NCBI GenBank assembly: GCA_964643045.1 | Contig: CAZXSC010000001.1 | Location: 66,296-130,295, forward strand | Direction of reading: 5' to 3' | Source: an uncultured Rhodospirillaceae bacterium | Lineage (GTDB): Bacteria > Pseudomonadota > Alphaproteobacteria > Rhodospirillales > UBA2165 | Length of the DNA: 64,000 nt | In this document: positions 1 to 64,000 of the stretch, piece by piece | Position numbering within the stretch: position 1 is the first letter of the stretch | Layout of the letters: each line of letters starts with the position of its first letter | Notes under the pieces: model-generated | What the model saw: only the letters and a program-made list of their open reading frames with translations | Databases searched by the model: none | Told to the model about the DNA's origin: nothing | Program-made: the position numbers and the translations under genes

Positions 1-440
1 GAATAGGCAAAACTGTGTTTTCCACCACCAAATTTAGTCCCAATACTAGATCCATGGACAATTCGTCCGAATTTCTTTTGTATCATGTTGGGTCCAATTG
101 CCTGCATAATTAGAAGGCCAGGTAGAAGATTTATACCCAATGTGTTAAGGATGTCAGTTGAAGATGCATTTGCAAACTCAATATCGGTTAAACTCGCTGC
201 TAAATTTACAAAAGCGTCGACATTAGAGATTTCAGCTACATTATTCTTTATGTCCTTTTCCAACGCAGATATGTCAGAAAAATTACAGCACCAATCTGCA
301 AATTGTTTCCCTCTAAATTGATTTAATTCTGGTCTATCTGTTCGAAAGTGACCAATAACAAACCAATCAGATTCCTGATATTTTTGAACTAATGAGAGCC
401 CAATATCTGAACTGGCGCCCGTGATCAATACTCGTTTCAT
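1..440 (-). CDS. Short-chain dehydrogenase/reductase (classical SDR); C-terminus lies beyond the window edge
   Basis: Not in the ORF track because it runs off the edge. Manual reverse translation from ATG at 440-438 gives MKRVLITGASSDIGLSLVQKYQ...IVHGSSIGTKFGG, open to base 1. It has a TGxxxxIG Rossmann motif and an xxSSxxG strand. The SDR-next-to-cytidylyltransferase arrangement resembles ptmA/ptmB of C. jejuni. Confidence 0.7.
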   Translation of the reverse strand, partial: MKRVLITGASSDIGLSLVQKYQESDWFVIGHFRTDRPELNQFRGKQFADWCCNFSDISALEKDIKNNVAEISNVDAFVNLAASLTDIEFANASSTDILNTLGINLLPGLLIMQAIGPNMIQKKFGRIVHGSSIGTKFGGGKHSFAY

Positions 441-458
441 AGCCTTAATCAAAAATAC

Positions 459-1205
459 TCATTTTCGTTCAGTGAAATTGTGTTGACGCAACCACCCGAT
501 AGCTTGAGGCAGCTGCCAATCAAAATCAACGTCTAATCCTCCGACATTTTTGATTGGATAGATATTTTGGCCCATCCATTTTTGCGGAAGTAAACCATCC
601 TCGAGGTTGTCAAGATTTTTTGGTCGGATAATGGAAACACCCATATCAGCAAACCACACATCTCCTTGTGAATCACGGTCACAGTTGAGTGTTTTGGGGT
701 CTCCAAAAGTTTCAAACGGGACGAATGGGTCTAAAAGGCCATTCTTGTTAATACGTCGGGCTCGTAAAGGGCTCCACATGTTATAACATGATACTGTTAC
801 TGCTGAATCTAAATTTGGATCAATTTGTAGTGCAGAGATACCTTCTTCTATTTGATCCGAACTTACTGTTGGAGAGTTAGCCATTAAAAGCACATAAATT
901 TCTGGGGTCAATCCTTCTCTAACAGTTTCTTGATTAATTACATTATGAGCGTGAACATATGCATCTTCTCCCAATGCTTCGTTGGTGCAAAGGTATTCTG
1001 GGCGATCAATTATATGAGCATCATAGCCATTAGCTAATTTTATCAATTCGGGTGAGTCCGTTGAAAGGTATAAACGATCAATACTTTTGGTTTGTTTTGC
1101 TACCATCAGTGGATATTCTGCCAGAGGGCGCCCCAGTACAGGTATTGTATTTTTGCCTGGGAGCCCGGAAGATCCTGCGCGTCCAATTAATATAGCTATA
1201 TTCAT
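459..1205 (-). CDS. Acylneuraminate (CMP-nonulosonate) cytidylyltransferase family protein
   Basis: 248-aa ORF. N-terminal IAILIGRAGSSGLPGKN matches the ARxxSxxxPxKN motif of NeuA/PtmB-type CMP-sugar synthetases. Confidence 0.8.
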   Translation of the reverse strand: MNIAILIGRAGSSGLPGKNTIPVLGRPLAEYPLMVAKQTKSIDRLYLSTDSPELIKLANGYDAHIIDRPEYLCTNEALGEDAYVHAHNVINQETVREGLTPEIYVLLMANSPTVSSDQIEEGISALQIDPNLDSAVTVSCYNMWSPLRARRINKNGLLDPFVPFETFGDPKTLNCDRDSQGDVWFADMGVSIIRPKNLDNLEDGLLPQKWMGQNIYPIKNVGGLDVDFDWQLPQAIGWLRQHNFTERK

Positions 1206-1425
1206 TTTCTACTTTCTAAGTACATAGGAACCGATAGTTATAGTTTCTATCGAATGGGGTCTCATTAAACATAATTAAGTGGCTTTTTGAACTAAGGGCA
1301 GAACCACTATTGACAACTTGTTTTAGAACTTCGTCCGGATATTTGGGCCTTTTGGAGTCTAACTCTATAGATTGCAATTTCAAGCGTTTATCTAGTAAGG
1401 TTTTTTTGCACCATCAATAATCTTC

Positions 1426-2301
1426 TCATTCAGCGTCATTTTTTTGATGCTGGTGTTCAATCAAGTTTAATATTCCAAGTCCAATATCAATATACGATTC
1501 TCGAATAATTTTTCGACCAAGTTTTGGCATATAACTATAAGGTGTTTGAATATAATGACCCACCATTCCTCCTGTATTCACGTTGATATTGACATCAGTT
1601 CCTAATATTTCTGCAATCATGTCCATCATATTGCGTGTGGTTATACGCTCATTACCTGTCAAGTGGATGATTTGATTTTCGAATTCGGACTTTAACATTT
1701 CGATAGCAGCGGCGGCTCCATCCGAGACATGGATATATTCTCTAATTTCATCGCCGGTGCCCCTGTATGATATGGTATTTGTTTCCAAAGCTTGTTTAAT
1801 CATTTGGAAAACAGCATTTGTTTCATCTGCTCGGGGACCATACAAGCTTCCGAATCTCAAAATGGTGTAGTTCAGTCCAAATTGTGAATGATAGTCTTCA
1901 ATTAGTTGTTCGCAGGTTTTCTTTGAAGTACGATAAAAAGCTCCCTGTTTACTGTAAACATAAATAGAGCTTGCAAAAATTACGCGGCCGACCTTATGGA
2001 GACGGGCCGCTTCTAAAATATTTAAGGTGCCCATAACATTTATTTGGAAGGTTATAATTGGTTCGGCCGTTGCTTTCTCAATGTCAGCAATAGCTGCAAA
2101 ATGGTATATGAAATCACAACCTTCGGCGGCTGAAAAAACAGTATCTTGATCTGTAATGTTTCCCTCAATGAAAACAGAACCATCTGTGAGAAAATTTGAA
2201 GGCTTCTCATCAAAAACAATTACTTCATGATTCGCCTTGACAAGTTCATCAACCAAGTGACTACCCACAAATCCCGATCCACCTGTAACTAGGACTTTCA
2301 T
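1426..2301 (-). CDS. NAD-dependent epimerase/dehydratase (extended SDR)
   Basis: MKVLVTGGSGFVGSHLVDEL GxxGxxG motif and YRTSK (YxxxK) catalytic motif; 291 aa. Confidence 0.85.
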   Translation of the reverse strand: MKVLVTGGSGFVGSHLVDELVKANHEVIVFDEKPSNFLTDGSVFIEGNITDQDTVFSAAEGCDFIYHFAAIADIEKATAEPIITFQINVMGTLNILEAARLHKVGRVIFASSIYVYSKQGAFYRTSKKTCEQLIEDYHSQFGLNYTILRFGSLYGPRADETNAVFQMIKQALETNTISYRGTGDEIREYIHVSDGAAAAIEMLKSEFENQIIHLTGNERITTRNMMDMIAEILGTDVNINVNTGGMVGHYIQTPYSYMPKLGRKIIRESYIDIGLGILNLIEHQHQKNDAE

Positions 2302-2474
2302 TCGATTTTATCCCTTTTTAAGTAGTCAAGTAGCTTTCTGGCAAACATAGTTATCTCCTTGTTTAAAACAACGGGTGGATTTGAAAAGACTAAAGAAGCC
2401 TTATTCTCAGGATCAATATGATCAACCTCAGGTGGATCTGGAACATATTGGCGAATTTGCTCTAAGGCCGCCAC
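2298..2474 (-). CDS. Candidate small ORF (58 aa, GTG start), unknown function
   Basis: Manual translation gives VAALEQIRQYVPDPPEVDHIDPENKASLVFSNPPVVLNKEITMFARKLLDYLKRDKIE. Its TGA overlaps the ATG of the downstream SDR gene (ATGA at 2301-2298). It is below the 60-aa cutoff of the ORF track and I recognise no family. Confidence 0.25.
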   Translation of the reverse strand: MAALEQIRQYVPDPPEVDHIDPENKASLVFSNPPVVLNKEITMFARKLLDYLKRDKIE

Positions 2475-2495
2475 AATTATAACTTTTCATAGAAA

Positions 2496-3494
2496 TTACT
2501 TTTCATCGATAAAATTTAATATTTCATCACTAGTTAGCCACTGATCATTTTTGCTACTTTCATAGCGAAAACCCGCGGGAACACTTTTACCTTTATGAGG
2601 GATACGATCCCAAAAGCAAAACTCAGGTTCTATTACATATCTATCATTTTGATCTAACGTATGCCTAGCATTATCCTCTGAAATCATGATTTCATGCAAT
2701 TTTTCTCCCGGCCTAATTCCGGTGATTCTTTGATCTAAGTTTGGTGCCATTGCTCGTGCTAGGTCAGAAATTGTCATACTTGGAATTTTAGGAATAAATA
2801 TTTCACCACCATGCATAGTTTTTAAGCAAGAAAGTACAAAGTTCACGCTTTGATCAAGTGTAATCCAGAATCTACTCATTCGTGGATCGGTAATGGGAAG
2901 GTGATCGGCGCCAGCATTAATTAATTTACTAAAAATAGGTATTACACTTCCTCTTGAACCTATTACGTTACCGTAACGTACAGATGTAAATATCGTATCT
3001 AAATTGCCACTAAGGTTATTCGCCGCGATAAAAATCTTTTCTGCCGCCAGTTTGGTCGCTCCATATAAATTGATAGGATTCACAGCTTTATCAGTTGATA
3101 GAGAAATTACACGCTTGACATTTGCGGAAAGGGCGGCTGATACAATATTTTGTGCGCCTACTACATTGGTTGCAATACATTCAAATGGATTGTATTCGGC
3201 GGCCATAACTTGTTTCATCGCGGCAGCATGAATGACACAATCAATGTTTTGCATTGCCATGCGTAGTCGGTCTTGATCGCGGACGTCTCCAATAAAGTAT
3301 CGGATACAGGAATGGTCTTCAGGTGAGAAAAGTTGGGCCATTTCGTATTGCTTAAGTTCATCTCTCGAAAAAACAATTAGTTTATTCGGGCTAAAATTAG
3401 AAATTACAGTCTCAATAAATTTATGGCCGAATGAACCCGTTCCGCCCGTAATTAAGATGTTTTTGCCGTCTAGGTTAAAAGATTTTGATGACAT
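2496..3494 (-). CDS. pseB: UDP-N-acetylglucosamine 4,6-dehydratase (inverting), PseB/FlaA1 type
   Basis: 332 aa with ILITGGTGSFGHKF and DKAVNPINLYGATKLAAEK, typical of the CapD/FlaA1 subfamily. It sits immediately upstream of a DegT aminotransferase and cytidylyltransferase in pse order. Confidence 0.88.
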   Translation of the reverse strand: MSSKSFNLDGKNILITGGTGSFGHKFIETVISNFSPNKLIVFSRDELKQYEMAQLFSPEDHSCIRYFIGDVRDQDRLRMAMQNIDCVIHAAAMKQVMAAEYNPFECIATNVVGAQNIVSAALSANVKRVISLSTDKAVNPINLYGATKLAAEKIFIAANNLSGNLDTIFTSVRYGNVIGSRGSVIPIFSKLINAGADHLPITDPRMSRFWITLDQSVNFVLSCLKTMHGGEIFIPKIPSMTISDLARAMAPNLDQRITGIRPGEKLHEIMISEDNARHTLDQNDRYVIEPEFCFWDRIPHKGKSVPAGFRYESSKNDQWLTSDEILNFIDEK

Positions 3495-3568
3495 TTGGCC
3501 TTTCCTTCTTTGTCAGCATATATAAAATAGGTAAGTTTTCAGTGAGTTTACCAACGATAAGCACGAGT

Positions 3569-4732
3569 TTAAATTTCAAAGGCTTTTTTAATATTTATGA
3601 CAACCCGCTCAACATCCTCGTCCGTCATGGCTGCGAATAGGGGTAGACTTAGGCATCCATTATAATAATGCTCGGCTGCAGAAAAAACACCCGGTTCATA
3701 TTTGTGAGATCGAGCATAATAGGGCTGCAGGTGAATTGGAATATAATGGACTTGAGTGTTGATATTATTTTTAGATAAGTTTTGCATGAAATCGGCGCGG
3801 TTTATTTCTAAATTTTCCCAATCAATATGGATTAAATAAAGATGCAGACCAGATCTATTTCTTTGGGCCGGGCTCGAGTGAAATATTCTGAAAGGCAATG
3901 ATGAAAAAGCCTCATCATAGTGGAGGGCAATCTCTCTCCGCCGGCAGCAAAATTTTTCAAGTTTATTTAGTTGGGATAATCCCAAGGCAGCCTGTATATC
4001 ACTTAACCGATAGTTAAATCCAAGAGATTGTTGTTCATAAAACCACGGGGGAAAATTTCCTCGTTGATCACTGTTAGCCTCAAAATACCCAGGGTCACGT
4101 TCAATACCATGATTCCGCAGAAGGCGGAGGCGATGGGCATAATTGTCATTATTAGTTACAACCAAACCTCCCTCGCCGGTTGTGATGGGTTTGATTGCGT
4201 GAAATGAGAAAACCGACATATCCGAGTATTTACCACAGCCAACAGGGCTTCCATCATCATATGTTCCTCCCAACGCGTGGCATGCATCTTCAATTATGCA
4301 GCTCGACTGGGACATTTCTTTGATTTCTCGGCTATTTGATGCTAAGCCAGCGAAATGCACCGGAATAACAATATCTATGTTTTTTTTGGTTAGAACCTGC
4401 TCCAGTTTAGTGGTCGCTATGCCAAGTGTTTTTGGGTCAATATCGGTTAAATGAGCTTCCATCCCGGCATATAATAAGCAATTTGCTGAAGCAACAAATG
4501 ATAATGTTGATGTTATACCGCGACCTTCCGGCGATACTCCGGCAGCTAAACATGCCAGGTGTAACCCTGCTGTGCCATTACTCACAGCAACCGCATGTTT
4601 TGCGCCAACGCGTTCTGCGATGGCATCTTCGAATTTTTTTACCGTGGGACCTTGAGTAAGATAATCACTATGTAAAACCTCTATGACCGCGGTGACGTCG
4701 TCTTCATCTATGCTTTGTTTGCTGTAATTCAT
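3569..4732 (-). CDS. pseC: DegT/DnrJ/EryC1-family PLP aminotransferase, PseC type
   Basis: 387 aa with a PLP-lysine region SFHAIKPITTGEGG. The N-terminal IDEDDVTAVIEVLHSDYLTQGP is typical of PseC. The start codon directly abuts the pseF stop. Confidence 0.85.
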   Translation of the reverse strand: MNYSKQSIDEDDVTAVIEVLHSDYLTQGPTVKKFEDAIAERVGAKHAVAVSNGTAGLHLACLAAGVSPEGRGITSTLSFVASANCLLYAGMEAHLTDIDPKTLGIATTKLEQVLTKKNIDIVIPVHFAGLASNSREIKEMSQSSCIIEDACHALGGTYDDGSPVGCGKYSDMSVFSFHAIKPITTGEGGLVVTNNDNYAHRLRLLRNHGIERDPGYFEANSDQRGNFPPWFYEQQSLGFNYRLSDIQAALGLSQLNKLEKFCCRRREIALHYDEAFSSLPFRIFHSSPAQRNRSGLHLYLIHIDWENLEINRADFMQNLSKNNINTQVHYIPIHLQPYYARSHKYEPGVFSAAEHYYNGCLSLPLFAAMTDEDVERVVINIKKAFEI

Positions 4733-5470
4733 CTAATTTCTTTTCTTGGTGGGGTGTTTCGATACGGCTTGGTTGTTATATAAAATTTCTGCAAGTAACC
4801 AATCATCCTCGGTATCAATATCAACTGCCCGTTGGGACGGTAACTCATATCCAACAAAATTATTATAATTACCGGCGTCGATTGATTCTTTAATTACAGA
4901 TGCAGGAAAAAGGTAGAATTGGCCGGCATCATAATAATTTTCAGGTAAGTCCTGTGAGCGTTTTGGCATTTCTTTGGGAAAATTAGGATCAAGAAAATTA
5001 TTGGAAATCATAGTATATGAGCGAGCAATAGGAGCGGGAAACTTGCAAACACTAATGACACCGCTGGCGCTTGGTGTTAAATTTGCCAAATTAATTGCAC
5101 CATGTAAGTCCTCTGGCAAAACGAGCGGTGCACAGGCCATCAATAATATAACCTGGTTAAAAACCTCACCCATATTTTCATACTGTTCTAGTACGAATCG
5201 TAGAACGGGCATTAACGGGGTGTGATCATTAGCAAGATCTGGAGGGCGGACAAACTCCGGAGTGTGTCCGAAATCTGTGGCAATATTAGAAATTTTAATT
5301 TCATCTGTAGAGATATGAATTTTATCAAAGAGATTGCTTGCTTCAGCACACTCAATTGAATAGCCAATAATAGGCTTTCCGCAAAAGGTTCGTAAGTTTT
5401 TATGTGGAATGCGTTTTGAGCCTCCGCGCGCTGGGATGATACATAAGCGCCTGTTTTTATATGAATTCAT
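4733..5470 (-). CDS. pseF: Pseudaminic acid cytidylyltransferase (PseF type)
   Basis: CIIPARGGSKRIPHKN motif. I prefer the ATG at 5470 (MNSYKNRRLCIIPARGG), which has AGGAG upstream, over the GTG at 5512 used by the ORF track. Confidence 0.8.
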   Translation of the reverse strand: MNSYKNRRLCIIPARGGSKRIPHKNLRTFCGKPIIGYSIECAEASNLFDKIHISTDEIKISNIATDFGHTPEFVRPPDLANDHTPLMPVLRFVLEQYENMGEVFNQVILLMACAPLVLPEDLHGAINLANLTPSASGVISVCKFPAPIARSYTMISNNFLDPNFPKEMPKRSQDLPENYYDAGQFYLFPASVIKESIDAGNYNNFVGYELPSQRAVDIDTEDDWLLAEILYNNQAVSKHPTKKRN

Positions 5471-5562
5471 TGGACCAATTAATCTCCTGTTCTGGCGATA
5501 ATAATGGTACACATTATTTTGCTAATTTTTTGCTATGGTTTTGTGCTAAGGGTCGTGTACGT

Positions 5563-6273
5563 TTAAATTTTATTATTTTGAATGATTCCGCCTAGATTCA
5601 ATATTGGCTGTAACACCGGGATTAAGTAGTCTTTATTTTTCTTTAGAAATTGTTTTAAGTCATTTGGGGATATTATAGCTAATTTTTCATATTCATTGGT
5701 AGCGTAATTTTTATGACTGTGATGAATATCCCTAGCCGTCATTTTAGACTTTAACCTCAATACAATATCAATTACTCCAGTTTCCACATTTTCAACAAGG
5801 CCCAAAACCAACGGAACAGTAACTTGGGAGCGCTTTAAGCCTAATTCTTCTTCAAGTTCTTCTAAGATTTGAATCTTTGGGTCTCGGTTGGCTAACCCCC
5901 CAGCGGGGGCCGTTTCCCAGTATCCTTTATCAGATATCACAGTTTTGCTTCGAAGACCGAGCACTAAGCCATCTGCGCATGTTAATATTCCGGCGACAGC
6001 AGCCGGGCGTACCGTAAGCCCTAACTCAAAAAGTTCTGGCGCCCGCCGTCTAGCTAAAGCCTCTTTGTAGTTTATGGCTTGTAGCGTAATACTGTTGAAT
6101 TTATACTCAACTAGCGAATACATTGTATTATTTTTTAGGTTTGATCCTCGCCGGGCTTTCTCATTAGCCCAAATGTTTTCTATATGGTGTACTATTCTAT
6201 CTGGCAGAGCAAATGGAGCTTGTACAATTATTTTACATGATTCATCGATAGAAAATGTTGCCGTTTTTGTCAC
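5563..6273 (-). CDS. Hypothetical protein with a degenerate Nudix-like box
   Basis: 236 aa with a GTG start. GGLANRDPKIQILEELEEELGL loosely fits Gx5Ex7REUxEExGU, with substitutions at the first Glu and the Arg. Confidence 0.4.
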   Translation of the reverse strand: MTKTATFSIDESCKIIVQAPFALPDRIVHHIENIWANEKARRGSNLKNNTMYSLVEYKFNSITLQAINYKEALARRRAPELFELGLTVRPAAVAGILTCADGLVLGLRSKTVISDKGYWETAPAGGLANRDPKIQILEELEEELGLKRSQVTVPLVLGLVENVETGVIDIVLRLKSKMTARDIHHSHKNYATNEYEKLAIISPNDLKQFLKKNKDYLIPVLQPILNLGGIIQNNKI

Positions 6274-6345
6274 TTGAGATTTTTATTGAATTTCGTAATT
6301 AAAGTCGGTTTTTAATCTAGATCAATATTTTATGGTAAATTATTC

Positions 6346-6993
6346 TTAGATGTGGTGATTTAATTCATTTAAATTCGATACGAACGTACATCCCGGTGGC
6401 CATTCGCTTTTATTGGTTGGAGGTGTATGTAAGACGATTGTTTGGAGACCCGCTGAACTTGAAGAATGTGCCCCTGCTGGTGTGTCTTCAATTCCTATGG
6501 AAAAGTTTGCGCTAACTTGAGCTTGATGAAGGGCTTTTAGATAAGGCTCTGGCGAGGGCTTACCATTCTTTACGTTTTCTGCGGCGATTACAAAGCTGAT
6601 CCACTTCGAAAGACCGGTTTTGTTTAACCAATAAGTTGTTAAATCTTGATTGTTTGAGGTTACTATTGCGTTGATCCAGCCCCTTTTATGGGTGCACGCC
6701 AAGAGGCTATATGCTCCTGCTGAAGGTTTTACGTTGCTGTAATTTTCTTTGATAAGAACCTGATAAAACGATAAAAGTTCACTTATATTTTCCGTTATAC
6801 CGTGGGTTTCTTTTAAATAACTTATTGCTTCAGTTAATGGTGGTCCATTCAGTAAATCAAATTCACTTTGGCTGGGAATACGATCAAAATGCGTGAGAAA
6901 AGATTCATAGACCATCTGTAGAATACCTTTGCTGTTTGCTAATGTCCCATCTAAGTCAAAAAATAACCCCCGTTTAATTTTTTTTTGAGTCAT
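6346..6993 (-). CDS. HAD-superfamily hydrolase (phosphatase/beta-phosphoglucomutase-like)
   Basis: The FFDLDGTLANS motif I (DxDxT) and IGIEDTPAGA motif IV region are present; 215 aa. Confidence 0.8.
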   Translation of the reverse strand: MTQKKIKRGLFFDLDGTLANSKGILQMVYESFLTHFDRIPSQSEFDLLNGPPLTEAISYLKETHGITENISELLSFYQVLIKENYSNVKPSAGAYSLLACTHKRGWINAIVTSNNQDLTTYWLNKTGLSKWISFVIAAENVKNGKPSPEPYLKALHQAQVSANFSIGIEDTPAGAHSSSSAGLQTIVLHTPPTNKSEWPPGCTFVSNLNELNHHI

Positions 6994-7060
6994 GTTAAAT
7001 TAGAAATATATAAGCATTTTGCGTTGAGTTATTGGACATTAAAGTTGGGCCTATAAGATT

Positions 7061-7888
7061 TCATTTAATTTTTTGAAAAACATAAAGGCGATTCTGACCA
7101 AACTTGCCAAATTGATCCTTTGATGTTTCCGAAATGGCTATGTTTACCGCTGTTGCCGCTTCCACGAGTGGATGCGAATAATCAACCTCGCCATTATTAA
7201 TTAAAGGTGTCAATACGTATAGGACAATATCATGCAGGCTGATAAAATCTTCGATCTCAATCAATTTCATGTTTTGAGCTTCAGTATGAGGTAGGATTAC
7301 GTTTTCATCTAAAAACAAATTATATTCTGCTGGTGTTCTAGGTGGAAGGCCAACGGCCATGCGAGTTTCATTTTGTAAGGCGTAGGTTTGTTGTGAATTT
7401 TCTATTAGAAGTATGTAGCCCCCCACTTGAAGTTTTGTGCAGAGTAGAGTTATAGCTTGTTTTTGGAGCTCTATCTTGTTCAGATTTATTAGGCATCTAA
7501 CCGAGAAGATGATGTCATACATCGATGAAAGGTGTTCTAATTTGGTAACATCATTTACGGCGAAGGATAATCTTTTATCAGGTATTTTGAGGGATGTTTT
7601 TTTTCTATTAGCAGCGTCAATCATGTCAGGTATATAATCAAAGCCCTCGAATTTAAGATTTTGGAATTCCTGGGCTAATGGAATGCTATTTTGTCCATTT
7701 CCACAGCCAACTTCCAACACAGATTTTAAATTATTTTTGGCTTTTAATATTTGACGAAATGCACGGATCAGCGCATTAATTTCCATATCTTTCGCGCTAG
7801 AGGTCTTGGTTGTTGCCAACGTACCTTGTCCATGCTCTTGTGCGAGCCGTAGCCAGTGTTTTTTGATTTGATCAAGTGACAATGGCAT
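7061..7888 (-). CDS. Class I SAM-dependent methyltransferase
   Basis: VLEVGCGNGQNS is a SAM-binding motif I; 275 aa. Confidence 0.8.
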   Translation of the reverse strand: MPLSLDQIKKHWLRLAQEHGQGTLATTKTSSAKDMEINALIRAFRQILKAKNNLKSVLEVGCGNGQNSIPLAQEFQNLKFEGFDYIPDMIDAANRKKTSLKIPDKRLSFAVNDVTKLEHLSSMYDIIFSVRCLINLNKIELQKQAITLLCTKLQVGGYILLIENSQQTYALQNETRMAVGLPPRTPAEYNLFLDENVILPHTEAQNMKLIEIEDFISLHDIVLYVLTPLINNGEVDYSHPLVEAATAVNIAISETSKDQFGKFGQNRLYVFQKIK

Positions 7889-7930
7889 TAATTTCTCTTC
7901 TGATAGTATTGTGAAGTCGGCAGAGTGTAT

Positions 7931-8989
7931 TTAATTTTGAACATGTTTCCACGTTAAAGCGGTCCCCTTAAAAAGGTCGCGCGTAGCACACAGACCTATA
8001 ATTTTTGGCAAGTTATTTGGAGGAAGACCAAAACCCGGTCGTATAGAACGCACGTTCTCTGGTGTTATCTTTTCACCTTTTTTGATATTTTTAGTGACAT
8101 AGAGTGAGGGGCGGAGCAGGATGTTATCTTTTTCGGCTTCGATCGCATCTACTTTAATTTCGCCCATCGATTCCCATGCTAGTCGGCAATCGTTGACTAA
8201 TTGTTTCAACTCGTGGGGCTCCAAGGAGAATGATGAATCTACTCCGCCATCTTGCCGGGAAAGTGTTAAGTGTTTTTCAATAATACATGCTCCCATTGGG
8301 ATTGATGCCACTGCAGTAGCGGTTCCAGGTGAATGGTCAGATAAACCAATTGGAATGTTATATGTTGATTGTAAAAATGGAATAGTGCGTAAATTATAGT
8401 CTTTTGAGTTTGCTGGATAAGCACTGACACAATGAAGAAGGGCTATCCCGGTAGCACCACCTTCTGTTGCTGTTTTTACGGCCTCCGAAATTTCTATCTG
8501 ATTTGCTAGGCCAGTTGAAATTATAAGGGGTTTTTTTGTTTGAGAACATTTAAGTATTAATGGAGTGTCAATGCATTCAAAAGAAGCGATTTTGTAAGCA
8601 GGGCAGTCAAGTTCCTCCAGAAAATCAACAGCGGTTTCGTCAAAAGGGCTACTGAAAATTATCAGACCTAATTCTTTTGCCCGAACAAATAGTTGCGGAT
8701 GCCAGTCCCAGGGCGTATGAGCTTCTTGGTAAAGATCGTAGAGGCGTCTACCTTTCCACGGCCCATCGGTTATCATAAACTCCGGCCCGTCATGGTCCAG
8801 CGTAAGAGTATCTGCTGTATATGTTTGTAGTTTTATGGCATCAACACCAGCTTCGGCGGCAAGTTCGATAAGTTTGATGGCTCGGCTTAAGTCGCCGTTA
8901 TGATTACCCGATAATTCAGCAATTATGAATGGGGGTCTGTTTAGTCCAACACTTTTATTGGAGATTTTAAACACCGTTTGATGCTTCAT
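7931..8989 (-). CDS. pseI: Pseudaminic acid synthase (NeuB-family, PseI type)
   Basis: 352 aa containing FIIAELSGNHNGDLSRAIKLIELAAEAGVDAIKLQTY...WKGRRLYDLYQEAHTPWDW...PAYKIASFE. The signature is PseI-like rather than NeuB/LegI-like. Confidence 0.88.
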   Translation of the reverse strand: MKHQTVFKISNKSVGLNRPPFIIAELSGNHNGDLSRAIKLIELAAEAGVDAIKLQTYTADTLTLDHDGPEFMITDGPWKGRRLYDLYQEAHTPWDWHPQLFVRAKELGLIIFSSPFDETAVDFLEELDCPAYKIASFECIDTPLILKCSQTKKPLIISTGLANQIEISEAVKTATEGGATGIALLHCVSAYPANSKDYNLRTIPFLQSTYNIPIGLSDHSPGTATAVASIPMGACIIEKHLTLSRQDGGVDSSFSLEPHELKQLVNDCRLAWESMGEIKVDAIEAEKDNILLRPSLYVTKNIKKGEKITPENVRSIRPGFGLPPNNLPKIIGLCATRDLFKGTALTWKHVQN

Positions 8990-9097
8990 ATCTTATTTGT
9001 CATGTAATTATAAATCCATATTGAAAAACTATATTACTTTACTTGTAGATTTAACAGATCAATTAAAAAATTGTTTGAAAAAAATTAATTTAAGAAA

Positions 9098-11005
9098 TTA
9101 ACACTTAAGAAGTTCCAGAATGGTGTCTTTGATATATCTCTGGGGATCGTTAATTTCACCTTTCCCATAGTAGTCCCTCTGCATTTTTTTTAGTTTATCT
9201 TTTGGCATATATCTGCTGTGTTCGATGAAGTTTTTTACTCGCTGTCGTAAAATTTTTTCATCAAATACCATGATAGGATAGGGGCTATAATCATGTAAAT
9301 AAGATGTAATAGGGTCGCCATTTGCCATGGCATCAAAAGCAAAAACAGGAATATCTTCAGCTAAACATTGGTCGCATAGTGAAGTTAACCGGGCTATAAC
9401 AAAATCTGACATGGCAGCTATCTGATATGATCTTTCGCTGATGTCGTAATTTGTGTCAATCTCTAGGTTTGGGATCAGCGAAATGGAATTCTTAATGTGC
9501 AAGAATGCCGGTATTTCAAGCCAATCGCAATTTTTTCCCCTGATTATAAAAACACAGCTCGTATTTTCTTTAGCGATTGCTATGATTGTATTATAAAAAT
9601 ATAGATTATCAACCCAGCCAATTCCTGGGCTACAGGCATTTGTAAACGGATCTGGTAACGAGTGAAAATCTAAAACGAGGCAAACCTTAGAATATTGGCC
9701 AAATCTATTTTTGCGTTCAATCTGAGCCACTCTTTTATGAGAAGGTATTCTTTGGTGCATTGGATCACCAGATATAATGATGTCTTGTAATACTGCATAG
9801 GCGCGATTTTCCATCGCTTTCTGTGTTATTTTCCCATGTACAAAAAATACATCGAGAATTGGTGCGAAGCATAACATAAAAGGCAGGAAAAACCGTTCTT
9901 GAACGGCAATTGTTTTGATGCCCATTGTCTGTAAGGCGATTGCGGCGGGTTTTGGAAACAGAAATGAATATCCAATCAGCGCAAGTTTTGAGCCTTTAAA
10001 TAATTCAAAGGATTTTACATATCTGTTTATTTGTAATGTGGTCAAAGCTAGGATGAATGCTCGATGTAAGGTATTTTTGTTTTTATTAAGAGTACGAATA
10101 TTTTTTATAAACAGCTGGATCAAATTCAAAACACTTATTGGATTTTTATCGATAAATGTTGGTTCAATATTGTTGCGACGGTAATCGTTAGAAATACTTA
10201 TGCGCTCGTTTGCGGTAATGTTTTCAGTTAACTCAATGTGGCATATTTGATTGCGGTGGAGCGGATTTTCTAGCTCGGTTGAATAGAAAATATCTTTTTG
10301 AAAAAGATTAGAGTAAGAAATACCTTTATGAGGGAAATAAAGAATATTTGCTTTTTTTTCTCGCCCACTTTCTCGGATCTCCGTGATTTGTTTTTTATTT
10401 GTGAGTTCACCGAGGTGAACCTTGTTCACAATATTTTGTGGTATTTTGATGTACTTACCTGAGTTTTTATATATGCGGTTAATTAATCCTATGAAATCTT
10501 GATTAACCCAAAAAGGGCATAAGTTTTTAATGTTTGTATACTGCGATAGTTTTAGTATAGAAAATACGGTTGTTCGAGGTTGATAAATGCGTGCGTTATA
10601 ACCTAGTTTTTTAAAATGATCAGCTGTGGCATAGGCTAGCGAGTAGGGACGAATGATATTATAAATAGTATCAAATAAAACCGACCTTGCTTTGTTTTTG
10701 GTTGAAGCTGGAACTATTGCTGAGAGAAAAGAAAAATCACTATTAACAAATTGTTTTTTTATTAGTATGTCGGCATATCTTGCGGGTAGGATTAGGTAGG
10801 CGGATACGTCGTAACTTTTCAAGGATCCATAATCTACCCAATCCACGCCTAATTTTTTTAATCTGTCCACCCAGCTTAAATCTCTGATCATACCTTTTGG
10901 TTCGATAAAAATAATATTATTGCCTATGAGTTTTAAGAAGCAGGCTACAGGAATGGTTGCAAGCGTCAGCCACCGGAAAACGACAATTTTTTTCTGTCTA
11001 CCCAA
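9098..11005 (-). CDS. Hypothetical 635-aa protein; the C-terminal half resembles a Rossmann/GT-B-type transferase domain
   Basis: Long uninterrupted ORF with a TTG start. I recognise no family motif. C-terminal pattern: LALIGYSFLFP...IKTIAVQER...VCLVLD...IIRGK...SDFVIARLTSL...IPVFAFD. Confidence 0.45.
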   Translation of the reverse strand: MGRQKKIVVFRWLTLATIPVACFLKLIGNNIIFIEPKGMIRDLSWVDRLKKLGVDWVDYGSLKSYDVSAYLILPARYADILIKKQFVNSDFSFLSAIVPASTKNKARSVLFDTIYNIIRPYSLAYATADHFKKLGYNARIYQPRTTVFSILKLSQYTNIKNLCPFWVNQDFIGLINRIYKNSGKYIKIPQNIVNKVHLGELTNKKQITEIRESGREKKANILYFPHKGISYSNLFQKDIFYSTELENPLHRNQICHIELTENITANERISISNDYRRNNIEPTFIDKNPISVLNLIQLFIKNIRTLNKNKNTLHRAFILALTTLQINRYVKSFELFKGSKLALIGYSFLFPKPAAIALQTMGIKTIAVQERFFLPFMLCFAPILDVFFVHGKITQKAMENRAYAVLQDIIISGDPMHQRIPSHKRVAQIERKNRFGQYSKVCLVLDFHSLPDPFTNACSPGIGWVDNLYFYNTIIAIAKENTSCVFIIRGKNCDWLEIPAFLHIKNSISLIPNLEIDTNYDISERSYQIAAMSDFVIARLTSLCDQCLAEDIPVFAFDAMANGDPITSYLHDYSPYPIMVFDEKILRQRVKNFIEHSRYMPKDKLKKMQRDYYGKGEINDPQRYIKDTILELLKC

Positions 11006-11150
11006 TATTAAATTTTCTTGTCATACGGTGATCTGATCTAATGATTTGTTTTGAATTTATATATCTAACTTTCAATATTTTTCTTAGCCAGGTTTTCTAA
11101 AACAACTGATAACGGATAGTTATTTTAAATATCTTTTGGATTTCAAATTC

Positions 11151-12773
11151 TTAGACAGGGGAGTTATTAACATTAGCTAATAGCTTCGCTTGAGATTTGA
11201 TTTCAGCCCGGCGGTTTTTTGCAATTTCTCGAAAAGAATGGAGGACGTCTTTATTTTTAAGATCACCTGCAATATTCTTAGTTTCATCAGGACTTTGTTG
11301 AAGGTCTATTAGAATTTCAGTTGCTGGGGGGCTAGCGTCATGCTCTGAGATTCGTTCTTTAATTATATATTTATAACGGTCATTTCGAAAACACTGATAG
11401 ATTGGGCCTTCTAAGGGGTCACATGGTCCGCGATGGGTATGCTCAGCAACTACAAAATCAGTTTTTTGCGTGTTGCTCAATAGTGACTTACCACAAAACC
11501 CGGGGTCGATTGGGAGATCTAAAGCTTCACAGATTGTGGGGGCTACGTCGATGCTACTGGCTAAAGTTTGGTGACGTTCTATTGGGACGCCCGGACCATT
11601 AAGCAGAAATGGTATATGCAGATATTTATCATGAAAACAACCAGTAACAGATGTGCTAGAAAGAGCATGCTGGCCCTTGAATCTGACCGCTCCGTGATCG
11701 CTGGTGATGGCGACAACTGTATCTTTCACAATATGGTTTGGTAGAGATTTAAGAAAATTATTTAAATTAGTATCTACATAATTAAGTGCCATGTCGTAAG
11801 TATACTGTTCACGATTACACGCGCCAAGACCCTGTCTTGATTGGTATGATTGTGTCGGCCGCATTACATATTGATGCTCTGAACAAATATTGTCATGTAT
11901 GTCCATCAGATGAACCACAGCAGCAAAATGTGCACCATTTAATGTATTAATCCATTTGAATATTATATCGAAAGCTGCTGCCGATGAAATTTGTTTATCA
12001 TAGGTTCGCATTCTAAGGTCGGTACCGGGAATTCGTTTGTGGTCCAAAGGCCTGAGGAGTTTATTTAAGTGGCGATATATTGGCTGAATTTTAAGAAAAC
12101 CCTCCAGACTATTGTTTGTAATACGATCAATATTTCTTTCTATGTATGCTTGGGGATCTGTGTTCAAGTGATCTCTATGTTCAAGTACAAGGTTGTGGAT
12201 AGTCTGAAAGTCATAACAAAAAATAGGGGTGTTGAGATTTCCAACAAACTCTGGAAGATTAATCCAGCGTTGTGTGTAATCTAAAATAAAGTCATAAAAC
12301 CAACTGACAACTTTTATTATTTCTCTTTGAACTGCCACATGTCCAATCTGTTCTTTTTTTCTTAGAATATGCCATAAGAAAGTTCGCCGCATACAGCGCC
12401 ATATCAACTCAATATCATAAAAACTTAGCGTAAAATCAGCGCCAGCATCAAAACCGTAGAGAGAATCAAGTATGTACGTTTTTGTTAGAAGACAGGTTGA
12501 ATATCCGTGGGTCTTTAAATAATTCAACAGGCTGGCTTTTCGCGTTGACATTCCTTGCATATATCCGCCCCTATCGAGCGGCAGTGAGGAGCTAAATATT
12601 GACGCCATGCTGAATTCTGTCGGGTTGCCATGGGAGTAAAAATTTTCACACCAAAGCCCTGAATTTGCGAGGTTTATTATAGTGGGGCAAATATCGGCTC
12701 GTGGGCCAGTCAGCGGAATACGGCTAGGTGTAGCGCTATCTGCTATGATAAGGATGAGATTTTTATTTTTCAT
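11151..12773 (-). CDS. Sulfatase-like alkaline-phosphatase-superfamily hydrolase/transferase, probably Thr-nucleophile type, soluble
   Basis: 540 aa. It has a metal-ligand strand LILIIADS and an ITSDHG motif. The nucleophile region HGNPTEFSMASIFSS aligns with G-x-x-T-x-(Y/F)-S-x-x-x-(M/I)-F-S of EptA/LtaS-type phosphotransferases, not with C/S-x-P-x-R. No N-terminal TM block. Confidence 0.7.
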   Translation of the reverse strand: MKNKNLILIIADSATPSRIPLTGPRADICPTIINLANSGLWCENFYSHGNPTEFSMASIFSSSLPLDRGGYMQGMSTRKASLLNYLKTHGYSTCLLTKTYILDSLYGFDAGADFTLSFYDIELIWRCMRRTFLWHILRKKEQIGHVAVQREIIKVVSWFYDFILDYTQRWINLPEFVGNLNTPIFCYDFQTIHNLVLEHRDHLNTDPQAYIERNIDRITNNSLEGFLKIQPIYRHLNKLLRPLDHKRIPGTDLRMRTYDKQISSAAAFDIIFKWINTLNGAHFAAVVHLMDIHDNICSEHQYVMRPTQSYQSRQGLGACNREQYTYDMALNYVDTNLNNFLKSLPNHIVKDTVVAITSDHGAVRFKGQHALSSTSVTGCFHDKYLHIPFLLNGPGVPIERHQTLASSIDVAPTICEALDLPIDPGFCGKSLLSNTQKTDFVVAEHTHRGPCDPLEGPIYQCFRNDRYKYIIKERISEHDASPPATEILIDLQQSPDETKNIAGDLKNKDVLHSFREIAKNRRAEIKSQAKLLANVNNSPV

Positions 12774-12802
12774 TGTAGTCTTTTAGGGTGTGTGAAAGAA
12801 CC

Positions 12803-13510
12803 TTATTCTATGTACGATTCCAAGGGCTGATCAGAGAGAGCAAAGCGTAATTTCATTTTGTCGTAACCGACAGAGGTTTTAAAAGTTCTAACTAGCATTT
12901 TATCGACCTCGTCAAGGTCAATCTTATCACTATTATTACTTAATATAACAAATTGCACCTCTGAATGATCAACGTCGGCCTCTTGGTGACAGATGAAAAG
13001 TTCGAGCTCTTCTTCAGTAAAGCCGCGTTTTCTATATTCGTCCTCAAAAAATCTAGAGACGGGAGCATACCATTCTTCAATTGCTGCTGTTACTGCCATT
13101 AAAGAAAATAAAGAGCTCTCTTCGCACACTGCCACCCATTCATTGTTAATGGATTCAAGGTCTTCATTGTAACGAATAGACGATTGGCGTGATACCGGCG
13201 TTCCTGCGAAAAGTTTGAATCGCATGTCGAGATGGTCTATATGTTCATCGGTTTCGCCTTCGTCATCAATTATCTCTTCCATTCTACTTACATCGTTGGT
13301 AGTGATTTGGTTCTTCGTTGAACCCGATTGAAGTTTCGATTTATACATATCCTGAATTTTTTGGCGAGTATTAAGTGCACGGTAGAGCTCAACGATCTCA
13401 GCACAAAGAATTTTTTGGCGGTCAAACTTGTTTTCTAAGAGAGCTGTGCAAAAAGGCATAGTTTCCAATGCGGGTTGTCTTTCCCGGATTAGGTCAAATA
13501 CATCAGTCAT
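12803..13510 (-). CDS. Hypothetical helical protein, possibly heme-oxygenase-like/TenA/PqqC-fold metalloenzyme
   Basis: Start reassigned to the ATG at 13510 (MTDVFDLIRERQ), 8 nt overlapping the upstream stop. It has a His/acid-rich helix ICHQEADVDHSEVQF and EEWYAPVSRFFEDEY. The family assignment is weak. Confidence 0.35.
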   Translation of the reverse strand: MTDVFDLIRERQPALETMPFCTALLENKFDRQKILCAEIVELYRALNTRQKIQDMYKSKLQSGSTKNQITTNDVSRMEEIIDDEGETDEHIDHLDMRFKLFAGTPVSRQSSIRYNEDLESINNEWVAVCEESSLFSLMAVTAAIEEWYAPVSRFFEDEYRKRGFTEEELELFICHQEADVDHSEVQFVILSNNSDKIDLDEVDKMLVRTFKTSVGYDKMKLRFALSDQPLESYIE

Positions 13511-14390
13511 TTTTTTTCCTTTTGGCCCGGTTTTTATTGTCACGTTCTTTATTAGCAAGACCCGAGATACGCCAGGCAGCAAAGCGCCACTTAAGTGTAT
13601 CCATCTGTTCCATATTTAGCTCAGCCATATTCTTGCGATCCACATCATACCAAGAGTAAAAAGGGTCATCTTCCAAAAATTCAGGAAATTGATCGCTAAT
13701 AAGTTCAATATTATCAAATCTCGAGGCCAATAATGTTGGGATCCTTGCAAAAAGCGGCTCGCCCCGGTTGTCGTTAATGGGTTTGATTGGTTCGAGCCCA
13801 ATTTTGCGGCGATTAATATTTATGATCGGCTCATAGACATGTTCATAATTTTGATTTGCATCATCTACGCAAACTAACGAATTTTCCTCGTATAAAGGCA
13901 ATAATGCTTCAATCTCTTGGCTGACTGTATTCCAAGTATGATCTGAATCATGGTGAGAAAAATGAATTTTTTTTGTCAGCTCACCTATAATAGCCAAGCC
14001 AATATAAGGGTCAGTAGAGTCTCCTGAGATAAAAGTCCAATGCTCACTAATTGATTTGTTATGGACTTTTTCCAGAGTATCAGCGCAGACTGAGCGAATA
14101 AATGAGGCTTTTGAAGCATTCGTATCCCACGAAAATACATGACCACCTGTCATCATCGCGTGGTGAATGAGAAGGAGTGTGCTTGCTCCTACACCAGTTT
14201 CAACCAAATTGGCAGAACGCTCAAACACTGGATTCTCTAAGTATTTTTTTAGCAATCTAAACTCTGAATCTGGCAATGAATTTGCCCATCTTGGTAGGCT
14301 ATGCTTAACCGCGATCAGGTATTGATCAAGGTCCGACATGATACTTTCCCGTGAACCATAATAAAAGTCATGCATCAGATTTTGTTGCAC
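13503..14390 (-). CDS. Class I methyltransferase-fold protein (TylF/CmcI-like)
   Basis: LVETGVGASTLLL resembles the ETGVxxGxS motif of TylF/MycF-type O-methyltransferases. The start is uncertain (GTG 14390 or ATG 14375). Confidence 0.5.
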   Translation of the reverse strand: MQQNLMHDFYYGSRESIMSDLDQYLIAVKHSLPRWANSLPDSEFRLLKKYLENPVFERSANLVETGVGASTLLLIHHAMMTGGHVFSWDTNASKASFIRSVCADTLEKVHNKSISEHWTFISGDSTDPYIGLAIIGELTKKIHFSHHDSDHTWNTVSQEIEALLPLYEENSLVCVDDANQNYEHVYEPIININRRKIGLEPIKPINDNRGEPLFARIPTLLASRFDNIELISDQFPEFLEDDPFYSWYDVDRKNMAELNMEQMDTLKWRFAAWRISGLANKERDNKNRAKRKKND

Positions 14391-14393
14391 GTA

Positions 14394-15131
14394 TTAAACG
14401 CGTTTACAAGGATCATTGTGAGCATAACGCAACGCCAAATTTTTTAATACCGGATGGATTATAAAATGGCTCGGTGAATCTGGTGGGAGTGTATTACTGA
14501 CTTCAGCGGGGAATATGCCGTTTGATCTAAAATGGTCAAGAATGTTAGCGAGTAAATCGGCGCGGAAAACAGGATCCAATATGTAGTCGATATCCATTTT
14601 GGGCATTGGTTGATACCAGGCGCGGGAAATTATATTACCTGTGTCTATTCCCTCATTTACCCAGAATGCAGTCATTCCGAGTTGCCCATCCTTTAGCAGA
14701 CCGTAGTAAAATCCAGTTGCGCCACGGTCCCTTGGTAAATAACCACCATGAATGTGTATAAATTTTGTTTTAAGTTTGAGGAGAACCGGTTTAAGTAAAA
14801 TTCGCGGAAACCCAGAGTAAACAAGTACTGGCATACTCAGTGCGGATATTTCAGAGACACCTTCTATTGAATTTATGTCCTTATTCTTCAAATACCCAAC
14901 GGGACAATCGACAGAACTAAGAGATTCAGTTATGGATTGTGCGGGTCTAAAGGTAAAATCTAATGTTTTGAGGTAAATAGATTGGCTTCCTGACCAACTT
15001 GGCTCTTCGCCGGGCATGACGTATATACTGCCTAGATTAATTTCACGTTTAATTAACATCTGCACATAAGCACGTGAACGAATGGTAGGTGCAAGAATCA
15101 ACCCAACATCGTTGAGTGTTTTGGCAATCAT
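14394..15131 (-). CDS. Formyltransferase-fold protein with a variant catalytic motif
   Basis: FIHIHGGYLPRDRGA compares with canonical NxHxSLLPxxRG, and the VNEGIDTGNII Asp motif is retained. Start placed at ATG 15131, which forms an ATGA overlap with the upstream stop. Confidence 0.55.
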   Translation of the reverse strand: MIAKTLNDVGLILAPTIRSRAYVQMLIKREINLGSIYVMPGEEPSWSGSQSIYLKTLDFTFRPAQSITESLSSVDCPVGYLKNKDINSIEGVSEISALSMPVLVYSGFPRILLKPVLLKLKTKFIHIHGGYLPRDRGATGFYYGLLKDGQLGMTAFWVNEGIDTGNIISRAWYQPMPKMDIDYILDPVFRADLLANILDHFRSNGIFPAEVSNTLPPDSPSHFIIHPVLKNLALRYAHNDPCKRV

Positions 15132-15703
15132 CGTGTTTTTATTTCCCACGTTGCTACTAGTTGTTTCTCAACCTTTATGAGTTGGGCGAGCTTTTCAGCT
15201 ACCGAAGGCGTGTAATAATTGGCTGGGATTGCACAAAGGGCATCTGTTAGTTTTAGAAGCGTTGAAAGATATTGTGGTTCCTCGAAAACTCGCGTAGCAA
15301 TCGATAAGGCCTGACCAAATAGGACTAGTTCGCTGATTGAGGCAACTGATGAGCCAATAGCTTTGTTTAGGGATGGTGTGTAAAATGAAAACAAGCGCCG
15401 AAAAATCTCAAACTTCGAAAGCAATGCATCTATAGTCTTGCGGCCGTCATCGAGTGTTGTGGAGTAATTTTCCATATTATTGATAGCGGTTGTCAAAAGT
15501 GATTCTAAAGATACACCCTCTGGTATTGATTTTTTTTCAGTTAATAGACAACCTTCGGTTTTTGCTTCGCGGACAATACGCGTTATAGCGTTATCGCGGC
15601 TTTCTTTCCAAGCATCTAAAAAAGACTGGCCTTCGCACTTTGCAAATTCGTACCTTTCCGGATTCTTGAAAGCATCAGGTCTTTCGTAAGGATATTTTTT
15701 CAA
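15128..15703 (-). CDS. Hypothetical protein (191 aa, predicted helical)
   Basis: The ORF is translationally coupled at both ends (TTGA at 15703-15700, ATGA at 15131-15128). No motif recognised. Confidence 0.5.
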   Translation of the reverse strand: MKKYPYERPDAFKNPERYEFAKCEGQSFLDAWKESRDNAITRIVREAKTEGCLLTEKKSIPEGVSLESLLTTAINNMENYSTTLDDGRKTIDALLSKFEIFRRLFSFYTPSLNKAIGSSVASISELVLFGQALSIATRVFEEPQYLSTLLKLTDALCAIPANYYTPSVAEKLAQLIKVEKQLVATWEIKTR

Positions 15704-16230
15704 GGCGAAGATTTTCGCGGCGTTGAGACGATCTGGGAATATATCAGTTCTGCGATCTCACCTGGATCGGCGAAGATCTCCGGTTTTTTAATTATGAGAT
15801 CAGGATTAACAGGCCGAGGGAACGGTATATCAATTCCTACAACATCTGAAATGATCCCGTTCCGAACTTTTTTATAAAGACCCTTAGAATCCCTTGATTT
15901 GATTATGTCGATGGGCGTGTCGAGAAAAACTTCAAAATACCGCTCGAAATTTTGTCGGTTCCACTCTTGTAAATCCGGAAAAATAGATAAAGCAGCGACA
16001 ATAATAATCAACTCTGATTCTTGGTCTAGCATCTTGCATAGATTGGAGAATCGCAGATGATTCTTTCTTCGGCCAGCTGCATTGAATTCTAGGTCCTCTT
16101 CCCAGAGTGAACGAAGCTTATCACCGTCTAGGAAAAGTACTTTATGTTGCTGATTACGGAAGATGCTAACCAATTCTCGGGAAACAGTAGTTTTACCTGC
16201 GCCGGATAATCCAATGATCCAAATTATCAT
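15700..16230 (-). CDS. Adenylylsulfate-kinase-fold P-loop kinase; candidate cytidine diphosphoramidate 3'-kinase (Cj1415-like)
   Basis: 176 aa with IIWIIGLSGAGKTT Walker A, as in CysC. It is the last gene of a four-gene set syntenic with cj1418c-cj1415c. Confidence 0.65.
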   Translation of the reverse strand: MIIWIIGLSGAGKTTVSRELVSIFRNQQHKVLFLDGDKLRSLWEEDLEFNAAGRRKNHLRFSNLCKMLDQESELIIIVAALSIFPDLQEWNRQNFERYFEVFLDTPIDIIKSRDSKGLYKKVRNGIISDVVGIDIPFPRPVNPDLIIKKPEIFADPGEIAELIYSQIVSTPRKSSP

Positions 16231-16242
16231 ATATTAATCAAT

Positions 16243-17013
16243 CTAGTCTAAGCGGCCATTTGTAGAAAGTTTTTGTGCAATCACGAGATCTTGCGGACTG
16301 TCAATTTCTACCCAACCCCCATCTATCTCAATTGCATTGGGTCTATAGCCATTCGTGATCATACCCTGTAGTAGGTCTGTCATGTATAGGTTTTTTAAAT
16401 CTCGCGAACAATTAAATGGGGTCAATCCTTTCTTATTGGCATCTTGAGCTATTGAATATACAGCCTTAAGTTGGTCGATAGCTTTACCTCGGAATATGGT
16501 CATACCAATATATTGGGATTGAATTTGCGATAGATTTCTTGAGTTCTGACCAATTTCTATAATTTCCCTTTTTTTATTTAAGAGAAGTGTTTCAGCATCA
16601 GATAAGGGATCTTCGAAGCGCAGTTTCCAATAGTTCAACCAATCATTATCTATAACAACACCAAAAGAAATTGAAGAATTTAATACTTTTTTAAAAACGC
16701 GCCGTGAATAAGCTATGTCTCCATAACTAACTATAAAATCGCAATCAAAATAACTTTTTGCACAAAATAGTGAATAAACCATATTTGTGGTTTTATAATT
16801 TTCATTCATCACTATTCTTGCTTGGTTGCTAGGTAAGTGATCGGCTCTATAACCACCAACAATAATGATATCATCAACGCCGAGTGATTTGGCAACTTCA
16901 ATTTGTCGATGGATAAGCGGTTGTCCGTTTAGTTCAACCATGCATTTTGGCATAGTCTTTGTTAAAGGTAATAGTCGGGTCCCTTGGCCTGCGGCAAGGA
17001 TTATTAAGCGCAT
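16243..17013 (-). CDS. Nucleotidyltransferase (LicC/GlmU-N-like); candidate CTP:L-glutamine-phosphate cytidylyltransferase (Cj1416-like)
   Basis: 256 aa with the MRLIILAAGQGTRLLPLTKTMPKCMV motif. Its position in the cassette supports the call. Confidence 0.65.
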   Translation of the reverse strand: MRLIILAAGQGTRLLPLTKTMPKCMVELNGQPLIHRQIEVAKSLGVDDIIIVGGYRADHLPSNQARIVMNENYKTTNMVYSLFCAKSYFDCDFIVSYGDIAYSRRVFKKVLNSSISFGVVIDNDWLNYWKLRFEDPLSDAETLLLNKKREIIEIGQNSRNLSQIQSQYIGMTIFRGKAIDQLKAVYSIAQDANKKGLTPFNCSRDLKNLYMTDLLQGMITNGYRPNAIEIDGGWVEIDSPQDLVIAQKLSTNGRLD

Positions 17014-17642
17014 TTTTTAATCCATTGGGAAAATAATTCGTGATCGATCTGTTCTGACGGGCTCTCACGCTCCGGATGCCACTGGACGGCGATAATGGGT
17101 AAGTTCGGGTGGACCAGGCCCTCTATAATTTGGTCATCGCTGATGGCAAAACTCTTTAGCGAAGATGCAAGTTGTCCAATTTTTACGCCTTGATTATGAT
17201 AGCTATTCACCGTTAATAACACATCACTATCAGCGCTGGAAAACTTTTCATCCATGGTGATTGTATGATTGATAGCGACATGATTTTCAGTCAATTGTCT
17301 GCTTAGTCCCCCACCGAAAAAGCGGTTGATAACTTGTAAGCCGCGGCAAACACCGAATACGGGCAGACCTATTTGTGTTGCCTTTGCTAACAATCTTTCT
17401 TCGGCCTGGTCTCGTTCGGACAGCTGCTTCCTTTCACCAAGGCTATTGCCGCCGGTAAGAAGTAATCCGGCCGGTGAGACGGCATCAAAGTAAATAGTAG
17501 GATCGGGTAGGTTGTTAGGTATAAAAATAGGCACGACATTATATTTTGATAGGAACTTAACCCAATCGTGTGCAATAGCGTCTCGACGTTCGATATAGGA
17601 AGTGTTTTCGGAGATACGCATCGAGACAAGGATATTAATCAC
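17004..17642 (-). CDS. Class I glutamine amidotransferase/peptidase C26 (PuuD-like); candidate CDP-L-glutamine hydrolase (Cj1417-like)
   Basis: 212 aa with the nucleophile elbow GVCRGLQVIN and VQWHPE His motif. A GTGA overlap links it to the upstream gene. Confidence 0.65.
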   Translation of the reverse strand: MINILVSMRISENTSYIERRDAIAHDWVKFLSKYNVVPIFIPNNLPDPTIYFDAVSPAGLLLTGGNSLGERKQLSERDQAEERLLAKATQIGLPVFGVCRGLQVINRFFGGGLSRQLTENHVAINHTITMDEKFSSADSDVLLTVNSYHNQGVKIGQLASSLKSFAISDDQIIEGLVHPNLPIIAVQWHPERESPSEQIDHELFSQWIKKCA

Positions 17643-20600
17643 AACCTTTTTACCGTTCCGTTCTGGCCATCAATTTCGATTTCACTACAGCCACGAAGGC
17701 TTTCGAATAATGTTTGGCCGCAGCCGATAGCGGCCGGCAAGCTAAATTCTGCAGCCCTGATGCTCATGTGTGAACCGATGCCGCCGTACTGTGTCAATAG
17801 ACCTACTAAAGAGTGGCTAAAAATCCAGTCGTAACCTGGATCAGCGGAGCGGATTGCTACGATAGCCCCTTCAAGATCGTAGGGTGGTTTTTGATCATCT
17901 AACCATACTATGCGAGCTCTTACGCATTTATGAGTAACGAAATTTGGCTGATGAAGAATGACCTCGAATGCTGAAACATCGTTGACAGTGCGTATCAGCT
18001 CTGGCAGGCGTATGGCACAGGTCAGCACCCATCTTTTTTCATTAAATTCCACCATACGCCGAAAATAACTAGTTTGGGCATTGTTGAAGCTGTCGGTGCC
18101 AAGGCGGAAATATTCGTCAATCGGGATAAAAGCCAGTTGATTGCGGCTAAAGCCTATTTTTTCCCCAAGTAAAGCTACGTTCTCTAGGGCGTCGTTAAGG
18201 TTACGCATAAATTGGAATTTTGCTGATTCCCGTGCTGAAATTGCGCTTCTAACAAAATCGATAAATTTATCAAAACTAATGTTCAATCCTAAATCGCTGA
18301 AACATTTCTCAATATTGCTTGCTTTGTCAGAAAGCACCTCCGCAATGTCCTTGTCTACGGGCGCTTGCAGATGGTCACAAGTACTCTTGAGCATTCTTTG
18401 TTTATTGAAAATTTGCTCTATATCAGAGGAATAGTTGGGTGAGTTGATATCATATGAATGTGGACGCAGATGACCGTAGCGTTCTATCATCTTATCCAAT
18501 TCAAGGCGGTCTTCAGCATAAGCCAACATATCTTCAGAGAAGCGGCTGGCCACTGTCGGAATGCCAAGTAGCACGTTTTCAAACTCCACTTCCTCTATGA
18601 CTCCACAATCCCGCAATCCTCTCAGTAAGGTCATAGCAATAAAAGCGTAGCGCGCTAGGATAGAAAAAGACACAATCCCATAATTTTGGCAATCTTTAAG
18701 CAAATTTCGAATATGCCGTGCAATGTCAGCGACTGTCTCGTGCGGCTCTTCTATTAGTTGATTGCGACGATCTTCTAGTATATTGAGTGAATTTTGAAGG
18801 TCTATGATAGGTTCTACACTTCCATTAACGATATTTTGCGTAAGTTCTCTTAAACAGAACTTGAAGGTTTCAATTTGTTCAGGACTGAGACCAGCTTCTT
18901 GCATACGTTTAGCTTGTTGTGGCCAATCAGGCGCTAGACAAGTGGCAGCAATTTCAAACTCTATTTTGTCGTGAAGATGAGGTTGTTGGCACAGGCGCTC
19001 AATGTTAGCGTTAATCCAATTTTCGGCAATTGAAGTTTCTAAACCATCAGGTAGGAAAGAATTCAAGCTGGCACGCACATCGACATAGGGTCTACCTGCG
19101 ACGGAAACAATAAGAGCCTCAGGATCAACTTTCCTATAACCAATCCGAGCACGTGCTTTGGCCCAACTCAAGTCGCCAATTAAAGTTTGGTAAATGCTCA
19201 AGGCTAATGGATTAGGTGTTTCTCCGAGCATTTCGACTGGATTCCAATCCGGCATCGAACCAAGGACTGATGTTTTGCCCAATACCCCATTGCGGGGCCT
19301 CATTAAGGACCGAATAAATTCCTGAGCACCAGTCACCATGTCAAAAAAATCATCTTCGGCAATTGGCAAATTTTTGGTGTTCGTCAGTGGCCTAATTTGG
19401 AAAAGATGACAGGTACTATTTCGGTCGATTCCGTATTCAATATTCAATGTATTGATGTGAGACAGCGCCATCATCTCTTGGCCCAGCTTAAAAGTTTTCT
19501 GTGCCGTTTGAGGGAGGTGCGATATGTCGTGTCCAGGTAAAGCATAATATGTTTTAAGATTTCCCTTGCCTCCCGAGGTAACCAGATCTGAGCGTCCGGT
19601 AGTCTCGTCTGCATTAATAATGAGATAGGGGGCTCCGCTTCGTGGATCTTCAGTTAGTAAAACACCACTTGAAAGTAAACCTTCTACTTGAGGTTGTATC
19701 AGAACTTCATCTTTAGTAGACCTAATTCGACCATTTCTGGAAAAGCTGTTTATGACCTGCTGGATCGCGTTAGTGAGTTGCTTTTTATTGGTGGGATCAA
19801 CGTCAAGAATTGAATCAAAAGCACCCGCAGCCGAAAACTCATATTGGTCCTCGCTTGTAGTGGAGCTGCGGACGATTAAAGGTCCTTTGGGGAAAGCTTT
19901 TTTTATGGATACTAATATCTTCGTTGCGTTATTTTCCCAGCGGGCAACCGAAAAACGCTCTCTTGCTAGGACCCGTGCTTCTTTTGCTAGTGGCGCAATA
20001 TGATCCAGTGTTTGTGCTTTACCTTTAAATACAGTTTGTGAAATTTTGACTTTGTCAGTGATTAAAGCGGCTAAGTCATCAAGGTCAACGTTTTTACTCG
20101 TGTTACCAATCAGGGCCTGCTGAAGGTCATTAAAGTTAGCTAAGGGATCTTTTTTGACTAATTTTTTTGCGGCTGATAAGAATAGATCGAATGACCCTGA
20201 CCTAACGCGCATAGCAACTGTCACTTGATTGTTAGAAGATGTACGAACATTTCCAAAAGTTATGCCTTGTCCAGAATGTAGGTTAAGGAAGAATTTTGGC
20301 AGGTAAAGGACGTCTGCGCGGACGATAATTGTTTCAAGGGGCTTGTCTGTTGCTAGCAGCATAGATACTAGGTCCCCCTGATTCAGGCGGTCTTTTTGAT
20401 AAATCAATTTAAGGTTGGGATAACTCTGAAGCACTTTTTCAATGTGATAGCCACCGACATATGAAATGCCACAGTCATCTAAATTTTTTAATGCGTGGAG
20501 CAACCATTCCATTACGGGCTTGTTGAAGGTTTTATCTCGATCAAGAGAGTGCGGTTGGCTTTTTTGAGGGTCTAGACGGCGTGTGCCTTCGGCTGGCTCA

Positions 20601-20683
20601 ATGATGATCACGGCAGGTGCGCTTTCCCTGTCCGGGGGCTCGGCAAGATTATTGGTGAAGTTATTATGTTGTTGTTTAGTCAT
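17639..20683 (-). CDS. PEP-utilising-enzyme family protein (PpsA/PPDK architecture) with an N-terminal nucleotidyltransferase-like extension; candidate L-glutamine kinase (Cj1418-like)
   Basis: 1014 aa. ATP-grasp region LIVRSSTTSEDQYEFSAAGAFDSILDV. C-terminal phospho-His swivel domain GGIGSHMSIRAAEFSLPAAIGCG. About 215 N-terminal residues contain VIIIEPAEGTRRL, a degenerate LAAGxGTRL. Confidence 0.65.
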   Translation of the reverse strand: MTKQQHNNFTNNLAEPPDRESAPAVIIIEPAEGTRRLDPQKSQPHSLDRDKTFNKPVMEWLLHALKNLDDCGISYVGGYHIEKVLQSYPNLKLIYQKDRLNQGDLVSMLLATDKPLETIIVRADVLYLPKFFLNLHSGQGITFGNVRTSSNNQVTVAMRVRSGSFDLFLSAAKKLVKKDPLANFNDLQQALIGNTSKNVDLDDLAALITDKVKISQTVFKGKAQTLDHIAPLAKEARVLARERFSVARWENNATKILVSIKKAFPKGPLIVRSSTTSEDQYEFSAAGAFDSILDVDPTNKKQLTNAIQQVINSFSRNGRIRSTKDEVLIQPQVEGLLSSGVLLTEDPRSGAPYLIINADETTGRSDLVTSGGKGNLKTYYALPGHDISHLPQTAQKTFKLGQEMMALSHINTLNIEYGIDRNSTCHLFQIRPLTNTKNLPIAEDDFFDMVTGAQEFIRSLMRPRNGVLGKTSVLGSMPDWNPVEMLGETPNPLALSIYQTLIGDLSWAKARARIGYRKVDPEALIVSVAGRPYVDVRASLNSFLPDGLETSIAENWINANIERLCQQPHLHDKIEFEIAATCLAPDWPQQAKRMQEAGLSPEQIETFKFCLRELTQNIVNGSVEPIIDLQNSLNILEDRRNQLIEEPHETVADIARHIRNLLKDCQNYGIVSFSILARYAFIAMTLLRGLRDCGVIEEVEFENVLLGIPTVASRFSEDMLAYAEDRLELDKMIERYGHLRPHSYDINSPNYSSDIEQIFNKQRMLKSTCDHLQAPVDKDIAEVLSDKASNIEKCFSDLGLNISFDKFIDFVRSAISARESAKFQFMRNLNDALENVALLGEKIGFSRNQLAFIPIDEYFRLGTDSFNNAQTSYFRRMVEFNEKRWVLTCAIRLPELIRTVNDVSAFEVILHQPNFVTHKCVRARIVWLDDQKPPYDLEGAIVAIRSADPGYDWIFSHSLVGLLTQYGGIGSHMSIRAAEFSLPAAIGCGQTLFESLRGCSEIEIDGQNGTVKRL

Positions 20684-20689
20684 AGAAAT

Positions 20690-22702
20690 CTAAGGCATAT
20701 TTTCACTATAAAGGAAATAAAAGAAATCATCATAATCGGTATATTTAAATAACTCTTTCAGGTTTTTCCACTCCAATTGATAAGCTTTCCGGCGGTGCTT
20801 CAAATAATCTTGCCTATTAGGCAGATCCGTTACTAATTCGGCAAGGCAATTCTCATTCCCAGAGCGTTCGACGATAGTATTATCAAGTACCACTGCATCC
20901 ATTTCGGAATAGGCCATGAATCTAAGTAAGTCCGCAAAGTCGATAATTATGCTCTCGCCTGACATGTTAAGGCTGGTATTCATGAGAACGCCAACACCAG
21001 TTTGCTGTTTGAATTCATTGAGGATAGAAAAAAGTTTGGGGTTAAAGTCCTGTTCCAATGTTTGTACACGTGCCGTAAGGTCATGATGAATAACAGCACC
21101 AAGACAGTCACGCGCTTCATTATTCATTCTTGGTGCAAGTAACATGTATGGACTGTCAGTGACCTCACTTTCGTTACCCCAATATTTTTCAGCTTCTTGT
21201 TTTAGCATTACCGGGGCAAATGGGCGAAAGTCCTCTCTATGTTTAATAGTTTTGTTGACTCGTGGCCAGTTTTCATAAGGCCGTGGATCTGCAAGGATTG
21301 AACGGAAACCAAGGGCTCTGGGACCGAATTCATATCGGCCTGACATATACCCAATCACGTTGCCTTTGGCTATTAAGCTAGCCACGTTTTTCGGCGTAAA
21401 ATCAGTGTATTTGAAACCCTTTTTATCGAGAAATTTTTTGATCTGTTGAGGATCATTTCTTGTGCCATAATTGTTAAAATAACGTAGCCGTTTCTCTCTT
21501 TTAGCCCGCTGATTACCATTTAGTTCATTGTGGCGTAGAAGAAGAGCCGCCCCTAGCGCGGTGCCATCATCGCCGCAAGGTGGAATCAAAAAAGGTTTGA
21601 TTTTTAATTTGGCGCGTAACTTTTCGTTCATTACACAATTCAGGGACAGACCACCCGAAAAAACAACATTCCGTGTATTGAGCATTTTACAGGCGTTTTT
21701 GACCAATTGGGCACAAACTCGTTCAGTGGTTTTTTGTACTGCGTATGCGATTGCCATGTGGCGGTCATTTATTGATTCGTCGTCCTTTCGTTTAGGACCA
21801 ATTATTTTTATAAGTAATTTCTTGAAATTGAGTCGCTGGCTTTGTGAATAGGATAACAATTCGTCGTTGAACGTAAAATCAAATTGTTTATTATCGACCT
21901 TAATTAGTTGATCAATTATTGATACAAATCGATTATCACCATAAGCAGCTAAGCCCATCAATTTGCCTGGACCTTCAATGCGACTGAAGCCAACATATTC
22001 TGCAAACACTTCATAAAACGTTCCGATAGACAAGGGGTGTTGGATCTCAGCTACGCGGACCATTTTTTCTCCCTTACCGTGAGTAAGCACTGTACTATCG
22101 AATTCACCCCGGCCATCCCACGTCACTATGGCAGCATTATCGAAGGGGCTTGCAAAGTAAGTGGCGGCGTGAGTATCGTGATGGCGAAATCCAGTTATTG
22201 GCACCGTAGGCAGGAATCGTGAGATGTTTATCTCGGTGGCCAATTCGTTTAGATAGCGTACAAGCAGATAACAGATATTCTTTCGTAGAGACAGATTATC
22301 ACTCGCCGATGGCAGTCCACTTATTAGTCCCTTAATTTTTTCTGGCAGGAAGTCAATGTGTGGAAATGCTTCGTCGCTACGGTTGAGAATAGTCGCAAGC
22401 TCATGGCGCAGCCGTCGTTCTGTTTTGGCATCAAAACTACCTTCAAAGTATGACTGCGGAGGGAATTTGAAACAATTACGATCGCGGGAATAGGCTACGG
22501 CAGAAATGTTTTCAGCCCCAATTTGCTCTATCGCCAATTTTAGCGATTTAAAAGGAAAACCAAAATGATGAGATATTCCTGAATGACGATCTTCGGATAA
22601 AAGCAGTACTGGTTCATTCATCTCTGCACTAAGTACACAAACCGCGGCATCGTGAAACGATCCATTTATGCCAATGACGTAAGGTTTTGCCAGTGTTGAC
22701 AT
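20690..22702 (-). CDS. Carbamoyltransferase (NodU/CmcH family)
   Basis: About 670 aa with YVIGINGSFHDAAVCVL and GFRHHDTHAATYFASPFDNAAIVTWDGRGE, typical of the carbamoyltransferase N domain, plus a long C domain. The ATG at 22702 is preferred over the TTG at 22705. Confidence 0.8.
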   Translation of the reverse strand: MSTLAKPYVIGINGSFHDAAVCVLSAEMNEPVLLLSEDRHSGISHHFGFPFKSLKLAIEQIGAENISAVAYSRDRNCFKFPPQSYFEGSFDAKTERRLRHELATILNRSDEAFPHIDFLPEKIKGLISGLPSASDNLSLRKNICYLLVRYLNELATEINISRFLPTVPITGFRHHDTHAATYFASPFDNAAIVTWDGRGEFDSTVLTHGKGEKMVRVAEIQHPLSIGTFYEVFAEYVGFSRIEGPGKLMGLAAYGDNRFVSIIDQLIKVDNKQFDFTFNDELLSYSQSQRLNFKKLLIKIIGPKRKDDESINDRHMAIAYAVQKTTERVCAQLVKNACKMLNTRNVVFSGGLSLNCVMNEKLRAKLKIKPFLIPPCGDDGTALGAALLLRHNELNGNQRAKREKRLRYFNNYGTRNDPQQIKKFLDKKGFKYTDFTPKNVASLIAKGNVIGYMSGRYEFGPRALGFRSILADPRPYENWPRVNKTIKHREDFRPFAPVMLKQEAEKYWGNESEVTDSPYMLLAPRMNNEARDCLGAVIHHDLTARVQTLEQDFNPKLFSILNEFKQQTGVGVLMNTSLNMSGESIIIDFADLLRFMAYSEMDAVVLDNTIVERSGNENCLAELVTDLPNRQDYLKHRRKAYQLEWKNLKELFKYTDYDDFFYFLYSENMP

Positions 22703-22786
22703 CAATTTCTATTCGATTTTGGTAAATTATTTGATGATGTTTGTAGCAAGGACGTGTATCAATCTATTCGAGTGTTTCTTTTACAG

Positions 22787-22803
22787 CGTTCAAGCTTTGA
22801 ACA
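22787..22803. promoter_or_regulatory. Palindromic site cGTTC-N7-GAACA (copy 4) in the gap upstream of the carbamoyltransferase gene
   Basis: The sequence read directly is cGTTCaagctttGAACA. It is also an extended palindrome GTTCAA-gct-TTGAAC. Confidence 0.3.
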
Positions 22804-22856
22804 AAAGTGTTAGTGATTATAAATATTTTTTCCGCAATTCTTAGCTTACTTCAACT

Positions 22857-24155
22857 TTATTTTATAAGTTGTTCATGTCGATTTAGGAAGCTTGGTGCTA
22901 TTGGTGAACGTGCATCTGAATCTTCGAACTGGCCATCTTCTAAAGACAACCCATGGTTTTCGGGATAAAGTGAAAAGAAACGATGTTCTAATTCATCTCG
23001 TTCACAACCAACGATGCTTCCAGAATTCATTTTATTTAAGATATCTAATGCTGCTTCTGTCAATTCTAATCCTGTGTTGTAAACAATTCTAATTTTTTCC
23101 TTTCTAAAGTCATCTGTTCGACCGAACGTTAGAATACCGCGTTTAATCGCTTCGCTGTAAGTAATGATTCTGTTTGAATCAATATCAAGATACTTGACTG
23201 GTAAAGACATAAAATTTGGCCACGGTGCATATAAATCAGCAATATTTAGATTTGTGCGCAATCCACAGCCGCCTTGGGCGTGAGATAGATGGCCAATACC
23301 AGCTGAATCACAGATGAATAATGTACAGTATGAAGCAAGGAAAACATCTCCAAAATCGGTTCGGTGGTGTGTCGAATAATCAATTATTCGCGGATGTTGG
23401 GTTAAAAGAGGGCTTGCAACAATCGATCCCATTCGAACTAGCCAATAGCCCTGATCTGCTAAATTTTCAGCCATTTCTACATATGCGTCAAAATCAGGAT
23501 TACGATAGCTATGATAATCCCAGCCGTTCTCGTTACCCGTTACAAAAGACTTTTCCATATAAGCCTGGTCACGTACAGCGAAAGTGATAACAGGCGCTCC
23601 ACTTGGAATGCCCATTTGTTTGAGTAGGGTTTGGCCGTTCTTTTTCTGTTCCTCTGTTAAGCAAAAAGGCGCTGGAGTGTTGTTAAAAATATCTGGGGCA
23701 TAAACGATATGTGGCATAACATAAATGGCAGGATGTTTTGGTTTAATCCGAAATACCATTTTAATTAGATGTCTCAAAAAATCACTACAAACAACAGGTA
23801 TGTATTGGCGGGTCATTTCCACAATAGTTCTGTTAGATAGCGCTCCGTCGCATAGCAAAACATCATAAGCTGTCCCATAACCTTGATCTAAATTTTTTCG
23901 GCGGAGGTAGTAGTCCATCGCCCCTAGAAAATGACCGATCCGGCCATCCATTGAAATAATGATATTATCACCGCTGTTGGATTTATAACCACCAACAATC
24001 ATGAAACGGTATGGACGGTAAAACTTGAGAGCAAAAAGAATTAGAATACCAAAGTAACCCGAAAGGTTCACTTTAACTTGATAATAACAAAAACGAGCTA
24101 GTCGATGTAAAGCACTCGGTTTTATCGAAGAATTCATGAGTAATGCTTTAATCAA
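22857..24155 (-). CDS. Hypothetical 432-aa protein, possible non-canonical glycosyltransferase
   Basis: No canonical GT motif. The pattern ITFAVRDQAYM...WDYHSYRNPD...GYWLVRMGS...LFICDSAGIGHL recalls, from memory only, TIGR04372-type putative glycosyltransferases. Confidence 0.35.
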   Translation of the reverse strand: MIKALLMNSSIKPSALHRLARFCYYQVKVNLSGYFGILILFALKFYRPYRFMIVGGYKSNSGDNIIISMDGRIGHFLGAMDYYLRRKNLDQGYGTAYDVLLCDGALSNRTIVEMTRQYIPVVCSDFLRHLIKMVFRIKPKHPAIYVMPHIVYAPDIFNNTPAPFCLTEEQKKNGQTLLKQMGIPSGAPVITFAVRDQAYMEKSFVTGNENGWDYHSYRNPDFDAYVEMAENLADQGYWLVRMGSIVASPLLTQHPRIIDYSTHHRTDFGDVFLASYCTLFICDSAGIGHLSHAQGGCGLRTNLNIADLYAPWPNFMSLPVKYLDIDSNRIITYSEAIKRGILTFGRTDDFRKEKIRIVYNTGLELTEAALDILNKMNSGSIVGCERDELEHRFFSLYPENHGLSLEDGQFEDSDARSPIAPSFLNRHEQLIK

Positions 24156-25107
24156 AAAGAGAAGATTCGTAGAAATCGTTCAAGACAGGGAAATCGAGAC
24201 CAAATATTTTCTTGTATGCATCTTGAATATAATTTTTTTCCATACTGGGAAGGTAACTAATCGCCTTAAAAAGTAGAGCTACACGTTTATTTAAATCGCG
24301 AAATAAAGGTTGGTTTATAAATGTGGCATAGGAGACGCCCTCTTTTTCAACGGCACGAAGTAGAACTTCCAGAGCTACATCGGTCGCGTTGTTGAGCATT
24401 AAGAACAAAGCCATCCGGATAGTATTGGGAGCGACATCATTGCGTGTTCGATCAAATAGGCGTTTTGATGAAATAACCCATACACCATCTGTGGACATTA
24501 GTTTCCCAAATTTATCAGGAAGGGTAAATGGGCTTCTCGCGCTTCCCCGGCCATCATAATCCAAATTCAAGAGCTCAAAACCGTGTTCGTACATAAAATT
24601 GTTAATTTCGCCGAATGTTGGGCAATCTTTGAGAATTGGAGCAAAGGGTACCTCTGCACGAACACCCAAAACGGTATCCATTATTTTTGATTTTGCACCA
24701 TTAAGAACTTCAAGTTCAGCCCCTTCGGTGTCAATTTTTAGGAAATGGATTTCTTGGTTAGAAAAGAGGCTATCAATTGATCTTGCCTCTACGGTATATT
24801 CTCTAATATTTTCATGCTCGATCCGCATATAATCTTCGTCTGAGAGAAATGCTTCATTAATGTCATAGTGTGAATTTAATGCACGATGGTGTCGTTCCTT
24901 GAATGTAAGAGTTGTATCTTTACTGAATAGCGCTAAATTCTCGACAGTAATATTTTTTCTATCAATATACTTCTTTTTTAAGCGATTAACTTCTTTGTCG
25001 TCGGCTTCAAATAGAAAAAAATTGACCAAAGTTTCCATGGACTGCCAAGATGGATGTAAACCATAACGGGCTCCGGCATCAATTACATTACAATCAAGCT
25101 GAGGCAT
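24148..25107 (-). CDS. FkbM-family methyltransferase
   Basis: VIDAGARYGLHPSW and FLKIDTEGAELEVLNGA motifs; 319 aa. Confidence 0.8.
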   Translation of the reverse strand: MPQLDCNVIDAGARYGLHPSWQSMETLVNFFLFEADDKEVNRLKKKYIDRKNITVENLALFSKDTTLTFKERHHRALNSHYDINEAFLSDEDYMRIEHENIREYTVEARSIDSLFSNQEIHFLKIDTEGAELEVLNGAKSKIMDTVLGVRAEVPFAPILKDCPTFGEINNFMYEHGFELLNLDYDGRGSARSPFTLPDKFGKLMSTDGVWVISSKRLFDRTRNDVAPNTIRMALFLMLNNATDVALEVLLRAVEKEGVSYATFINQPLFRDLNKRVALLFKAISYLPSMEKNYIQDAYKKIFGLDFPVLNDFYESSLFD

Positions 25108-25152
25108 TGATTTTTAGCTCCCTTGTTTGCGGTTAATATTGGTAAAGCAGAG

Positions 25153-26028
25153 TTACTCACAAAAGGCGTCAAGTGCATCTTCAATGCCGGTTGGATTAAA
25201 ACCAAGCTTCCTAGCTGAAGAAAAATTAATTGTAAATGAAGATTTGTCAAGAAGTCGTGTTTTTACTTTAGAGCTTGATCCTGTTCGAGTTATAATTCGT
25301 TTGACAGCATTTTCGATTGTTATGAATCCCGATGAAGCTATGGGAAATACATGTGATCCTCGAAAACTTGAATTAGCGAGGTGAAGAATAAAGTTACTTA
25401 ACGCGTTTACATCTACAGCATTGTTAAACCTGTTTTCTGGATTGAATATTGTAATATCTTGATGTTTGAGTGCACGTTCGCGAACCTTCGCCAGCCAATG
25501 ATTTTTGGCACCAATACCAAGCACGCTTGGAAGACGAATAGCAAAGGAAGATAATACAGAAGCCTTCTCGTGCAACAACATTTCGCCGGCCAGCTTGCTA
25601 AGGCCGTAGGTGTTGGGGTTCACAATCGGCGTATTTGAATCAATAGGGTCGACGTTTATTTCACCATGAACAGAAATACTGGAGGTAAATATGAAGCGAT
25701 CTGCACCCGCTACCAACGCATAATCTAGAAGGTTTTGCATTCCATGTACGTTAGTTTTTATTATATCTGAAGCTGAGGATTCACTGGATGCAGCAGCAAT
25801 GTGGATAATTGTAGAAACACGTTTCGGAAGGTGTTTGAAAGAAACGGAATCACTCAAATCCAAATGTATGACGTTTACATTTTTTAACCTTCGCATAGGA
25901 TCGTCGTCGTCAATCGGTGAGCGGGTTGTTGCAACTAGGTTAGTACCAGATCGTGAAATTTGGTTTGATACATGCCTACCAATAAACGCTGTCGCGCCAA
26001 TTAACAAGATTTCGGCTTCAGGAATCAT
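25153..26028 (-). CDS. NAD-dependent epimerase/dehydratase family protein
   Basis: Start reassigned to ATG 26028 (MIPEAEILLIGATAFIGRHV). The track's longer form overlaps the upstream gene by 77 nt. YGLSK fits YxxxK. Confidence 0.75.
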   Translation of the reverse strand: MIPEAEILLIGATAFIGRHVSNQISRSGTNLVATTRSPIDDDDPMRRLKNVNVIHLDLSDSVSFKHLPKRVSTIIHIAAASSESSASDIIKTNVHGMQNLLDYALVAGADRFIFTSSISVHGEINVDPIDSNTPIVNPNTYGLSKLAGEMLLHEKASVLSSFAIRLPSVLGIGAKNHWLAKVRERALKHQDITIFNPENRFNNAVDVNALSNFILHLANSSFRGSHVFPIASSGFITIENAVKRIITRTGSSSKVKTRLLDKSSFTINFSSARKLGFNPTGIEDALDAFCE

Positions 26029-26056
26029 ATGGTGAATATTTGCATTTATAGTTAGA

Positions 26057-26977
26057 CTAGGGACGGTTAATTTCTTCGCTGATGCTTTCGATATCGAGCC
26101 CGTGCTTTGATAACAATTCCAAGTGATTTCCATAAAAATGAATAAATTCGTCCTTTAAGGAAAAACATTTTAAACTACAATTGGCCTTCATTTCCCATGC
26201 AATTTCTTTTACCCGTGAGCCTAGTCCACCATGAGGAACGTGCTCCTCAATTACTGCTATTTGATTGTGGGTCGCTAAGATTTTTTGTATGCCTTCTGTA
26301 TCAAGGGGCTTAATAGTATGGCAAGAGTATACAGATACAGATTTCCCGGTTGAAGAAATCTGTTTGGCAACACTGAGAGCCATATCAACTGTTATGCCAT
26401 ATGATAGTATTGCAACATTTGCCCCCTGTTGAAGACATCTTACTTTCCCAATTTTAAATGGATCGATAGCTTTACTAGTTAAATCTGGCTCGCCTGCTTT
26501 ACCTAGTCGCATGTAAACTGGACCCAGACTTTCCGTCGCACACCAAGTTGTTGCCAAGCGCATTTCGTCTGGGTCGCATGGTGCGAGGACGGTTAAATTG
26601 GGAATTGCGGAAGCGATTGCGATGTCTTCAATTGTATGGTGGGTACCACCAAGTGTGGAGTAAATAACCCCAGCCCCCATACCGATAACTGTTACCGGTA
26701 AATTTTGATAGCACAAATCATCACGGACCATTTCAAATGGACGATAAAGACTGAACGTGGCAATCGTATAACAAAACGGGCGCATCCCGTTTAAAGCCAT
26801 TCCAGCAGCAATTCCAATCATTGATTGCTCGGCAACACCACAATTAATAAATCGGTCTGGGAAATCCTCGCGAAAATTAATCATTGAGCCAGCTGGCGAT
26901 AGATCTGCCACTAAGGCGCAAATACGATCATCTTTTTTGCCAATCTCGTAAATAGCATCTGCAAATTTATTTCTCAC
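26057..26977 (-). CDS. Transketolase, C-terminal (pyrimidine-binding) subunit
   Basis: 306 aa with GVAEQSMIGIAAGMALNGMRPF. It is paired with the N-terminal subunit by a 4-nt overlap. Confidence 0.85.
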   Translation of the reverse strand: MRNKFADAIYEIGKKDDRICALVADLSPAGSMINFREDFPDRFINCGVAEQSMIGIAAGMALNGMRPFCYTIATFSLYRPFEMVRDDLCYQNLPVTVIGMGAGVIYSTLGGTHHTIEDIAIASAIPNLTVLAPCDPDEMRLATTWCATESLGPVYMRLGKAGEPDLTSKAIDPFKIGKVRCLQQGANVAILSYGITVDMALSVAKQISSTGKSVSVYSCHTIKPLDTEGIQKILATHNQIAVIEEHVPHGGLGSRVKEIAWEMKANCSLKCFSLKDEFIHFYGNHLELLSKHGLDIESISEEINRP

Positions 26978-27801
26978 GATGATATCTCCGTTAGCTCATT
27001 AATTGCTTGGGCGTATTCCTCAGGGTTTGGCGAACGGTAGTGCCAAATTGGCTGTCCTTCCATAAATGATACACCGCGACCCTTGACCGTGTTGCAAATT
27101 AGCATAAACGGCTTCCCGCCTGCCCGGTTTGTTATTGCGTCAAAAACAGCCTCAGAATCGTGACCATTAACTTCTGCAGTTTCCCAGCCAAAAGCGTTTA
27201 TTTTTTCGCTGATAGGATAGAATTTAGGGTGGGTTTCAATTGTGTCACCAAAGGATTGCATGCCATTATGATCTAAACAAATTATCAAATTATCTGTATT
27301 TAGGTTTGCCGCCATCATCAAGGCCTCCCAAGTTGATCCCTCTTGAAGTTCGCCATCGCTTATTATAACAAAAATTTTACCAGGACCCCTTTTAATATAT
27401 TGTTCGGTATATGCCATGCCAGTTGCCATTGCTGCGCCGTGCCCTAGGGATCCTGTGGAGGCTTCTATGCCCGGTGTCCCAAAATCTGGGTGACATCCAA
27501 GCCGTCCGTCTGGTTTGCAATATAAGTCTAAGTCTTTTTTGCTTAGGATACCCAGATCCTCTAATATTACGTATTGGACCATACAACCATGGCCCTTCGA
27601 CATGATAAATTTATCAATAGGGTCTTTATTGTCGCCGCGATTCATCAGACCGTTATAAATACAATCAGTCATTTCCATAGCAGAAAAAGCTGCGGCAGCG
27701 TGCAGTGCGCCAACTTGTTGTGAAATATCGAGGATTCGTCGTCGATAAGATTTGCAGCGACTTTGCGCTAGCATTTTGTCAAAAGAATTAGTTAAGTTCA
27801 T
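26974..27801 (-). CDS. Transketolase, N-terminal (TPP-binding) subunit
   Basis: 275 aa with MSKGHG and VIISDGELQEGSTWEA (TPP/metal motif). Confidence 0.85.
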   Translation of the reverse strand: MNLTNSFDKMLAQSRCKSYRRRILDISQQVGALHAAAAFSAMEMTDCIYNGLMNRGDNKDPIDKFIMSKGHGCMVQYVILEDLGILSKKDLDLYCKPDGRLGCHPDFGTPGIEASTGSLGHGAAMATGMAYTEQYIKRGPGKIFVIISDGELQEGSTWEALMMAANLNTDNLIICLDHNGMQSFGDTIETHPKFYPISEKINAFGWETAEVNGHDSEAVFDAITNRAGGKPFMLICNTVKGRGVSFMEGQPIWHYRSPNPEEYAQAINELTEISS

Positions 27802-27845
27802 TTTCTATCTCTTAATAATTATGGGTGTAGTTGGAGTTTTGTATT

Positions 27846-28496
27846 TCAAGAGATTATTGTCCAATACCAATCACCGGAGTATCCGGCTTCTTCAAAAAGT
27901 TTTATCCAACCATCGGGATAGTCGTGAAAATAGGCTGTTAATACCCAGCTTTCAAAAATTTTCTTCTGCTCAGATGTGAAATAGCTATCAACTTGGACAA
28001 ATCCTTTATTTGGCGCTAGGCGTTCTATTTCACCCAAAGCAACTTTACACAAGTCTCGCGGTAAATTATGCAAGCTATTGATGCAGAGCACAGCGCTGAA
28101 ACTGCCATCTGGGAACGGCAGATCTTCAGCACTACCTATTTGGAGTCGACCGACGACCTCTGGTTCACAATTCATTAGAGCATATTTGGAAACATCTACC
28201 CCATAGGCATCGATTCCGAGAGCCAAGAGATCTTTAACCAGAAACCCTTTTGCGCATCCAATATCGAGCACTTTATCTCCTGATTTTAACCTAAAATGAT
28301 CGACAATATCCTGAGCGACAGGTTGCCAACGCCCATCATAACTGTAACCGCCATATCCATATTCACGCGGACCATCGAAATACATTTTTCCATATTCCCG
28401 GGAAACGCGAATATGCTCTTCTGTTTTTTCGGTTTCGCGAGCTTTGACATTGCGTTTTCCTTTAGGAAGAGAACGCAGGAGTTCAACTTCAGCCAT
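27846..28496 (-). CDS. Class I SAM-dependent methyltransferase
   Basis: VLDIGCAKGFLVKDL motif I; 216 aa. Confidence 0.8.
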   Translation of the reverse strand: MAEVELLRSLPKGKRNVKARETEKTEEHIRVSREYGKMYFDGPREYGYGGYSYDGRWQPVAQDIVDHFRLKSGDKVLDIGCAKGFLVKDLLALGIDAYGVDVSKYALMNCEPEVVGRLQIGSAEDLPFPDGSFSAVLCINSLHNLPRDLCKVALGEIERLAPNKGFVQVDSYFTSEQKKIFESWVLTAYFHDYPDGWIKLFEEAGYSGDWYWTIIS

Positions 28497-29365
28497 CAGA
28501 TCGTATCCTTTAATCCATCAGAAAGGTTGGTATATTCAAATTTAGGAAAAGCTTTCCGTGTTGCTGTCGGATTGAACGGACGATAGCCGTTATGTGGCAT
28601 AGCGCCAAGTCTTAATGAGCTTTTTATGGTGACAGGCTTTTCAGAAAAATTCACCATCATCTCAGCAATTCTTTTGAATGAGGTAACGGTTCCGGTAGCA
28701 GCATTAAGGATGCCTTTGCTTTTATGCCAAGCGATGAGCCGGATGAGTTCTGCAACATCATCAACCAAAACGTGGTCACGCTGTTCTTCACCTTCTCCAA
28801 AGAGGATTATTTCCTTGCCGTCAGCAACAAGCCGACGGAAACGATTCGGACCATAGCCATTGTGTGGGTCATCGATACCGTAAATGAGTGTAGGGCGCAA
28901 AATTGTTAAGGTGAATTCGGTTGTTTCTTTTAACATAATTTCGCGAGTAAGATGCATGATACCGTGCATTGACGTGGGTTCGGCACTTGAAGTTTCGTTT
29001 AAGGGCTCCATACTATCGGCATAAACTGCATCAGAACTTACATATATAATGTGTGCAGGTTGAGTTCTAGAGATAGCTTCACACACGCCAGCCATCATTT
29101 GGACATTGCGAATAAGCATTGCAGCGTCTTTGCACGGTGCTTCAGCAGAAATTACAATCAGGGTATCCGTCGGCTTAACGAGATCTGTTAGTTTAGATCC
29201 GGCTTCTTCGTCTAATAATTCTATATCATTACGGCTCAGTGGGAGGACTTTCGTGCCTTCTGATTTAAAAGCTCTATGAGTTGCCCCGCCAACAAAACCT
29301 GCGGCTCCTAATATAACAACTCGGCTAGGTTGAGTTTGTTTAGAATTTTTATGTTCGAGCATCAA
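28496..29365 (-). CDS. NAD-dependent epimerase/dehydratase family protein
   Basis: VVILGAAGFVGGA Rossmann motif; 289 aa. Confidence 0.75.
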   Translation of the reverse strand: MMLEHKNSKQTQPSRVVILGAAGFVGGATHRAFKSEGTKVLPLSRNDIELLDEEAGSKLTDLVKPTDTLIVISAEAPCKDAAMLIRNVQMMAGVCEAISRTQPAHIIYVSSDAVYADSMEPLNETSSAEPTSMHGIMHLTREIMLKETTEFTLTILRPTLIYGIDDPHNGYGPNRFRRLVADGKEIILFGEGEEQRDHVLVDDVAELIRLIAWHKSKGILNAATGTVTSFKRIAEMMVNFSEKPVTIKSSLRLGAMPHNGYRPFNPTATRKAFPKFEYTNLSDGLKDTI

Positions 29366-29375
29366 TTACTTCCCT

Positions 29376-30659
29376 TTAAGAGAATGTTGAAAGTTCTGAA
29401 AGACCTAAAGTGAGATAGTCTAACCCGGCGGCTTTAACCATTTTACGATTCAAAATAGCATAGGGATCTAAAATAGTGCGGCCTTTCATATGAGAGGATA
29501 TTCTCTTCAAATTAAGCCCAGCGTATTCCGGCCAGGGGGTCATGATTACCAGGGCGTCTGCATTTTTAGTAGCGTTCTCGGCGCTGTTTGATGATGAAAC
29601 AGGAATTCCCGCTGCATCGGGTGAAACAATAGGGTCGTGGACGCAAACTTCAAATCCATTAAGATGGCTGAGCAAGGCAAGGGAGGGCGAATTCTTTGTG
29701 CTGTGCGTGTTTTCTTTATAGGCCAGCCCCAAGACGCAAATCCGTGCATTTGGATTTGTGCTTAAAACCTTTTTATTTAATATGCGCCAAGCCCATTCTT
29801 TCCGATGCGCACTATTTCTGATCCATGCAGCAACAATACTGCCGTCTGTTTGATGTATCTCGGACAATTGCATAATTGTGTTTAGATCTCTCTCTAAGTT
29901 ACCGCCTGCAATTCCAAGGCCGGGTTTTAAGTAACTGTACTTGCCAATCCGTCTGTCGAGCCTGAGAGAGGGTACAATTTCTGACCAATCAGCGTTAGCA
30001 TTTTCACAAATTTCAGCCATTGTATTGGCGACACCTATTGAAGCGACGAGACACATATTAATTGCTATTTTTGCTAGTTCCGCACTTTCATATCGCATCG
30101 GCATGATTGGACACTTAAACGTACCGAGAAATTCTAACAACCGCGCGTCTATTTTCTGATCCGGATGAGCACAGCCGACAATGAAACGTTCTGGTTTTGT
30201 GGCACGCTCTACAGCTTGGCCAAAAATAAGCGTCTCCACTTGATAATATAAATTCCCTGATCGGCGTGAAATCTGCCGCGTGAATCCAGGTGGCACTTGG
30301 CATAATATAGTTAATAAGGCATCCGGTTTCATTGCCGCTTCACTTAGAGAGATCATTTTCATTATAGTCGTGAGATCACTGTTACCTCGATCATCGGTCG
30401 GGACATCAGCTGATATATAAACTATGTCACACTGAGAAAGTGAATTCACGTCGTCGCTGAAGTTCAGGCGTGGTTTATTTTTCTTTACTAATTCATTAAG
30501 GCCGGGTTCGTTGATAGGAAGTAGCCCATTATTAATTGCAGCGACATATTTGGCGTCGTGATGATAGCCGATCACATCAAAACCATTTTCCGCAGCGGCA
30601 GCAGCTGAGTTTAATCCTAGGTGTGTCAAGCCAGCATAACCAATAATCAAATTAGGCAT
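29376..30659 (-). CDS. Nucleotide-sugar dehydrogenase (UDP-glucose/GDP-mannose dehydrogenase family)
   Basis: 427 aa with an N-terminal IGYAGLTHLGLNSAAAAAENGFDV Rossmann fold and LPINEPGLNELV. Confidence 0.75.
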   Translation of the reverse strand: MPNLIIGYAGLTHLGLNSAAAAAENGFDVIGYHHDAKYVAAINNGLLPINEPGLNELVKKNKPRLNFSDDVNSLSQCDIVYISADVPTDDRGNSDLTTIMKMISLSEAAMKPDALLTILCQVPPGFTRQISRRSGNLYYQVETLIFGQAVERATKPERFIVGCAHPDQKIDARLLEFLGTFKCPIMPMRYESAELAKIAINMCLVASIGVANTMAEICENANADWSEIVPSLRLDRRIGKYSYLKPGLGIAGGNLERDLNTIMQLSEIHQTDGSIVAAWIRNSAHRKEWAWRILNKKVLSTNPNARICVLGLAYKENTHSTKNSPSLALLSHLNGFEVCVHDPIVSPDAAGIPVSSSNSAENATKNADALVIMTPWPEYAGLNLKRISSHMKGRTILDPYAILNRKMVKAAGLDYLTLGLSELSTFS

Positions 30660-31590
30660 TGACAGTTACCCCGGCATTCATAGAAAGATCGGTCAATGTG
30701 CGATTAATCCAAATATCGTTCTCAAGGTTATGCCCACCCCTTTTTTTGCATAGATTAACAAAATGTTTGTATTCGATATTCCAGGTAGGATCTTCTTGTT
30801 CTAACCTATCAAATTTTTCTGGCGGGCGACCACTCGGTAAAATTCTTGTCCGGTGGATAAAAGTACTAGGCCCCCATTTGCAAAGTGAGTTAATGTGGGC
30901 ACTTCCTTTTTCAGCAAATACATCACAAGTAAAGTGATTGCGCCAAGACAACATAGTCATCTCTAGTTGGATGGCGGGTGTGTTATTACTTCCTACAACA
31001 ACATGGTCAAAAGATTTATTTTCATGGGTATAGGCGCCTTGAATTTTGAATTTTGGGTCAAAATTCTCGCCAAACCAAAATCGCAAGGTATCTAACAAGT
31101 GGCTCCCCAGATCTGCCAAAACGCCGGCTCCTGTATCCCGCCACTTGCTGTTCCTGACTAAACGGGCTGTGCCGTTGCCATAAAACATCCGCAGACTATA
31201 GATTTTCCCCAAAGCACCATTTTGAATTAAATTGCGCATTCTAACGAAATGAGGCTCGAACCGATGATTATAAGCGGTATAGCAGACCACATTGTTAGTT
31301 TTGGAAAGTTCGGCAAGGGTTTCAATATCGCTATCATTTTTTGCGAATAGTGGTTTCTCAACCAGAACATGTTTTTTGTTCGCCAACAAATAGCTTATCA
31401 AAGCGACTTTGGGATCATCTGGAATACACAAAATTGCGGCATCGAAGCTATCCAGCGGCACTTCCCGTATATCTTTATAATCGACACCTTCTGCCACAGG
31501 ATCAATCGTAGCGACTATATCATCCTGCGCAGCGCGTTGGCGTTTTGTACCTTGAACGCCCATACCTGCAACAACAACTTTTAACGCCAT
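30652..31590 (-). CDS. Gfo/Idh/MocA-family oxidoreductase
   Basis: LKVVVAGMGVQG Rossmann motif and HVLVEKPL (EKP motif); 312 aa. Confidence 0.8.
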   Translation of the reverse strand: MALKVVVAGMGVQGTKRQRAAQDDIVATIDPVAEGVDYKDIREVPLDSFDAAILCIPDDPKVALISYLLANKKHVLVEKPLFAKNDSDIETLAELSKTNNVVCYTAYNHRFEPHFVRMRNLIQNGALGKIYSLRMFYGNGTARLVRNSKWRDTGAGVLADLGSHLLDTLRFWFGENFDPKFKIQGAYTHENKSFDHVVVGSNNTPAIQLEMTMLSWRNHFTCDVFAEKGSAHINSLCKWGPSTFIHRTRILPSGRPPEKFDRLEQEDPTWNIEYKHFVNLCKKRGGHNLENDIWINRTLTDLSMNAGVTVNA

Positions 31591-33144
31591 TTAGTTCCCG
31601 TAATTTGCCATATTTGCAACTTTACCGATGCGGTTTAGAACGTCGGAGGGTTTGATTGGAATATTACCGTCAAACTCACATTCGCAAGCGGCAGCCATGG
31701 ATCCGAGGATGCTCGCTATAACTTCATTATTCGTCGCAATCATCGCTAATGTAGCATAAGCAAGCAATGCGTCTCCTGCCCCTATGGGATCAACAACATT
31801 TTCAGCAAAGCTATCAATGGAAAAATAACCCCCGACATTTGAATCATTAGTCGGCTTATTAACAAATAACCCTCTCTCACCGAGTTTGAGAAGTAGTAGT
31901 TTACATCCCGTCGCATTAGCAAGCTGACCTGATAAAGCTCCAACAGTAGAATCCTGATCGCCAAGTGCAAACCGGGCTTCACGTTCATTTGGCGTAATGA
32001 GGTCAAAACTCTTAAACTCGATGATATTACCCCATCGGCTAGCAACCTGGCTATCGGCAACGCGATAGGCGTTATTTGGGATAGCTTCTGTCAATAGTGG
32101 AACGGTGTGCTGATTAAATATACCATGACGGAAATCGGCAAAAACAACAGCATCAGTAGAAGCGTCGCGCACGCTATTCAATAAACGCTCCAAAATGGAT
32201 TCTGAAATGGAACGATTATCAAGCGTGTCAACTTTCAGCAGGCGATAACCATTAGCTATGAAAGCATTCTTATTAGTTGTGGGCCGTGTTTCATCTATAA
32301 TTGTGTTGCAGTGAATGCCCGCATCTTTCAATCCAGCGATGACAAACTCACTTAAGGCGTCATTACCGAGTACGCTGGAGAACGTTACATCGGCACCCGC
32401 AGCCCTTAAATGTTGGGCAACAATTCCTGCACCACCTATATAGTTGTCTTGGCCTTGATATTGAACGCTGAATGTTGGGGTTTTTGTTTGCCCACCAATG
32501 AGATTTGTTCGGGTGTAGCTATCGACAATTGTGTCGCCTACTACGTGGACCTTAAATCCAATCATTTTATCCAAGGCCGAACGTAAATCAGAGAAATTGA
32601 GTTTATGGGTATGCATAACAGCTAGGAGTTTTTCCATCTGGATGTCGGGGGCTGACATTTTGATAAATTCTGAAGATGAATAGACTACGTCACCTGGCGT
32701 AAAAATCATCTCGCCGCCAAAGCCTTCAACTACGTTAGCTTCCTCTTGGGTTGCTGCTGGTAAACCGTCGTCGCTATATTCAAAGCCTTTGGCAAAATAA
32801 TCAGGATTTAAAAACTTAAGCAATTCTAGCGGTTTTGCATTTTCGTCGATAATGACGTAATCCACCATTTCGAACGCGGCTAAATTTAAAGCTCGCAGAC
32901 GTTGAGGAATATGAGGCCGATAAACACCCTTTTTAATATGAAGATCTGCGGTGATACTAGCAATAAGAATATCAGCTTTAGTTTTTGCGTACGCTAAATG
33001 CCGAACGTGACCCGGATGGACAACGTCGAAAACACCGTGACACAGGATAACTTTCTTTTCGCGGGGAAATGGGCCTATAAGATCTGCAAGCTCATGCCGA
33101 GTTTTTAGCTTGAATTCGTATTCTTTAAAGAATTCTGCGGTCAT
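31591..33144 (-). CDS. Bifunctional heptose-phosphate nucleotidyltransferase/PfkB sugar kinase (HldE/RfaE-like, domain order reversed)
   Basis: The N-terminal VILCHGVFDVVHPGHVRHLAYAK (HxGH cytidylyltransferase-like) aligns with HldE domain II. The C-terminal VHVVGDTIVDSY...DPIGAGDALLAY (PfkB) aligns with HldE domain I. Confidence 0.75.
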   Translation of the reverse strand: MTAEFFKEYEFKLKTRHELADLIGPFPREKKVILCHGVFDVVHPGHVRHLAYAKTKADILIASITADLHIKKGVYRPHIPQRLRALNLAAFEMVDYVIIDENAKPLELLKFLNPDYFAKGFEYSDDGLPAATQEEANVVEGFGGEMIFTPGDVVYSSSEFIKMSAPDIQMEKLLAVMHTHKLNFSDLRSALDKMIGFKVHVVGDTIVDSYTRTNLIGGQTKTPTFSVQYQGQDNYIGGAGIVAQHLRAAGADVTFSSVLGNDALSEFVIAGLKDAGIHCNTIIDETRPTTNKNAFIANGYRLLKVDTLDNRSISESILERLLNSVRDASTDAVVFADFRHGIFNQHTVPLLTEAIPNNAYRVADSQVASRWGNIIEFKSFDLITPNEREARFALGDQDSTVGALSGQLANATGCKLLLLKLGERGLFVNKPTNDSNVGGYFSIDSFAENVVDPIGAGDALLAYATLAMIATNNEVIASILGSMAAACECEFDGNIPIKPSDVLNRIGKVANMANYGN

Positions 33145-34145
33145 TGTTTTGTCTTTGTATTCATATATTTGAACCAGGGTTTAGTTGCTTCCTTAATACT
33201 ATTTGGATCCCAAAGTGGAGCATCTTTCCAAGTATCAATTTCTACCAGCATTTTTTTAACACCCTCTTCAAACGAAATTTCAGGCTTCCATTCGAGTTCA
33301 GTCAAGGCCTTTGTGATGTCCGCCCAAGTACAATCTGGTTCACCGGGTCGTTTGGGCACATAGACAACATCGCCCTCTAGCAATTCCACAAGTGTATTTA
33401 CTGTTTGCGGATTGCCAGCGCCGATATTGTAAATCTCACCTGACCGATTTGTCATTGCCGCTGCGTAAAATGCCTTAGCAACATCCGTTACGTATATAAA
33501 GTCACGATCTTGCATGCCATCGCCAACGACAGTAAAAGGTTTTCCGGCCAATTTTTGTTTGAAGAAAACGCCGAAAACGGCACCGTATGCGCCAGTTGTT
33601 CGGACCCGCGTACCATAGGCATTGAAAATCCGAACGGCGTTGGCTGGCAAGCCGTAGACATGTTGCCAATGAAAAACAGCTTGTTCACCTTGATATTTGC
33701 TTAATGCATAAGGATATTGTGGTTGGATCGGTTGATCTTCCCTGGTTGGGACATCGGCTAAGCCGTAGCATGACGATGACGCAGCATAGATAAACTTCTG
33801 GACGCCTGCTACCCGAGCACATTCCAATACGCGCACTGTTCCCTGAACATTAACTTCCATATAATCGAGGGGATGTTCGATCGAAGGAACGATGTCACCA
33901 ATACCGGCAAAGTGAAACACGAACCGAGCGTCGTCGAAAATCGATCCTTCTGGATCCAGTCCCCGGATATCGCAGCACTCAAGCGTTACGTTCTCGTTAT
34001 TGGTATGATTAGCGAGGTTTTTTTCATGTCCACCAGTCATGTTATCAATGATGCGAACTCGAAAACCGTTATCAACCAAAAGGTCAACCATGTGGCTACC
34101 GATAAACCCGGCGCCACCAGTAACCATGGCTATAGGCAAACCCAT
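33141..34145 (-). CDS. NAD-dependent nucleotide-sugar epimerase/dehydratase
   Basis: MVTGGAGFIGSHMVDLL and YALSKYQGE (YxxxK); 334 aa. Confidence 0.85.
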   Translation of the reverse strand: MGLPIAMVTGGAGFIGSHMVDLLVDNGFRVRIIDNMTGGHEKNLANHTNNENVTLECCDIRGLDPEGSIFDDARFVFHFAGIGDIVPSIEHPLDYMEVNVQGTVRVLECARVAGVQKFIYAASSSCYGLADVPTREDQPIQPQYPYALSKYQGEQAVFHWQHVYGLPANAVRIFNAYGTRVRTTGAYGAVFGVFFKQKLAGKPFTVVGDGMQDRDFIYVTDVAKAFYAAAMTNRSGEIYNIGAGNPQTVNTLVELLEGDVVYVPKRPGEPDCTWADITKALTELEWKPEISFEEGVKKMLVEIDTWKDAPLWDPNSIKEATKPWFKYMNTKTKQ

Positions 34146-35159
34146 TTAAGCAGCGCTGATCTTTTTCATTGTGCGGACATTGAAGTAATTATCATTATCG
34201 AAGCTATCAGGTAATTTGCCGTCACGGAATGCCTTGCATAATCCGCGAATAGCATCTTCTACACTATATTGAGGCTTGAAGCCAAGAACTTCAGTAACCT
34301 TGTCTGAGTTGATATGATATGAACGCAAATCATCTGACGATGTTACTTCTATATTAATTTCGTCTTTATCCGGAAATTCTTCGGCCACGACCCGTTTGAC
34401 CGTTTTGGCAATTTTCATGATACTCATGTTCTCGTAGCCACAATTGAAAATCTCATTAGCGATTTTTTCATCTGGTGCTTCAAGCAGAACTTTACAAAGA
34501 TCAGCATAATCCTGAATATGGAGGTTTGGGCGCAACTGACTGCCGCCAAAGACAGTGATATTGCCTTTATTGACGGCAAGATTGGTCAAAATATTGACCG
34601 ATACATCAAGCCTTTGACGCGGCCCGTAGCCACATACGGTTGCCGGCCGATAAACCACACCGACAAAGTTTTCATCAGTGTGATTGAACAGGATCGGCTC
34701 ACACGCCCCTTTGTATTTGTTGTAAAGCGTCAGCGGTACCAATGGGTGGTCTTCTTTAACATTAGGTTCTTCACTAATACCGTAAACTGAACTTGATGAC
34801 GCATAAATAAAGCGTTTAACACCGGCTTTCTTTGCAGCGATAACAATTGGTTCAAAAGCATTCATGTTTACGGTCGTCGAAAGGTTTTCGTCTAATTCAA
34901 AGCTGGCATCATTTGAAATACAAGCCAGATGGAGAACTGCGTCTACACCCGCCATAAGTGGTTCTAGCTTCCCAATATCTCTGATATCGCCTTGAATAAC
35001 CGTCAAATTTGGATTGTCCAAGGGTAAAAAATTAGATCCATAATACTGGATGTCATAAACGGTTACGTTGTAACCCATGTCCAACATTTGTGGCACTAAC
35101 ACGCTACCACAGTATCCTGCTCCGCCGGTCACAAGAACATGATTAAATTTAGGTGTCAT
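34146..35159 (-). CDS. NAD-dependent nucleotide-sugar epimerase/dehydratase
   Basis: VLVTGGAGYCGSVLVPQML and YNKYK (YxxxK); 337 aa. Confidence 0.8.
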   Translation of the reverse strand: MTPKFNHVLVTGGAGYCGSVLVPQMLDMGYNVTVYDIQYYGSNFLPLDNPNLTVIQGDIRDIGKLEPLMAGVDAVLHLACISNDASFELDENLSTTVNMNAFEPIVIAAKKAGVKRFIYASSSSVYGISEEPNVKEDHPLVPLTLYNKYKGACEPILFNHTDENFVGVVYRPATVCGYGPRQRLDVSVNILTNLAVNKGNITVFGGSQLRPNLHIQDYADLCKVLLEAPDEKIANEIFNCGYENMSIMKIAKTVKRVVAEEFPDKDEINIEVTSSDDLRSYHINSDKVTEVLGFKPQYSVEDAIRGLCKAFRDGKLPDSFDNDNYFNVRTMKKISAA

Positions 35160-35183
35160 AATTTTGATAACTCCAATTTGGAT

Positions 35184-35921
35184 TTACTCGCTTTTTTTGG
35201 TTATGTTTATTGTGTATCCGGCTGCTTTTGCATCGTCATAGAACATTCGCACAGTTTCTAGGCTAAACTCAGCGAGGTCTTTTTCAAGTGATTTCAGTTT
35301 GCCCAGAACATCTGCCGTTGCCGTTATAATATGGCAGCCAACTTCATTGGCTTGAATAATATTTAAAAGCTCGCGTGGGCTAGCCCATAACAGCTCAGCT
35401 TTCGGTAAAAATTTTAAGACTTCCACACACTCGCGCATAATTGGCATAGGGTCCAATCCGGTATCTGCGATCCTGCCCGCAAAAACAGAAACAATGGCCG
35501 ATGTTCCAGGTGATAAATTTTCAGCGACAGCTTTAACTTGCTCAAGTGTCATGATAGCGGTGATGTTTAACTGAACGCCGTTTGTCGAAAGTTCTTTTAT
35601 AATTGGGCCTGTAAATTCGCCTTGGGTATTTGTTACGGGGATCTTCACATTCACGTTTGAACCCCAGGAAGCGATTACTTTAGCTTGGGCCAACATATCA
35701 GCTAAGTCATCAGCAAAAACTTCAAAACTAACGGGGCGATCGGGTATGGCAGCTAGAACCTGTTTGGCAAAATTTTCATAATTCGTGATTCCAACTTTAT
35801 TCATCAGCGTTGGGTTGGTAGTAAAACCCTTTATTTTAGGGTTTTTATAAAGGGTTACCATGCTATCTAGGTCTGCCCCATCGGCAAATAATTTTACTTT
35901 TAATTGGTCTACACTTGGCAT
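35184..35921 (-). CDS. Transaldolase-family protein (short TalC/FSA type)
   Basis: KLFADGADLDSMVTLYKNPKIKGFTTNPTLM matches the short transaldolase N-terminus; 245 aa. Confidence 0.8.
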   Translation of the reverse strand: MPSVDQLKVKLFADGADLDSMVTLYKNPKIKGFTTNPTLMNKVGITNYENFAKQVLAAIPDRPVSFEVFADDLADMLAQAKVIASWGSNVNVKIPVTNTQGEFTGPIIKELSTNGVQLNITAIMTLEQVKAVAENLSPGTSAIVSVFAGRIADTGLDPMPIMRECVEVLKFLPKAELLWASPRELLNIIQANEVGCHIITATADVLGKLKSLEKDLAEFSLETVRMFYDDAKAAGYTINITKKSE

Positions 35922-36482
35922 CTATTTGTCCATGTTACGTGAAAGGATCGTATCTACTGCGTCTATCAAGGAAGAAACTATAACATCCGGCTGATCGACT
36001 ATTTTTTCAGCATAATTATTGTTGATAAAAATTGTGGTGCAACCTGCCGCGTTACCGGCTGAAATATCGCTCCATCTGTCGCCGATCATATAACTGTTGG
36101 AAACGTCAGCGTGTAAGTCGCCTGCAGCCTCTAAAATCATACCGGGCTTCGGTTTTCTGCAATAGCAGCCATCTGTTTTAGCATGATAGCATACCTTAAC
36201 AATATCGATCGGAAGCTTTGAAAGTAATTTGGTATTCATCTGATCAATTATTTTTTTCTCAACTGTACCGTTTCCGACATCAGGTTGGTTAGTTACAACG
36301 GCCAAGGCAAACCCATTTTTTTTTAAAGCCGAAAGCGCTTCAAGGGTGCCGGAAAGGATATTGAAATCTTCAAATTTTTTTGGTGCATACGGCTTACCAT
36401 CTATGACCTCAGTATGATTCAAAACACCGTCGCGGTCGAGGAAAATAGTCGGTCGGACTGGATTGTCGACCTTGGCTACCAT
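35922..36482 (-). CDS. gmhB: D-glycero-D-manno-heptose 1,7-bisphosphate phosphatase (HAD-IIIA)
   Basis: IFLDRDGVLN, VVTNQPDVG and GDRWSDISAGNAAG motifs; 186 aa. It lies next to gmhA. Confidence 0.85.
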   Translation of the reverse strand: MVAKVDNPVRPTIFLDRDGVLNHTEVIDGKPYAPKKFEDFNILSGTLEALSALKKNGFALAVVTNQPDVGNGTVEKKIIDQMNTKLLSKLPIDIVKVCYHAKTDGCYCRKPKPGMILEAAGDLHADVSNSYMIGDRWSDISAGNAAGCTTIFINNNYAEKIVDQPDVIVSSLIDAVDTILSRNMDK

Positions 36483-37060
36483 TTAGTACCTTTTATTTGA
36501 AGTTTTGGGTGCGACACCAAGCAGTGCCACACAACGGCCTGAAAAGCTTCGGTGTGTGGTGTGATATGATTTGCCGCAACCGTCGGGACGACGATCACTT
36601 CATCGCCTATCATTTTTGTATGTCCCGTTTCTCGTCCGACAACGCCAAATATTTTCATTTTGCGTGATTTAGCTTCATCTAAGGCTTTTACAATATTCAC
36701 GCTCACATTGTGTTTTGCGTCACCGCCGCCAACGGAGAATACCAATACCGCATCATTGGCCGTGGCCTGGCTTCCTTGAAGCCAGGCTGAAAATACTGTG
36801 TCCCATCCTTCGTCATTGGTCCGCGCGGTCAGCTCTGAAACATTGTCAACTGGCGAATAAGTTTCGATGCCACATAGTTTCCGAAAATCGTTTACAGCAT
36901 GCGAAGAATTTGCGGCGCTCCCACCAACCCCAATTATAAATAATCTGCCACCGGACTCACGTAGAGCAAGAAGTTCATTCGCCAATCTTTCAATAGCAAT
37001 GTGATCAATAGATTTTGCAATATCTGATACCTGTTTAAAATATATTTCAGTATGTGTCAT
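36476..37060 (-). CDS. gmhA: Phosphoheptose (sedoheptulose-7-phosphate) isomerase, SIS domain
   Basis: RLFIIGVGGSAANSSHAVNDFRK; 194 aa. Confidence 0.85.
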   Translation of the reverse strand: MTHTEIYFKQVSDIAKSIDHIAIERLANELLALRESGGRLFIIGVGGSAANSSHAVNDFRKLCGIETYSPVDNVSELTARTNDEGWDTVFSAWLQGSQATANDAVLVFSVGGGDAKHNVSVNIVKALDEAKSRKMKIFGVVGRETGHTKMIGDEVIVVPTVAANHITPHTEAFQAVVWHCLVSHPKLQIKGTKW

Positions 37061-37075
37061 ATTATCAAAAGACCC

Positions 37076-38839
37076 TTATAATTTTTGCATTTTCACTAAT
37101 TTGGAAAAATGGCCGCCGTTATTTATTAGCTGACTAAAATTCCCACTCTCAATAATTTTTCCACTGTCAAGTACATATATGCTATTTGCCTTTTTAATGG
37201 TTGATAATCGATGAGCAATAATGAGCAAAGTTGTTTTGCGGGCAATTTTTTCAATCGAATCTTGAATTAACCGCTCGCTCTCGGTGTCTAGAGCACTTGT
37301 TGCTTCATCTAATAAAAGCAGATCAGGTTTACGTACCAAAGCCCTTGCTAAGGCGATTCGTTGCACTTGCCCGCCGGATAATTGGACACCGCGATCACCT
37401 ACGATCGTTTCAAGGCCGTTTTCAAGCTCGTTGATGAATTCGTTTGCATTCGCCTGACGACAGGCTTCTATTATATCATCGTTTGAAGCGGTTGGTTGAG
37501 CCCATAAAATATTTTTTCGGACAGACTCGTTGAAAAGAGAACTTTGTTGGGGCACGTAACCAAGACATTTTTTATATGATGTGATATCAAATTTATCGAA
37601 GGTTAAATCATTGATAATTATTTTTCCGTCGCTGATTTCATGAAGACCTAAGAGTATATCAGCAATAGTTGACTTGCCTGCACCAGAGGCTCCAACTAAT
37701 GCGGTTATTTCGTTCTTTGGGATAATTAAATTAATGTTTTCAAGAACGTTCTTCTTACCGGTATATGAAAAAGTGACATTATTAAATATTATAGGTTTTT
37801 TTAAATTGTCGAACTTGATTGTTCCAAAATTTGGCCGGTTAGTTTTTGCCTCGCTTCGTATATTGTTAATCTTCTCATAGCTAGGAACAAGTGTTAGCAG
37901 CTGATTCATGTTTGTTGATATTGCTCTTAATACGGCTGAAAGCCTATGGAAGGCTAGCAACATGACCACCGTTTCTGATATGCCAATGTTCAATTTTTGA
38001 CCAATTATATATGTGAAGAAAACTAAAATGATGCCAATAGGGTTATAGGCATAGAATACGGCGGACTGAATTATTTGAAGATTAATAGAAGTTTTGCGAA
38101 CTTTAGAGAATGATTTATCTAGTCGTTCTACTTCTTGAGTTTCATTTGCAAATCCAGAAATAATGCCGATATTTGAGAGAATTTCTTGTAATGTTGAACT
38201 AAATTCATTTGATACTTCAACATTTTTTTTCCCCCAATTGTATAGATGTTTTTGAGCTATCCTTAGGGGTGAAATTAATATGATAGCAAAAAAAATTGCT
38301 AGTGCTGATGTTTGTACGGAAATGTAAAAAGGTATAGCCAATAATACACCAGCTTGGATAAAGGGAGCAATTGATCGCGAAAGGGAGGTGAATGCATCTG
38401 CAACCTGCGCCACCTCTTTTATCATCACATTTATAAAATCACCTTGTCTCTTTCGATTTATGAAATTCATGCTGGAATAAAGCAAATCCTCGCATAAACC
38501 CAATGTGTAGGCTCTTCTAACGATAAATTGGCTCTTCAAAAGAAAATAAGTAATACCTACAGATATAAGACTACTAGCGACGCTCAAGGATACAAAAAGC
38601 GATATAAATCCCACTAAATTATCCGGCTGAATTCCAAAACTCTGGCATACATCAAAAATGGATTTGGCAATACCTTGAGGTGCATTTTCATTAGTAACTA
38701 ATGCGACGATCGGAGCGATTGAAATTACGTTGGCTGTATCAACAATAACGAGGAGCAAAGCCAAGCCTATATTAACAATAAATAAGCGAGGAAACTTGTT
38801 AAACAAGCCTGAGCAAAAGAAAAATAATAATTTAAGCAT
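37076..38839 (-). CDS. Fused ABC exporter (TMD-NBD, MsbA/PglK-like)
   Basis: 587 aa with six predicted N-terminal TM helices. Walker A GASGAGKST, signature LSGGQVQRIALARAL, Walker B LLLLDEATSALD. Confidence 0.88.
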   Translation of the reverse strand: MLKLLFFFCSGLFNKFPRLFIVNIGLALLLVIVDTANVISIAPIVALVTNENAPQGIAKSIFDVCQSFGIQPDNLVGFISLFVSLSVASSLISVGITYFLLKSQFIVRRAYTLGLCEDLLYSSMNFINRKRQGDFINVMIKEVAQVADAFTSLSRSIAPFIQAGVLLAIPFYISVQTSALAIFFAIILISPLRIAQKHLYNWGKKNVEVSNEFSSTLQEILSNIGIISGFANETQEVERLDKSFSKVRKTSINLQIIQSAVFYAYNPIGIILVFFTYIIGQKLNIGISETVVMLLAFHRLSAVLRAISTNMNQLLTLVPSYEKINNIRSEAKTNRPNFGTIKFDNLKKPIIFNNVTFSYTGKKNVLENINLIIPKNEITALVGASGAGKSTIADILLGLHEISDGKIIINDLTFDKFDITSYKKCLGYVPQQSSLFNESVRKNILWAQPTASNDDIIEACRQANANEFINELENGLETIVGDRGVQLSGGQVQRIALARALVRKPDLLLLDEATSALDTESERLIQDSIEKIARKTTLLIIAHRLSTIKKANSIYVLDSGKIIESGNFSQLINNGGHFSKLVKMQKL

Positions 38840-38880
38840 TATATCTTGCCGGGTTTAGTAAGCTCTAGTTTCAGAATCAT

Positions 38881-40116
38881 TTATCGATAGGTAGAGTGAT
38901 CGGATGGGCGTTCGTAGATGTTGGCCAATAGTTCCCAAGATGCTTCGCCTTTAGATGTCGGAGAACGTAAAAAAGAATCCTCATATTTTTTATAAAGGGT
39001 TTCATCAACATGCGGTATTTTAAATTCCGAAGAAACACTTGATACATGGTCGATGTTTAGTCTTTTTTGACCAAACCAACTTGAACCACAAATTATATCT
39101 TTTTTAAACCATTTTGAATTAGGTAATGCTTCTATCTCATTGCTGGTTAGAAAAATTATTGGTTTCCGGTAAAGCGAAACATAGGAAAGGGCGGTGCTGA
39201 AGTGAGATAAGGTGAGTATGGATTGTTTTATTAATTCTGCTGTTTTATCTGTTATAATTTTCCGCCCCCCAAAAATATTTTTGTTCTTTTGGTTTGTATA
39301 CGTAGTTTTCGGATGCGCAGCAATTATCACTTCGCAGCTTAAGTCTTTTTCTATTTTGTCAAATACTTTGCAAAGTGCAGGGTAATATGCCGCCTCTGAA
39401 ACTGGGGGAATGGCATTTAAAATTTCATAATCGGGATGATTTGTTAAACCGGAGTCTATAAATACAGCAAATGCCGTATTAGCGAAATTAGTTGGCTTGT
39501 TGGTTTTAAATTGAATGAGTTCAACATCTGAGCTTGCTACATCGAGTATTTTGGCACGCCATTTGTGTGGTGCCGCGTTTACGTTATGTGGATTAACGAA
39601 GCCTGCTCTCATCCAAACGTAAGGAGGCGGTAACCTCCAATATGTCATACCTATTTTGATAATAAAGAAAAGACGATGAAAAATCCTCTCCGAGAGTGCT
39701 TTGACGCAATTAATTTGATAGTAAACATACTCAAATAGATTAATGGAACCAGAAAAGTTTGGTAAAAAGCTATTTGGCACATTACCGAGCGAGGAGTGTA
39801 CGTAGCGCAACTTTCTTTCTTTTATAGCTTCATAAATCCAAACATTTGATGTAACTGGAACAAATAAGCGAATAATATCCTGGTATGAAAGACCGTCTAA
39901 TAGTTTGCCTACCTCATCAAAGTTCTTGGGTGTTTTTGCTTCGGGATGGCTTTTAAAATCACCCCGACTCAGTTTATCTGTATCGTATTGGAGCAATTTG
40001 CTAAATTGGATAATCGTTATTTGATAGCCAAGTTTTTTCATTTCCTCACACCCGAATCGCCTCCAGTCACGTTCGGTGAAAATGTGTGGAAAAATTAAAA
40101 CATAATGTTTGGGCAT
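38881..40116 (-). CDS. Hypothetical 411-aa protein; possible nonulosonate/Kdo-type (HP-motif) glycosyltransferase
   Basis: No canonical GT motif. VFIDSGLTNHPDY and EVIIAAHPKTTY followed by SHFSTALSYVSLYRKPIIFL recall the HP motif region of bacterial sialyltransferase and capsule-synthesis families. Confidence 0.35.
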   Translation of the reverse strand: MPKHYVLIFPHIFTERDWRRFGCEEMKKLGYQITIIQFSKLLQYDTDKLSRGDFKSHPEAKTPKNFDEVGKLLDGLSYQDIIRLFVPVTSNVWIYEAIKERKLRYVHSSLGNVPNSFLPNFSGSINLFEYVYYQINCVKALSERIFHRLFFIIKIGMTYWRLPPPYVWMRAGFVNPHNVNAAPHKWRAKILDVASSDVELIQFKTNKPTNFANTAFAVFIDSGLTNHPDYEILNAIPPVSEAAYYPALCKVFDKIEKDLSCEVIIAAHPKTTYTNQKNKNIFGGRKIITDKTAELIKQSILTLSHFSTALSYVSLYRKPIIFLTSNEIEALPNSKWFKKDIICGSSWFGQKRLNIDHVSSVSSEFKIPHVDETLYKKYEDSFLRSPTSKGEASWELLANIYERPSDHSTYR

Positions 40117-40149
40117 AAAAATTTGATAAAGTCTTTTAGGCTATAGTTA

Positions 40150-41187
40150 TTACGTATTATCCTTTGCCCGCTCCATGTCCTCAAATCGTCCAATATCTAT
40201 CCAATATTCATGTATAGGAAAGGCCACACATTTTTTGCCATCTTTTATCAGGTGTTCGAAGAACGAAGGCATATCTATGGCCAGACCTTCTGGCAATTTT
40301 TTTAGAGTTTCTGGTTGTAGAATATAAATCCCCCCATTTACAAGAAATTGATGTATGGGCTTCTCATCAATTGATAAAATTGCCCCGTTATCAACTTCGA
40401 CAACACCAAACGGCACCTGATGATCATATTCCCGGACACCCATTGTAGCCTTGGCGTTGCTCTGGATATGAAAATTAAGCATCTCACTAATATTTACTTT
40501 GGTTACCAGATCACCATTCATGACGATGATTGGTTGACCCCGAGCGTCGTCGATTAAACCTAAGGCTCCAGCAGTACCCAAGGGCGTATCTTCATCAAGG
40601 TAACGAATTTCGGATCCCCATTTTTCACCATTCCCAAAGTGTTTTTTAATCATATCACCTTTATAATTCACAGATATGTAGAATTTTCGGAAACCATATG
40701 AAATAAAATTCTCAATAATATTCTCAAGAAGCGGTTTTCCTCTAACTTCGATTAAAGGTTTTGGTTTTGCTTTGGTTAAAGGAAGTAAGCGTGTTCCTAA
40801 CCCGCCAGCCATTAACACCACCCAGTTATTCCGTTTAATTTTTTTGTTATACAAAAGGTCTATAGTTACCAGATCAATAACGTTGTCATTTTCGTTGACG
40901 ACAGGTACTTGATGAACTTTCCGTTCATTCATAGCTGCAAGAAGCTCATCCCTGTTGTAATTGGGCGTTATGCAAAAAGGTGATTTATTCATCACATTTT
41001 TAACAAAATTATCGATCGAAATTCCCTTCAATATACCTCTTCGAATGTCGCCGTCTGTTACTGTTCCAATAAGACATTTATTCTGATCGATGACCAAGGC
41101 GATCTGTAAAGCCGATTCTTCAATTATTTCAATCACGCTGCGAATTGGTGTATCAGGGGGTACAACTATTTGTTGCCAATTAGACAT
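40150..41187 (-). CDS. CBS-pair-containing sugar-phosphate nucleotidyltransferase (PtmE-like)
   Basis: Start reassigned to ATG 41187 (MSNWQQIVVPP), overlapping the upstream stop by 8 nt. Two CBS motifs are followed by VVLMAGGLGTRLLPLTKAKPKPLI. Confidence 0.75.
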   Translation of the reverse strand: MSNWQQIVVPPDTPIRSVIEIIEESALQIALVIDQNKCLIGTVTDGDIRRGILKGISIDNFVKNVMNKSPFCITPNYNRDELLAAMNERKVHQVPVVNENDNVIDLVTIDLLYNKKIKRNNWVVLMAGGLGTRLLPLTKAKPKPLIEVRGKPLLENIIENFISYGFRKFYISVNYKGDMIKKHFGNGEKWGSEIRYLDEDTPLGTAGALGLIDDARGQPIIVMNGDLVTKVNISEMLNFHIQSNAKATMGVREYDHQVPFGVVEVDNGAILSIDEKPIHQFLVNGGIYILQPETLKKLPEGLAIDMPSFFEHLIKDGKKCVAFPIHEYWIDIGRFEDMERAKDNT

Positions 41188-42181
41188 TATAGTCCCCGGG
41201 TTTATAACTGGCGATATTTTCTGAGTTTCTAAACCAATCGATTGTTTTGGTAATACCTTTTTTGAAACCGGAAAGATTTGCGTAAGCTGGCTGCCAGCCA
41301 ATCAACTCTTTGGCGAGACTATTGTCTGCCCAAAGTCGCTCAACTTCACTTAATTCTGGCCTCTTTCTTTTCTTGTCCTCTTCAATGTCTAGTGTGCAAC
41401 CAATTAAATCAGCTATAATCCGCGCCATATCGCCAATTGCAATTTCGAAATTACTACCGAGGTTTATTACTTTCCCCGAAATGTTTTCTGTTTTCAACAT
41501 CGCAAGAAATCCACCAACTGTATCAGTTATAAAACTGAAATCCCGTGTGGGGTGAGTAGCACCCAGTTTTATACAACCGCTTCCAGATAACATTTGTAAT
41601 ATTATCGTTGGAATTATAGCTCGGGCAGATTGGCGTGGTCCGTAGGTGTTAAATGGGCGAATGATATTTACTGGGGTTTCGAATGATCGTTGAAAAGCTA
41701 ATGCCATTTGATCCGCTGCAATTTTGGTGGCGGAATAAGGGGACTGTCCTTGTAGAGGGTGTGCTTCGGTTATTGGGACAAATTGAGCCGTGCCATAAAC
41801 CTCGCTGGTGGAGGTGTGGATTATTTTACTAACGGATAAATCTCTTCCAGCTTGTAAAACATTTAAAGTTCCCATTACATTTGTTTCAACATATGTTGCC
41901 GGTGAATGGTATGAATAAGGAATGCCGATCAAAGCCGCTAGATGAATTACGGCGTCACAATTTTTGATTGCCTGTCTTACACCAAAGGGATCCCTAATAT
42001 CCCCAGAAAAAATATCGAGAGAATTTTTGATGTCGTTATCAATTTGATCAAGCCATCCGCACGAATTAAAAGAATTGTAAAATACAAACGCACGAACATC
42101 ATAACCATCTCGAACTAAGGCTTCGGTTAAATGAGAGCCAATAAAACCATCTGCACCAGTTATAAGCACTTTTTTAATCAT
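41180..42181 (-). CDS. NAD-dependent nucleotide-sugar 4,6-dehydratase (LegB-like)
   Basis: MIKKVLITGADGFIGSHLTEALVRDGYDVRAFVFYNSFNSCGWLD and YSATK; 333 aa. It sits between a PtmE-like gene and a LegC-family gene. Confidence 0.7.
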   Translation of the reverse strand: MIKKVLITGADGFIGSHLTEALVRDGYDVRAFVFYNSFNSCGWLDQIDNDIKNSLDIFSGDIRDPFGVRQAIKNCDAVIHLAALIGIPYSYHSPATYVETNVMGTLNVLQAGRDLSVSKIIHTSTSEVYGTAQFVPITEAHPLQGQSPYSATKIAADQMALAFQRSFETPVNIIRPFNTYGPRQSARAIIPTIILQMLSGSGCIKLGATHPTRDFSFITDTVGGFLAMLKTENISGKVINLGSNFEIAIGDMARIIADLIGCTLDIEEDKKRKRPELSEVERLWADNSLAKELIGWQPAYANLSGFKKGITKTIDWFRNSENIASYKPGDYNV

Positions 42182-42193
42182 GATAGGATGTCA

Positions 42194-43405
42194 TCAACTA
42201 TTGTTTGACCTAAGCTCAATAGGTTTTTTGCGGATCAAAAATGGGCTGCTTGGTAAGTTAATTATTGATTTTTCTATTTTTTCAGCTATTGGCATCTCTG
42301 CCATTCGCGGAGAATTTCGATAAGGTATTAATTTGTGTAGTAAGCGCCAAGATGGCCTAGAATAAAATTTTGCATCATTTAACACCTGAAGTAATTGATC
42401 TTTGATATGGTAGTGTTTCTCATTAATCTTTATAGCATTCAACCAATAATTACTTCTGGAATTTTTTGGTTCCAAAACGAAGTCAATCTCCTTTATATTT
42501 TTAAATGCTTGCTTATATTTTTCCGCTAATACCCTTTTTTCTAAAACTGATTCTTCAAGCGATTCTAATTGTGCGCATCCCAAGGCGGCATTGATATTTG
42601 GCATACGATAATTGAAGCCAATCTTATCATGTATATAAGACCACGAATGTGATTTTTTTGCCGTAGTGCTTAGGTGCTTGGCTTCTTTAGCAATTTTTTT
42701 GTCGTTTGTAAGAATAGCGCCTCCCCCTCCTGTAGTTATGATTTTGTTGCCATTAAAACTAAGGGCTGCAGCAAGCCCAAATGTTCCGCAGTGCCGATTC
42801 TGATAATTTGATCCTAACGCTTCTGCGGCATCTTCTATCAATGTAATATTAAAATGATTGCTGATTTCGACTAAACTTTCAATCTCTACAGGATGGCCAA
42901 AGGTGTGCATCGGTAAAATGGCTTTTATGCGCCTTCCGGTAATTTTATTTCGTAATCCATTGGTAGTTTTTTCAGAAATCTCATCTAAATATGATTTAAG
43001 TAACTTAGGGTCTAAACCCAGAGTTTCTTCGCTAATATCTGAGAAATGTGCGAATGCATTACAATAACTTACGGCATTTGCTGTTGCTATGAAACTCAAT
43101 GCTGGAACAACGACCTCATCATTTGGTTTTACCCCAGCAAGAATTAAAGATAGGTGTAAAGCTGCAGTCCCATTTACTGTTGCGATAGCATATTTTGCTC
43201 CGGTATAGTCACAAAGATCTTTTTCAAACCGATCAACGTAGGAGCCCGCAGAAGATACCCAACCGGTGTCAAGACACTCTTTGATATATTCCCATTCATT
43301 CCCTTTAAATTCAGGCTCGTGAAGGACAATTTTATTGTCTGCAGGCCCAATTGTCCTTTGGATAGCTGAAAGTATTCTTTGGGTTAACTGGTTTGCTTTA
43401 TCCAT
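42194..43405 (-). CDS. DegT-family aminotransferase, LegC family
   Basis: IVLHEPEFKGNEWEYIKECLDTGWVSSAGSYVDRFEKDL is the N-terminal signature I associate with LegC. The SFNGNKIITTGGGG PLP-Lys region is present; 403 aa. Confidence 0.7.
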   Translation of the reverse strand: MDKANQLTQRILSAIQRTIGPADNKIVLHEPEFKGNEWEYIKECLDTGWVSSAGSYVDRFEKDLCDYTGAKYAIATVNGTAALHLSLILAGVKPNDEVVVPALSFIATANAVSYCNAFAHFSDISEETLGLDPKLLKSYLDEISEKTTNGLRNKITGRRIKAILPMHTFGHPVEIESLVEISNHFNITLIEDAAEALGSNYQNRHCGTFGLAAALSFNGNKIITTGGGGAILTNDKKIAKEAKHLSTTAKKSHSWSYIHDKIGFNYRMPNINAALGCAQLESLEESVLEKRVLAEKYKQAFKNIKEIDFVLEPKNSRSNYWLNAIKINEKHYHIKDQLLQVLNDAKFYSRPSWRLLHKLIPYRNSPRMAEMPIAEKIEKSIINLPSSPFLIRKKPIELRSNNS

Positions 43406-43443
43406 AGGTGAAATTATTGTGTATCTTAAAAAGTCGAATGTGG

Positions 43444-44391
43444 CTATGCATTGGAGAATTCATTTTTTATAGCCTGATTTAATGAAAGTGGGCTCCAAGA
43501 AAGCTGAGATATTGTTTTTTTTGGGTTTCCTAATATAACATTGGGCTCTCCTTTTCGGAGTGGAATTTTGCCGAACTTCAGAAGCTTTTCATCGGCATCG
43601 ATGCAATTAGCCGTCATTATCAAAAATTTTCTTAATTTTGTAGCACGTCCTGAGCACACATTATAAATATCAAAATTTCCGCGGCTTAAATCATCTGCAA
43701 TTTTACGGTAAACTTCACAAACGTCGCTGATAGCGATAAAATCCCGCTTTTGGTTACAGTGTGATAAATCAATTGACTTATTATTTCTTAATGCTTCGAC
43801 TACCTGTGGGATAATTTTTCTGGGATTGTCAAGTGAGCCAAATGGGAGAAATATTCGGGCTACTCTGGTTGGAATATCATAATAGTTTGATAGATGTTTT
43901 GCTGTTATTGTTTGTGTGAGTTTTGTAATTCCATAAAGTGAACTTGGATTTGGTTTTTTATTTTCAGCGTGTGCTTTATTAGATGGACCATACTCAGCTT
44001 CCGTACCAGTAATTATTATTCCACATCCTTTATCCTTTAAGACTTGAAAAAGAATTGGGATTGATCCGGAGTTTATTATTAAACCATTTTTAAAATCATA
44101 GTCATTGCTATTATAGTTATATGCAAATCCAGCATGTTGTATCCATAAATTAGGTTTATACTTATCAACAATTTTCGTCAGTGCTAATTTATTGCAAATA
44201 TCAAAATGCTCAAATTTAACTATTTTAGAGATATTAGAAACTCGCTTCGATTGAGGATCAGAATAACTATCAAGGGTTTTTGAATGTCCAGCTATTACGT
44301 GCCAATTATTTCGTGTAAACATTTGACATAGATGCATGCCAACAAAACTGGTTGCGCCAGTTATAATTACTGTCTTTCTGGCTCTATTCAT
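43444..44391 (-). CDS. NAD(P)-dependent nucleotide-sugar reductase/epimerase (SDR)
   Basis: VIITGATSFVGMHL and YGITK (YxxxK); 315 aa. It is the last gene of the CDP-hexose module. Confidence 0.75.
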   Translation of the reverse strand: MNRARKTVIITGATSFVGMHLCQMFTRNNWHVIAGHSKTLDSYSDPQSKRVSNISKIVKFEHFDICNKLALTKIVDKYKPNLWIQHAGFAYNYNSNDYDFKNGLIINSGSIPILFQVLKDKGCGIIITGTEAEYGPSNKAHAENKKPNPSSLYGITKLTQTITAKHLSNYYDIPTRVARIFLPFGSLDNPRKIIPQVVEALRNNKSIDLSHCNQKRDFIAISDVCEVYRKIADDLSRGNFDIYNVCSGRATKLRKFLIMTANCIDADEKLLKFGKIPLRKGEPNVILGNPKKTISQLSWSPLSLNQAIKNEFSNA

Positions 44392-44393
44392 CC

Positions 44394-44849
44394 CTAGTTT
44401 GTTGTCCAGCTGAAATCAATTACGGAATTCTCAATATTTAATTGTTCTGATTCCTCTGGGTTATGTGGAATAGTTGCACAGTTAGCTAAAAAAGCATCAG
44501 TGGGTCCAATATTTTGAAACCCATACCACAACATCGGTGGAATAGTAATCAAAGCATACAGATCACTAGGCCCAAGTAGAAACTCGTTGAATATTTTGGT
44601 TGAGGGACTGTTTTCTCGATCGTCATAAGCTACTAGGCGCACTCTCCCAATTGGAACAGCAATATTTAATGTCATTTCTTTGTGTCGTTTCCATGCTTTA
44701 ATAACATTTGGACGTATCATAGAAAAATACACCTCACCAAATTTTATAAAATGTGGTTCATTAGCTCTCAGCATGTGCATCACGGCCCCTCGATTGTCCT
44801 CAATTATCTCCAGTGGGCTAATAATTATCCCGCGAATAGGTGGCGTCAT
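44394..44849 (-). CDS. RmlC-like cupin (sugar 3,5-epimerase / ketoisomerase family)
   Basis: 151 aa. LEIIEDNRGAVMHML...GEVYFSMIRPNVIKAWKRHK resembles the dTDP-4-dehydrorhamnose 3,5-epimerase-like fold. Confidence 0.6.
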   Translation of the reverse strand: MTPPIRGIIISPLEIIEDNRGAVMHMLRANEPHFIKFGEVYFSMIRPNVIKAWKRHKEMTLNIAVPIGRVRLVAYDDRENSPSTKIFNEFLLGPSDLYALITIPPMLWYGFQNIGPTDAFLANCATIPHNPEESEQLNIENSVIDFSWTTN

Positions 44850-45925
44850 TCTTCAGAGTCTGAAATATAGGATGATATTTGAGCCATTGTCAGGTCGATG
44901 GGATTTTTGCCGTCATCGACGTTTTTGTACCAATCGATGGTTTCTGTTACGCAGCGTTCAAAATTCCAAACAGGCCTCCAGGCTAATTGGGATTTAGCTT
45001 TGTCGCTGGATAACATGAGTAAGTTTGATTCATGTGGTGAAGTTGGTTCTTCGGTTATTTTTACCGAGCCCTCTCCCCAAACCTTCACCGCAAATCTAGC
45101 AAGATCTTCAACAGAGTGTACATTTTCGGTGTCGGGTCCAAAATTCCAGGACCCTTTTATACTTTCCGAGTTTTCAAGAATTTTGGCTGCCAAAGTCAAG
45201 TAACCGGATAGTGGTTCTAATACATGTTGCCAGGGCCTTGTAGCTCCAGGGTTTCTGATTTCAATAGGGTATCTGCCTTTGATGGCGCGAACGCAATCAG
45301 GAACAATTCTATTGCTTGATAAATCGCCTCCGCCTATTACGTTGCCTGCGCGTGTAGTTACTGCCCCAATATTTTTCTTTTCTTTCAGAAATGACTGATA
45401 ATATCCCTCAAAAACATTTTCGGTGGCAGCCTTTGATGCAGAATAAGGATCCTGACCACCAAGCTCATCATTTTCTCGGTAACCCCATAACCATTCTTTA
45501 TTCTTGTAACATTTGTCGGAAGTTATAAAAATCAAAGCCCTGACATTGTTACAATTACGCACTGATTCCAATAAATTTATACTGCCTCCAATATTTGTGT
45601 CGAATGTTTCTTTAGGGTTTTGATAACCATGTCTAACCAGTGCTTGGGCTGCAAGGTGGATAATTATTTCTGGTTTAGTTTTCTCAATCACATTATTAAT
45701 AGAATCATATTGACGGATATCACCATTATATTGGGCTATTCGACTGTCTAATTTAAGTTGTTCAAATAATGGCGCGTCAGGTTTCGGCGGTAGAGCAAAA
45801 CCTGAAACGTTTGCACCCAAATCAATTAACCAAGTGCAGAGCCAACTTCCCTTAAAGCCAGTTGATCCAGTTACTAGAACACGCTTTCCTTTGAGCTTAT
45901 TTAAACTGTTGAGCGAAATTGTCAT
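44846..45925 (-). CDS. rfbG: CDP-glucose 4,6-dehydratase
   Basis: KGKRVLVTGSTGFKGSWLCTWLIDLGANV and YSASKAATE; 359 aa. A 4-nt overlap links it to rfbF. Confidence 0.85.
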   Translation of the reverse strand: MTISLNSLNKLKGKRVLVTGSTGFKGSWLCTWLIDLGANVSGFALPPKPDAPLFEQLKLDSRIAQYNGDIRQYDSINNVIEKTKPEIIIHLAAQALVRHGYQNPKETFDTNIGGSINLLESVRNCNNVRALIFITSDKCYKNKEWLWGYRENDELGGQDPYSASKAATENVFEGYYQSFLKEKKNIGAVTTRAGNVIGGGDLSSNRIVPDCVRAIKGRYPIEIRNPGATRPWQHVLEPLSGYLTLAAKILENSESIKGSWNFGPDTENVHSVEDLARFAVKVWGEGSVKITEEPTSPHESNLLMLSSDKAKSQLAWRPVWNFERCVTETIDWYKNVDDGKNPIDLTMAQISSYISDSEE

Positions 45926-46719
45926 TTAAACCAATGTGCTTTGCCGTCGCCATAGATTTGGTTTAGTAATTCATAGTCCCTTCTAGTATCCATACATTGC
46001 CAAAAGCCATCATGAGCATACATCATCATTTGACCATCTTTAGCAATTTTGCGCATAGGATCCGCTTCAAGGGTTTCGTCTAATCTGTGGGTATCGAGAT
46101 AGTCAAAAATTGAGCTCTGGCATACAAAATAGCCGCCTGAAATTCGCCCCCCAGAGGTTTGTGGTTTTTCGTTAAATTTGGTTACTTGGCCCAGTTTATT
46201 TTCTTGCAACTCGCCAAAACGGCCAGGTGGACGGACACCGCAAACAGTCATTATCTTGCCGTGATCTTTGTGAAAAGATATGAGAGCTTCTATATCAACA
46301 TCGCTTAGCCCGTCACCATAGGTTAGCATAAAGCACTCATCAGTTCCAATAAAGCTGCGGATTTGTGAAACTCGAGAGCCTGTTAGTGTCTCTATACCTG
46401 TTTCAACAAATGTTATTTTCCAGTCCAAAGATTTTTCTTCGTCATGATATAAAATTTTCTCCTGGTTGCTGAAATCAACTGTAAAATTACTTGTTAGTGT
46501 TCGATAGTTCAGAAAAAATTCTTTTATTATTTCGGATTTATAACCTAGGCATAAAATAAATTCTTTATAACCAAAATCTGCATAGGACTTCATAACATGC
46601 CAAATTATTGGATAATTTCCGATCGGTATCATGGGTTTGGGTAGATTCTCATTGACATCTTTTATACGGGTTCCTTTTCCACCACAAAGGATAACGACTT
46701 TCATTGAATTTTCTATCAT
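45922..46719 (-). CDS. rfbF: Glucose-1-phosphate cytidylyltransferase
   Basis: MKVVILCGGKGTRIKDVNENLPKPMIPIGNYPIIWHVM. The ATG at 46719 has AGGAAG upstream; the alternative start is 46704. Confidence 0.85.
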   Translation of the reverse strand: MIENSMKVVILCGGKGTRIKDVNENLPKPMIPIGNYPIIWHVMKSYADFGYKEFILCLGYKSEIIKEFFLNYRTLTSNFTVDFSNQEKILYHDEEKSLDWKITFVETGIETLTGSRVSQIRSFIGTDECFMLTYGDGLSDVDIEALISFHKDHGKIMTVCGVRPPGRFGELQENKLGQVTKFNEKPQTSGGRISGGYFVCQSSIFDYLDTHRLDETLEADPMRKIAKDGQMMMYAHDGFWQCMDTRRDYELLNQIYGDGKAHWFK

Positions 46720-46742
46720 GGGTTTGTCTTCCTTTTTTGCGG

Positions 46743-47648
46743 TCAGGTAATTTTGCGCAGTTGTTCGCGAAAAGTTTTGGCAATTACGTATGCGAATATG
46801 GAAAATGGAGACTCTAATATAACCTCGCCAAATAATTTTATTCCATCACCTATTTTTTCAGCCTGGATGAGATTTAGAGCCAATCTGAATTTAGCCTTCG
46901 TTATATGATGTTGTCCCTTTGAATGGGATGTCCTCGTTAAGAAGGGCAAATCTTGGGCATATTTTAATAAATTCAGAAAATCTTGATTAAATAAAATATT
47001 GGCACCTGGTTGTTTTGATTCTTGATTATTATGCTGCCGCATTTTTACTAGCGGTTCTCCAATGGAACAAATTTTTCCTCCTGCATACAAAATATCGAGT
47101 GCCATTCGATAATCACATGCGAGAGAATATCTAGTATTGTACCCACCAAATTGACTGGCAAGTGACCGACGAAACATAACACTAGAATGGGCCAATGGGT
47201 TCATCCAAGCATATTGTTGCATCAAGTTAGCGGATTGAACAGGTGGCGAGTAAAAAAAAAGGTGATTGCCATTTTCGTTAATCCATTCGACACTAGTACC
47301 AACCAGCCCGATATCGGGTCTATTTTCCAGCAGTTGCACTTGTTTTTGGATTCTGTTTTTATCTGAGATATCGTCACTATCCTGAACAGAAATAAAATCA
47401 CCCGTTGCAGCATTAAACGCTTTAGAAATACCCGAGGCGAAGGTGCTATTAAGCTTTGGGTGAACTGAAATAACTTTTAGGCGGGGGTAATTAAATTCAT
47501 CCAATATTCTAGCGGTTCCATCCGTTGAGCCATTATTAACAACGATTATTTCCGTATCGATGAATGATTGTGCCGATAAACTGTGAAGAGCATCTGCTAG
47601 AAATTGTTCCCCATTTCGGACCGTCATAATTTGGCTTACGCGTGGCAT
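46743..47648 (-). CDS. Family 2 glycosyltransferase
   Basis: SQIMTVRNGEQFLADALHSLSAQSF, IIVVNNGSTDGT and the QDSDD DxD motif; 301 aa. Confidence 0.85.
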   Translation of the reverse strand: MPRVSQIMTVRNGEQFLADALHSLSAQSFIDTEIIVVNNGSTDGTARILDEFNYPRLKVISVHPKLNSTFASGISKAFNAATGDFISVQDSDDISDKNRIQKQVQLLENRPDIGLVGTSVEWINENGNHLFFYSPPVQSANLMQQYAWMNPLAHSSVMFRRSLASQFGGYNTRYSLACDYRMALDILYAGGKICSIGEPLVKMRQHNNQESKQPGANILFNQDFLNLLKYAQDLPFLTRTSHSKGQHHITKAKFRLALNLIQAEKIGDGIKLFGEVILESPFSIFAYVIAKTFREQLRKIT

Positions 47649-47794
47649 TAACTTGGATCTATTCTAAATAAGGGATAATTTACCCCAACTGTTAAGATAT
47701 TAAATGGGTATGATGGGAGATTTTTACGCAGAAAATTTATTTGGAAGATAAGACTAGTAAACCTAGAAAGGGTCAAATATGACATGATAAAAAC

Positions 47795-48292
47795 TTAAAT
47801 ATTTATTGCTGATGAAGGTAGACGCACGCGCACGGGACGCCCCATTAGGTTAAGCAAAATAACTACGCGTTCGTCATCATTCTGACATTCGAAAATGCCG
47901 ATGTGTTCGTTAAAAGCACCAGCAGTGATTTGTACTTGGTCCCCAGGTTTAATATTTAATTGTCTATTTAGAGAAACAATACCTTCATCGTCTTCCCGAG
48001 CTCGAATTTCATCTAGTAATTCTGTTGGAACTGGAGTTGGCAAAGCGCCAAATTGGACGAGTTTTTTCACGCCGATTGTAGAATTAATGCAGGACCAGTT
48101 TTCCTTATTGAGGTCAAATTCAACGAATAAATATTTTGGGAAAAGAGGTGCCAAGACACTATCTATGCGGCGTGCATGGCGTCTATGTTTTTTATATTGT
48201 GGTAAATATACTTTGAATTTCTGTTGTTTTAAATTAAGAAGAGCTTTGGGCTCTTCCCGTGACTTGGTGTTAACAACGAACCATTGTTTCAT
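47795..48292 (-). CDS. rfaH: RfaH-like specialised NusG paralog (operon-specific transcription antiterminator)
   Basis: 165 aa. WFVVNTKSREE, PLFPKYLFVEFD, VQFGALPTPVP and the KOW segment PGDQVQITAGAFNEHIGIF, ILLNL closely parallel my recollection of E. coli RfaH (PLFPNYLFVEFD, VRFGASPAIVP, PGDKVIITEGAFEGFQAIF, LLLNL). Confidence 0.75.
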   Translation of the reverse strand: MKQWFVVNTKSREEPKALLNLKQQKFKVYLPQYKKHRRHARRIDSVLAPLFPKYLFVEFDLNKENWSCINSTIGVKKLVQFGALPTPVPTELLDEIRAREDDEGIVSLNRQLNIKPGDQVQITAGAFNEHIGIFECQNDDERVVILLNLMGRPVRVRLPSSAINI

Positions 48293-48978
48293 TTTATGTA
48301 GTTCAAATTAGAGGTGTTTTCGGATTCATATTTTGCTTGATCCCGAACAATACCTAGTATGGGAGCTGTTAGAATCTGGTCACGCGGAAAAAATTGCACT
48401 GCTTTATCAAATGTTTCCTGCGGTTTTCTCATATCGGTTATAAGAAGAACGTGTAGGGGATTTAGCTCGGCGAGTTTACCCACAACAGGTAAATCCATAT
48501 AAGTGGATGTTGAGGAAGCGGCCTCGGCATCAATAATGCCAGCCAATTTAATTTTTAGTTCGACCGCACTCAAGATAGTTATTTCAGTCAGATCACTTTT
48601 TCCTACTAGGGCGATTCGGTTCCATCCTTTTTCATTACAACTTTGTAAAAGTTCTACTGATTGGGCTCGTGCAAGCCGAAAGAAATCAAATGATTGTTTT
48701 AGGTATTCTGCTGTAAGCCGGCCTTTTTCTGCAAATCCACGGGGTGTAAGATAATAAGCATATCTATTCGAGGGTATTTGTTGTACCTTGATAAGGCCTT
48801 TTTTGGCGCATCTTTTCAGATACGAATTGGTTAGGCCAAGGGCCACACCTAATTCGGCAGATAAAGAGCGCTGAGTAATTGTGCTATTTTCTCCAACAAC
48901 GTCGAGCAAGTTAAGTGTAATCCGCTCATCATTCTTTAAATTTTCATGTGATGGGTTTGAATCTGGCACCGGTTTCAT
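48289..48978 (-). CDS. Winged-helix (MarR-like, EPS-associated type) transcriptional regulator with a C-terminal Rossmann-like domain
   Basis: ITQRSLSAELGVALGLTNSYLKRCAKKGLIKVQQIPSNRYAYYLTPRGFAEKGRL is the wHTH. The C-terminus reads IALVGKSDLTEI...LPVVGKLAEL...VLLITD. It is the first gene after the control region, with GAGG upstream of the ATG. Confidence 0.65.
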   Translation of the reverse strand: MKPVPDSNPSHENLKNDERITLNLLDVVGENSTITQRSLSAELGVALGLTNSYLKRCAKKGLIKVQQIPSNRYAYYLTPRGFAEKGRLTAEYLKQSFDFFRLARAQSVELLQSCNEKGWNRIALVGKSDLTEITILSAVELKIKLAGIIDAEAASSTSTYMDLPVVGKLAELNPLHVLLITDMRKPQETFDKAVQFFPRDQILTAPILGIVRDQAKYESENTSNLNYIK

Positions 48979-49098
48979 ATTGCCTCAAGAAATTAATTGT
49001 GATGTCTGCTGATAGATTTTTTGGCAGATACTTTTCGCTATTGTCACTATTCTCAGTAGAGATTTCCAATCAGATCTTTAATACGATTTTTAATTAGG

Positions 49099-49110
49099 CA
49101 CGCTACCGCA
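49099..49110 (-). promoter_or_regulatory. ops-like (JUMPstart core) RfaH recruitment element
   Basis: The minus strand reads TGCGGTAGCGTG, matching 11 of 12 bases of the E. coli ops consensus GGCGGTAGCGTG. It lies in the non-template strand of the leader, about 120 nt upstream of the first gene. Confidence 0.5.
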
Positions 49111-49257
49111 CTTCGGGTGAAAAGCAGAATTCCAAAGCACTAATTAAACACCCATTTTTGTTCAAACATTGCGCTTAAAGCGTCTATCGCCCAAAGGAGG
49201 ACGGTTTTCTCCAGATGTATATTTCTACATCCTATTTGTGGACAACTCACAATCATG

Positions 49258-49274
49258 TGTTCGGCCGTTGAACA
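49258..49274. promoter_or_regulatory. Palindromic operator-like site TGTTC-N7-GAACA (copy 1)
   Basis: The sequence read directly is TGTTCggccgttGAACA. Confidence 0.4.
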
Positions 49275-49384
49275 ATGCCTTTATTTACCAGAAAAAACTC
49301 TAAAATTATGGTTAGTTTTAGGTTTTTCGGTAGAAAAATCCCTAGATCTCAACGTAAATAAATTTTTTACGGTTTAAATAAGGT

Positions 49385-49401
49385 TGTTCATAGAATGAAC
49401 A
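49385..49401. promoter_or_regulatory. Palindromic operator-like site TGTTC-N7-GAACA (copy 2, overlaps the predicted -10)
   Basis: The sequence read directly is TGTTCatagaatGAACA. Confidence 0.4.
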
Positions 49402-49426
49402 TACAGTTTTGGCTAGATGCTGTCAA
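49398..49426 (-). promoter_or_regulatory. Candidate sigma70-type promoter for the leftward operon
   Basis: The minus strand reads TTGACA (49426-49421), then a 17-nt spacer, then TATGTT (49403-49398). This is a prediction by eye only. Confidence 0.3.
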
Positions 49427-49429
49427 TAT

Positions 49430-49446
49430 TGTTCGTAATGTGAACG
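49430..49446. promoter_or_regulatory. Palindromic operator-like site TGTTC-N7-GAACg (copy 3, just upstream of the predicted -35)
   Basis: The sequence read directly is TGTTCgtaatgtGAACg, with one mismatch at the last base. Confidence 0.35.
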
Positions 49447-49574
49447 CGTGGCTTGTTTTAACAAATTGGGTCAATATTAATTGAATTTAATGATATGTTT
49501 GACGCTAAATGCCATTGGAGATTTGTAGTTGAATTTATTCTATCAGATTATTTATTTTGATCGGGATAAACCGG

Positions 49575-50201
49575 TCATGGTTTCTTAGTGTGAAAACGAG
49601 CAGCCGTTGGAACGTCTTTGATCACTATTTCTCCGGCCCTGATAAACGCGCCAGCCCCAATTTGAATATTCTCAATTACACTGGCCCCGGTTCCGACATG
49701 TACGTTATTGCTAGTGCATACGTTGCCAGAAAACGTAACTCCTGGAGCTAAATGGTTGAAGGGACCAATTTTACAGTGGTGGTCAACACTTGTCCTAGTA
49801 TTAATAATTGTACCGCTACTAATTTCCACGTAACTTTGTACCACAACCCCCGCCATGATTTGGACGCTTTCTTTGATTATGGCACTATCGGCAATTATTG
49901 AGCTCGGGTGAATTACGGTCTCGAATAGGAACCCTTTGGCCTTTAAATTTGTTTCCACCTCGCTGCGGATTGTTGATGGTTTTACCGACCCGATACCGTT
50001 AATCAGAGCTATATTAGCCGGATCAACACCATCTAATATGTCGTCACCACCGAGGACTTCTACAGGGTATTGCAGATGTTTTCCGACCGGTAAATTTGGG
50101 TCGCATATACCAATAATTTCTTTTCCAAGAGCGTGTAAAGAATCAATAACAACGCCCGCGTGACCACCCCCCCCAATTATAATAATTCCTGACTTATGCA
50201 T
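49575..50201 (-). CDS. NeuD/PglD-family sugar acetyltransferase (hexapeptide repeat)
   Basis: IIIGGGGHAGVVIDSL N-terminal Rossmann-like motif plus a C-terminal left-handed beta-helix (IGAGAFIRAGEIV). The ATG at 50201 is preferred over the TTG at 50228. Confidence 0.8.
   Translation of the reverse strand: MHKSGIIIIGGGGHAGVVIDSLHALGKEIIGICDPNLPVGKHLQYPVEVLGGDDILDGVDPANIALINGIGSVKPSTIRSEVETNLKAKGFLFETVIHPSSIIADSAIIKESVQIMAGVVVQSYVEISSGTIINTRTSVDHHCKIGPFNHLAPGVTFSGNVCTSNNVHVGTGASVIENIQIGAGAFIRAGEIVIKDVPTAARFHTKKP
50167..50174 (-). repeat. G8 homopolymer (C8 on plus strand) in codons 10-12 of the acetyltransferase gene
   Basis: The run cccccccc at 50167-50174 encodes GGGG. It is the longest G/C run I noticed in an otherwise AT-rich window. 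Confidence 0.6.
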
Positions 50202-50323
50202 TTGCTCCTGCTCCAGCTTTCGTCTCAAGATTGATCATTTTTATTGCTAGCTAAATCGAATTAGCGTGATTAATTCAGGTCCTGGAAAATTTTTATTTTC
50301 AGTTTTTGACATTTTTTGCGTTC

Positions 50324-51490
50324 TTAAAATAAATTGGGTAAATCATAAAATATTTTTACCATTGAATTAGGAAGGTCAACATGCTGCAATATTTCGGCTA
50401 TGCGCTTTGATGCTCCACCAGCTCCATATGGCGAATCACATTTTAGTGACATAGTTCTAAATTTAGGATCGAGGGCCGAATTAATACCCATCTCGATTTC
50501 CTCTATCTCAGTCCCACATGAAATAATCGACGGGGCACATAGTCGACCATGTTGGCGATTCCCAATATTGACCGTCGGCGTACCGACAGTAGGTGCCTCG
50601 ATAATACCACTTGAAGAATTTCCAACTATTGCGGAAGCATATCGCATAAGGCTTAGATAACGTTGTCTCCCAAGTGATGCAATAGTGATGACCCGTTTAG
50701 GGTGTTTGCGTGCGATTGCTGTAATATCTCTGTTTATTTTTTTCCCACCGGCATCTGCATTTGCCATTGTGATTACACATGATAAATCACTTCTTTTTTC
50801 GATTACAGAAAGCAATGAGTTTAAGCCATGGAGCCCGCCATCTTGGTTCCTTGTTACTGGGTGATATGTAACTAATAAAAATGGTTCATTAAGAGACAAA
50901 TTTAGTTTAGTGAAAAGTTCTTCTTTTTTCAGTACAGGCAATGTTAAAACATTGTCAATGCCAGGCGCACCAACATTGAAGACCCGCTCCGGCACTTCGC
51001 CCATTTGTATAACGCGGCGACGATATACCTCTGTCGCTGTAAAGTGCAAGTAGGCCATTTTTGTAATAGAATGACGAATAGATTCGTCTATGGTACCTTC
51101 CGTTGCTTCCCCGCCATGAATATGGGCGATCGGAATATTCATCATTAGCGCGCTCTGGGCAGCTGCGAGGATTTCATATCTATCCCCCAGCAACACAACC
51201 AAATCTGGGGATAACCGATCAAAAACATCAACGAGGCCGTTTATGCCATCAGCGATGGATTTACCTTTTGACACGGCATCATCGCCTTTTTGCAGGACAT
51301 TGACCTTAGATATAATTTCATGGCCATCAGCCTCGATCTCAATTACAGTTTTGCCAAATTCATTTTCGAGATGCGATCCGGTTACGACTAATTGGGTTGT
51401 AACTTCCTTCGTCTTCTTTAATATTTCTATCAATGGTGCTAACAAGCCATACTCTGCTCGAGAACCGGTAACTATACAAATCCGTCTCAA
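50324..51490 (-). CDS. Hydrolysing UDP/GDP-N-acetylhexosamine 2-epimerase (NeuC/LegG family)
   Basis: MRRICIVTGSRAEYGLLAPLIEIL, HIHGGE and a GNSSSGIIEAP C-terminal motif; 388 aa with a TTG start. Confidence 0.85.
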   Translation of the reverse strand: MRRICIVTGSRAEYGLLAPLIEILKKTKEVTTQLVVTGSHLENEFGKTVIEIEADGHEIISKVNVLQKGDDAVSKGKSIADGINGLVDVFDRLSPDLVVLLGDRYEILAAAQSALMMNIPIAHIHGGEATEGTIDESIRHSITKMAYLHFTATEVYRRRVIQMGEVPERVFNVGAPGIDNVLTLPVLKKEELFTKLNLSLNEPFLLVTYHPVTRNQDGGLHGLNSLLSVIEKRSDLSCVITMANADAGGKKINRDITAIARKHPKRVITIASLGRQRYLSLMRYASAIVGNSSSGIIEAPTVGTPTVNIGNRQHGRLCAPSIISCGTEIEEIEMGINSALDPKFRTMSLKCDSPYGAGGASKRIAEILQHVDLPNSMVKIFYDLPNLF

Positions 51491-51712
51491 TAATTATCCC
51501 CAGTTTGGTAAACGTCCAAAAAACTAATCCACTAAAATATCCATCAACGAATAAAAAATTTATTTATCGGATAATATCCGAAAAACGGTCATCCATGACT
51601 AAAAACTTGTTTTTTAATTAGTTAAATTATGAGTGCATACTAGCAGACTTTTGTTTAACAGTCCGATTGTGCATCACGACAGTCCTTTATCTGCATTTTC
51701 AGTCCAGAGCTT

Positions 51713-52396
51713 TTATTCATTCAGAACTGATTTGGCTATTTTCCAATCCCACTCTGTATCAATATCGATGCACTCAGCAGGATGGTCCATTACTAACGGG
51801 ACCAAACCATCTTTAAAAAAAGAATTGTTTGTCCGCAGGTCTCTAGGGGAAATAAGGAAGAACGCACCGTTAACGGAGTAGGCGGGTGACAATTCTTGGG
51901 ATTGCAGGTGCAAGCCACCGCCACTAATGTATGGTTTCATCATTTGGCCCTCTATTTTAAAACACCACATGGGATGTGAATTGGCAGGCGATACGCCTAT
52001 GACAGAGTGGTTTTGATTGTTTTTGAAAAGTGCGATGCCACGCAATACGGTGTCTCGACTGCGAAAAGGTGATGTTGGTTGTAGTAATAATAGTCCATCA
52101 ACGTTGCCTTTCTTACGTTCATACCAATCAAGTGCATGCAATACAACAGCTGCAGAGGAAGCCGTATCACTGGCTAACTTTGTGGGTCGTAACCAGGGAA
52201 CTAGCGCTCCACTTTTTTCGGAAATTATTGCAATCTCCTTGTCGTCGGTAGAAACTAAAATGTCGCAAATGTCTTTGATGCCTTTCGCAACATCGATGCT
52301 CCAAACGATCAAAGGTTTTTCACCCAGAAGTTTAATGTTTTTTCCTGGGAGTCGTTTTGAACCGCCTCTGGCTGTGATAACTGTAAGTATTCTCAT
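51713..52396 (-). CDS. CMP-nonulosonate synthetase (NeuA/LegF-type cytidylyltransferase)
   Basis: Start reassigned to ATG 52396 (MRILTVITARGGSKRLPGKN), forming an ATGA overlap with the upstream stop. Confidence 0.8.
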   Translation of the reverse strand: MRILTVITARGGSKRLPGKNIKLLGEKPLIVWSIDVAKGIKDICDILVSTDDKEIAIISEKSGALVPWLRPTKLASDTASSAAVVLHALDWYERKKGNVDGLLLLQPTSPFRSRDTVLRGIALFKNNQNHSVIGVSPANSHPMWCFKIEGQMMKPYISGGGLHLQSQELSPAYSVNGAFFLISPRDLRTNNSFFKDGLVPLVMDHPAECIDIDTEWDWKIAKSVLNE

Positions 52397-53040
52397 AGTG
52401 TTAAAAACCGTTTCAGCACTTTCAAGCCTACCTCCCCACTTTTCTCTGGATGAAATTGGCAACCTATCACATTGTCGCGTGCTATAAGCACCGAAATTGA
52501 ATTGTCTCCATAAATACAATCAGCTACACGATGGTCGTCGTCATTGGGAATTGCCATAAAGGAATGTACAAAATAAACTGTATCACTCGAATTAATATCT
52601 TGTAGCACAGTGTTTCCCCAGTTTTTTCGGCCCTGTGCCAAAACTAGAACGTTCCAACCTATATGTGGAATTTTCTGAATGTGACCAGTTACAGTGGTTG
52701 TTGGTATCGCAATTACGCGGCCTGGGATCAACCCCAGCCCTTTGGTTATGCCAAACTCCTCGCTTTCATCGAGTAACAATTGCATACCAAGACAAATACC
52801 CATCAGCGGTATTCCGCGACCAGCGACCTTTCGCACTACCTCATCAAGGCGTAGCCGATGGAGTTCCATCATAGCATTACCGAACGCGCCTACACCGGGT
52901 AGCACTACGTGTGAGGAAGAAAGTATGGTATTGGGATCGGCAGTTACGGTGACCATTGCACCACAATGTTCCAGCCCACGGCGCACGCTGAGTAGATTGC
53001 CCATGCCGTAGTCGATTACCGCAACATCAGGTAGGCTCAT
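52393..53040 (-). CDS. HisH-like glutamine amidotransferase subunit (WbuY-type, glycan amidation)
   Basis: VAVIDYGMGNLLSV, catalytic GICLGMQLL and GCQFHPEKS. The start is 53040 (MSLPD) or 53055. Confidence 0.8.
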   Translation of the reverse strand: MSLPDVAVIDYGMGNLLSVRRGLEHCGAMVTVTADPNTILSSSHVVLPGVGAFGNAMMELHRLRLDEVVRKVAGRGIPLMGICLGMQLLLDESEEFGITKGLGLIPGRVIAIPTTTVTGHIQKIPHIGWNVLVLAQGRKNWGNTVLQDINSSDTVYFVHSFMAIPNDDDHRVADCIYGDNSISVLIARDNVIGCQFHPEKSGEVGLKVLKRFLTL

Positions 53041-53797
53041 AATTTCGCACCTCAATTCTTGCCGCTTTAGCTGCTTTCCTAATATTAGCTACCGTAGCAC
53101 GGCCGTAATGCAATATATCGGCCATAGCTACAGCATCTGCGCCACCTTGTTTGATTGCATCTACCAAGTCAGTCGGTTCACCTACACCGCCACTGGCTAT
53201 CACTGGTACGGAAACTTCCGCTGTCACAGCACTTACTAGCGCAAGGTCAAGGCCCTTTCGAGTGCCTTCCCGGTCGACCGATGTAAGTAATATTTCACCC
53301 GCACCCATCTTTACTCCGCGCTTTACCCAATCAATAACGTCTAAACCTGTCCGCTCTCTACCATTATCTGTATAAACTTCCCAGCTTTCAGGAGCCACCT
53401 GTTTGGCTTCGATCGAAAGCACCATGCACTGACTGCCATAACATCTAGCTATATTGGTAATTAATTGGGGATCAGCAACAGCTGCGGTATTTATCGCAAC
53501 TTTGTCGGCTCCCGATCGTAGTATTTGCATAGCGTCGTCTGTCGATCGTATGCCACCACCTACCGTCATTGGAACGAAGATGTTTCTTGCTGCAGCACTA
53601 ACTATAGCGCCCAGGTGATTGCGGCCATAAAGACTTGCCACACAATCCATATAAATTAACTCGTCTATCCCTTGTAGATAATAACGCAACGCGTGCTCGT
53701 TGGGTGAGCCAATAACGCGAAGGCCTTCAAGGTGAACACTTTTGATAAGATTAGGTCCCTTGATATCGAGACGAGCGATTAGCCGGATATTTCGCAT
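53027..53797 (-). CDS. HisF-like cyclase subunit (WbuZ-type, glycan amidation)
   Basis: RLIARLDIKGPNLIKSV, GADKVAINTAAV and GAGEILLTSVDREGT; 256 aa. Confidence 0.8.
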   Translation of the reverse strand: MRNIRLIARLDIKGPNLIKSVHLEGLRVIGSPNEHALRYYLQGIDELIYMDCVASLYGRNHLGAIVSAAARNIFVPMTVGGGIRSTDDAMQILRSGADKVAINTAAVADPQLITNIARCYGSQCMVLSIEAKQVAPESWEVYTDNGRERTGLDVIDWVKRGVKMGAGEILLTSVDREGTRKGLDLALVSAVTAEVSVPVIASGGVGEPTDLVDAIKQGGADAVAMADILHYGRATVANIRKAAKAARIEVRNYEPT

Positions 53798-53810
53798 ATT
53801 AATCTATCTC

Positions 53811-54968
53811 TTAGTCGTTTGATACCGAGTAACGCAATTTCCATTCGCCACAGTTATCTTGAAACCACAGATGATCTGAGCGCCAACTATCAATTATTTT
53901 GTGTACTTCTTCATCCTTTAAAGAGCAGAATTCTAAAAACTCTTTGTAATATTTCTTCGGGAATTCATGGTCGTATCGCTCAACCAAGGCTACACCCTCC
54001 TCACGGGTAATTTTCCCATCACGTATTTCGTGAGCCGTGTCCGAGGTAGCGCGGCCTATTCCGAACTTAATAAAAGAGAGATAGTAGTGCATGCCATCAA
54101 GTTCATCATCAATGCTTGCATATTTTGAATAGGTTCCTTCCGACCGCTCTGAATTGGGGGTAAATCCAGTATGCTCTTTACAGTAATAATAATTTTCTTG
54201 AGGATCCCACAATTTATAATAACCAAAAAAATGAATTTTGGTGCCATTTTCCTTAATGTCTTGAAATTTTGGTGCCATGAAAGGAGAAAGGTCTGTTAAT
54301 GGTATGCCATGTTCTTGCCAAAACTCTGGGGGAAGACCTGAAAAATAGTGTTTATCGTGGTCGTGAATCTCACGATTTGGTTGGAGTGCATTCTTCATAT
54401 CCCCACCATATTCAACCTCTCCATTTTCGCCGTACATAATTAATTGGACTTTATATTTTACTGCCATATGGAGAGGAAAGTTGGCTTGGCCATATATGAA
54501 AGGTTGAAAAGGATCACCTAAATGCTTAAAAGAAAGGTGCGTGAGATCGCGGGTGATTTGTGGATTAGGGGTCCCTAAAATATGGTTAAACCCAGCTGCT
54601 ATGAAAGCATCAAGGTTTTGACGGCCAATCTTACTAGCTTTTAAAGGTGACCATGTAACAGCTAGAGGATTCATACCATATTTATACTTCAATTGATGCG
54701 CAACAAATCCGCCATCTTTTCCACCACTACATGGCACAATAACATCATATTCACCACTATTCTTTCGATGTATATCACACAGCTGAACTAGTTCTTGTTC
54801 GCGCTTTTCCCAGTCGACATTCGTTTGTTTATATCTGGCGAAATTGCATGCGGAACATACACCGCGTTCGTCAAATGAAATACGCGGCCGTTGGTTGGAC
54901 ATCGTACATTTTTTACAAAATTTAACTTCTTGTGGCAGGTTGTATTGCTCGATCAAATCTCTTTTCAT
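53811..54968 (-). CDS. N-acetyl sugar amidotransferase (PP-loop ATPase; WbuX/PseA type)
   Basis: Zn-ribbon FCKKCTMSNQRP...GVCSACNF and PP-loop VIVPCSGGKDG; 385 aa. Confidence 0.8.
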   Translation of the reverse strand: MKRDLIEQYNLPQEVKFCKKCTMSNQRPRISFDERGVCSACNFARYKQTNVDWEKREQELVQLCDIHRKNSGEYDVIVPCSGGKDGGFVAHQLKYKYGMNPLAVTWSPLKASKIGRQNLDAFIAAGFNHILGTPNPQITRDLTHLSFKHLGDPFQPFIYGQANFPLHMAVKYKVQLIMYGENGEVEYGGDMKNALQPNREIHDHDKHYFSGLPPEFWQEHGIPLTDLSPFMAPKFQDIKENGTKIHFFGYYKLWDPQENYYYCKEHTGFTPNSERSEGTYSKYASIDDELDGMHYYLSFIKFGIGRATSDTAHEIRDGKITREEGVALVERYDHEFPKKYYKEFLEFCSLKDEEVHKIIDSWRSDHLWFQDNCGEWKLRYSVSND

Positions 54969-55602
54969 CTACTCGTCTCTTTATTTTTAAGCTTTCTTAT
55001 GCTTTAGGGATTCTTATTCAATACAAGAAAAGTTTCATTTTATTCATCAGCATGACAACTCTCAATATATGCTACATTTAGTAACTTTTTGCAAATTAGC
55101 TTTGAGCGTAAATTAGAATTATGAGCTCAAAAGGTGTTACGTCAGATACGGATTTAATGTTGGTTGGCTTTTTTAGTTATTTTTAAAAGGTTTGCGTTGC
55201 TTAATGCGTTTAAATAGACGCGTCGTAGTTAGTCGTAATTTAGTATATTTGGATAGTGGAACAGGATCAACTAATGCCAATTTTGAATCATAAGAATTAG
55301 GGAAAGTTATCTAATGAACAAGTCAATTGATTAAAAATCAAATATCTGGGACATCGAGAACACATGGTATTTGAGGGCTAATCAAGAAAGAGTGGCAACG
55401 TTGATACAAACTATTGTAGTTCAGATCAATCATACAAAGGGAACTATTACCGCCGATATACTTCTCAGAGCCTAGTATATCATAAAGTTTTTGATAAATA
55501 TTGTCGTTTCTCATAGAAACGAATAGAGTTGATTATCGCCTAAGAATTTCTGACTAATTATAGCGGTCTTGTTTAATGGTTAACTGAGGAATAATTATAG
55601 TG

Positions 55603-56115
55603 ATGAGTAGAGGTGGCATTAAAAATTATAATGTAATAGTGCAAAAAGTTGATAATAAATTTCATCTTACTATTGCAGAATTAATGATTTCAGTTTCTGG
55701 TGAGGATCTTGTTGAGGTTTATCACGGGCTTGAGTCCAAAAAGGAAGAAGCCCTTCGGTCGATGAAAGAATCTGGCATGGATTACATAATACCTTCCCCC
55801 AATATACACCACAATGTTAGTCTACCAACAGGTCGACGTTTGTTTTGGGATGAAATTCTCATGTTTCTCGCAAAATTGACGATTCTCGGATTAATAATTG
55901 CACTTCTTGGCGGTATTTTTTATCAATTCGGTAAGCCCTTGATAACTGGATTTACACATAAAATAAAAATGATACCAAATAAAATGACAAAAATACCACA
56001 AGATAAAGTTATCGATGCCGCTGAAAAAACAAAAGAGTTAATAAAAAAGTTCTCACCAATATTAGATGAGATCAAACCTTTGTACGACCCTGAACCGGCG
56101 AATAGAAAAAAATAG
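55603..56115 (+). CDS. Hypothetical single-pass membrane protein (170 aa)
   Basis: The ATG at 55603 follows GAGGA. There is one hydrophobic helix, ILMFLAKLTILGLIIALLGGIFY. The N-terminal approximately 60 aa has a beta-alpha pattern faintly like HicB/UPF0150. Confidence 0.5.
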   Translation: MSRGGIKNYNVIVQKVDNKFHLTIAELMISVSGEDLVEVYHGLESKKEEALRSMKESGMDYIIPSPNIHHNVSLPTGRRLFWDEILMFLAKLTILGLIIALLGGIFYQFGKPLITGFTHKIKMIPNKMTKIPQDKVIDAAEKTKELIKKFSPILDEIKPLYDPEPANRKK

Positions 56116-56165
56116 GAAAGCTGTTTGTGGCTTTTAGGCCCCTTTTTTGAGTAATAATTTAATAA

Positions 56166-58046
56166 ATGGTTCGATTCAATTTACACCCTAGTATCAGGTT
56201 GGATGGAATACCAACCAACTCCTACAATTTACGTGTGAGGGTTTTGGTTTTTATAGCTTTTTTATTTTTCACCTTGGTTTTAGCTGGGATAACGCAAATT
56301 CCCGTTTTGGGGATTTGGGAAAGTTTTACATTTTTTCACAATTTTTCACCTGTTGATGCCCATCTGTCATTTAGGATTAGTGCTCGAGCCAATATTGCGG
56401 GTCAAGGTTATGCGTTGCTTGATATTTCAAGAATGATATCCGATTGGTTTGGATGGTCCATAATGACGTTTAGGCTGCCTTCATTGGTCATCGGCTGGAT
56501 TGGTTTGGGTTTCTTCTTCACAATAGCCGCGCGTATAGTTGGATTCTTGCCCGCTTTGTTGGCGTCGATTCTTCTTGCCACCAATGAAGCTTTTGTTGTT
56601 TTTCAAAGCCAACTAATTGTTTCAATGGTAACTTTCACCCTTTGCTTAATTTTAGTTGAGCGTATTCAGGCACTTGAAGCAAATTCACGGATCAATCAAA
56701 ATGTTATATTGTTGGGCATTTTTACCGCAATAACGGGCACATATTATTCGATGGGGCGTTTCTTTGCACTATTTTTAGTTTCTTTTTTTATTCTAAAATT
56801 CATATATTTAGGCTTTAAGAATTTACCTAGAACATTTGCGATAAAAGAATCAAAAACATTAATTAGCACGCTGTTGCTGTCCGTAATAATTTCGTTTTTC
56901 ATACTATCGCCATTAAACGTAATAGATTTTTTGAGCTTTCCTTCATTTTTTTTCCCAACAAACAGTGAAGTTCATTTTGTATCAGCTGGCTTACTGGATA
57001 CGATTTTTACAAACATAATACTTTTGTTAAAATCACTCACTTATTTAGATGGTTTGCGGCAATCAGCTGATTCGACCGAGTCCCTCGCAAACGTAAATAT
57101 TACGCTGATTTTTCCTTTGTTTTTGCCATTTGTGATTTTGGGGATGATAAAATCCCTGGCCAATAATTATAAGGTTTATTATGGCACATATGCCCCTTAT
57201 GGATTGATAAATTTTCTATTCATAATTACGCTGGTTCCTCCTCTTTTTTCAGCGATTCATAATGGAATACCAACATTCTCGACATTTAGGACTTTTAACA
57301 TTTTAATACCTGCTTATCTTTATGGTGCTATAGGAATTAACGAGCTAATGAATAAATATTCTAAATATAATGGAGTAGTTTTGGCTTCAATATTGCTATT
57401 ATTCTTTGGCCAGATATATTTGCTTGTTTCGGATCGATTAAGGTTTTCAAATGCGGTTTCAGAATTTGTTTTTGAATTACCGTTAACAAATACAAACACA
57501 AATACTTTGTTTCAAACCTCTGAAATTACTAAAGCTCGGGCAAGGAACAGGAAGTTCATTGCTGATCAGGTGATATATAAAAAATATGCTGAGAAATTCG
57601 TAAAAAATATTTCGGATAAGGAAACCACACTTTTCACGATAGACCTTGGTGAACTATCAAAAAATTCCCTATATCCTCATGGACTGCATTACCTGAAAAA
57701 TAAAAACTACCATTCAACTTTTCTCGCCTTTTATGCATCGGATTTAGGGCTTAATTTAGCATACGTTCAAGCCATTGACGAAAACAGTAGCCAACCAATA
57801 TATGGTAGTGGTTACCGCGGAAAAAAACGCATATTTCCAGCAGAATTTGAGCTTAGAGGTATTCGTCCAGTATACAAAAACCCTGAGAATTTAGAATTTC
57901 AACTAAGGTCAACTGGTCGTGGAAAAATTAAAGCTTATCTTTCGACTACTAAAGAGGAATTAAATTGGACCCTGAAATATTTAGAAAATAAAGGAGAGGC
58001 ATTTAGTGTCGTAAAGATATCTTATCAGAATGGTCCTGATAGATGA
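56166..58046 (+). CDS. Polytopic membrane protein (626 aa) with a C-terminal soluble domain; possible GT-C-type glycosyltransferase or polymerase
   Basis: There are at least 10 hydrophobic segments in residues 25-430, then a hydrophilic approximately 190-aa tail. No motif recognised with certainty. Confidence 0.45.
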   Translation: MVRFNLHPSIRLDGIPTNSYNLRVRVLVFIAFLFFTLVLAGITQIPVLGIWESFTFFHNFSPVDAHLSFRISARANIAGQGYALLDISRMISDWFGWSIMTFRLPSLVIGWIGLGFFFTIAARIVGFLPALLASILLATNEAFVVFQSQLIVSMVTFTLCLILVERIQALEANSRINQNVILLGIFTAITGTYYSMGRFFALFLVSFFILKFIYLGFKNLPRTFAIKESKTLISTLLLSVIISFFILSPLNVIDFLSFPSFFFPTNSEVHFVSAGLLDTIFTNIILLLKSLTYLDGLRQSADSTESLANVNITLIFPLFLPFVILGMIKSLANNYKVYYGTYAPYGLINFLFIITLVPPLFSAIHNGIPTFSTFRTFNILIPAYLYGAIGINELMNKYSKYNGVVLASILLLFFGQIYLLVSDRLRFSNAVSEFVFELPLTNTNTNTLFQTSEITKARARNRKFIADQVIYKKYAEKFVKNISDKETTLFTIDLGELSKNSLYPHGLHYLKNKNYHSTFLAFYASDLGLNLAYVQAIDENSSQPIYGSGYRGKKRIFPAEFELRGIRPVYKNPENLEFQLRSTGRGKIKAYLSTTKEELNWTLKYLENKGEAFSVVKISYQNGPDR

Positions 58047-58064
58047 TTTGGCCATTACTATTTA

Positions 58065-58078
58065 AGAAAACGTTTTCT
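58065..58078. terminator. Short perfect palindrome between convergent genes (weak bidirectional terminator candidate)
   Basis: AGAAAACGTTTTCT lies 19 nt after the plus-strand stop. The stem is AT-rich with no loop, so it is a weak candidate. Confidence 0.2.
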
Positions 58079-58140
58079 GAATTTAGGCACTATCAGGAGA
58101 GCACCAATATATTAAGTTAAGTTTGTAATAGTTAATTTGT

Positions 58141-59013
58141 TTAAACTCTCTTTTTAAATAATACCGCCGAACTGTGCGGTGAATTGAGAATTAGTTTAAT
58201 GCCAGCATCGGATGGAAAGTAATTAATAATTGATTCCGCAAAAGTACCTCTATGAAGCTGTTCAATTGTAAATTTATTTTTTTTACTAACAATCTCTGGG
58301 CCGCCAATAATAATCACTGAAATATTAGCAATTCTTACTAGCTCAGAAATTATAGTCTTTCTTAATTTTATCGTGCTGGAAAGACCATCATTAAGAATTA
58401 ATGAAAATACATGTGACATTATGATATGATCGTAAGAATTCTCTTTAAATTTTTTAAGAGCCTGAGTGTTTTTTATGTCAATGTTCTGAAGTTTTAAATT
58501 TTCACTTTTCACAGCAAGATTAATAATGCCGATGGCTTCTTTGCTTATATCAATTCCGTGAACAAAGGAATTACTATATTTTTCTAGCAACACCTTTATG
58601 TTTTGTCCTCGACCGCAGCCGACATCAAAAAAACTATCACCGTCTTGGTAGTTGAGAATTGATGTGTAATCGTTTATAAATTGGGTGATTCTACCCTCTG
58701 GATGGCCGTATAATTCTAATTTTTCGTCAAATGTTAAATTTTCATATGCAAAATAACCTCGGCCATTTTTACTGTAATGGAATAGGATATAGTTGCTATA
58801 TTTTTTCATAGCATAATTTGTAAATTCCCGCTGAAAAATTCTCTTCAAATAACCCGCGGCACGTGTCAAGAAATATACTGGCTGGAAAATCAGAAGTGGT
58901 TTTAACTTTGGGTTTTTTATTTTATATAGAAATATTTGATCTTTGAAAAATCGAGCTAAATAAAAATACGGAATGATAATACTAATCCGAATAAATAATT
59001 GAATCAATTTCAT
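58141..59013 (-). CDS. Class I SAM-dependent methyltransferase with a hydrophobic N-terminus
   Basis: FFDVGCGRGQNIKVLL motif I; 290 aa. Confidence 0.75.
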   Translation of the reverse strand: MKLIQLFIRISIIIPYFYLARFFKDQIFLYKIKNPKLKPLLIFQPVYFLTRAAGYLKRIFQREFTNYAMKKYSNYILFHYSKNGRGYFAYENLTFDEKLELYGHPEGRITQFINDYTSILNYQDGDSFFDVGCGRGQNIKVLLEKYSNSFVHGIDISKEAIGIINLAVKSENLKLQNIDIKNTQALKKFKENSYDHIIMSHVFSLILNDGLSSTIKLRKTIISELVRIANISVIIIGGPEIVSKKNKFTIEQLHRGTFAESIINYFPSDAGIKLILNSPHSSAVLFKKRV

Positions 59014-59380
59014 CTTCTAATAACTCATTATGTTCTAATTATATGGTTTCAAATATGCCAAGAATAAGTCGCCATAATTTCAAGGTTGCCCTAATATAGG
59101 GTGTTAGAGAGTGCAAAACTTAGAATATTCTTTCCTCTTGTTAAATATTGATAACCCCGTTTTGTATTTTAGGTTTCATAAAATTGTAGCAAGATACCTT
59201 TCCTGATTAATTTTGAATATGGTAACAGAAACTCCAAATGTTTGTTAGCTCTATTCAACGACAAAATAATTTCTTGAATAATATACAAATTTTTAAGCCA
59301 CTTATTATTTTTTATCCTTCATTAATTTTACCAATGGCCTAGTAAGGGAGTAATTTTTAGCTACTTTATAGTGTTCATTA

Positions 59381-61297
59381 TTATTTCTTTTGTTTATTGG
59401 GATCAATATATTCATTCCACCAAAGAGCAAAATTGAGTAGATACCAAATTTGCCGTGCATTCTTACTTTTGATGATTTTTTCAACCCCTTTGGGATCGAG
59501 AAAATCTGTATCTAGGACAAATTTTCTAAGTATACTGCATGCTTCTTTACCAAGTTTATCAAGTAGCCAATCATTTATTGGCACGGCAAATCCTTGTTTT
59601 TTCCGTCTAAGAATTTTTTCTGGTATTAGTCCATCTAGTGCTCTCTTCAAAATATATTTAAGTTCACCGCCACTTGTCTTTAGCCTTGGTGAGATGCCGA
59701 GCGCATAACAAATAAATTTGTGGTCAAGAAATGGAACTCGTGCTTCTATACCGGCCGCCATACTCATCTTATCGATTCGCATTAATAAAAGTTCAGGTAA
59801 TCGCAGGTTAAGGTCCAGATAAGACATCCAACTGAGTGGAGATTTATCCAAAGTATTTTCCTCGAAACGTGCCCGTATTGGTTGAATTACCTCCCAAGAA
59901 CTTCGCCCAGAAAATTGTTTTTTTAATCTTTTGGATAATATACTCCATTTTGCATTTTCCGGGAAAGCTTCTGCTCCTCCCCAAAAAATTGGCAGCCCCA
60001 AGCTAGCTCGACGCAGGAATTCAGTATAAAGTTTTGCTCCTAACCCAAGTGCGTTAAGGGCTCTAAAACTAAGTTTTTTAATTAACAGGGGCACCGGCCA
60101 CGAATTTGCACGCTCCAATTGCAAGAACGTCTTCCAACTTGGGTATCCCCATAATAACTCATCGGCACCTTCGCCTACTTGGCAGACGGTTACTCCTTTG
60201 TTGCGGGCAAGCTGTGAGACATAATAAACAGGGATACAAACCGGATCAGCAATGGGCTCATCCTGATGTCTTATCATGTCGGGCAGAAAGTCGAGAAGAT
60301 CATCTTGGCTAATCAAATATTCATAATGATCAGCGCCTATTTCTTCTGCAATCATTCGCGCATAGGGAAGCTCGTCGGCAACGGTTTTTTGTTTACCCAT
60401 ATAGCCAACAGAAAACGTTTTGACAGGACTAGTTGCCTTTTCAGCAAAAAGTACAACATTGGCGCTGGAATCGATTCCACCTGATAAAAATACCCCAATG
60501 GGGACATCTCCAATTTTTCGGTGGCTCACGGATTCTCTTAAGCTGGTTAGGAGTTTTTGAGCAACAACTTCACCTGATTCAGATAAACTAGGTTCAACAT
60601 CATCCAACGCATCCCACCATTTTTCACTATTCACATCACCCGTTTGTTTTATGTGGGTCCAGGTACCGGCCGCGAGTTTATTTATGCCCTCGAAGAGGGT
60701 CATTGGCGCGGGCGTTGTTAAAAAAGACAGATAGTGAAATAAGGCCTCCTCGTTTACCGCTCGATTTCTGGCCGGTCCAGCCAAGATTGCTTTTATTTCG
60801 GAAGCAAAAACAATGCCACGTTTATCTATAGCATAATACAGCGGTTTTATACCGACCCTATCTCTAACGAGCCATAATTCTTTTTTTGGTTCATCCCATA
60901 TGGCGATAGCAAACATACCATTAAAACGCTTGACGCAATCAATACCCCATTCTCGAAAGGCATGTAATATCATCTCAGTATCGGAGTGGTCTGTTTGCCA
61001 ATCTGTATGTCCGAGTTCTATTAATTCTTGTCGAAGAATTTCGTGATTATAAATTTCACCGTTGAAAACTATGCTTATTGATTCATCGTCCAAACTCATG
61101 GGCTGCAGGGCAGCCTCGGAAAGATCTATAATAGCAAGGCGTCGATGCCCGAAGCCAACACTTGAACTTCTATTTATCCATACTCCTGATCCATCGGGAC
61201 CACGATGAATCATTGTTTCGCGCATATCAATTATTGTATTTTTGTCTACTGGCCATAGTTTTGGCGAAAAAGATAGTATTCCAGTGATTCCACACAT
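59381..61297 (-). CDS. Asparagine synthase (glutamine-hydrolysing) family amidotransferase (WbpS-like context)
   Basis: The ATG at 61297 gives MCGITG, placing the Cys nucleophile at residue 2. The track's TTG start would bury it. The IGVFLSGGIDSS PP-loop is present. Confidence 0.85.
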   Translation of the reverse strand: MCGITGILSFSPKLWPVDKNTIIDMRETMIHRGPDGSGVWINRSSSVGFGHRRLAIIDLSEAALQPMSLDDESISIVFNGEIYNHEILRQELIELGHTDWQTDHSDTEMILHAFREWGIDCVKRFNGMFAIAIWDEPKKELWLVRDRVGIKPLYYAIDKRGIVFASEIKAILAGPARNRAVNEEALFHYLSFLTTPAPMTLFEGINKLAAGTWTHIKQTGDVNSEKWWDALDDVEPSLSESGEVVAQKLLTSLRESVSHRKIGDVPIGVFLSGGIDSSANVVLFAEKATSPVKTFSVGYMGKQKTVADELPYARMIAEEIGADHYEYLISQDDLLDFLPDMIRHQDEPIADPVCIPVYYVSQLARNKGVTVCQVGEGADELLWGYPSWKTFLQLERANSWPVPLLIKKLSFRALNALGLGAKLYTEFLRRASLGLPIFWGGAEAFPENAKWSILSKRLKKQFSGRSSWEVIQPIRARFEENTLDKSPLSWMSYLDLNLRLPELLLMRIDKMSMAAGIEARVPFLDHKFICYALGISPRLKTSGGELKYILKRALDGLIPEKILRRKKQGFAVPINDWLLDKLGKEACSILRKFVLDTDFLDPKGVEKIIKSKNARQIWYLLNFALWWNEYIDPNKQKK

Positions 61298-61299
61298 TC

Positions 61300-62316
61300 T
61301 CAAATACCAATTTTAAAATATTCTTGATACCACGCTACAAAGTTTTTTATTCCCTCTTCTATAGAAGTTTTTGGCATATAACCTGTACTCTGGCCTAGTT
61401 CCCCAATATTTGCCCAGGTTTCTTGCATGTCTCCAGGTTGTAAAGGCAGATAATACTTTATGGCCTTTTTACCCAGTTCGTTTTCTAAAATTTTGATAAA
61501 TTTGTTTAGTTCAATTGGTACGCCATTGCCAATATTGTAGATGCGAGAAGCTGCTATTCCACTTGTCGTGGACTCAGGTTGGTTACTATCCCAATCAAGA
61601 TTGATACTAGGTTCTTTGTTGAGACAGCTAACTACCCCCTCAACAATATCGTCAATATATGTGAAATCTCGTTTCATATTCCCGTTGTTATAAATTTGTA
61701 TTGGTTTATTTTGGATAATGGCGTTAGCAAACAACATGGGTGCCATATCCGGGCGTCCCCATGGACCATAAACTGTAAAAAAGCGCAGACCGGTAACTGG
61801 AAAATTAAAAAGGTGACTATATGAATGCGCCATTAATTCATTAGCTTTCTTCGTTGCAGCATATAAACTTTTCGGATGATTAGTATTGTCTTTCTCGTAG
61901 AACGGCATTTTTGTATTTGCACCATATACTGAACTCGTTGATGCATAAACTAAATGCTCGATGTCAAAATTCCTACATACCTCAAGTATATTCAAAAACC
62001 CCGAAAGATTAGAATCTATATAATCGCGTGGTGCGTTTATACTGTGTCTAACGCCAGCCTGTGCAGCTAAGTGGATAATTTTATTAGGGTGATGAGTTTT
62101 GAAAATTTGATCCAATTTTGATTGATCATTTAAATCAAACGTATAGTCCTTGTAATTGTTATTTGACAATAGCCGTTTTACTCTGTCACTTTTCAGACTT
62201 ACACGGTAATAATCACTTAGGTTATCAACTCCTATAACTTCATGACCTTGATTCAATAATTTTAAGGCAACATGATTACCAATAAAACCAGCGCTTCCAG
62301 TAACTAAGATTTTCAT
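61300..62316 (-). CDS. NAD-dependent nucleotide-sugar (uronate) 4-epimerase
   Basis: MKILVTGSAGFIGNHVALKLLNQGHEVIGVDNLSDYY and YAATKKANE are typical of UDP-glucuronate/UDP-GlcNAcA 4-epimerases; 338 aa. Confidence 0.8.
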   Translation of the reverse strand: MKILVTGSAGFIGNHVALKLLNQGHEVIGVDNLSDYYRVSLKSDRVKRLLSNNNYKDYTFDLNDQSKLDQIFKTHHPNKIIHLAAQAGVRHSINAPRDYIDSNLSGFLNILEVCRNFDIEHLVYASTSSVYGANTKMPFYEKDNTNHPKSLYAATKKANELMAHSYSHLFNFPVTGLRFFTVYGPWGRPDMAPMLFANAIIQNKPIQIYNNGNMKRDFTYIDDIVEGVVSCLNKEPSINLDWDSNQPESTTSGIAASRIYNIGNGVPIELNKFIKILENELGKKAIKYYLPLQPGDMQETWANIGELGQSTGYMPKTSIEEGIKNFVAWYQEYFKIGI

Positions 62317-62406
62317 TTAATGAATCGCGATGCTATAAACATTTTCATAAGTTACACAACTATTGATTATATTTTGCCTTTTTACTTCTTAAGTTCATAA
62401 ATTAAT

Positions 62407-63741
62407 TTATGCTTTCACTATTTTCTTGGAATTATCCTTAATCAAGCGTGTTGCGTTACGTGTATCAACAACCAGTTTACTATTTTCGACGAGTTCTTCA
62501 TAATTTATATTATCATGATTGGTACAAATTAATGTTGCGTCATATCTTGATAATTCCTCTTTTGACCAATTAATTGATTTCCGGCCAGTCAAGTTTTGGT
62601 GGTTGCGGGTTTTTGTTATTGCTGGAATAAATGGATCAAAGTAAGAAGCAGTAGCACCGGCTTCCTCAATTAATTTCATAAGCATAAATGCTGGGCTCTC
62701 TCGAGTGTCATTTATATTTTTTTTATAAGCTATACCAATTAATAATATATTTGACCCGTTTATATTTTTGTTTTGCTTTTCTTTTAGAGCCTGTATTAAG
62801 GCCGCTACTATCATTTTAGGCATGGAATTATTAATTTCACCGGCAAGCTTTATAAATCTAGTATCTTCACCAAATTGCTTAGCTCGATATGTTAAATAAT
62901 ATGGATCGATGGGAATGCAGTGACCACCAAGTCCCGGGCCTGGATAAAATGGCATGTAGCCAAAAGGTTTACTCTTAGCAGCGTTAACCACCTCCCAGAT
63001 ATCTACACCCATTTTTGAATAAATGACTTTCAGTTCATTTATCATGGCAATATTAACCGAGCGAAAAATATTCTCGGTTAATTTAACGGCCTCGGCCGTT
63101 TTCATTGATGAAACCGGAATTGTCTTGCTGAAAATTTGATCATAAATTGCACAAGCTAATTCTCTTGCTAATGGGTCATCACCTCCAACTATCTTCGGGA
63201 TACTTCCGGTTTTATAATTTAAATTCCCAGGGTCTTCGCGTTCTGGGCTATAAGCTAAAAACAAATTTTCACCATATTTAAATCTATCTTGTTTCAATAT
63301 TGGCTTAAGAACTTCGTCGGTTGTTCCAGGATAAGTTGTGGACTCGAGAACAATAAGCTGATTGTTTTGCAAATTTGGAGCTATTAACTTCCCCGTTGAA
63401 ATAATATACTGTAAGTCCGGCTCTTGGTTATTATTTAACGGGGTCGGCACACAGATTATAACTACACCAACATCTGATATTTTTGAGAAATCGTCGGTGG
63501 GAGAAAAAAGACCACTTGTAATAGCTTGGGATATTACATCTGCTGTAATATGGCTGAGATAAGATTTGCCATTTTTTAACGCATCTATTTTTTCTTTATC
63601 GACGTCAAATCCTATAGTTTCAAAACGATTGCTAACAAAACTTAGGCATAGTGGCAGGCCGACGTATCCTAAACCAATAATACCAATTTTAACGGACCTA
63701 TCTTTAAAGGCCTTTTTTTGTTGGGCAATATCGGTCAACAT
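62407..63741 (-). CDS. Nucleotide-sugar 6-dehydrogenase (WbpA/WbpO/TviB type)
   Basis: VKIGIIGLGYVGLPLCLSFVSNRFETIGFDVDKEKIDALKNGKSYLSHI; 444 aa. Confidence 0.8.
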   Translation of the reverse strand: MLTDIAQQKKAFKDRSVKIGIIGLGYVGLPLCLSFVSNRFETIGFDVDKEKIDALKNGKSYLSHITADVISQAITSGLFSPTDDFSKISDVGVVIICVPTPLNNNQEPDLQYIISTGKLIAPNLQNNQLIVLESTTYPGTTDEVLKPILKQDRFKYGENLFLAYSPEREDPGNLNYKTGSIPKIVGGDDPLARELACAIYDQIFSKTIPVSSMKTAEAVKLTENIFRSVNIAMINELKVIYSKMGVDIWEVVNAAKSKPFGYMPFYPGPGLGGHCIPIDPYYLTYRAKQFGEDTRFIKLAGEINNSMPKMIVAALIQALKEKQNKNINGSNILLIGIAYKKNINDTRESPAFMLMKLIEEAGATASYFDPFIPAITKTRNHQNLTGRKSINWSKEELSRYDATLICTNHDNINYEELVENSKLVVDTRNATRLIKDNSKKIVKA

Positions 63742-63841
63742 TTATGCTATATGCCTTTAGCTAGAATTATATTTTCGGCAAATTAAAGCTTTTTGTGACT
63801 ATTGCAAACTTTATGAATTTGAAGTTAAATTCAAATTATTA

Positions 63842-64000
63842 TCAAATTTGTGTCAGCCGCCATTTAATAACATTATTGGTTTCATTCACTGATCCAAATA
63901 TCACGATTTGCTGGGTACGGCGGCGAGGGCTATTATCGTCAAAATAAATACTTTCTTCGATTTCTATTGTCTGATCTAAGCAGGTAAAGCGCCAACCTGC
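63842..64000 (-). CDS. 3' end of an unidentified CDS entering from beyond the window
   Basis: Manual reverse translation is open from 64000 to the TGA at 63844-63842 and reads ...AGWRFTCLDQTIEIEESIYFDDNSPRRRTQQIVIFGSVNETNNVIKWRLTQI. No family recognised. Confidence 0.4.
   Translation of the reverse strand, partial: AGWRFTCLDQTIEIEESIYFDDNSPRRRTQQIVIFGSVNETNNVIKWRLTQI

Follow-up and report, generated by a model that had tools for sequence, protein, structure and literature searches.

A five-gene block adjoining a Cj1415-1418-type phosphoramidate cassette: a recurrent formyltransferase-like pair and a candidate Thr-type transferase

In the 64,000-nucleotide stretch of DNA analysed here (the window), five minus-strand open reading frames (11151-15703) lie directly 3' of a Cj1415-1418-type phosphoramidate cassette. 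They are tentatively read, at slightly less than an even chance, as an accessory set of the Cj1415-1418-type pathway in three layers: a conserved module, a transferase and locus-specific tailoring. Block and cassette together were judged to be a variant of the known phosphoramidate pathway, with predicted functions for the five proteins.

Cassette and gene layout

All four Cj1415-1418 enzyme families are present and adjacent in the window, and the order 1418-1417-1416-1415 is shared with most related loci. The predicted L-glutamine kinase of Cj1418 type (17639..20683, minus strand) was matched by NF004508 (PRK05849) over residues 212-1014 (E 8.3e-236); it bears an N-terminal extension of about 210 aa, an extra domain compared with the C. 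jejuni system, and has relatives in at least 579 species genomes. The Cj1417-type amidotransferase (17004..17642, minus strand; PF07722) is a putative gamma-glutamyl-CDP-amidate hydrolase; its best NCBIfam match was NF045546 (E 1.7e-30, 106.6 bits, under the model's curated cut-off of 250). The Cj1416-type cytidylyltransferase (nucleotidyltransferase; 16243..17013, minus strand; PF12804 and PF00483) is kept in 75 of 81 loci according to tblastn. The product of 15700..16230 (minus strand), a Cj1415-type kinase with the APS-kinase fold (PF01583, E 3.5e-35; NF004041, E 1.7e-44), is by homology a predicted CDP-amidate 3'-kinase. Comparisons were made with the best 80 genome loci, a set in which Campylobacter does not figure.

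In C. jejuni, MeOPN formation also involves the methyltransferases Cj1419/1420 and the transferases Cj1421/1422. The families found downstream in the window differ from these: a helical protein termed ORPH, a His-x-His formyltransferase fold, a Methyltransf_24 protein, a heme-oxygenase-like (HO-like) protein and a Thr-type sulfatase fold of the alkaline phosphatase (AP) superfamily. The cassette genes are the same by family, and would follow the same logic, in which cytidine diphosphoramidate is built and then 3'-phosphorylated by Cj1415-Cj1418 (PMC3907429, PMC6429109). The transfer step of C. jejuni MeOPN was still called unresolved in 2025 (PMC12409886).

The kinase and ORPH genes overlap by 4 nt (15700..15703), as do the ORPH and formyltransferase-like (FMT-like) genes. 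A 3-nt gap precedes the methyltransferase gene, which overlaps the HO-like gene by 8 nt, and a 29-nt gap separates the latter from the AP gene. The five genes are thus co-oriented, with overlaps or gaps of at most 29 bp, and follow the cassette without a break, as the preliminary description had it; all the motifs it quoted in the five proteins were found. The next gene, which belongs to a pseudaminic acid (Pse) module, begins after a gap of 145 nt. Terminator-like sites at the block showed no excess over background, and no TM-like segment was detected in any of the five proteins.

The ORPH/FMT-like pair

The FMT-like protein (14394..15131, minus strand) has the Formyl_trans_N fold (PF00551, E 2.4e-10, 40.9 bits for a cut-off of 26.1). 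Of the Asn-x-His...Asp triad of PF00551, the His and Asp are kept and the Asn is replaced by His in 23 of 23 aligned members. In this alignment of cassette-linked homologues, H126, H128, G130, P133, G137, D163 and G165 are invariant, as are the His, Asp and LP..RG motifs. The family profile matches Fmt at E 1.7e-13; its HiH aligns with NvH of Met-tRNA formyltransferase and its IDtG with lDaG. The altered catalytic motif beside an intact Asp motif, noticed earlier in the single protein, therefore extends to the whole family, with His-x-His throughout and an invariant D163. With Fmt, PurN, ArnA and PseJ/WlaRD the protein has in common the PF00551 fold, the LP..RG loop and the His and Asp of the catalytic site. 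It differs from them in the His that replaces the catalytic Asn in every member, in its constant pairing, sometimes fusion, with ORPH, and in its genomic linkage, which is to the phosphoramidate cassette and not to genes for purines or amino sugars.

ORPH (15128..15703, minus strand) is an all-helical protein of 191 aa. It had no sequence match in Pfam, NCBIfam or the PDB. Its AF2 model (pLDDT 86.9) contains six helices, and a Foldseek search of the PDB gave no match below E 0.08. The label of orphan has nevertheless to be dropped: an iterative HMM brought up homologues in about 22 further cassette loci, immediately upstream of the FMT-like gene, and these form a conserved family. Two fusions, kinase with ORPH (L049:6702-7784) and ORPH with FMT (L041:16548-17906), tie the pair to the cassette kinase.

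ORPH and the FMT-like gene form a recurrent two-gene extension of the cassette in roughly one quarter to one third of the 80 related loci; the FMT-like gene itself adjoins the cassette in 24-27 of them. The order 1418-1417-1416-(methyltransferase)-1415-ORPH-FMT recurs in Chloroflexota, Planctomycetota, CPR, Alphaproteobacteria, Firmicutes and one archaeon. Whether a locus has FMT does not depend on whether it has the kinase (Fisher p = 1). In two self-contained FMT operons (L067 and L072) the sole other non-cassette gene is a TagF-like transferase. FMT and ORPH are both absent from the phosphonate loci that hold the AP protein and the kinase.

The AP-superfamily protein

The AP gene (11151..12773, minus strand) encodes a soluble Thr-type protein of 540 aa with a sulfatase fold (PF00884, E 1.1e-26). 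HMM alignment with solved sulfatases placed Thr52 at the formylglycine Cys/Ser position and Met56 at the motif Arg; the C/S-x-P-x-R motif of S1 formylglycine sulfatases was not found. Both a hydrophobic (TM) segment and a signal peptide are absent, and with them the multi-TM anchor of EptA/LtaS. Thr52 is invariant across family members and D12, D359 and H360 are conserved, as for a Thr nucleophile of the EptA/LtaS type. These results bear out the earlier description of a protein with Thr at the formylglycine site, without TM helices and without C/S-x-P-x-R.

The nearest folds of the AF2 model (pLDDT 86.3) in Foldseek were choline sulfatase, galactose-6-sulfatase and phosphonate monoester hydrolases. 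The choline and galactose-6 sulfatases matched best (E about 5e-18), and the top 50 matches were all sulfatases or phosphonate monoester hydrolases; for these two groups TM was 0.46-0.57, with the C-terminal subdomain included. EptA, LtaS and MCR were considered as nearest neighbours and rejected: in the sequence comparison LtaS ranks behind many sulfatases (E about 2e-13) and aligns over the C-terminal part only. A weak NCBIfam match to the Thr-type phosphatase PafA was also obtained (E 0.015). Members of the family have a helical insert of about 170 aa, and a search of 5.8 billion proteins returned four close homologues only.

The suggested likeness to EptA consequently stands for the nucleophile, and fails for sequence and fold, where S1 sulfatases and phosphonate monoester hydrolases come nearest. 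A formylglycine sulfatase, the outcome named beforehand as contrary to a transferase, was found in respect of the fold branch but not of the motif, which is not intact. With EptA/MCR-1, LtaS and OpgB the protein shares the position of the Thr after a single acidic metal ligand, the D-H pair in TSDHG and the proposed ping-pong scheme of phospho-substituent transfer. It differs from them in being soluble, in its fold and sequence, in the helical insertion and in the proposed donor, which would be a nucleotide and not a lipid. Unlike the S1 sulfatases and phosphonate monoester hydrolases, it has a Thr nucleophile, Met for Arg and one acidic residue at the first metal-ligand position, and is predicted to be cytoplasmic.

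Soluble Thr-type relatives adjoin the cassette operon or lie inside it in at least eight further loci from several phyla, including Haloferax and Cohnella. Members were found at the cassettes of L007, L023, L032, L053, L060 and L024, and more distant ones in L040 and L073; all have the Thr. Overlap or direct abutment of the AP gene with cassette genes was seen in L032 (order AP-1418-1417-1416-1415), L053 (between 1416 and 1415), L023 (Haloferax), L024 and L007 (after FMT), and L040 and L073 (ahead of 1415). Among non-redundant AP-superfamily ORFs near cassettes, Thr occupies the nucleophile position in 13 of 13, and 10 of the 13 are soluble. This recurrence makes the earlier proposal of a phospho-substituent transferase plausible; against it, family members also turn up where no cassette is in view (L008, L094-96, the P0002 contig). 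Another member, also with the Thr, lies in a phosphonate cluster (L092) with genes for PEP mutase, phosphonopyruvate decarboxylase, Fe-ADH, a cytidylyltransferase and a 1415-like kinase; this pairing, like the phosphonate monoester hydrolases among the closest folds, speaks for the proposal.

At cassette loci, genes of the AP-like, TagF-like (PF04464) and sulfotransferase-like (PF13469) kinds mostly exclude one another: of the eight AP loci, five lack both other types, and a sulfotransferase-like gene was seen in one. Loci without the kinase are enriched in TagF-like genes (p = 2e-5), and loci that have it in sulfotransferase-like genes (p = 0.04); the same two types appear in the PGAP annotation of Vibrio and Azospirillum plasmids. 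TagF-type CDP-glycerol phosphotransferases are the obvious users of CDP-amidate, and PAPS-type sulfotransferases of 3'-phospho-CDP-amidate. They occupy the place of the AP gene in other cassette loci, although their folds are unrelated to it. No gene of either type was found near the cassette in the window.

Methyltransferase and heme-oxygenase-like protein

The two remaining genes are locus-specific. The product of 13503..14390 (minus strand) is a class I SAM methyltransferase of the Methyltransf_24 (TylF/CmcI-like) type, with the motif LVETGVGAST and a PF13578 score of 44.8 bits (cut-off 26.3; E 2.5e-11). The TylF/CmcI-like fold proposed for it is accordingly upheld, with a weak match to CmcI itself (PF04989, E 1.7e-4). 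A sequence search of the PDB gave no match to it, and none of the 80 related loci has a homologue at E 1e-5; another Methyltransf_24 gene, unrelated to it by BLAST, adjoins the cassette in L015, L016 and L026.

The HO-like protein (12803..13510, minus strand) is a putative di-metal protein of the CADD/HDO type. Its matches are all under the family thresholds (PF14518, E 8.9e-5, 22.8 bits for a cut-off of 28.9; NCBIfam CADD, E 0.015). The best PDB sequence match was the 4-aminobenzoate synthase 9pj4 (E 0.075), whose VHQKADIYHSQ pairs with CHQEADVDHSE. An E...H region further upstream and the helix motif H-x3-D-x2-H align with this CADD-type enzyme; a difference from CADD/heme-oxygenase-like di-iron oxidases is that the protein has no conserved partner in other loci, and no homologue was detected in the 80 related loci at E 1e-5. 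The roles proposed for both proteins would follow from family membership, which for the HO-like protein is below threshold.

Co-occurrence with the cassette in the 80 loci, proposed earlier as a check of the block, was therefore seen for ORPH, FMT and the AP family, and the methyltransferase and HO-like genes had no counterpart. The view of the block as a tailoring and transfer set linked to the cassette remains plausible for ORPH/FMT and AP, though not as one conserved five-gene unit.

Proposed pathway and alternatives

Gene linkage and motif conservation were observed, and the chemistry set out here is what they would suggest. ORPH and the FMT-like protein may act as a two-protein module close to the kinase. 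Their target would most likely be the P-NH2 of cytidine diphosphoramidate or of its 3'-phosphate, the sole amine made by the pathway, and they would probably catalyse a folate-dependent N-formyl (one-carbon acyl) transfer through the retained His/Asp pair. For the AP protein, gene context is best read as pointing to a transferase that takes a phosphoramidyl or phosphonyl group from a donor of the cytidine-nucleotide kind. With one metal site, Thr52 would attack the head-group phosphorus, (3'-phospho)CMP would leave, and the covalent phosphoramidyl-Thr intermediate so formed would hand the group to a sugar hydroxyl; family members in other loci may perform the same reaction with CMP-phosphonates. 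The TylF-like methyltransferase could add an O-methylation and the HO-like protein some oxidation, both specific to this locus. Among the points against this reading, the catalytic Asn of the FMT-like protein is replaced, ORPH has no assignable fold, the AP-kinase association by itself is not significant, and the nearest solved relatives of the AP protein are hydrolases.

By sequence and fold these relatives are all S1 sulfatases and phosphonate monoester hydrolases, and with the weak PafA match they would also fit an AP protein that is itself a hydrolase. It could be a Thr-nucleophile 3'-phosphatase acting on by-product 3',5'-cytidine bisphosphate, the counterpart of CysQ where the donor resembles PAPS, or else an esterase for editing or trimming of the donor. 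The gene tends to accompany the 1415-type kinase, directly adjacent in L053 and L093, with an association that is not significant (7/36 vs 1/27, p = 0.12). A by-product phosphatase should, however, go with the sulfotransferase-like genes, from which the AP genes are mostly kept apart. In the L032 operon (10.7-kb contig), AP is the sole non-cassette enzyme gene seen. The active site has a single acid and a single Thr and lacks the Arg and Lys/His (GKWH) features, which would point to a substrate that is monoanionic and diester-like. We consider a hydrolase unlikely. Somewhat less probable again is that phosphoramidyl transfer is the work of a different protein, such as the glycosyltransferase-like member of the TIGR04372 family encoded at 22857-24155, 10 kb from the AP gene; the AP protein would then be its accessory or act on a different substituent. 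Genes of the two families co-occur in six loci, the window and L008, L092, L094, L095 and L096, and in the last five they lie beside or near each other. Against this, TIGR04372 homologues were sought and not found in L007, L023, L032, L053 and L060 or elsewhere among the 80 cassette loci, and the family has no known nucleotide-donor chemistry here and no PDB relative.

The five genes might instead serve the adjacent pseudaminic acid glycan. PseB, PseC, PseF and PseI are encoded just downstream, PseH and PseG were not recognised, and the FMT-like protein could N-formylate a UDP-4-amino sugar in place of the missing PseH; the Pse-pathway formyltransferase PseJ is among the PDB matches of its profile, and NeuB genes lie near the cassette in 12 loci. 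Yet the synteny of the ORPH-FMT pair is with cassette and kinase rather than NeuB or DegT, which are missing within 10 kb from most FMT loci (about 19 of 26 for NeuB), and the compact operons L067 and L072 hold no amino-sugar genes. The 145-bp gap sets the Pse module apart, and its first gene belongs to a family that occurs beside NeuB without any cassette. This role is highly improbable. In a separate observation, a 635-aa NeuB-associated protein of the window has a C-terminal half that is remotely TagF-like.

On the preferred reading of an accessory set, a bolder proposal can be made, which we regard as unlikely to hold in full: the soluble Thr-type sulfatase-fold family would be an unrecognised class of cytoplasmic transferases that move phosphoramidyl or phosphonyl groups from (3'-phospho)cytidine donors to glycans, with an ORPH/FMT pair that makes an N-formyl phosphoramidate. 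To our knowledge, an N-formyl-phosphoramidate, a P-N-C(=O) glycan decoration, has never been reported. Three of the five genes recur with the cassette in distant microbes, which makes them candidates for the tailoring and attachment steps of a rare P-N group.

Organization of the cassette and the downstream genes

All genes between about 460 and 47,650 of the window lie on the minus strand and form a single large glycan locus. The window is a metagenomic contig, the gene order of which is repeated on several assemblies. All four gene families of the Cj1415-1418-type phosphoramidate cassette were assigned at 15700-20683 (minus strand): the Cj1418-family glutamine kinase (17639-20683; PRK05849, E 8e-236 over residues 212-1014), the gamma-glutamyl-CDP-amidate hydrolase (17004-17642; best NCBIfam match, E 1.7e-30, 106.6 bits, under the model's curated cut-off of 250), a nucleotidyltransferase (16243-17013) and an APS-kinase-like protein (15700-16230). 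Five genes follow directly on the same strand, as had been described. They encode a 191-aa helical protein (ORPH, 15128-15703), a formyltransferase-fold protein (FMT-like, 14394-15131), a methyltransferase (13503-14390), a heme-oxygenase-like protein (HO-like, 12803-13510) and a 540-aa alkaline-phosphatase-superfamily protein (AP, 11151-12773). Their junctions are overlaps of 4, 4 and 8 nt and gaps of 3 and 29 nt, and no excess of terminator-like sites was seen at the block.

The family assignments made in the preliminary description agree with the Pfam results. AP matched PF00884 (E 1.1e-26), FMT-like PF00551 (E 2.4e-10) and the methyltransferase PF13578 (E 2.5e-11, with a weak CmcI match); a single-sequence PDB search with the last gave no match. 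HO-like matched PF14518 below threshold (E 8.9e-5) and the CADD model of NCBIfam at E 0.015. Its best PDB match was a CADD-type 4-aminobenzoate synthase (E 0.075), with VHQKADIYHSQ opposite CHQEADVDHSE. ORPH had no Pfam, NCBIfam or PDB sequence match. None of the five proteins has a TM-like segment.

Other genes of the glycan locus were annotated. A NodU/CmcH-type carbamoyltransferase (20690-22705) lies directly upstream of the cassette, as in locus L007 (1-1742, 56% identity), and L017, L039 and L069 carry weaker homologues. A TIGR04372-family glycosyltransferase-like gene (22857-24155) overlaps an FkbM-family methyltransferase gene (24148-25107) by 8 nt. A nucleotide-heptose pathway is encoded at 31591-37060 (SIS isomerase, HAD phosphatase, HldE-like kinase/nucleotidyltransferase, two SDRs and a transaldolase). 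In C. jejuni, heptose accepts MeOPN (PMC3907429).

The 635-aa neighbour

A 145-nt gap separates the end of the block from the gene of a 635-aa protein (9098-11005), which is followed by a pseudaminic-acid set on the minus strand: PseI (7931-8989), PseF (4733-5512), PseC (3569-4732) and PseB (2496-3494). PseG and PseH were not recognisable in this set (2496-8989); their place is taken by a 236-aa protein of no family (5563-6273), a HAD hydrolase (6346-6993) and a class I methyltransferase (7061-7888). The 635-aa protein had no Pfam or PDB match. Its family (about 497 representatives) gave a profile remotely TagF-like in the C-terminal half (hhalign 97.4%, E 1.4e-11). As the four family members examined all adjoin NeuB/CMP-transferase genes, with no cassette, the protein was set aside as a canonical phosphoramidate transferase. 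Its place is most probably in the pseudaminic-acid module, so that it competes only weakly for the role of phosphoramidate transferase; the family may be an undescribed family of nonulosonic-acid transferases.

Distribution of the cassette

An alignment of 15 Cj1418 relatives served as the query for a scan of genomes, one from each species. Of the 600 matched stretches listed, 579 encode a relative; the cassette is present in at least 579 species genomes. Comparisons cover the best 80 of these loci (L011-L090), none of them from Campylobacter, together with loci reached via the AP protein. The window's glutamine kinase homologue (17639-20683) begins with some 210 aa (residues 1-211) that lie outside the PRK05849 model. 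This extension is kept at many loci in a 'long form' of about 1000 aa, one relative of which (P0031) has a precomputed PF12804 nucleotidyltransferase match; a word-indexed protein search for relatives gave long-form members only. In L046, L047, L065, L080, L082, L088 and L090 (ORFs at about 9350-12320) and in L172 (5642-8158), the glutamine kinase carries a 1415-type kinase domain as an N-terminal fusion. An 838-aa protein labelled 'adenylyl-sulfate kinase' adjoins the cassette in Azospirillum.

The ORPH and FMT-like module

Of the 80 loci, 24-27 have FMT-like beside the cassette, and ORPH homologues were found directly upstream of it in about 22 (iterative HMM). The repeated order is 1418-1417-1416-(class I methyltransferase)-1415-ORPH-FMT, and it was found in Chloroflexota, Planctomycetota, a Nomurabacteria genome, Magnetovibrio, Cohnella and an Altiarchaeales archaeon. 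Gene fusions join kinase to ORPH (L049:6702-7784) and ORPH to FMT (L041:16548-17906). ORPH and FMT-like are thus a conserved module.

Seven residues are invariant in 23 aligned FMT-like sequences (H126, H128, G130, P133, G137, D163 and G165). When the profile was aligned to solved formyltransferases, HiH stood opposite NvH and IDtG opposite lDaG; the catalytic His and Asp are therefore retained, and Asn is replaced by His throughout the subfamily. The predicted ORPH model is of high confidence (pLDDT 86.9, pTM 0.85) and all-helical, and Foldseek returned nothing for it below E 0.08.

Whether a locus has FMT does not depend on the kinase (p = 1). In the compact operons L067 and L072, FMT occurs with a TagF-like transferase as the sole other extra gene. 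FMT loci are mostly without NeuB or DegT genes, and the phosphonate loci of the L092 group have no FMT. From these observations on the module we infer that the pair putatively acts on the pathway's own nitrogen. In the simplest route it would N-formylate the nucleotide-bound amidate. The FMT-like query gave no match against plasmids.

The AP protein

The threonine reported at the formylglycine position of sulfatases was verified: an HMM alignment pairs T52 with the formylglycine Cys/Ser of solved sulfatases and M56 with the Arg of their motif. In a search of 5.8 billion proteins the close relatives numbered just four (31-62% identity), each carrying P-T-[ES]-x-S-M. The AF2 model (pLDDT 86.3, pTM 0.89) includes a helical insertion some 170 aa long. 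The likeness to EptA that had been noted is confined to the nucleophile: the nearest folds in Foldseek (E about 5e-18, TM 0.46-0.57) were not LtaS or EptA but choline sulfatase, galactose-6-sulfatases and phosphonate monoester hydrolases. AP has a sulfatase-branch fold and, with T52 and M56 in place of Cys/Ser and Arg, cannot be a formylglycine sulfatase.

The family HMM detected AP-superfamily ORFs, all with the Thr nucleophile and mostly soluble, in 11 of the 80 loci. In L007, where AP has 35% identity, the order is carbamoyltransferase-...-1418-1417-1416-MT-1415-ORPH-FMT-AP, that of the window minus the methyltransferase and HO-like genes. Elsewhere the order is AP-1418-1417-1416-1415 (L032), AP-1415-ORPH-FMT-1418-1417-1416 (L040 and L073, Cohnella) or FMT-AP (L024); AP lies between 1416 and 1415 in L053 and overlaps 1418 in L023 (Haloferax elongans). 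Some AP homologues have no cassette in view.

The preliminary description had suggested that the five genes may be an alternative tailoring and transfer set. Its observations were confirmed and its interpretation is supported in part. ORPH, FMT and AP recur with the cassette, but AP homologues also occur without a visible one, and the methyltransferase and HO-like genes are locus-specific, neither having a homologue in the 80 loci at E 1e-5.

Candidate users of the cassette product

TagF-like (PF04464) and sulfotransferase-like (PF13469) genes likewise adjoin the cassette. They were counted in 63 loci of 15 kb or more and compared by Fisher test. TagF-like genes occur in 18/27 kinase-less and 5/36 kinase loci (p 2e-5), sulfotransferase-like genes in 3/27 and 13/36 (p 0.04) and AP-like genes in 1/27 and 7/36 (p 0.12). 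The three are mostly mutually exclusive, and 5 of the 8 AP loci lack both TagF-like and sulfotransferase-like genes. PGAP annotations show a cassette with a CDP-glycerol glycerophosphotransferase family protein and no adjoining cassette-type kinase on a Vibrio alfacsensis plasmid, and an adenylyl-sulfate kinase, cassette and sulfotransferase on an Azospirillum plasmid. This kinase-dependent sorting suggests two donor chemistries for phosphoramidate transfer and fits a CDP-amidate used by TagF-type enzymes and a PAPS-like 3'-phosphate form used by sulfotransferase folds. Window proteins compared as single sequences (hhalign) with the TagF-like and sulfotransferase-like profiles gave no match.

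For the AP family the proposed role is that of a third user of the cassette product. The TIGR04372-like partner could instead be the true transferase: five further loci have such a gene together with an AP homologue, and in L094-96 it lies directly after the AP gene, near heptose-pathway genes. A single-sequence PDB search with the TIGR04372 protein gave no match. AP could also be a hydrolase.

Association with phosphonate genes

A metagenome scan with the AP alignment returned mostly ordinary sulfatases; the further AP family members it yielded all have Thr. One locus, L092, encodes a PEP mutase (E 1e-63), a split TPP decarboxylase, an Fe-alcohol dehydrogenase, a cytidylyltransferase, a 1415-like kinase, a TIGR04372-like protein and an AP homologue. 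L092:14335-18650 is a phosphonate cluster, the split enzyme being phosphonopyruvate decarboxylase. The PEP mutase cluster together with the cytidylyltransferase and the Cj1415-like kinase hints at 3'-phosphorylated CMP-phosphonate donors. In L093, methyltransferase, kinase and AP genes are consecutive. The heptose-pathway genes flanking AP/TIGR04372 (L094:5984-10341, and L095) have 48-61% identity to those at 31.6-37 kb of the window. Some phosphonate clusters carry sulfatase and adenylylsulfate-kinase genes with no role assigned (PMC8942020). The AP family thus has its constant partners in the kinase and the cytidylyltransferase, and the head group varies.

Significance

Tailoring and attachment of the Cj1415-1418 phosphoramidate have yet to be resolved even in C. 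jejuni (PMC12409886). No description of the ORPH/FMT/AP module was found in the literature searched, of which the coverage was incomplete. The cassette and the block together are the known phosphoramidate pathway in an altered form, with candidates for these late steps. The cassette is accompanied by three candidate user enzymes (TagF-like, sulfotransferase-like and a Thr-type sulfatase fold), sorted by presence of the 3'-kinase, and the ORPH/FMT-like pair is a further conserved companion. These are concrete, clonable candidates, some of them from the cultured organisms Haloferax elongans, Cohnella panacarvi and Magnetovibrio blakemorei. A common set of kinase, cytidylyltransferase and AP enzyme links phosphoramidate and phosphonate decoration of glycans.

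Follow-up and report, generated by a model that had tools for sequence, protein, structure and literature searches.

A four-gene cassette predicted to supply a phosphoramidate donor within a bacterial surface-sugar locus

Organization of the cassette

The window, a stretch of 64,000 nucleotides from an uncultured and probably proteobacterial bacterium, carries a large surface-sugar locus rich in nonulosonic-acid and heptose genes, and inside it sit four minus-strand genes that overlap or nearly abut. They encode a PEP-utilizer/His-swivel kinase of 1014 aa (the large kinase, 17639-20683), a class I amidotransferase of 212 aa, a nucleotidyltransferase of 256 aa and an APS-kinase-fold kinase of 176 aa (the small kinase). 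The cassette and its immediate neighbours are:

20690-22705, minus strand: NodU/CmcH-type carbamoyltransferase (Pfam Carbam_trans_N and Carbam_trans_C)
20039-20683, minus strand: N-terminal cytidylyltransferase-fold domain of the 1014-aa protein (AF2 and Foldseek)
17639-20038, minus strand: glutamine-kinase-like core (PPDK_N ATP-grasp region, central domain, C-terminal phospho-His swivel domain)
17768-17770, minus strand: codon of His972 (GGxxSHM, PEP-utilizers mobile domain)
17004-17642, minus strand: predicted gamma-glutamyl-CDP-amidate hydrolase, Cj1417-like, class I amidotransferase fold (NF045546)
16243-17013, minus strand: predicted CTP:phosphoglutamine cytidylyltransferase, Cj1416-like (Pfam NTP_transf_3 and NTP_transferase)
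15700-16230, minus strand: predicted cytidine diphosphoramidate 3'-kinase, Cj1415-like, APS-kinase-fold P-loop protein (NF004041)
15128-15703, minus strand: g191, all-helical 191-aa protein (AF2; outside Pfam and NCBIfam families)
14394-15149, minus strand: fT, formyltransferase-fold protein (Pfam Formyl_trans_N)

The initial annotation had described four consecutive minus-strand genes, and both the ORF calls, which reproduce its coordinates exactly, and the Pfam domains (PPDK_N and PEP-utilizers; Peptidase_C26/GATase; NTP_transferase; APS_kinase) bear this out. All of the motifs it quoted were found: LIVRSSTTSEDQYEFSAAGAFDS and GGIGSHMSIRAAEFSLPAAIGCG in the large kinase, GVCRGLQVIN and VQWHPE in the amidotransferase, MRLIILAAGQGTRLLPLT in the nucleotidyltransferase and GLSGAGKTT in the small kinase. 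Intergenic distances are +6 nt from the carbamoyltransferase to the large kinase, -4 nt from there to the amidotransferase, -10 nt to the nucleotidyltransferase, +12 nt to the small kinase and -4 nt to g191, which is translationally coupled to the small kinase. The amidotransferase starts with GTG; an ATG lies 21 nt downstream and gives a 205-aa product, as called in public assemblies. Promoter-like and terminator-like sites across 8.5-26 kb showed no enrichment over shuffles, consistent with one long operon across this region.

The large kinase combines a glutamine-kinase-like core with an added domain

The NCBIfam model NF004508 scores 784.7 bits on the large kinase (cut-off 501), whereas PEP synthase and PPDK models give at most 53 bits against cut-offs of at least 456, in agreement with the earlier claim that this is not a housekeeping PEP synthase. 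Relatives 39% identical to it are named 'glutamine kinase' by JGI, and 1,440 clusters (50% identity) match the glutamine-kinase-like core at E<=1e-30. The protein shares an ATP-grasp domain and a swivelling phospho-histidine domain with the PEP synthase/PPDK/rifampin phosphotransferase superfamily, but its central substrate domain is unrelated in sequence. Its PDB sequence matches, 5fbs and 5hv1, cover the swivel domain only (~90 residues). The histidine predicted to carry the phospho group, His972 of GGxxSHM, is invariant across a 13-sequence alignment (A1) and at least 90% conserved in a further alignment (A7).

The NF004508 alignment spans only aa 212-1014 of the protein. The extra N-terminal domain of ~210 aa (about aa 1-215) was modelled by AF2 with a pLDDT of 87.8, and Foldseek against the PDB matched it to PntC (6pd2, E 2e-9) and LicC (1jyk, E 5e-9) with TM scores of 0.67-0.69. 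BLAST gave weak matches to stand-alone cassette nucleotidyltransferases. On this model, the kinase N-terminus is an added domain of the LicC/PntC-like cytidylyltransferase fold. It keeps G33-T34-R35, but where LicC, PntC and IPCT enzymes usually have the Lys of 'PK', it has His45. The PpsA/PPDK architecture originally proposed for the 1014-aa protein is correct for PPDK_N and the swivel domain, but overlooked this cytidylyltransferase-fold domain.

The remaining three enzymes retain their catalytic motifs

The best model for the amidotransferase is NF045546 (gamma-glutamyl-CDP-amidate hydrolase), which aligns over the full length at 106.6 bits; other families reach at most 58 bits, with PuuD at 44 bits. 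The proposal of a Cj1417-type hydrolase rather than PuuD therefore holds as the best match, but the score is under the equivalog cut-off of 250. All 65 cassette-linked amidotransferase homologues (65/65) match NF045546, each under the cut-off. Cys99, His189 and Glu191 are invariant, giving an intact Cys-His-Glu triad.

In the 256-aa nucleotidyltransferase the GxGTR...PK motifs are intact, and the closest PDB sequence is LicC (1jyk, 2.8e-20). Its fold is that of LicC, PntC and IPCT cytidylyltransferases and of the kinase N-terminal domain, whereas its predicted substrate is N-phospho-L-glutamine and not phosphocholine or a phosphonate. As the best 25 of 32 NCBIfam matches include no Cj1416-specific model, it is from context that we predict a CTP:phosphoglutamine cytidylyltransferase.

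The small kinase scores 151.9 on NF004041, above the cut-off of 127, but fails TIGR00455 apsK (120.9 against 138.7) and the E. coli-type CysC model. Its P-loop and DGD motif are invariant; the CysC motifs DGDN, ENIRR and FISP are missing, and the protein instead carries the cassette signature DGDxLR plus SxF(P/H)xxxxWNR. In the tree it groups with cassette-linked kinases and with copies fused to glutamine kinase or g191, apart from E. coli CysC, so the distinction from CysC drawn in the initial annotation is upheld.

Distribution, synteny and gene fusions

We compared 80 loci from other genomes, bacterial and archaeal, around relatives of the 1014-aa protein. All 80 have the kinase core, 75 have a nucleotidyltransferase, 73 an amidohydrolase and 46 a small kinase, and a nucleotidyltransferase homologue adjoins the amidohydrolase in 75/80. 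Genes for the kinase, the amidohydrolase and the nucleotidyltransferase stand side by side in ~70 of the 80 genomes, mostly in the same order. Because the same families recur in the same order in so many unrelated genomes, the arrangement is more than chance. Members are also fused to one another: the small kinase to glutamine kinase in seven loci (confirmed by Pfam in L039) and to g191 in L042, and g191 to fT in L007. An Azospirillum plasmid encodes a cassette-type kinase joined to a sulfotransferase-like domain, in keeping with a 3'-phosphorylated donor that is used like PAPS. The cassette occurs in bacteria and archaea, in at least 579 species genomes and ~1,440 protein clusters; the rarity outside Campylobacter that had been implied was therefore overstated. 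The present copy belongs to a distinct clade; its kinase has the extra cytidylyltransferase-fold domain, and g191 and fT follow its small kinase.

Accessory genes and regulation

Further features of the locus are:

13503-14390, minus strand: Methyltransf_24-family SAM methyltransferase (Pfam PF13578)
11151-12773, minus strand: soluble alkaline-phosphatase/sulfatase-superfamily protein (Pfam Sulfatase)
47795-48292, minus strand: RfaH-like NusG paralogue (TIGR01955)
49099-49110, minus strand: ops-like element (11/12 match)

g191, found in 28/80 loci, has no match in Pfam or NCBIfam, and its AF2 model (pLDDT 88.3) matched no PDB fold better than E 0.1. fT matches Formyl_trans_N (2.4e-10), with the formyltransferase PseJ as closest PDB entry (1.9e-6); it has the conserved motif lH.H.G.LP.YRG...D.G, in which the Asn of the usual N-x-H is His. 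Among well-covered loci both genes occur together in 19, fT alone in 3 and g191 alone in 0. The two proteins probably modify the phosphoramidate donor or product, N-acylation of the amidate being one possibility. As its closest solved relative is PseJ, fT might instead N-formylate a nonulosonic acid.

The SAM methyltransferase (PF13578 at 2.5e-11) is a candidate O-methylase, and no homologue was found across the 80 loci. The alkaline-phosphatase-family protein is soluble, with no predicted TM segment. Its D12, T52, H..H and SDHG are conserved, with a Thr nucleophile, and the C/S-x-P-x-R motif is absent; homologues lie inside or beside the cassette in 14 loci. As a possible phosphoramidyl transferase or hydrolase, it is the protein that we would put first for the transfer step; the window lacks the TagF-like and sulfotransferase-like candidates known from other loci. 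The carbamoyltransferase gene shares the operon and precedes the kinase by 6 nt; it was seen near the cassette in only 3/80 loci.

The RfaH and ops signals of the initial annotation were recovered. The RfaH-like protein at the head of the locus scores 134.6 bits with TIGR01955 RfaH, its best NusG-type model, slightly under the cut-off of 144.5. The ops-like element, TGCGGTAGCGTG, agrees with GGCGGTAGCGTG at 11 of 12 positions. It lies in the leader that precedes the MarR-EPS and RfaH-like genes and is the sole match in the window at <=1 mismatch (0.09 expected by chance).

Proposed pathway and comparison with known systems

The corresponding proteins in the MeOPN donor pathway of C. jejuni NCTC 11168 are Cj1418 (L-glutamine kinase), Cj1417 (gamma-glutamyl-CDP-amidate hydrolase), Cj1416 (CTP:phosphoglutamine cytidylyltransferase) and Cj1415 (cytidine diphosphoramidate 3'-kinase), transcribed in the order kinase, amidohydrolase, cytidylyltransferase, small kinase. 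The four families and the transcription order are common to both systems. The last three proteins are comparable in size: the NCBIfam profiles have 198 (amidohydrolase) and 176 (small kinase) positions, and the C. jejuni cytidylyltransferase is close in length to the 256-aa protein. Both cassettes lie in surface-glycan loci that include heptose-modification genes (PMC11800397). The C. jejuni pathway is summarised in PMC11800397 and PMC6429109.

Profiles and synteny support membership of the cassette in a C. jejuni-type pathway, and we consider it likely that the four genes form the donor branch of an O-methyl-phosphoramidate-type pathway, as first worked out in C. jejuni. The phosphoramidate-donor reading made at the outset is supported by family profiles, synteny and the small-kinase tree. 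The large kinase would form L-glutamine phosphate from ATP and L-glutamine; the nucleotidyltransferase would convert L-glutamine phosphate and CTP to CDP-L-glutamine; the Cys-His-Glu hydrolase would release glutamate and leave cytidine diphosphoramidate; and the small kinase would phosphorylate the 3'-OH to give a PAPS-like donor, 3'-phospho-cytidine-5'-diphosphoramidate. The phosphoramidyl group would then be placed on a sugar of the glycan built by the RfaH/ops-controlled locus. The sequences directly show which families the proteins belong to, that their catalytic motifs are intact, that synteny is conserved and that genes are fused; we infer the substrates, the last transfer step and its acceptor, and likewise a P-N group ending on a glycan.

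The system differs from that of C. jejuni in several respects. Besides the extra kinase domain and the amidohydrolase score under the equivalog threshold, the window cassette is followed by g191, the formyltransferase-like protein and the Thr-nucleophile alkaline-phosphatase-family protein, whereas the C. jejuni neighbours in the literature are methyltransferase-like Cj1419/1420 and transferases Cj1421/1422. Furthermore, the locus is of the RfaH/ops-controlled kind and lies outside any kps capsule locus. An unmethylated P-N group has been reported in glycans from outside Campylobacter, namely the phosphoramide-bearing LPS of Xanthomonas campestris and that of Shewanella sp. MR-4 (PMC3907429; PMC3210612); these papers link no genes to the structures.

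Alternative interpretations

Substrate specificity is unreadable from sequence, and the same families could carry out other chemistry, in which the large kinase phosphorylates a different amide or amine, or the donor is CDP-glutamine itself or some other CDP-linked intermediate. In that case the glycan would bear a phospho-amino acid or other phosphodiester, as in the CDP-N-methylthreonine pathway of C. difficile flagellin, and no phosphoramidate. Phosphotransferases that take CDP-amino acids directly as donors have now been described (10.64898/2026.02.12.704994), many related loci have a TagF-like CDP-alcohol-type phosphotransferase and no 3'-kinase, and the sub-threshold amidohydrolase score would also suit this scheme. 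We nevertheless find it rather unlikely: the hydrolase has an intact triad and is present in 73/80 loci, which argues for removal of the glutamyl part; the window has a 3'-kinase and no TagF-like gene; and the large kinase passes the model whose relatives JGI calls 'glutamine kinase'.

A second reading, very improbable, makes the small kinase a genuine APS kinase that supplies PAPS for glycan sulfation and stands next to a three-gene CDP-amidate module only because both decorate one glycan. The predicted system does resemble the PAPS system of CysC and sulfotransferases in the APS-kinase fold (with its 120.9-bit TIGR00455 match) and in the expected 3'-phosphorylated nucleotide donor, sulfate-activation or sulfotransferase genes adjoin the cassette on Vibrio alfacsensis and Azospirillum plasmids, and the window itself has a sulfatase-family gene downstream. 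However, the small kinase fails the apsK/CysC-type cut-offs and passes NF004041, its CysC substrate motifs are replaced, with WNR present, and it groups with glutamine-kinase-fused copies. The window genes examined, a part of the ORFs, include neither a sulfate adenylyltransferase nor a sulfotransferase, and the 'sulfatase' has a Thr nucleophile and no formylglycine motif. The predicted donor would differ from PAPS in carrying phosphoramidate on cytidine and not sulfate on adenosine. That four unrelated housekeeping-type enzymes (PEP synthase/PPDK, PuuD, LicC, CysC) are chance neighbours or serve phosphocholine or sulfate decoration is hardly credible and already disfavoured, since the PEP synthase, PPDK, PuuD and CysC models all score far under their cut-offs, gene order is conserved across phyla with members domain-fused to each other, and no choline-related genes were seen. 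Single Pfam domains do point that way, as do the current RefSeq names of relatives: 'PEP-utilizing enzyme', 'gamma-glutamyl-gamma-aminobutyrate hydrolase family', 'phosphocholine cytidylyltransferase family' and 'adenylyl-sulfate kinase'. These are the housekeeping miscalls that had been predicted for the single genes, and behind such names routine annotation hides a cassette of hundreds of species.

A predicted phosphoramidate-donor cassette

The products of four consecutive minus-strand genes probably form a donor pathway for a phosphoramidate, as predicted from their sequences, and the window copy is a distinct architectural variant of this cassette. Its features are as follows:

17639–20683 (−): large kinase (predicted L-glutamine kinase), 1014 aa; Pfam PPDK_N and PEP-utilizers
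20039–20683 (−): extra domain of this kinase, first ~210 residues, outside NF004508; cytidylyltransferase fold (LicC/PntC-like)
17004–17642 (−): amidotransferase, 212 aa with a GTG start, 205 aa from the next ATG; Pfam Peptidase_C26/GATase
16243–17013 (−): nucleotidyltransferase, 256 aa; Pfam NTP_transferase/NTP_transf_3
15700–16230 (−): small kinase, 176 aa; Pfam APS_kinase

All four ORFs were found exactly where the initial annotation had placed them, and every peptide motif it quoted is present in the translations. The spacing between the genes is, in order, −4, −10 and +12 nt; a carbamoyltransferase gene ends 6 nt upstream of the cassette, and the gene after the small kinase overlaps it by 4 nt. 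Between 8.5 and 26 kb, sites resembling promoters or terminators do not exceed the level of shuffled sequence, so that one long operon fits the arrangement.

In Campylobacter jejuni, Cj1415–1418 make CDP-phosphoramidate 3′-phosphate from glutamine, ATP and CTP (PMC11800397; PMC3907429). The window agrees with this donor branch in families, gene order and motifs, membership being judged from profiles and synteny, but differs by the fused kinase domain and by everything downstream of the cassette. The complete O-methyl phosphoramidate (MeOPN) system of C. jejuni includes the MeOPN transferases Cj1421 and Cj1422 (PMC11800397; PMC3907429), and also the methyltransferase-like Cj1419 and Cj1420, to which these papers assign no function.

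The large kinase scores 784.7 bits with the NCBIfam equivalog NF004508 (PRK05849; cut-off 501), its residues 212–1014 aligning on profile positions 4–788 of 789. We take this model to be the Cj1418 family, and 'glutamine kinase' is also the JGI name of two metagenomic relatives that are 39% identical to the window protein. The models for PEP synthase, PPDK and rifampin phosphotransferase all score at most 53 bits (PEP synthase being best at 52.9), which bears out the proposal that the enzyme is of the Cj1418 type rather than PpsA or PPDK. A full-length match to PEP synthase or PPDK including the PEP/pyruvate-binding TIM barrel is absent; only the swivel domain (~75–90 aa) and a PPDK_N fragment match. 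Within the C-terminal swivel domain, His972 in the motif GGIGSHM is invariant in one alignment (A1) and conserved in another (A7), and we infer that it is the counterpart of the catalytic phospho-carrier His of Cj1418. Sequence matches of the large kinase in the PDB are confined to ~90 residues of this domain, and none of the four cassette proteins has a close relative there. The closest relative of the kinase among the best 80 of at least 579 genomes has 42–43% identity, and identical proteins were found solely in assemblies of environmental metagenomes (a 206-kb ENA scaffold and several JGI samples).

The AlphaFold model of the extra N-terminal domain (pLDDT 87.8) resembles PntC (E 2e-9) and LicC (E 5e-9), with TM scores of 0.67–0.69. 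The domain retains the G-T-R residues, and the Lys of the PK motif is replaced by His45, a degenerate active-site motif. Its role may be to bind a cytidine nucleotide or to pass the product on to the next enzyme, and it is possibly non-catalytic. A complete stand-alone cytidylyltransferase is also encoded, two genes downstream of the domain-fused kinase. The extra domain, the small kinase and a 191-aa protein (g191) together characterize the clade of the window kinase, which comprises loci L004 (Magnetovibrio blakemorei), L005, L007–L011, L017 and L018.

The top NCBIfam model for the amidotransferase is NF045546, gamma-glutamyl-CDP-amidate hydrolase, which matches end to end with 106.6 bits. 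It leads the next families by ~48 bits (anthranilate and GMP synthase subunits at most 58 bits, PuuD 44 bits), so that the suggested Cj1417-like identity, as opposed to PuuD, stands at the level of best family, but not at that of the equivalog, whose cut-off of 250 is not reached. The same holds for the cassette-linked homologues: 65 of 65 match NF045546 (best E 6.4e-46), likewise well short of the cut-off. The class I amidotransferase triad (Cys99, His189 and Glu191) is invariant across the 65 sequences.

The nucleotidyltransferase contains canonical GxGTR...PK motifs, has LicC as its closest solved relative, and has homologues adjoining the cassette in 75 of the 80 loci compared (the best 80 of at least 579). 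No model specific to phosphoglutamine cytidylyltransferase appeared among the best 25 of its 32 NCBIfam matches. Its motifs, Pfam families and gene context are consistent with, rather than proof of, a predicted CTP:phosphoglutamine cytidylyltransferase like Cj1416.

The small kinase passes the cut-off of NF004041 (PRK05541; 151.9 bits against 127) and falls below those of true APS kinases, namely TIGR00455 apsK (120.9 against 138.7) and the E. coli-type CysC model PRK03846 (103 against 163). The PRK05541 subfamily presumably includes Cj1415. In a neighbour-joining tree the window protein groups with copies fused to glutamine kinase or adjacent to the cassette, with E. coli CysC and a distant APS kinase (L013) outside, and cassette-type kinases have DGDxLR and SxF(P/H)xxxxWNR where CysC has DGDNVR, ENIRR and FISP. 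The Cj1415-like assignment in place of CysC agrees with the profiles, the tree and the motifs. In loci L039, L040, L058, L073, L075, L081 and L083 the small kinase forms the N-terminal part of a fusion protein with the glutamine kinase (~975 aa), as confirmed for L039 by Pfam (APS_kinase, PPDK_N and PEP-utilizers). These fusions, together with the tree grouping, argue for a role of the small kinase alongside the glutamine kinase rather than in sulfate activation. A class I methyltransferase is present in six of the seven fusion loci, and g191 and its neighbour, a formyltransferase-fold protein (fT), are absent from them.

The cassette across genomes

A scan in which each GTDB species was represented by a single genome found relatives of the large kinase in at least 579 species genomes, and an exhaustive HMMER search gave 1,440 clusters (50% identity) at E ≤ 1e-30. 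The best 80 of these at least 579 span Pseudomonadota, Chloroflexota, Planctomycetota, Bacteroidota, Bacillota (Cohnella), Actinomycetota, CPR bacteria and archaea, the last represented by Haloferax elongans, Woesearchaeota, Nanoarchaeota, Methanosarcinales and Altiarchaeales. Cultured carriers include Magnetovibrio blakemorei MV-1 (L004), H. elongans, Cohnella panacarvi and Legionella septentrionalis. When the window proteins were used as queries in iterative searches, the kinase core was recovered in all 80, the nucleotidyltransferase in 75, the amidohydrolase (the amidotransferase homologue) in 73 and the small kinase in 46, and the genes are mostly adjacent and in the order of the window. 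The cassette belongs to a large family that has gone mostly unrecognised, rather than being a one-off transfer out of Campylobacter.

Three forms of the kinase occur in these loci. The short form (~790 aa) is accompanied by the small kinase in 17 of 18 well-covered loci, the form with an N-terminal nucleotidyltransferase-like domain (~1000–1050 aa) in only 10 of 27, and the third is the fusion to the small kinase itself, seen in seven of the best 80 of at least 579 loci.

As had been foreseen, RefSeq relatives of the four proteins carry housekeeping names: 'PEP-utilizing enzyme', 'gamma-glutamyl-gamma-aminobutyrate hydrolase family protein', 'phosphocholine cytidylyltransferase family protein' and 'adenylyl-sulfate kinase'. 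Taken at face value, such names would describe four independent housekeeping enzymes. We rejected this reading because the PEP synthase/PPDK, PuuD and CysC models stay below their cut-offs, the gene order is conserved and members of the cassette are fused to one another. The donor-pathway interpretation is instead supported by the family profiles, the conserved synteny, the kinase fusions and the small-kinase tree. The name 'glutamine kinase' is already used by the JGI pipeline, whereas RefSeq keeps the housekeeping names. The donor cassette is usually hidden under these, and the result offers a concrete correction for automated annotation.

Orthologues of the C. jejuni pathway were earlier sought within Campylobacter only (PMC3907429), and a 2022 review called the glutamine kinase 'C. 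jejuni-specific' (PMC9561416). A cluster like Cj1416–1418 in archaeal elements was noted by a Borg preprint. Unmethylated phosphoramide groups have been reported on the LPS of Xanthomonas and Shewanella (PMC3907429; PMC3210612), and in the reports that we found no genes were tied to these structures. Sugar decorations with a phosphorus–nitrogen (P–N) linkage are regarded in the literature as a peculiarity of Campylobacter, while the predicted donor pathway is found here in hundreds of species of bacteria and archaea. In Campylobacter such decorations matter for phage recognition, serum resistance and vaccine design. A single instance such as the window copy is ordinary in this family; it is the breadth, the systematic misannotation and the conserved partners that make the question of widespread P–N glycans testable, and the breadth of such glycans, the enzymes of the transfer step and modified forms of the phosphoramidate can now be addressed directly.

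Candidate transferases and downstream partners

The family has at least three architectures with differing candidate transferases, which are TagF-like, sulfotransferase-like and alkaline-phosphatase-like. In other loci, a candidate TRANSFERASES is a TagF-like (PF04464) gene, present in 17 loci, often amid the cassette genes and mostly without the small kinase:

TagF-like loci: L005, L021, L026, L034, L035, L041, L043–L045, L049, L056, L057, L060, L061, L065, L080, L082

A TagF-like gene (CDP-glycerol glycerophosphotransferase family) also lies in or beside the cassette in L091, a Vibrio alfacsensis plasmid. Its occurrence mostly without the 3′-kinase suggests an alternative route that uses the CDP-amidate directly. 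Class I methyltransferases, for their part, are confined to loci with the small kinase among the best 80 of at least 579.

On plasmid AZO_p6 of Azospirillum lipoferum 4B (L092, 3641–6181), an 846-aa protein annotated 'adenylyl-sulfate kinase' combines a sulfotransferase-like N-terminal region with a cassette-type kinase. Its neighbours are the glutamine kinase cassette and two Sulfotransfer_1 genes, which makes it a candidate for a phosphoramidyl transferase of PAPS-like type; the fusion fits a PAPS-like use of the 3′-phosphorylated donor.

Neither type was detected in the window: no TagF-like transferase by the family HMM or by hhalign against the 635-aa and 432-aa proteins, and no sulfotransferase-like protein with the Azospirillum fusion as probe. 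Consequently no transferase is assigned for the window. The genes downstream of the small kinase that are discussed here are:

15128–15703 (−): g191, 191-aa protein
14394–15149 (−): fT, formyltransferase-fold protein
11151–12773 (−): 540-aa sulfatase/alkaline-phosphatase-family protein
9098–11005 (−): 635-aa protein

The small kinase is followed by g191, with overlapping stop and start codons, and then by fT (14394–15703, minus strand). This pair follows the small kinase in 28–31 of the best 80 of at least 579 genomes (loci L004–L066); in well-covered loci both are present in 19, g191 alone in none and fT alone in three. Fusions tie the pair further, the small kinase being joined to g191 in L042 and g191 to fT in L007. 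The g191 protein is predicted to be helical (pLDDT 88.3); no family was found for it, and its model has no significant match in the PDB. The fT family keeps the pattern H.H.G.LP.YRG...D.G, in which the catalytic His and Asp are present and Asn is replaced by His, and its nearest solved relative is PseJ, a pseudaminic-acid formyltransferase.

The 540-aa protein is soluble, with no predicted membrane segments. It shares with 15 relatives the conserved residues Asp12 and Thr52 as well as H..H and SDHG, and the formylglycine motif C/S-x-P-x-R is absent from all of them. The Asp12/Thr52 pattern is that of the Thr-nucleophile phosphoethanolamine and phosphoglycerol transferases EptA and LtaS, but the protein lacks their membrane domain. 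Homologues lie within or beside the cassette in 14 of the best 80 of at least 579 loci, and are embedded in it in Haloferax elongans (L016), L025, L046 and L053. We favour this putative Thr-nucleophile enzyme as the candidate transferase of the window, with low confidence.

A joint reading of these partners, which we consider rather unlikely, is that g191 and fT would modify the P–N group (N-formylation of the amidate, or a different N-acylation, being examples), and that the 540-aa protein would then form a covalent intermediate with it and pass it on to a nonulosonic acid or heptose. In the clade concerned, defined by a glutamine kinase fused to the cytidylyltransferase-like domain, the 3′-kinase, g191 and fT, the phosphoramidate donor would then not simply serve MeOPN. 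If true, this would represent an undescribed P–N glycan decoration that is widespread in environmental bacteria and archaea.

Several other window proteins are orphans. The 635-aa, 626-aa and 411-aa proteins have no Pfam match, and the first two have no NCBIfam match; no paralogy was found among the 635-, 626-, 607-, 411- and 432-aa proteins, and none of them was found in the other loci. For the 635-aa protein (9098–11005, minus strand) neither a family nor a window paralogue was found, nor a homologue in the best 80 of at least 579 loci; in size it is similar to the C. jejuni MeOPN transferases. The 626-aa protein (56166–58046), one of the few encoded on the plus strand, is predicted to cross the membrane ~10 times and may act as a ligase, polymerase or oligosaccharyltransferase-type enzyme.

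The surrounding glycan locus and its regulation

The window is almost wholly one minus-strand glycan locus. It contains several CMP-nonulosonate synthetase-type genes, NeuB and NeuC-type genes, and WbuX with HisH/HisF-like amidotransfer genes, next to heptose-pathway genes for an SIS protein, a HAD phosphatase, a PfkB protein with a cytidylyltransferase-like domain, a transaldolase and a split transketolase. Many SDR epimerases/dehydratases, several methyltransferases, a carbamoyltransferase and an MsbA/PglK-like ABC exporter are also encoded; glycosyltransferases are few. Of the best 80 of at least 579 loci, 18 have nonulosonic-acid genes no more than 8 kb from the cassette, and the small kinase is present in 14 of these 18. 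Given this proximity and the gene content of the locus, a nonulosonic acid or heptose is a plausible acceptor.

The locus carries several nonulosonic-acid gene sets (459–8989 and 49575–54968), with at least four copies of CTP_transf_3 in the window and its flank, together with NeuB, NeuC-like, PglD-like, WbuX and HisH/HisF-like genes. The N and C parts of the split transketolase and a transaldolase/FSA-family gene (26057–27801 and 35184–37060, minus strand) stand beside GmhA-like and HAD phosphatase genes, with the PfkB/cytidylyltransferase-like gene (31591–33144) nearby; with these genes, the sedoheptulose-7-phosphate needed for a modified heptose may come from the locus itself.

At the head of the locus (47795–48978, minus strand) are genes for a MarR-EPS-type regulator and an RfaH-like NusG paralogue (134.6 bits, below the cut-off of 144.5). 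In the leader upstream of them, TGCGGTAGCGTG (49099–49110, minus strand) matches the ops element in 11 of 12 positions; no second match of this quality occurs in the window, where chance alone would give 0.09. The RfaH-like gene and the ops-like element favour a proteobacterial host. A search for the exact ops 8-mer gave one match, which was dismissed as it is at chance level, on the wrong strand and within the operon. No tRNA or Rfam match was found in the window.

Finally, a C8 run at 50167–50174 (G8 on the coding strand) is the only G/C homopolymer of at least 8 nt in the window. It falls close to the start of the PglD-like acetyltransferase gene (49575–50228, minus strand), in roughly its first dozen codons, and could serve phase variation by strand slippage, as similar tracts do in capsule genes of C. 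jejuni.

Follow-up and report, generated by a model that had tools for sequence, protein, structure and literature searches.

Gene content of the locus

The window analyzed here is a stretch of 64,000 nucleotides from an uncultured Rhodospirillaceae bacterium. Between positions 24148 and 37060 it carries 14 tightly packed genes, all on the minus strand, with neighboring ORFs of the cassette described below (26057-37060) either overlapping or separated by at most 44 nt. Families were assigned with Pfam and NCBIfam profiles, and both coordinates and families agree with an earlier note made from the letters of this DNA. That note counted five SDR genes; the interval contains four (at 34146, 33141, 28496 and 25153), additional ones being located outside it at 41180, 43444 and 44846. 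The genes, together with the regulators at the head of the operon, are the following:

36476..37060, minus: SIS-domain sugar-phosphate isomerase, distant GmhA relative (PF13580, 32 bits; TIGR00441 gmhA, 53 bits, cut-off 209)
35922..36482, minus: HAD-IIIA phosphatase, GmhB-like (TIGR01656, 127 bits, cut-off 84; TIGR01662, 86 bits, cut-off 45; GmhB equivalog NF006506, 125 versus 178)
35184..35921, minus: short transaldolase of the TIGR02134 type (357 bits, cut-off 282)
34146..35159, minus: SDR2, epimerase-type extended SDR (PF01370, 135 bits; SSSVYG and YxxxK motifs)
33141..34145, minus: SDR3, GalE/WbpP-like 4-epimerase type (SSSCYG and YxxxK; structure matches)
31591..33144, minus: bifunctional protein, N-terminal nucleotidyltransferase (PF01467, residues 35-126) and C-terminal PfkB sugar kinase (PF00294, residues 199-489)
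30652..31590, minus: Gfo/Idh/MocA oxidoreductase, partner of UGDH* (PF22725, PF01408, PF02894)
29376..30659, minus: UGDH*, UDP-glucose/GDP-mannose-dehydrogenase-fold protein lacking the catalytic cysteine (TIGR03026, 217 bits versus 190)
28496..29365, minus: SDR4, short extended SDR, active site atypical (PF01370, 92 bits)
27846..28496, minus: class I SAM methyltransferase (PF08241, 56 bits)
26974..27801, minus: split transketolase, ThDP-binding (N) subunit, TktN (PF00456, Transketolase_N, 113 bits)
26057..26977, minus: split transketolase, pyrimidine-binding/C-terminal subunit, TktC (PF02779, Transket_pyr, and PF02780, Transketolase_C)
25153..26133, minus: SDR5, locus-specific SDR after the transketolase, candidate ketoreductase (PF01370, 94 bits)
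24148..25107, minus: FkbM-family methyltransferase, locus-specific (PF05050, 61 bits; TIGR01444, 71 bits)
47795..48978, minus: HTH (MarR-like) and NusG-like regulator pair, operon head (PF13412 and PF02357)

A second UGDH-family member, which retains GLGYVG and GGHC, is encoded at 62407-63741.

Conservation of the cassette

Twelve of the 14 genes (26057-37060) form a collinear cassette with ~45-75% amino-acid identity across 160 loci, 80 from genomes and 80 from metagenomes. Carriers include Rhodospirillales, Legionellales/Coxiella, Bacteroidia, Chlamydiales, SAR11, Acidobacteriota and others, and GC content over 26-36 kb of the window is higher than in the flanks. Since gene order is the same in both sets of loci, co-location of the cassette genes is far above chance, and we have hardly any doubt that the cassette is a real unit, best read as horizontally mobile. 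The transaldolase and transketolase genes, for which chance proximity had been envisaged, are both true members of it.

The class I methyltransferase has orthologues of at least 40% identity in 57 of the 80 genome loci (median 62%). The regulator pair is found upstream of the cassette in L027, L030, L031, L065, L069, L070, L078 and L081 also, and directly upstream in L086. SDR5, whose start in the public gene call (L001) is at ~26028, has only weak relatives (34-38%) in three loci: L008 and L009, where it follows TktC, and L082. The FkbM gene has no orthologue in the other loci and lies outside the conserved cassette; neither it, nor the MeOPN genes, nor the carbamoyltransferase is carried along with the cassette elsewhere. 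MeOPN genes adjoin the cassette in none of the 80 genome loci, and co-occurrence thus gives no backing to the proposed tie between this module and the phosphoramidate genes.

Enzymes of the entry steps

The gmhA, gmhB and kinase/nucleotidyltransferase labels initially given to these genes hold at the family level, but not at the equivalog level (53 versus 209, 125 versus 178 and 129 versus 521 bits, respectively, the last against HldE). The best solved structure for the SIS protein is B. pseudomallei GmhA (41 bits), relative to which its Ser/Thr phosphate loop carries a 6-residue insertion, with STSG replaced by VGGG plus the insert. The SIS and phosphatase genes share 7 nt. The bifunctional protein, with relatives of 66-85% identity in many phyla, has its domains in the reverse order of HldE, and its best solved structures are HldC (5X9Q, 66 bits) and HldA (4E84, 52 bits). 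In the transaldolase, the Schiff-base Lys and the Asp, Glu, Thr, Phe, Arg and Ser residues align with those of T. acidophilum Tal (3S0C). The SIS gene is conserved in 39 of the 80 genome loci. Wherever SIS and GmhB occur together the transaldolase accompanies them (23/23 genome and 9/9 metagenome loci), and it is retained in seven genome loci devoid of both.

SDRs and the Gfo-UGDH* pair

SDR3 is the best-conserved gene of the cassette (median identity 68.5%), with 6DNT (169 bits), 4ZRM, WbgU and WbpP as best solved structures. SDR2 (median 66%) has no dehydratase Asp/Glu beside its two motifs, and SDR4 keeps GxxGxxG with YxxxK replaced by [H/Y]134-x3-H138.

The Gfo enzyme has conserved GxGxxG and EKP motifs; its gene overlaps that of UGDH* by 8 nt, and a natural Gfo-UGDH* fusion exists (P0326, 719 aa). 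In UGDH*, GGNLERD (252-258) aligns with the GGSCFPKD motif of 4A7P, and the N-terminal loop reads G-x-[ST]-H-L-G instead of GxGxxG. The catalytic Cys is replaced by Asn in all 118 cassette orthologues (65 genome and 53 metagenome); among 150 library representatives, 134 have Asn and 11 His at this position.

Remodeling and exchange of the thiamine enzyme

TktN is most similar, among solved structures, to the split transketolase of C. hydrogenoformans (6YAK, 157 bits), and the equivalents of H26, H66, H100, D155, N185 and H261 are invariant in 33 orthologues. TktC (174 bits versus 6YAJ) retains the equivalents of R358 and H473. Every catalytic residue is kept. By contrast, the substrate-channel changes S385A, H461G, D469L and R520K (E. 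coli numbering) are fixed in 33 + 14 = 47 orthologues, the sole exception being one Arg at the R520 position, whereas the ordinary split enzyme 6YAJ retains S, H, D and R at these four positions.

Sister cassettes carry a pyruvate-dehydrogenase-E1 alpha/beta-type pair in place of the transketolase: overall, 51 loci have Tkt, 33 have E1 and one has both (genomes: 36, 20 and 0; metagenomes: 15, 13 and 1). Among genome loci with at least 9 kb on each side we counted 20 Tkt, 15 E1, none with both and five with neither (Fisher p = 8e-7, the loci not being independent); these five of 40 full genome loci have no ThDP enzyme within 10 kb. Tkt- and E1-type cassettes interleave on the similarity tree of the nucleotidyltransferase-kinase, the exchange being repeated within clades. 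The same reversed fusion and a SIS gene occur in two distant cassettes that also differ in this respect, the one on an Azospirillum oryzae plasmid having an E1 pair and the one on a Solidesulfovibrio carbinolicus plasmid a split Tkt. In many sister cassettes an RmlB-like 4,6-dehydratase ("X") lies just before the ThDP genes.

A role for the transketolase as a private supplier of sedoheptulose-7-phosphate, as the earlier note had it, is therefore not supported: its substrate-channel residues are changed in 47 of 47 orthologues, and the E1-type replacement cannot make this compound. These two observations make the note's secondary idea, two-carbon transfer onto a nucleotide sugar, the better reading, and the enzyme probably tailors the sugar rather than supplying its precursor. 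We know of no transketolase acting on a nucleotide sugar. There is precedent for C2 branches being attached to keto sugars by E1-like enzymes, proposed for the two-subunit AviB1/B2 and Pau11/12, with YerE/ErwE as single-chain counterparts (PMC4753412; PMC9306805).

A proposed pathway and its alternatives

LmbL belongs to the UGDH family and LmbZ to the Gfo/Idh/MocA family, and together they reportedly carry out a 6,8-dehydration. The lincomycin C8 sugar derives from ribose-5-P and fructose-6-P or sedoheptulose-7-P, through lmbR (transaldolase), lmbN (isomerase), lmbK (phosphatase), lmbP (kinase), lmbO (nucleotidyltransferase), lmbM (epimerase), lmbL (dehydrogenase) and lmbZ (oxidoreductase) (PMC4351081; PMC7014725; PMC12945683). 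The gene content of the cassette parallels LmbR/N/K/P/O/M/L/Z by published family labels, although its kinase and nucleotidyltransferase adopt folds other than those of LmbP and LmbO, and by this analogy the set appears to match the octose pathway at least as well as a heptose one.

Our best explanation, held tentatively at a little under an even chance, is that the cassette builds an NDP-octose (or NDP-heptose) and adds two carbons to it with a thiamine-dependent enzyme; the individual reactions, the number of carbons, the carbon that accepts the unit and the nucleotide are all inferred. The transaldolase would form, most likely, octulose-8-phosphate from fructose-6-P (or sedoheptulose-7-P) and ribose-5-P, as LmbR does, or alternatively sedoheptulose-7-P. 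The SIS enzyme would convert this ketose phosphate to an aldose phosphate, the PfkB domain phosphorylate C1, the HAD phosphatase remove the distal phosphate and the N-terminal domain of the fusion yield the NDP-sugar, to be epimerized by SDR2 and SDR3. Gfo and UGDH* would then act together on the exocyclic tail, giving by analogy with LmbZ/LmbL a 6-keto-8-deoxy sugar through 6,8-dehydration or, at minimum, a carbonyl through two-electron oxidation. Onto this carbonyl the split transketolase would transfer a glycolaldehyde (ketol) unit, and the E1 pair of sister cassettes a pyruvate-derived acetyl or hydroxyethyl unit; reduction by SDR4 or SDR5 and methylation by the class I enzyme would follow. 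Note that an acceptor with its keto group at C4 rather than C6 would suit the RmlB-like "X" better, which speaks against this scheme, as do the five full genome loci lacking a ThDP enzyme.

Octose over heptose is close to an even call, leaning if anything toward octose. A pathway with the same tailoring thiamine enzyme but a heptose, the transaldolase merely boosting or guaranteeing sedoheptulose-7-P, is a lesser possibility, and we consider it rather unlikely. The SIS, kinase, phosphatase and nucleotidyltransferase activities would give an NDP-D-glycero-beta-D-manno-type heptose, Gfo and UGDH* oxidize C6/C7 (yielding, e.g., an aldehyde at C7), and the transketolase extend or branch it to a C9 sugar. 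From the established UGDH mechanism, a cysteine-less enzyme is expected to halt at the aldehyde, a natural transketolase acceptor. Among solved structures, the isomerase, kinase and nucleotidyltransferase lie closest to the heptose enzymes GmhA, HldA and HldC, and the best NCBIfam matches are heptose families, which argues against an octose; yet all four enzymes fall far short of the equivalog thresholds, and the phosphate loop of the SIS protein is remodeled. In the seven loci with a transaldolase but neither SIS nor GmhB, housekeeping GmhA/GmhB may serve, favoring heptose. The two distant cassettes have a ThDP enzyme and no transaldolase, but they also lack Gfo and UGDH*, and this joint absence fits the three genes being a set, as in the lmb pathway. 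Moreover, any cell with transketolase already has sedoheptulose-7-P, and of the three entry genes it is the transaldolase that is lost least often, whereas described heptose clusters, to our knowledge, carry none.

The main reading of the earlier note, in which transaldolase and transketolase both supply sedoheptulose-7-P and the heptose is tailored only by SDRs, Gfo, the UGDH homologue and methyltransferases, seems improbable. Both belong to pentose-phosphate families, both genes lie inside the operon, and the transaldolase retains all canonical catalytic and phosphate-binding residues; against this, the transketolase lacks three of five substrate-binding residues (S385, H461, D469), the fourth (R520) being Lys in all orthologues but one, and E1, unable to make the precursor, replaces it in 33 loci, repeatedly within clades, and coexists with it in one. 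Least probable, we think, are thiamine enzymes that do not build onto the sugar, but cleave C-C bonds (removing a terminal ketol, Tkt type, or decarboxylating a terminal 2-oxo acid, E1 type) or prepare a small acyl/glycolyl donor for a substituent. Transketolase chemistry is reversible, E1 enzymes decarboxylate 2-oxo acids, and the acceptor carbonyl in our scheme is putative. Nevertheless, the Tkt and E1 types would then yield different chain lengths from one shared upstream pathway, no acyltransferase accompanies the cassette in the compared loci, and the known E1-like pairs of sugar clusters and YerE/ErwE add carbon units (PMC4753412; PMC9306805).

Overall, the interpretation given in the earlier note is partly supported: a dedicated module leading from a ketose phosphate of the pentose phosphate pathway to a higher sugar in nucleotide-activated form, followed by heavy tailoring, is supported. 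The cassette points to an undescribed, widespread bacterial surface sugar.

Conservation and extent of the cassette

The region 24148-37060 carries 14 ORFs, all on the minus strand, which form a portion of a longer one-directional gene run extending from ~11 to 49 kb; the whole 64 kb is given over to glycan biosynthesis. The window comes from a metagenome scaffold of 206 kb (ENA ERZ23498633). Pfam and NCBIfam confirmed every gene family that the earlier note had named here: an SIS protein, a HAD-IIIA phosphatase, a short transaldolase (Tal), two epimerase-type SDRs, a nucleotidyltransferase fused to a PfkB kinase (hereafter NT-kinase), a Gfo/Idh/MocA oxidoreductase (Gfo), a member of the UDP-glucose/GDP-mannose-dehydrogenase family, a third SDR, a class I methyltransferase (MT), a transketolase split in two halves, a fourth SDR and a methyltransferase of the FkbM family. 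The number of SDRs, given as five, is corrected to four. The genes referred to by position below are:

34146-35159, minus strand, SDR2
33141-34145, minus strand, SDR3
31591-33144, minus strand, NT-kinase
30652-31590, minus strand, Gfo
29376-30659, minus strand, cysteine-less UDP-glucose-dehydrogenase-fold protein (UGDH-like)
28496-29365, minus strand, SDR4
27846-28496, minus strand, MT
26974-27801, minus strand, TktN, first half of the split transketolase
26057-26977, minus strand, TktC, second half of the split transketolase
25153-26133, minus strand, SDR5

Relatives of NT-kinase with 66-85% identity were found across many phyla. We fetched 80 genome loci by NT-kinase and then mapped the window proteins onto each. 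The order SIS, GmhB-like phosphatase, Tal, SDR2, SDR3, NT-kinase, Gfo, UGDH-like, SDR4, MT, TktN, TktC recurs in these loci, with median identities of the cassette proteins of 46-68%. The same pattern was observed again in 80 metagenome loci; the metagenome scan, performed with a diverse alignment, returned close cassette relatives only and was used as a replication set. Carriers come, among others, from the Rhodospirillales, Azospirillum, Labrys, Ferrovibrio, the Legionellales with Coxiella-like MAGs, Bacteroidia, Simkania/Chlamydiales, Pelagibacteraceae, Acidobacteriota and Methylomirabilota, and include the cultured Labrys miyagiensis, Azospirillum sp. TSO22-1, Ferrovibrio xuzhouensis and Pacificispira spongiicola.

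The FkbM gene, a carbamoyltransferase gene and the four phosphoramidate (MeOPN) genes of the window have no counterpart in the 80 genome loci, SDR5 has weak matches only (34-38%) in three of them, and the GT gene has weak matches only (<40% identity) in 7 of 80. We therefore delimit the unit to 26057-37060, in which adjacent genes overlap by 1-8 nt, abut, or lie 10-44 nt apart. The GC content is 0.42-0.445 over 26-36 kb, slightly above most of the window. At the head of the long operon, 47795-48978 (minus strand), lies a MarR-like HTH gene with a NusG-like (RfaH/UpxY-type) protein gene; at least nine other loci (e.g. L031, L065 and L086) have such a pair ahead of the cassette, and it appears to be an antitermination/regulation pair that is dedicated to the system and moves with it.

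Entry enzymes and the heptose pathway

The entry steps use the same four folds as the ADP-L-glycero-beta-D-manno-heptose pathway (GmhA, HldE or HldA/HldC, GmhB, HldD), namely an SIS isomerase, a PfkB kinase, a cytidylyltransferase-fold nucleotidyltransferase and a HAD-IIIA phosphatase, and the nearest solved relatives of the entry enzymes are GmhA, HldA and HldC, though distant. The labels gmhA, gmhB and HldE-type hold at the level of the family only; as equivalogs the proteins fall short. The SIS protein scores below the GmhA cut-offs (TIGR00441, 53 vs 209 bits; NF001628, 43 vs 265); compared with the GmhA site, the His is retained, the acidic residue is Asp and not Glu, and the phosphate loop STSG reads VGGG with a 6-residue insertion. 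The HAD phosphatase exceeds domain-model cut-offs (HAD-IIIA, 86 vs 45; histidinol-phosphatase-like, 127 vs 84), but not the GmhB equivalog cut-off (125 vs 178 bits). NT-kinase lies below the HldE cut-off (NF008454, 129 vs 521 bits), and while the kinase/nucleotidyltransferase fusion does exist, it is not of the HldE-type order, since the nucleotidyltransferase (PF01467, residues 35-126) precedes the kinase (PF00294, residues 199-489). The cassette thus differs from the heptose pathway by the reversed fusion, the SIS-loop insertion and the sub-cut-off scores, and also in that the unit includes a transaldolase and then seven more tailoring genes. This short transaldolase passes its equivalog cut-off (TIGR02134, 357 vs 282 bits) and, aligned to 3S0C, matches at the Schiff-base Lys (in VKIP), D, E, N/T, S-F-GR and S-x-R.

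A search of plasmids with NT-kinase gave two relatives only, at ~30% identity and with no link to any known glycan, one on an Azospirillum oryzae plasmid (L083; NZ_CP054615, 204338-229738) and one on pDCAR1 of Solidesulfovibrio carbinolicus (L084; 72541-98001). Both loci have the same reversed NT-PfkB fusion, an SIS protein and radical-SAM enzymes, and neither has a transaldolase, Gfo or UGDH-like gene. The A. oryzae locus has an E1 pair (pyruvate-dehydrogenase-E1 alpha/beta type), two DegT aminotransferases and a carbamoyltransferase nearby; that of S. carbinolicus, sited among pseudaminic-acid genes, includes in its island a split transketolase read from the opposite strand, which is nearer canonical at the equivalents of E. 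coli H461, D469 and R520. The two represent a wider, unexplored family of heptose-type pathways.

A remodelled transketolase that exchanges with an E1 pair

The nearest solved relative of the transketolase is the split enzyme of Carboxydothermus hydrogenoformans (PDB 6YAJ/6YAK; 157 + 174 bits), which likewise consists of two subunits and shares the catalytic and thiamine diphosphate (ThDP)-binding residues. Across 33 genome orthologues, the equivalents of E. coli H26, H66, H100, D155, N185, H261 and H473 do not vary. In the E. coli numbering, S385, H461 and R520, with R358, hold the substrate phosphate, and D469 the C2-hydroxyl of the acceptor. In the cassette enzyme these positions read S385 to Ala, H461 to Gly, D469 to Leu and R520 to Lys, with R358 kept, in 33 genome and 14 metagenome orthologues, the sole exception among the 47 being one Arg at the R520 position; the C. 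hydrogenoformans enzyme, in contrast, retains Ser, His, Asp and Arg. Compared with a pentose-phosphate transketolase (EC 2.2.1.1), the cassette enzyme has the ThDP and catalytic residues, but four of the five substrate-binding residues are changed.

Loci without Tkt carry, within the same cluster, an E1-alpha (PF00676) and E1-beta-like pair, often directly after MT or after an extra RmlB-like SDR.

Two-subunit ThDP enzymes in the fetched loci
Set; Tkt; E1; both; neither
80 genome loci; 36; 20; 0; 24
40 genome loci with at least 9 kb on each side; 20; 15; 0; 5
80 metagenome loci; 15; 13; 1 (L086); 51

Exactly one two-subunit ThDP enzyme, Tkt or E1, is present in 35 of the 40 full genome loci (Fisher's test, p = 8e-7, for loci that are not independent) and in 13 of the 16 full metagenome loci. 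Of the cultured carriers, Labrys miyagiensis NBRC 101365, Azospirillum sp. TSO22-1 and Pacificispira spongiicola KN72 are of the Tkt type, and Ferrovibrio xuzhouensis KCTC 42182 is of the E1 type. On the NT-kinase similarity tree the Tkt and E1 types are intermingled, also inside the Legionellales and inside the clade of the window itself, indicating that the exchange was repeated. At 11879-17014 the metagenome locus L086 (MDTB01242457), alone among the 160, carries an E1 alpha/beta pair as well as the special TktN, and a close relative of the window's cassette lies upstream of them; the product of L086 may be a sugar bearing C2 additions of two kinds.

The transketolase had been proposed to supply sedoheptulose-7-phosphate. 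Both the remodelled substrate residues and the E1 type that fills the slot elsewhere, an enzyme incapable of making that product, speak against this role. Both enzyme types share the ability to pass a ThDP-bound two-carbon unit on to a carbonyl. We also considered that both might supply a precursor, a ketose or a 1-deoxyketose phosphate from ribose-5-P, and rejected this because an SIS protein cannot isomerise a 1-deoxyketose to an aldose. As judged from its residues and its genetic context, the transketolase probably tailors rather than supplies. To our knowledge, no transketolase has been demonstrated to act on a nucleotide sugar. Carbon branches are known to be added to nucleotide keto-sugars by the two-subunit E1-like AviB1/B2 and Pau11/12 (proposed), and likewise by the single-chain YerE/ErwE, with a ketoreductase acting next (PMC4753412, PMC9306805). 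As with YerE/ErwE, AviB1/AviB2 and Pau11/Pau12, the gene of the ThDP enzyme sits amid genes for NDP-sugar modification, with a ketoreductase after it, and in the sister cassettes an E1 alpha/beta-type pair resembling AviB1/B2 fills the slot. Unlike the YerE/AviB type, the window has a split transketolase, which would deliver glycolaldehyde (hydroxyacetyl) and not acetyl, and the proposed substrate is a C7/C8 sugar and not a 3,6-dideoxyhexose.

A cysteine-less UGDH-like protein and its redox partner

The UGDH-like protein passes its subfamily score (TIGR03026, 217 vs 190 bits) with PF03721, PF00984 and PF03720. When aligned to the UDP-glucose dehydrogenase 4A7P, the motif GGSCFPKD reads GGNLERD, with Asn254 at the position of the catalytic Cys. 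This nucleophilic Cys is replaced by Asn in 65 of 65 genome and 53 of 53 metagenome orthologues; of 150 representatives of clusters at 50% identity, 134 have Asn at this site and 11 have His. In the first nucleotide-binding loop, G-x-[ST]-H-L-G takes the place of GxGxxG, and Lys, Asn and Asp aligned with other UGDH active-site positions are retained. A second member of the family in the window (62407-63741, minus strand) keeps both the GLGYVG loop and the GGHC catalytic cysteine. In the established UGDH mechanism, the catalytic Cys (GGxC) forms the thioester intermediate for the second oxidation; as it is absent here, a thioester-dependent second oxidation is impossible for the UGDH-like protein.

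The gene of the oxidoreductase Gfo overlaps that of the UGDH-like protein by 8 nt, and in a natural fusion (P0326, 719 aa) an N-terminal Gfo/Idh/MocA domain is joined to the UGDH-like protein; since genes overlap and such a fusion exists, the two proteins probably act together. In a second fusion (P0327, 722 aa), the partner is a classical short-chain dehydrogenase. These Rosetta-stone signs hint that the UGDH-like protein always works with a redox partner.

Regarding the SDRs, SDR2 and SDR3 are of the epimerase type, with SSS-x-YG and YxxxK, and among solved structures 4-epimerases lie closest to them. In SDR4 the GxxGxxG loop is normal, but YxxxK is replaced by His(or Tyr)134-x3-His138, the His138 being invariant in 64 orthologues. 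SDR4 may not be a conventional hydride-transfer SDR.

Heptose or octose

Sugar synthesis for lincomycin involves LmbR (transaldolase), LmbN (isomerase), LmbK (phosphatase), LmbP (kinase), LmbO (nucleotidyltransferase), LmbM (epimerase), LmbL (dehydrogenase) and LmbZ (oxidoreductase), the transaldolase joining a C3 unit to ribose-5-phosphate to form an eight-carbon sugar (PMC4351081, PMC7014725, PMC12945683). Compared by the functional descriptions in these papers, these eight functions of the lincomycin/celesticetin GDP-octose to lincosamide pathway, to which LmbS also belongs, are all present in the single operon of the cassette. Beyond the roles given there, the general picture of lincosamide synthesis is that LmbL has the UGDH fold, that LmbZ is a Gfo/Idh/MocA protein and that jointly they perform a 6,8-dehydration to a 6-keto-8-deoxy sugar, which mirrors the adjacent, sometimes fused, Gfo and UGDH-like pair. 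The kinase and nucleotidyltransferase are analogous and not homologous, LmbP being GHMP-type and LmbO NTP_transferase-type, whereas those of the cassette are PfkB/HldC-type. The cassette core also differs by having no aminotransferase, by adding a thiamine enzyme and a methyltransferase, and by its setting, which is the polysaccharide locus of a Gram-negative or other environmental bacterium instead of an actinomycete antibiotic cluster.

Of the three entry genes, the transaldolase is kept most faithfully: every locus with SIS and GmhB-like genes has it (23 of 23 genome loci, 9 of 9 metagenome loci), as do 7 genome loci with neither of these genes. A mere top-up of sedoheptulose-7-phosphate would hardly explain this retention. 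Two points speak against an octose: where the transaldolase occurs alone, housekeeping GmhA and GmhB may serve, and the RmlB-like SDR that many sister cassettes have beside the ThDP genes is suggestive of a C4-keto acceptor. On balance, we favor an octose over a heptose by a narrow margin.

Another higher-carbon sugar, bradyrhizose, is a C10 bicyclic sugar with an 11-gene candidate operon, including a dTDP-glucose-4,6-dehydratase-like gene, in photosynthetic Bradyrhizobium (PMC4743980). Using SDR3 of a cassette-bearing Bradyrhizobium MAG as query, none of the best 120 matches (at least 76% identity) was named as a photosynthetic Bradyrhizobium; this indirect search gave no support to a link, which was dropped as evidence.

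Proposed pathway

The chemistry that we infer for every step is as follows. The transaldolase would form a ketose phosphate, which the SIS protein would isomerise; the PfkB domain would then phosphorylate C1, the HAD phosphatase would take off the distal phosphate and the nucleotidyltransferase domain would activate the sugar. After epimerisation by SDR2 and SDR3, Gfo and the UGDH-like protein would make a carbonyl in the exocyclic tail, to which the transketolase would add a hydroxyacetyl unit, or the E1 pair an acetyl in cassettes of that type. Reduction by an SDR and methylation by MT would follow. Taken as a whole, we offer it as a tentative scheme, possible rather than probable, that the split transketolase adds glycolaldehyde to a nucleotide-activated keto- or aldehydo-octose (or heptose) from the UGDH-like protein and Gfo, leading to a C9-C10 surface sugar, with an acetyl variant in E1-type cassettes.

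Phosphoramidate genes and other genes of the window

The MeOPN-type genes (15700-20683) comprise a PRK05849-type kinase (785 bits), a GATase, a nucleotidyltransferase and an APS-kinase-like gene. As in the capsule locus of Campylobacter jejuni NCTC 11168, a few kilobases separate the heptose-type entry genes from MeOPN genes of the glutamine-kinase type; C. jejuni, however, takes the GDP-alpha-heptose route, by HddA/HddC. MeOPN genes are found near the cassette in none of the 80 genome loci, the adjacency being specific to the window, and it is therefore uninformative on the phosphoramidate acceptor. The glutamine-kinase homologue (17639-20683, minus strand; 1014 aa) matches PRK05849 from residue 212 only, and its ~210-residue N-terminal extension has no family assignment. 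Just downstream of the MeOPN genes, a sulfatase/phosphotransferase-family protein (11151-12773, minus strand) is a candidate transferase for a phospho-substituent.

The left end of the window (2496-8989, minus strand) carries a nonulosonic-acid gene set, which also has a HAD hydrolase and a methyltransferase:

2496-3494, minus strand, PseB/Polysacc_synt_2-type dehydratase
3569-4732, minus strand, DegT aminotransferase
7931-8989, minus strand, NeuB-type synthase

With this set also present, the island encodes at least three unusual sugars. An NDP-sugar sub-cluster at 40150-45925 (minus strand) has, in the Pfam listing of the window's own locus (L001), a CBS domain with a nucleotidyltransferase, SDRs, a DegT protein and a dTDP-sugar-isomerase-like gene; together with a formyltransferase-domain gene (14394-15149, minus strand), it is suggestive of a 3-amino/formamido-dideoxy sugar. 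An asparagine-synthase-type amidotransferase (59381-61303, minus strand) possibly serves uronamide formation. Four large ORFs (385-635 aa) had no Pfam match, at 38881-40116, 9098-11005, 53811-54968 (minus strand) and 56166-58046 (plus strand), and the one at 38881-40116 had no NCBIfam match either, the other three being scanned by Pfam only; polymerases, ligases and novel glycosyltransferases are possible identities for the four.

Implications

The automatic labels gmhA, hldE, ugd and tkt are misleading for the cassette genes. The components are of known kinds, from NDP-heptose/NDP-octose entry pathways and ThDP-dependent sugar branching; their combination appears new, above all in its specialised transketolase, in the UGDH clade without the cysteine and in the switch between Tkt and E1, and a limited literature search found no account of the cassette nor of a heptose/transketolase glycan cluster. 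Several cultured carriers make the proposal directly testable. If it is true, many environmental and host-associated bacteria, among them Legionellales, Coxiella-like organisms, Chlamydiales, SAR11, Rhodospirillales and Bacteroidia, would carry on their surfaces a hitherto undescribed sugar of C9-C10, branched or extended. The enzyme would be the first transketolase recruited to nucleotide-sugar tailoring, and the UGDH-fold proteins without the cysteine would make up a large clade, so far unrecognised, with at least 150 clusters at 50% identity. Lincomycin-style higher-sugar chemistry would then be a widespread surface-glycan route and not an actinomycete curiosity, and the Tkt/E1 interchange would be a simple genetic switch for antigenic variation, hydroxyacetyl versus acetyl.
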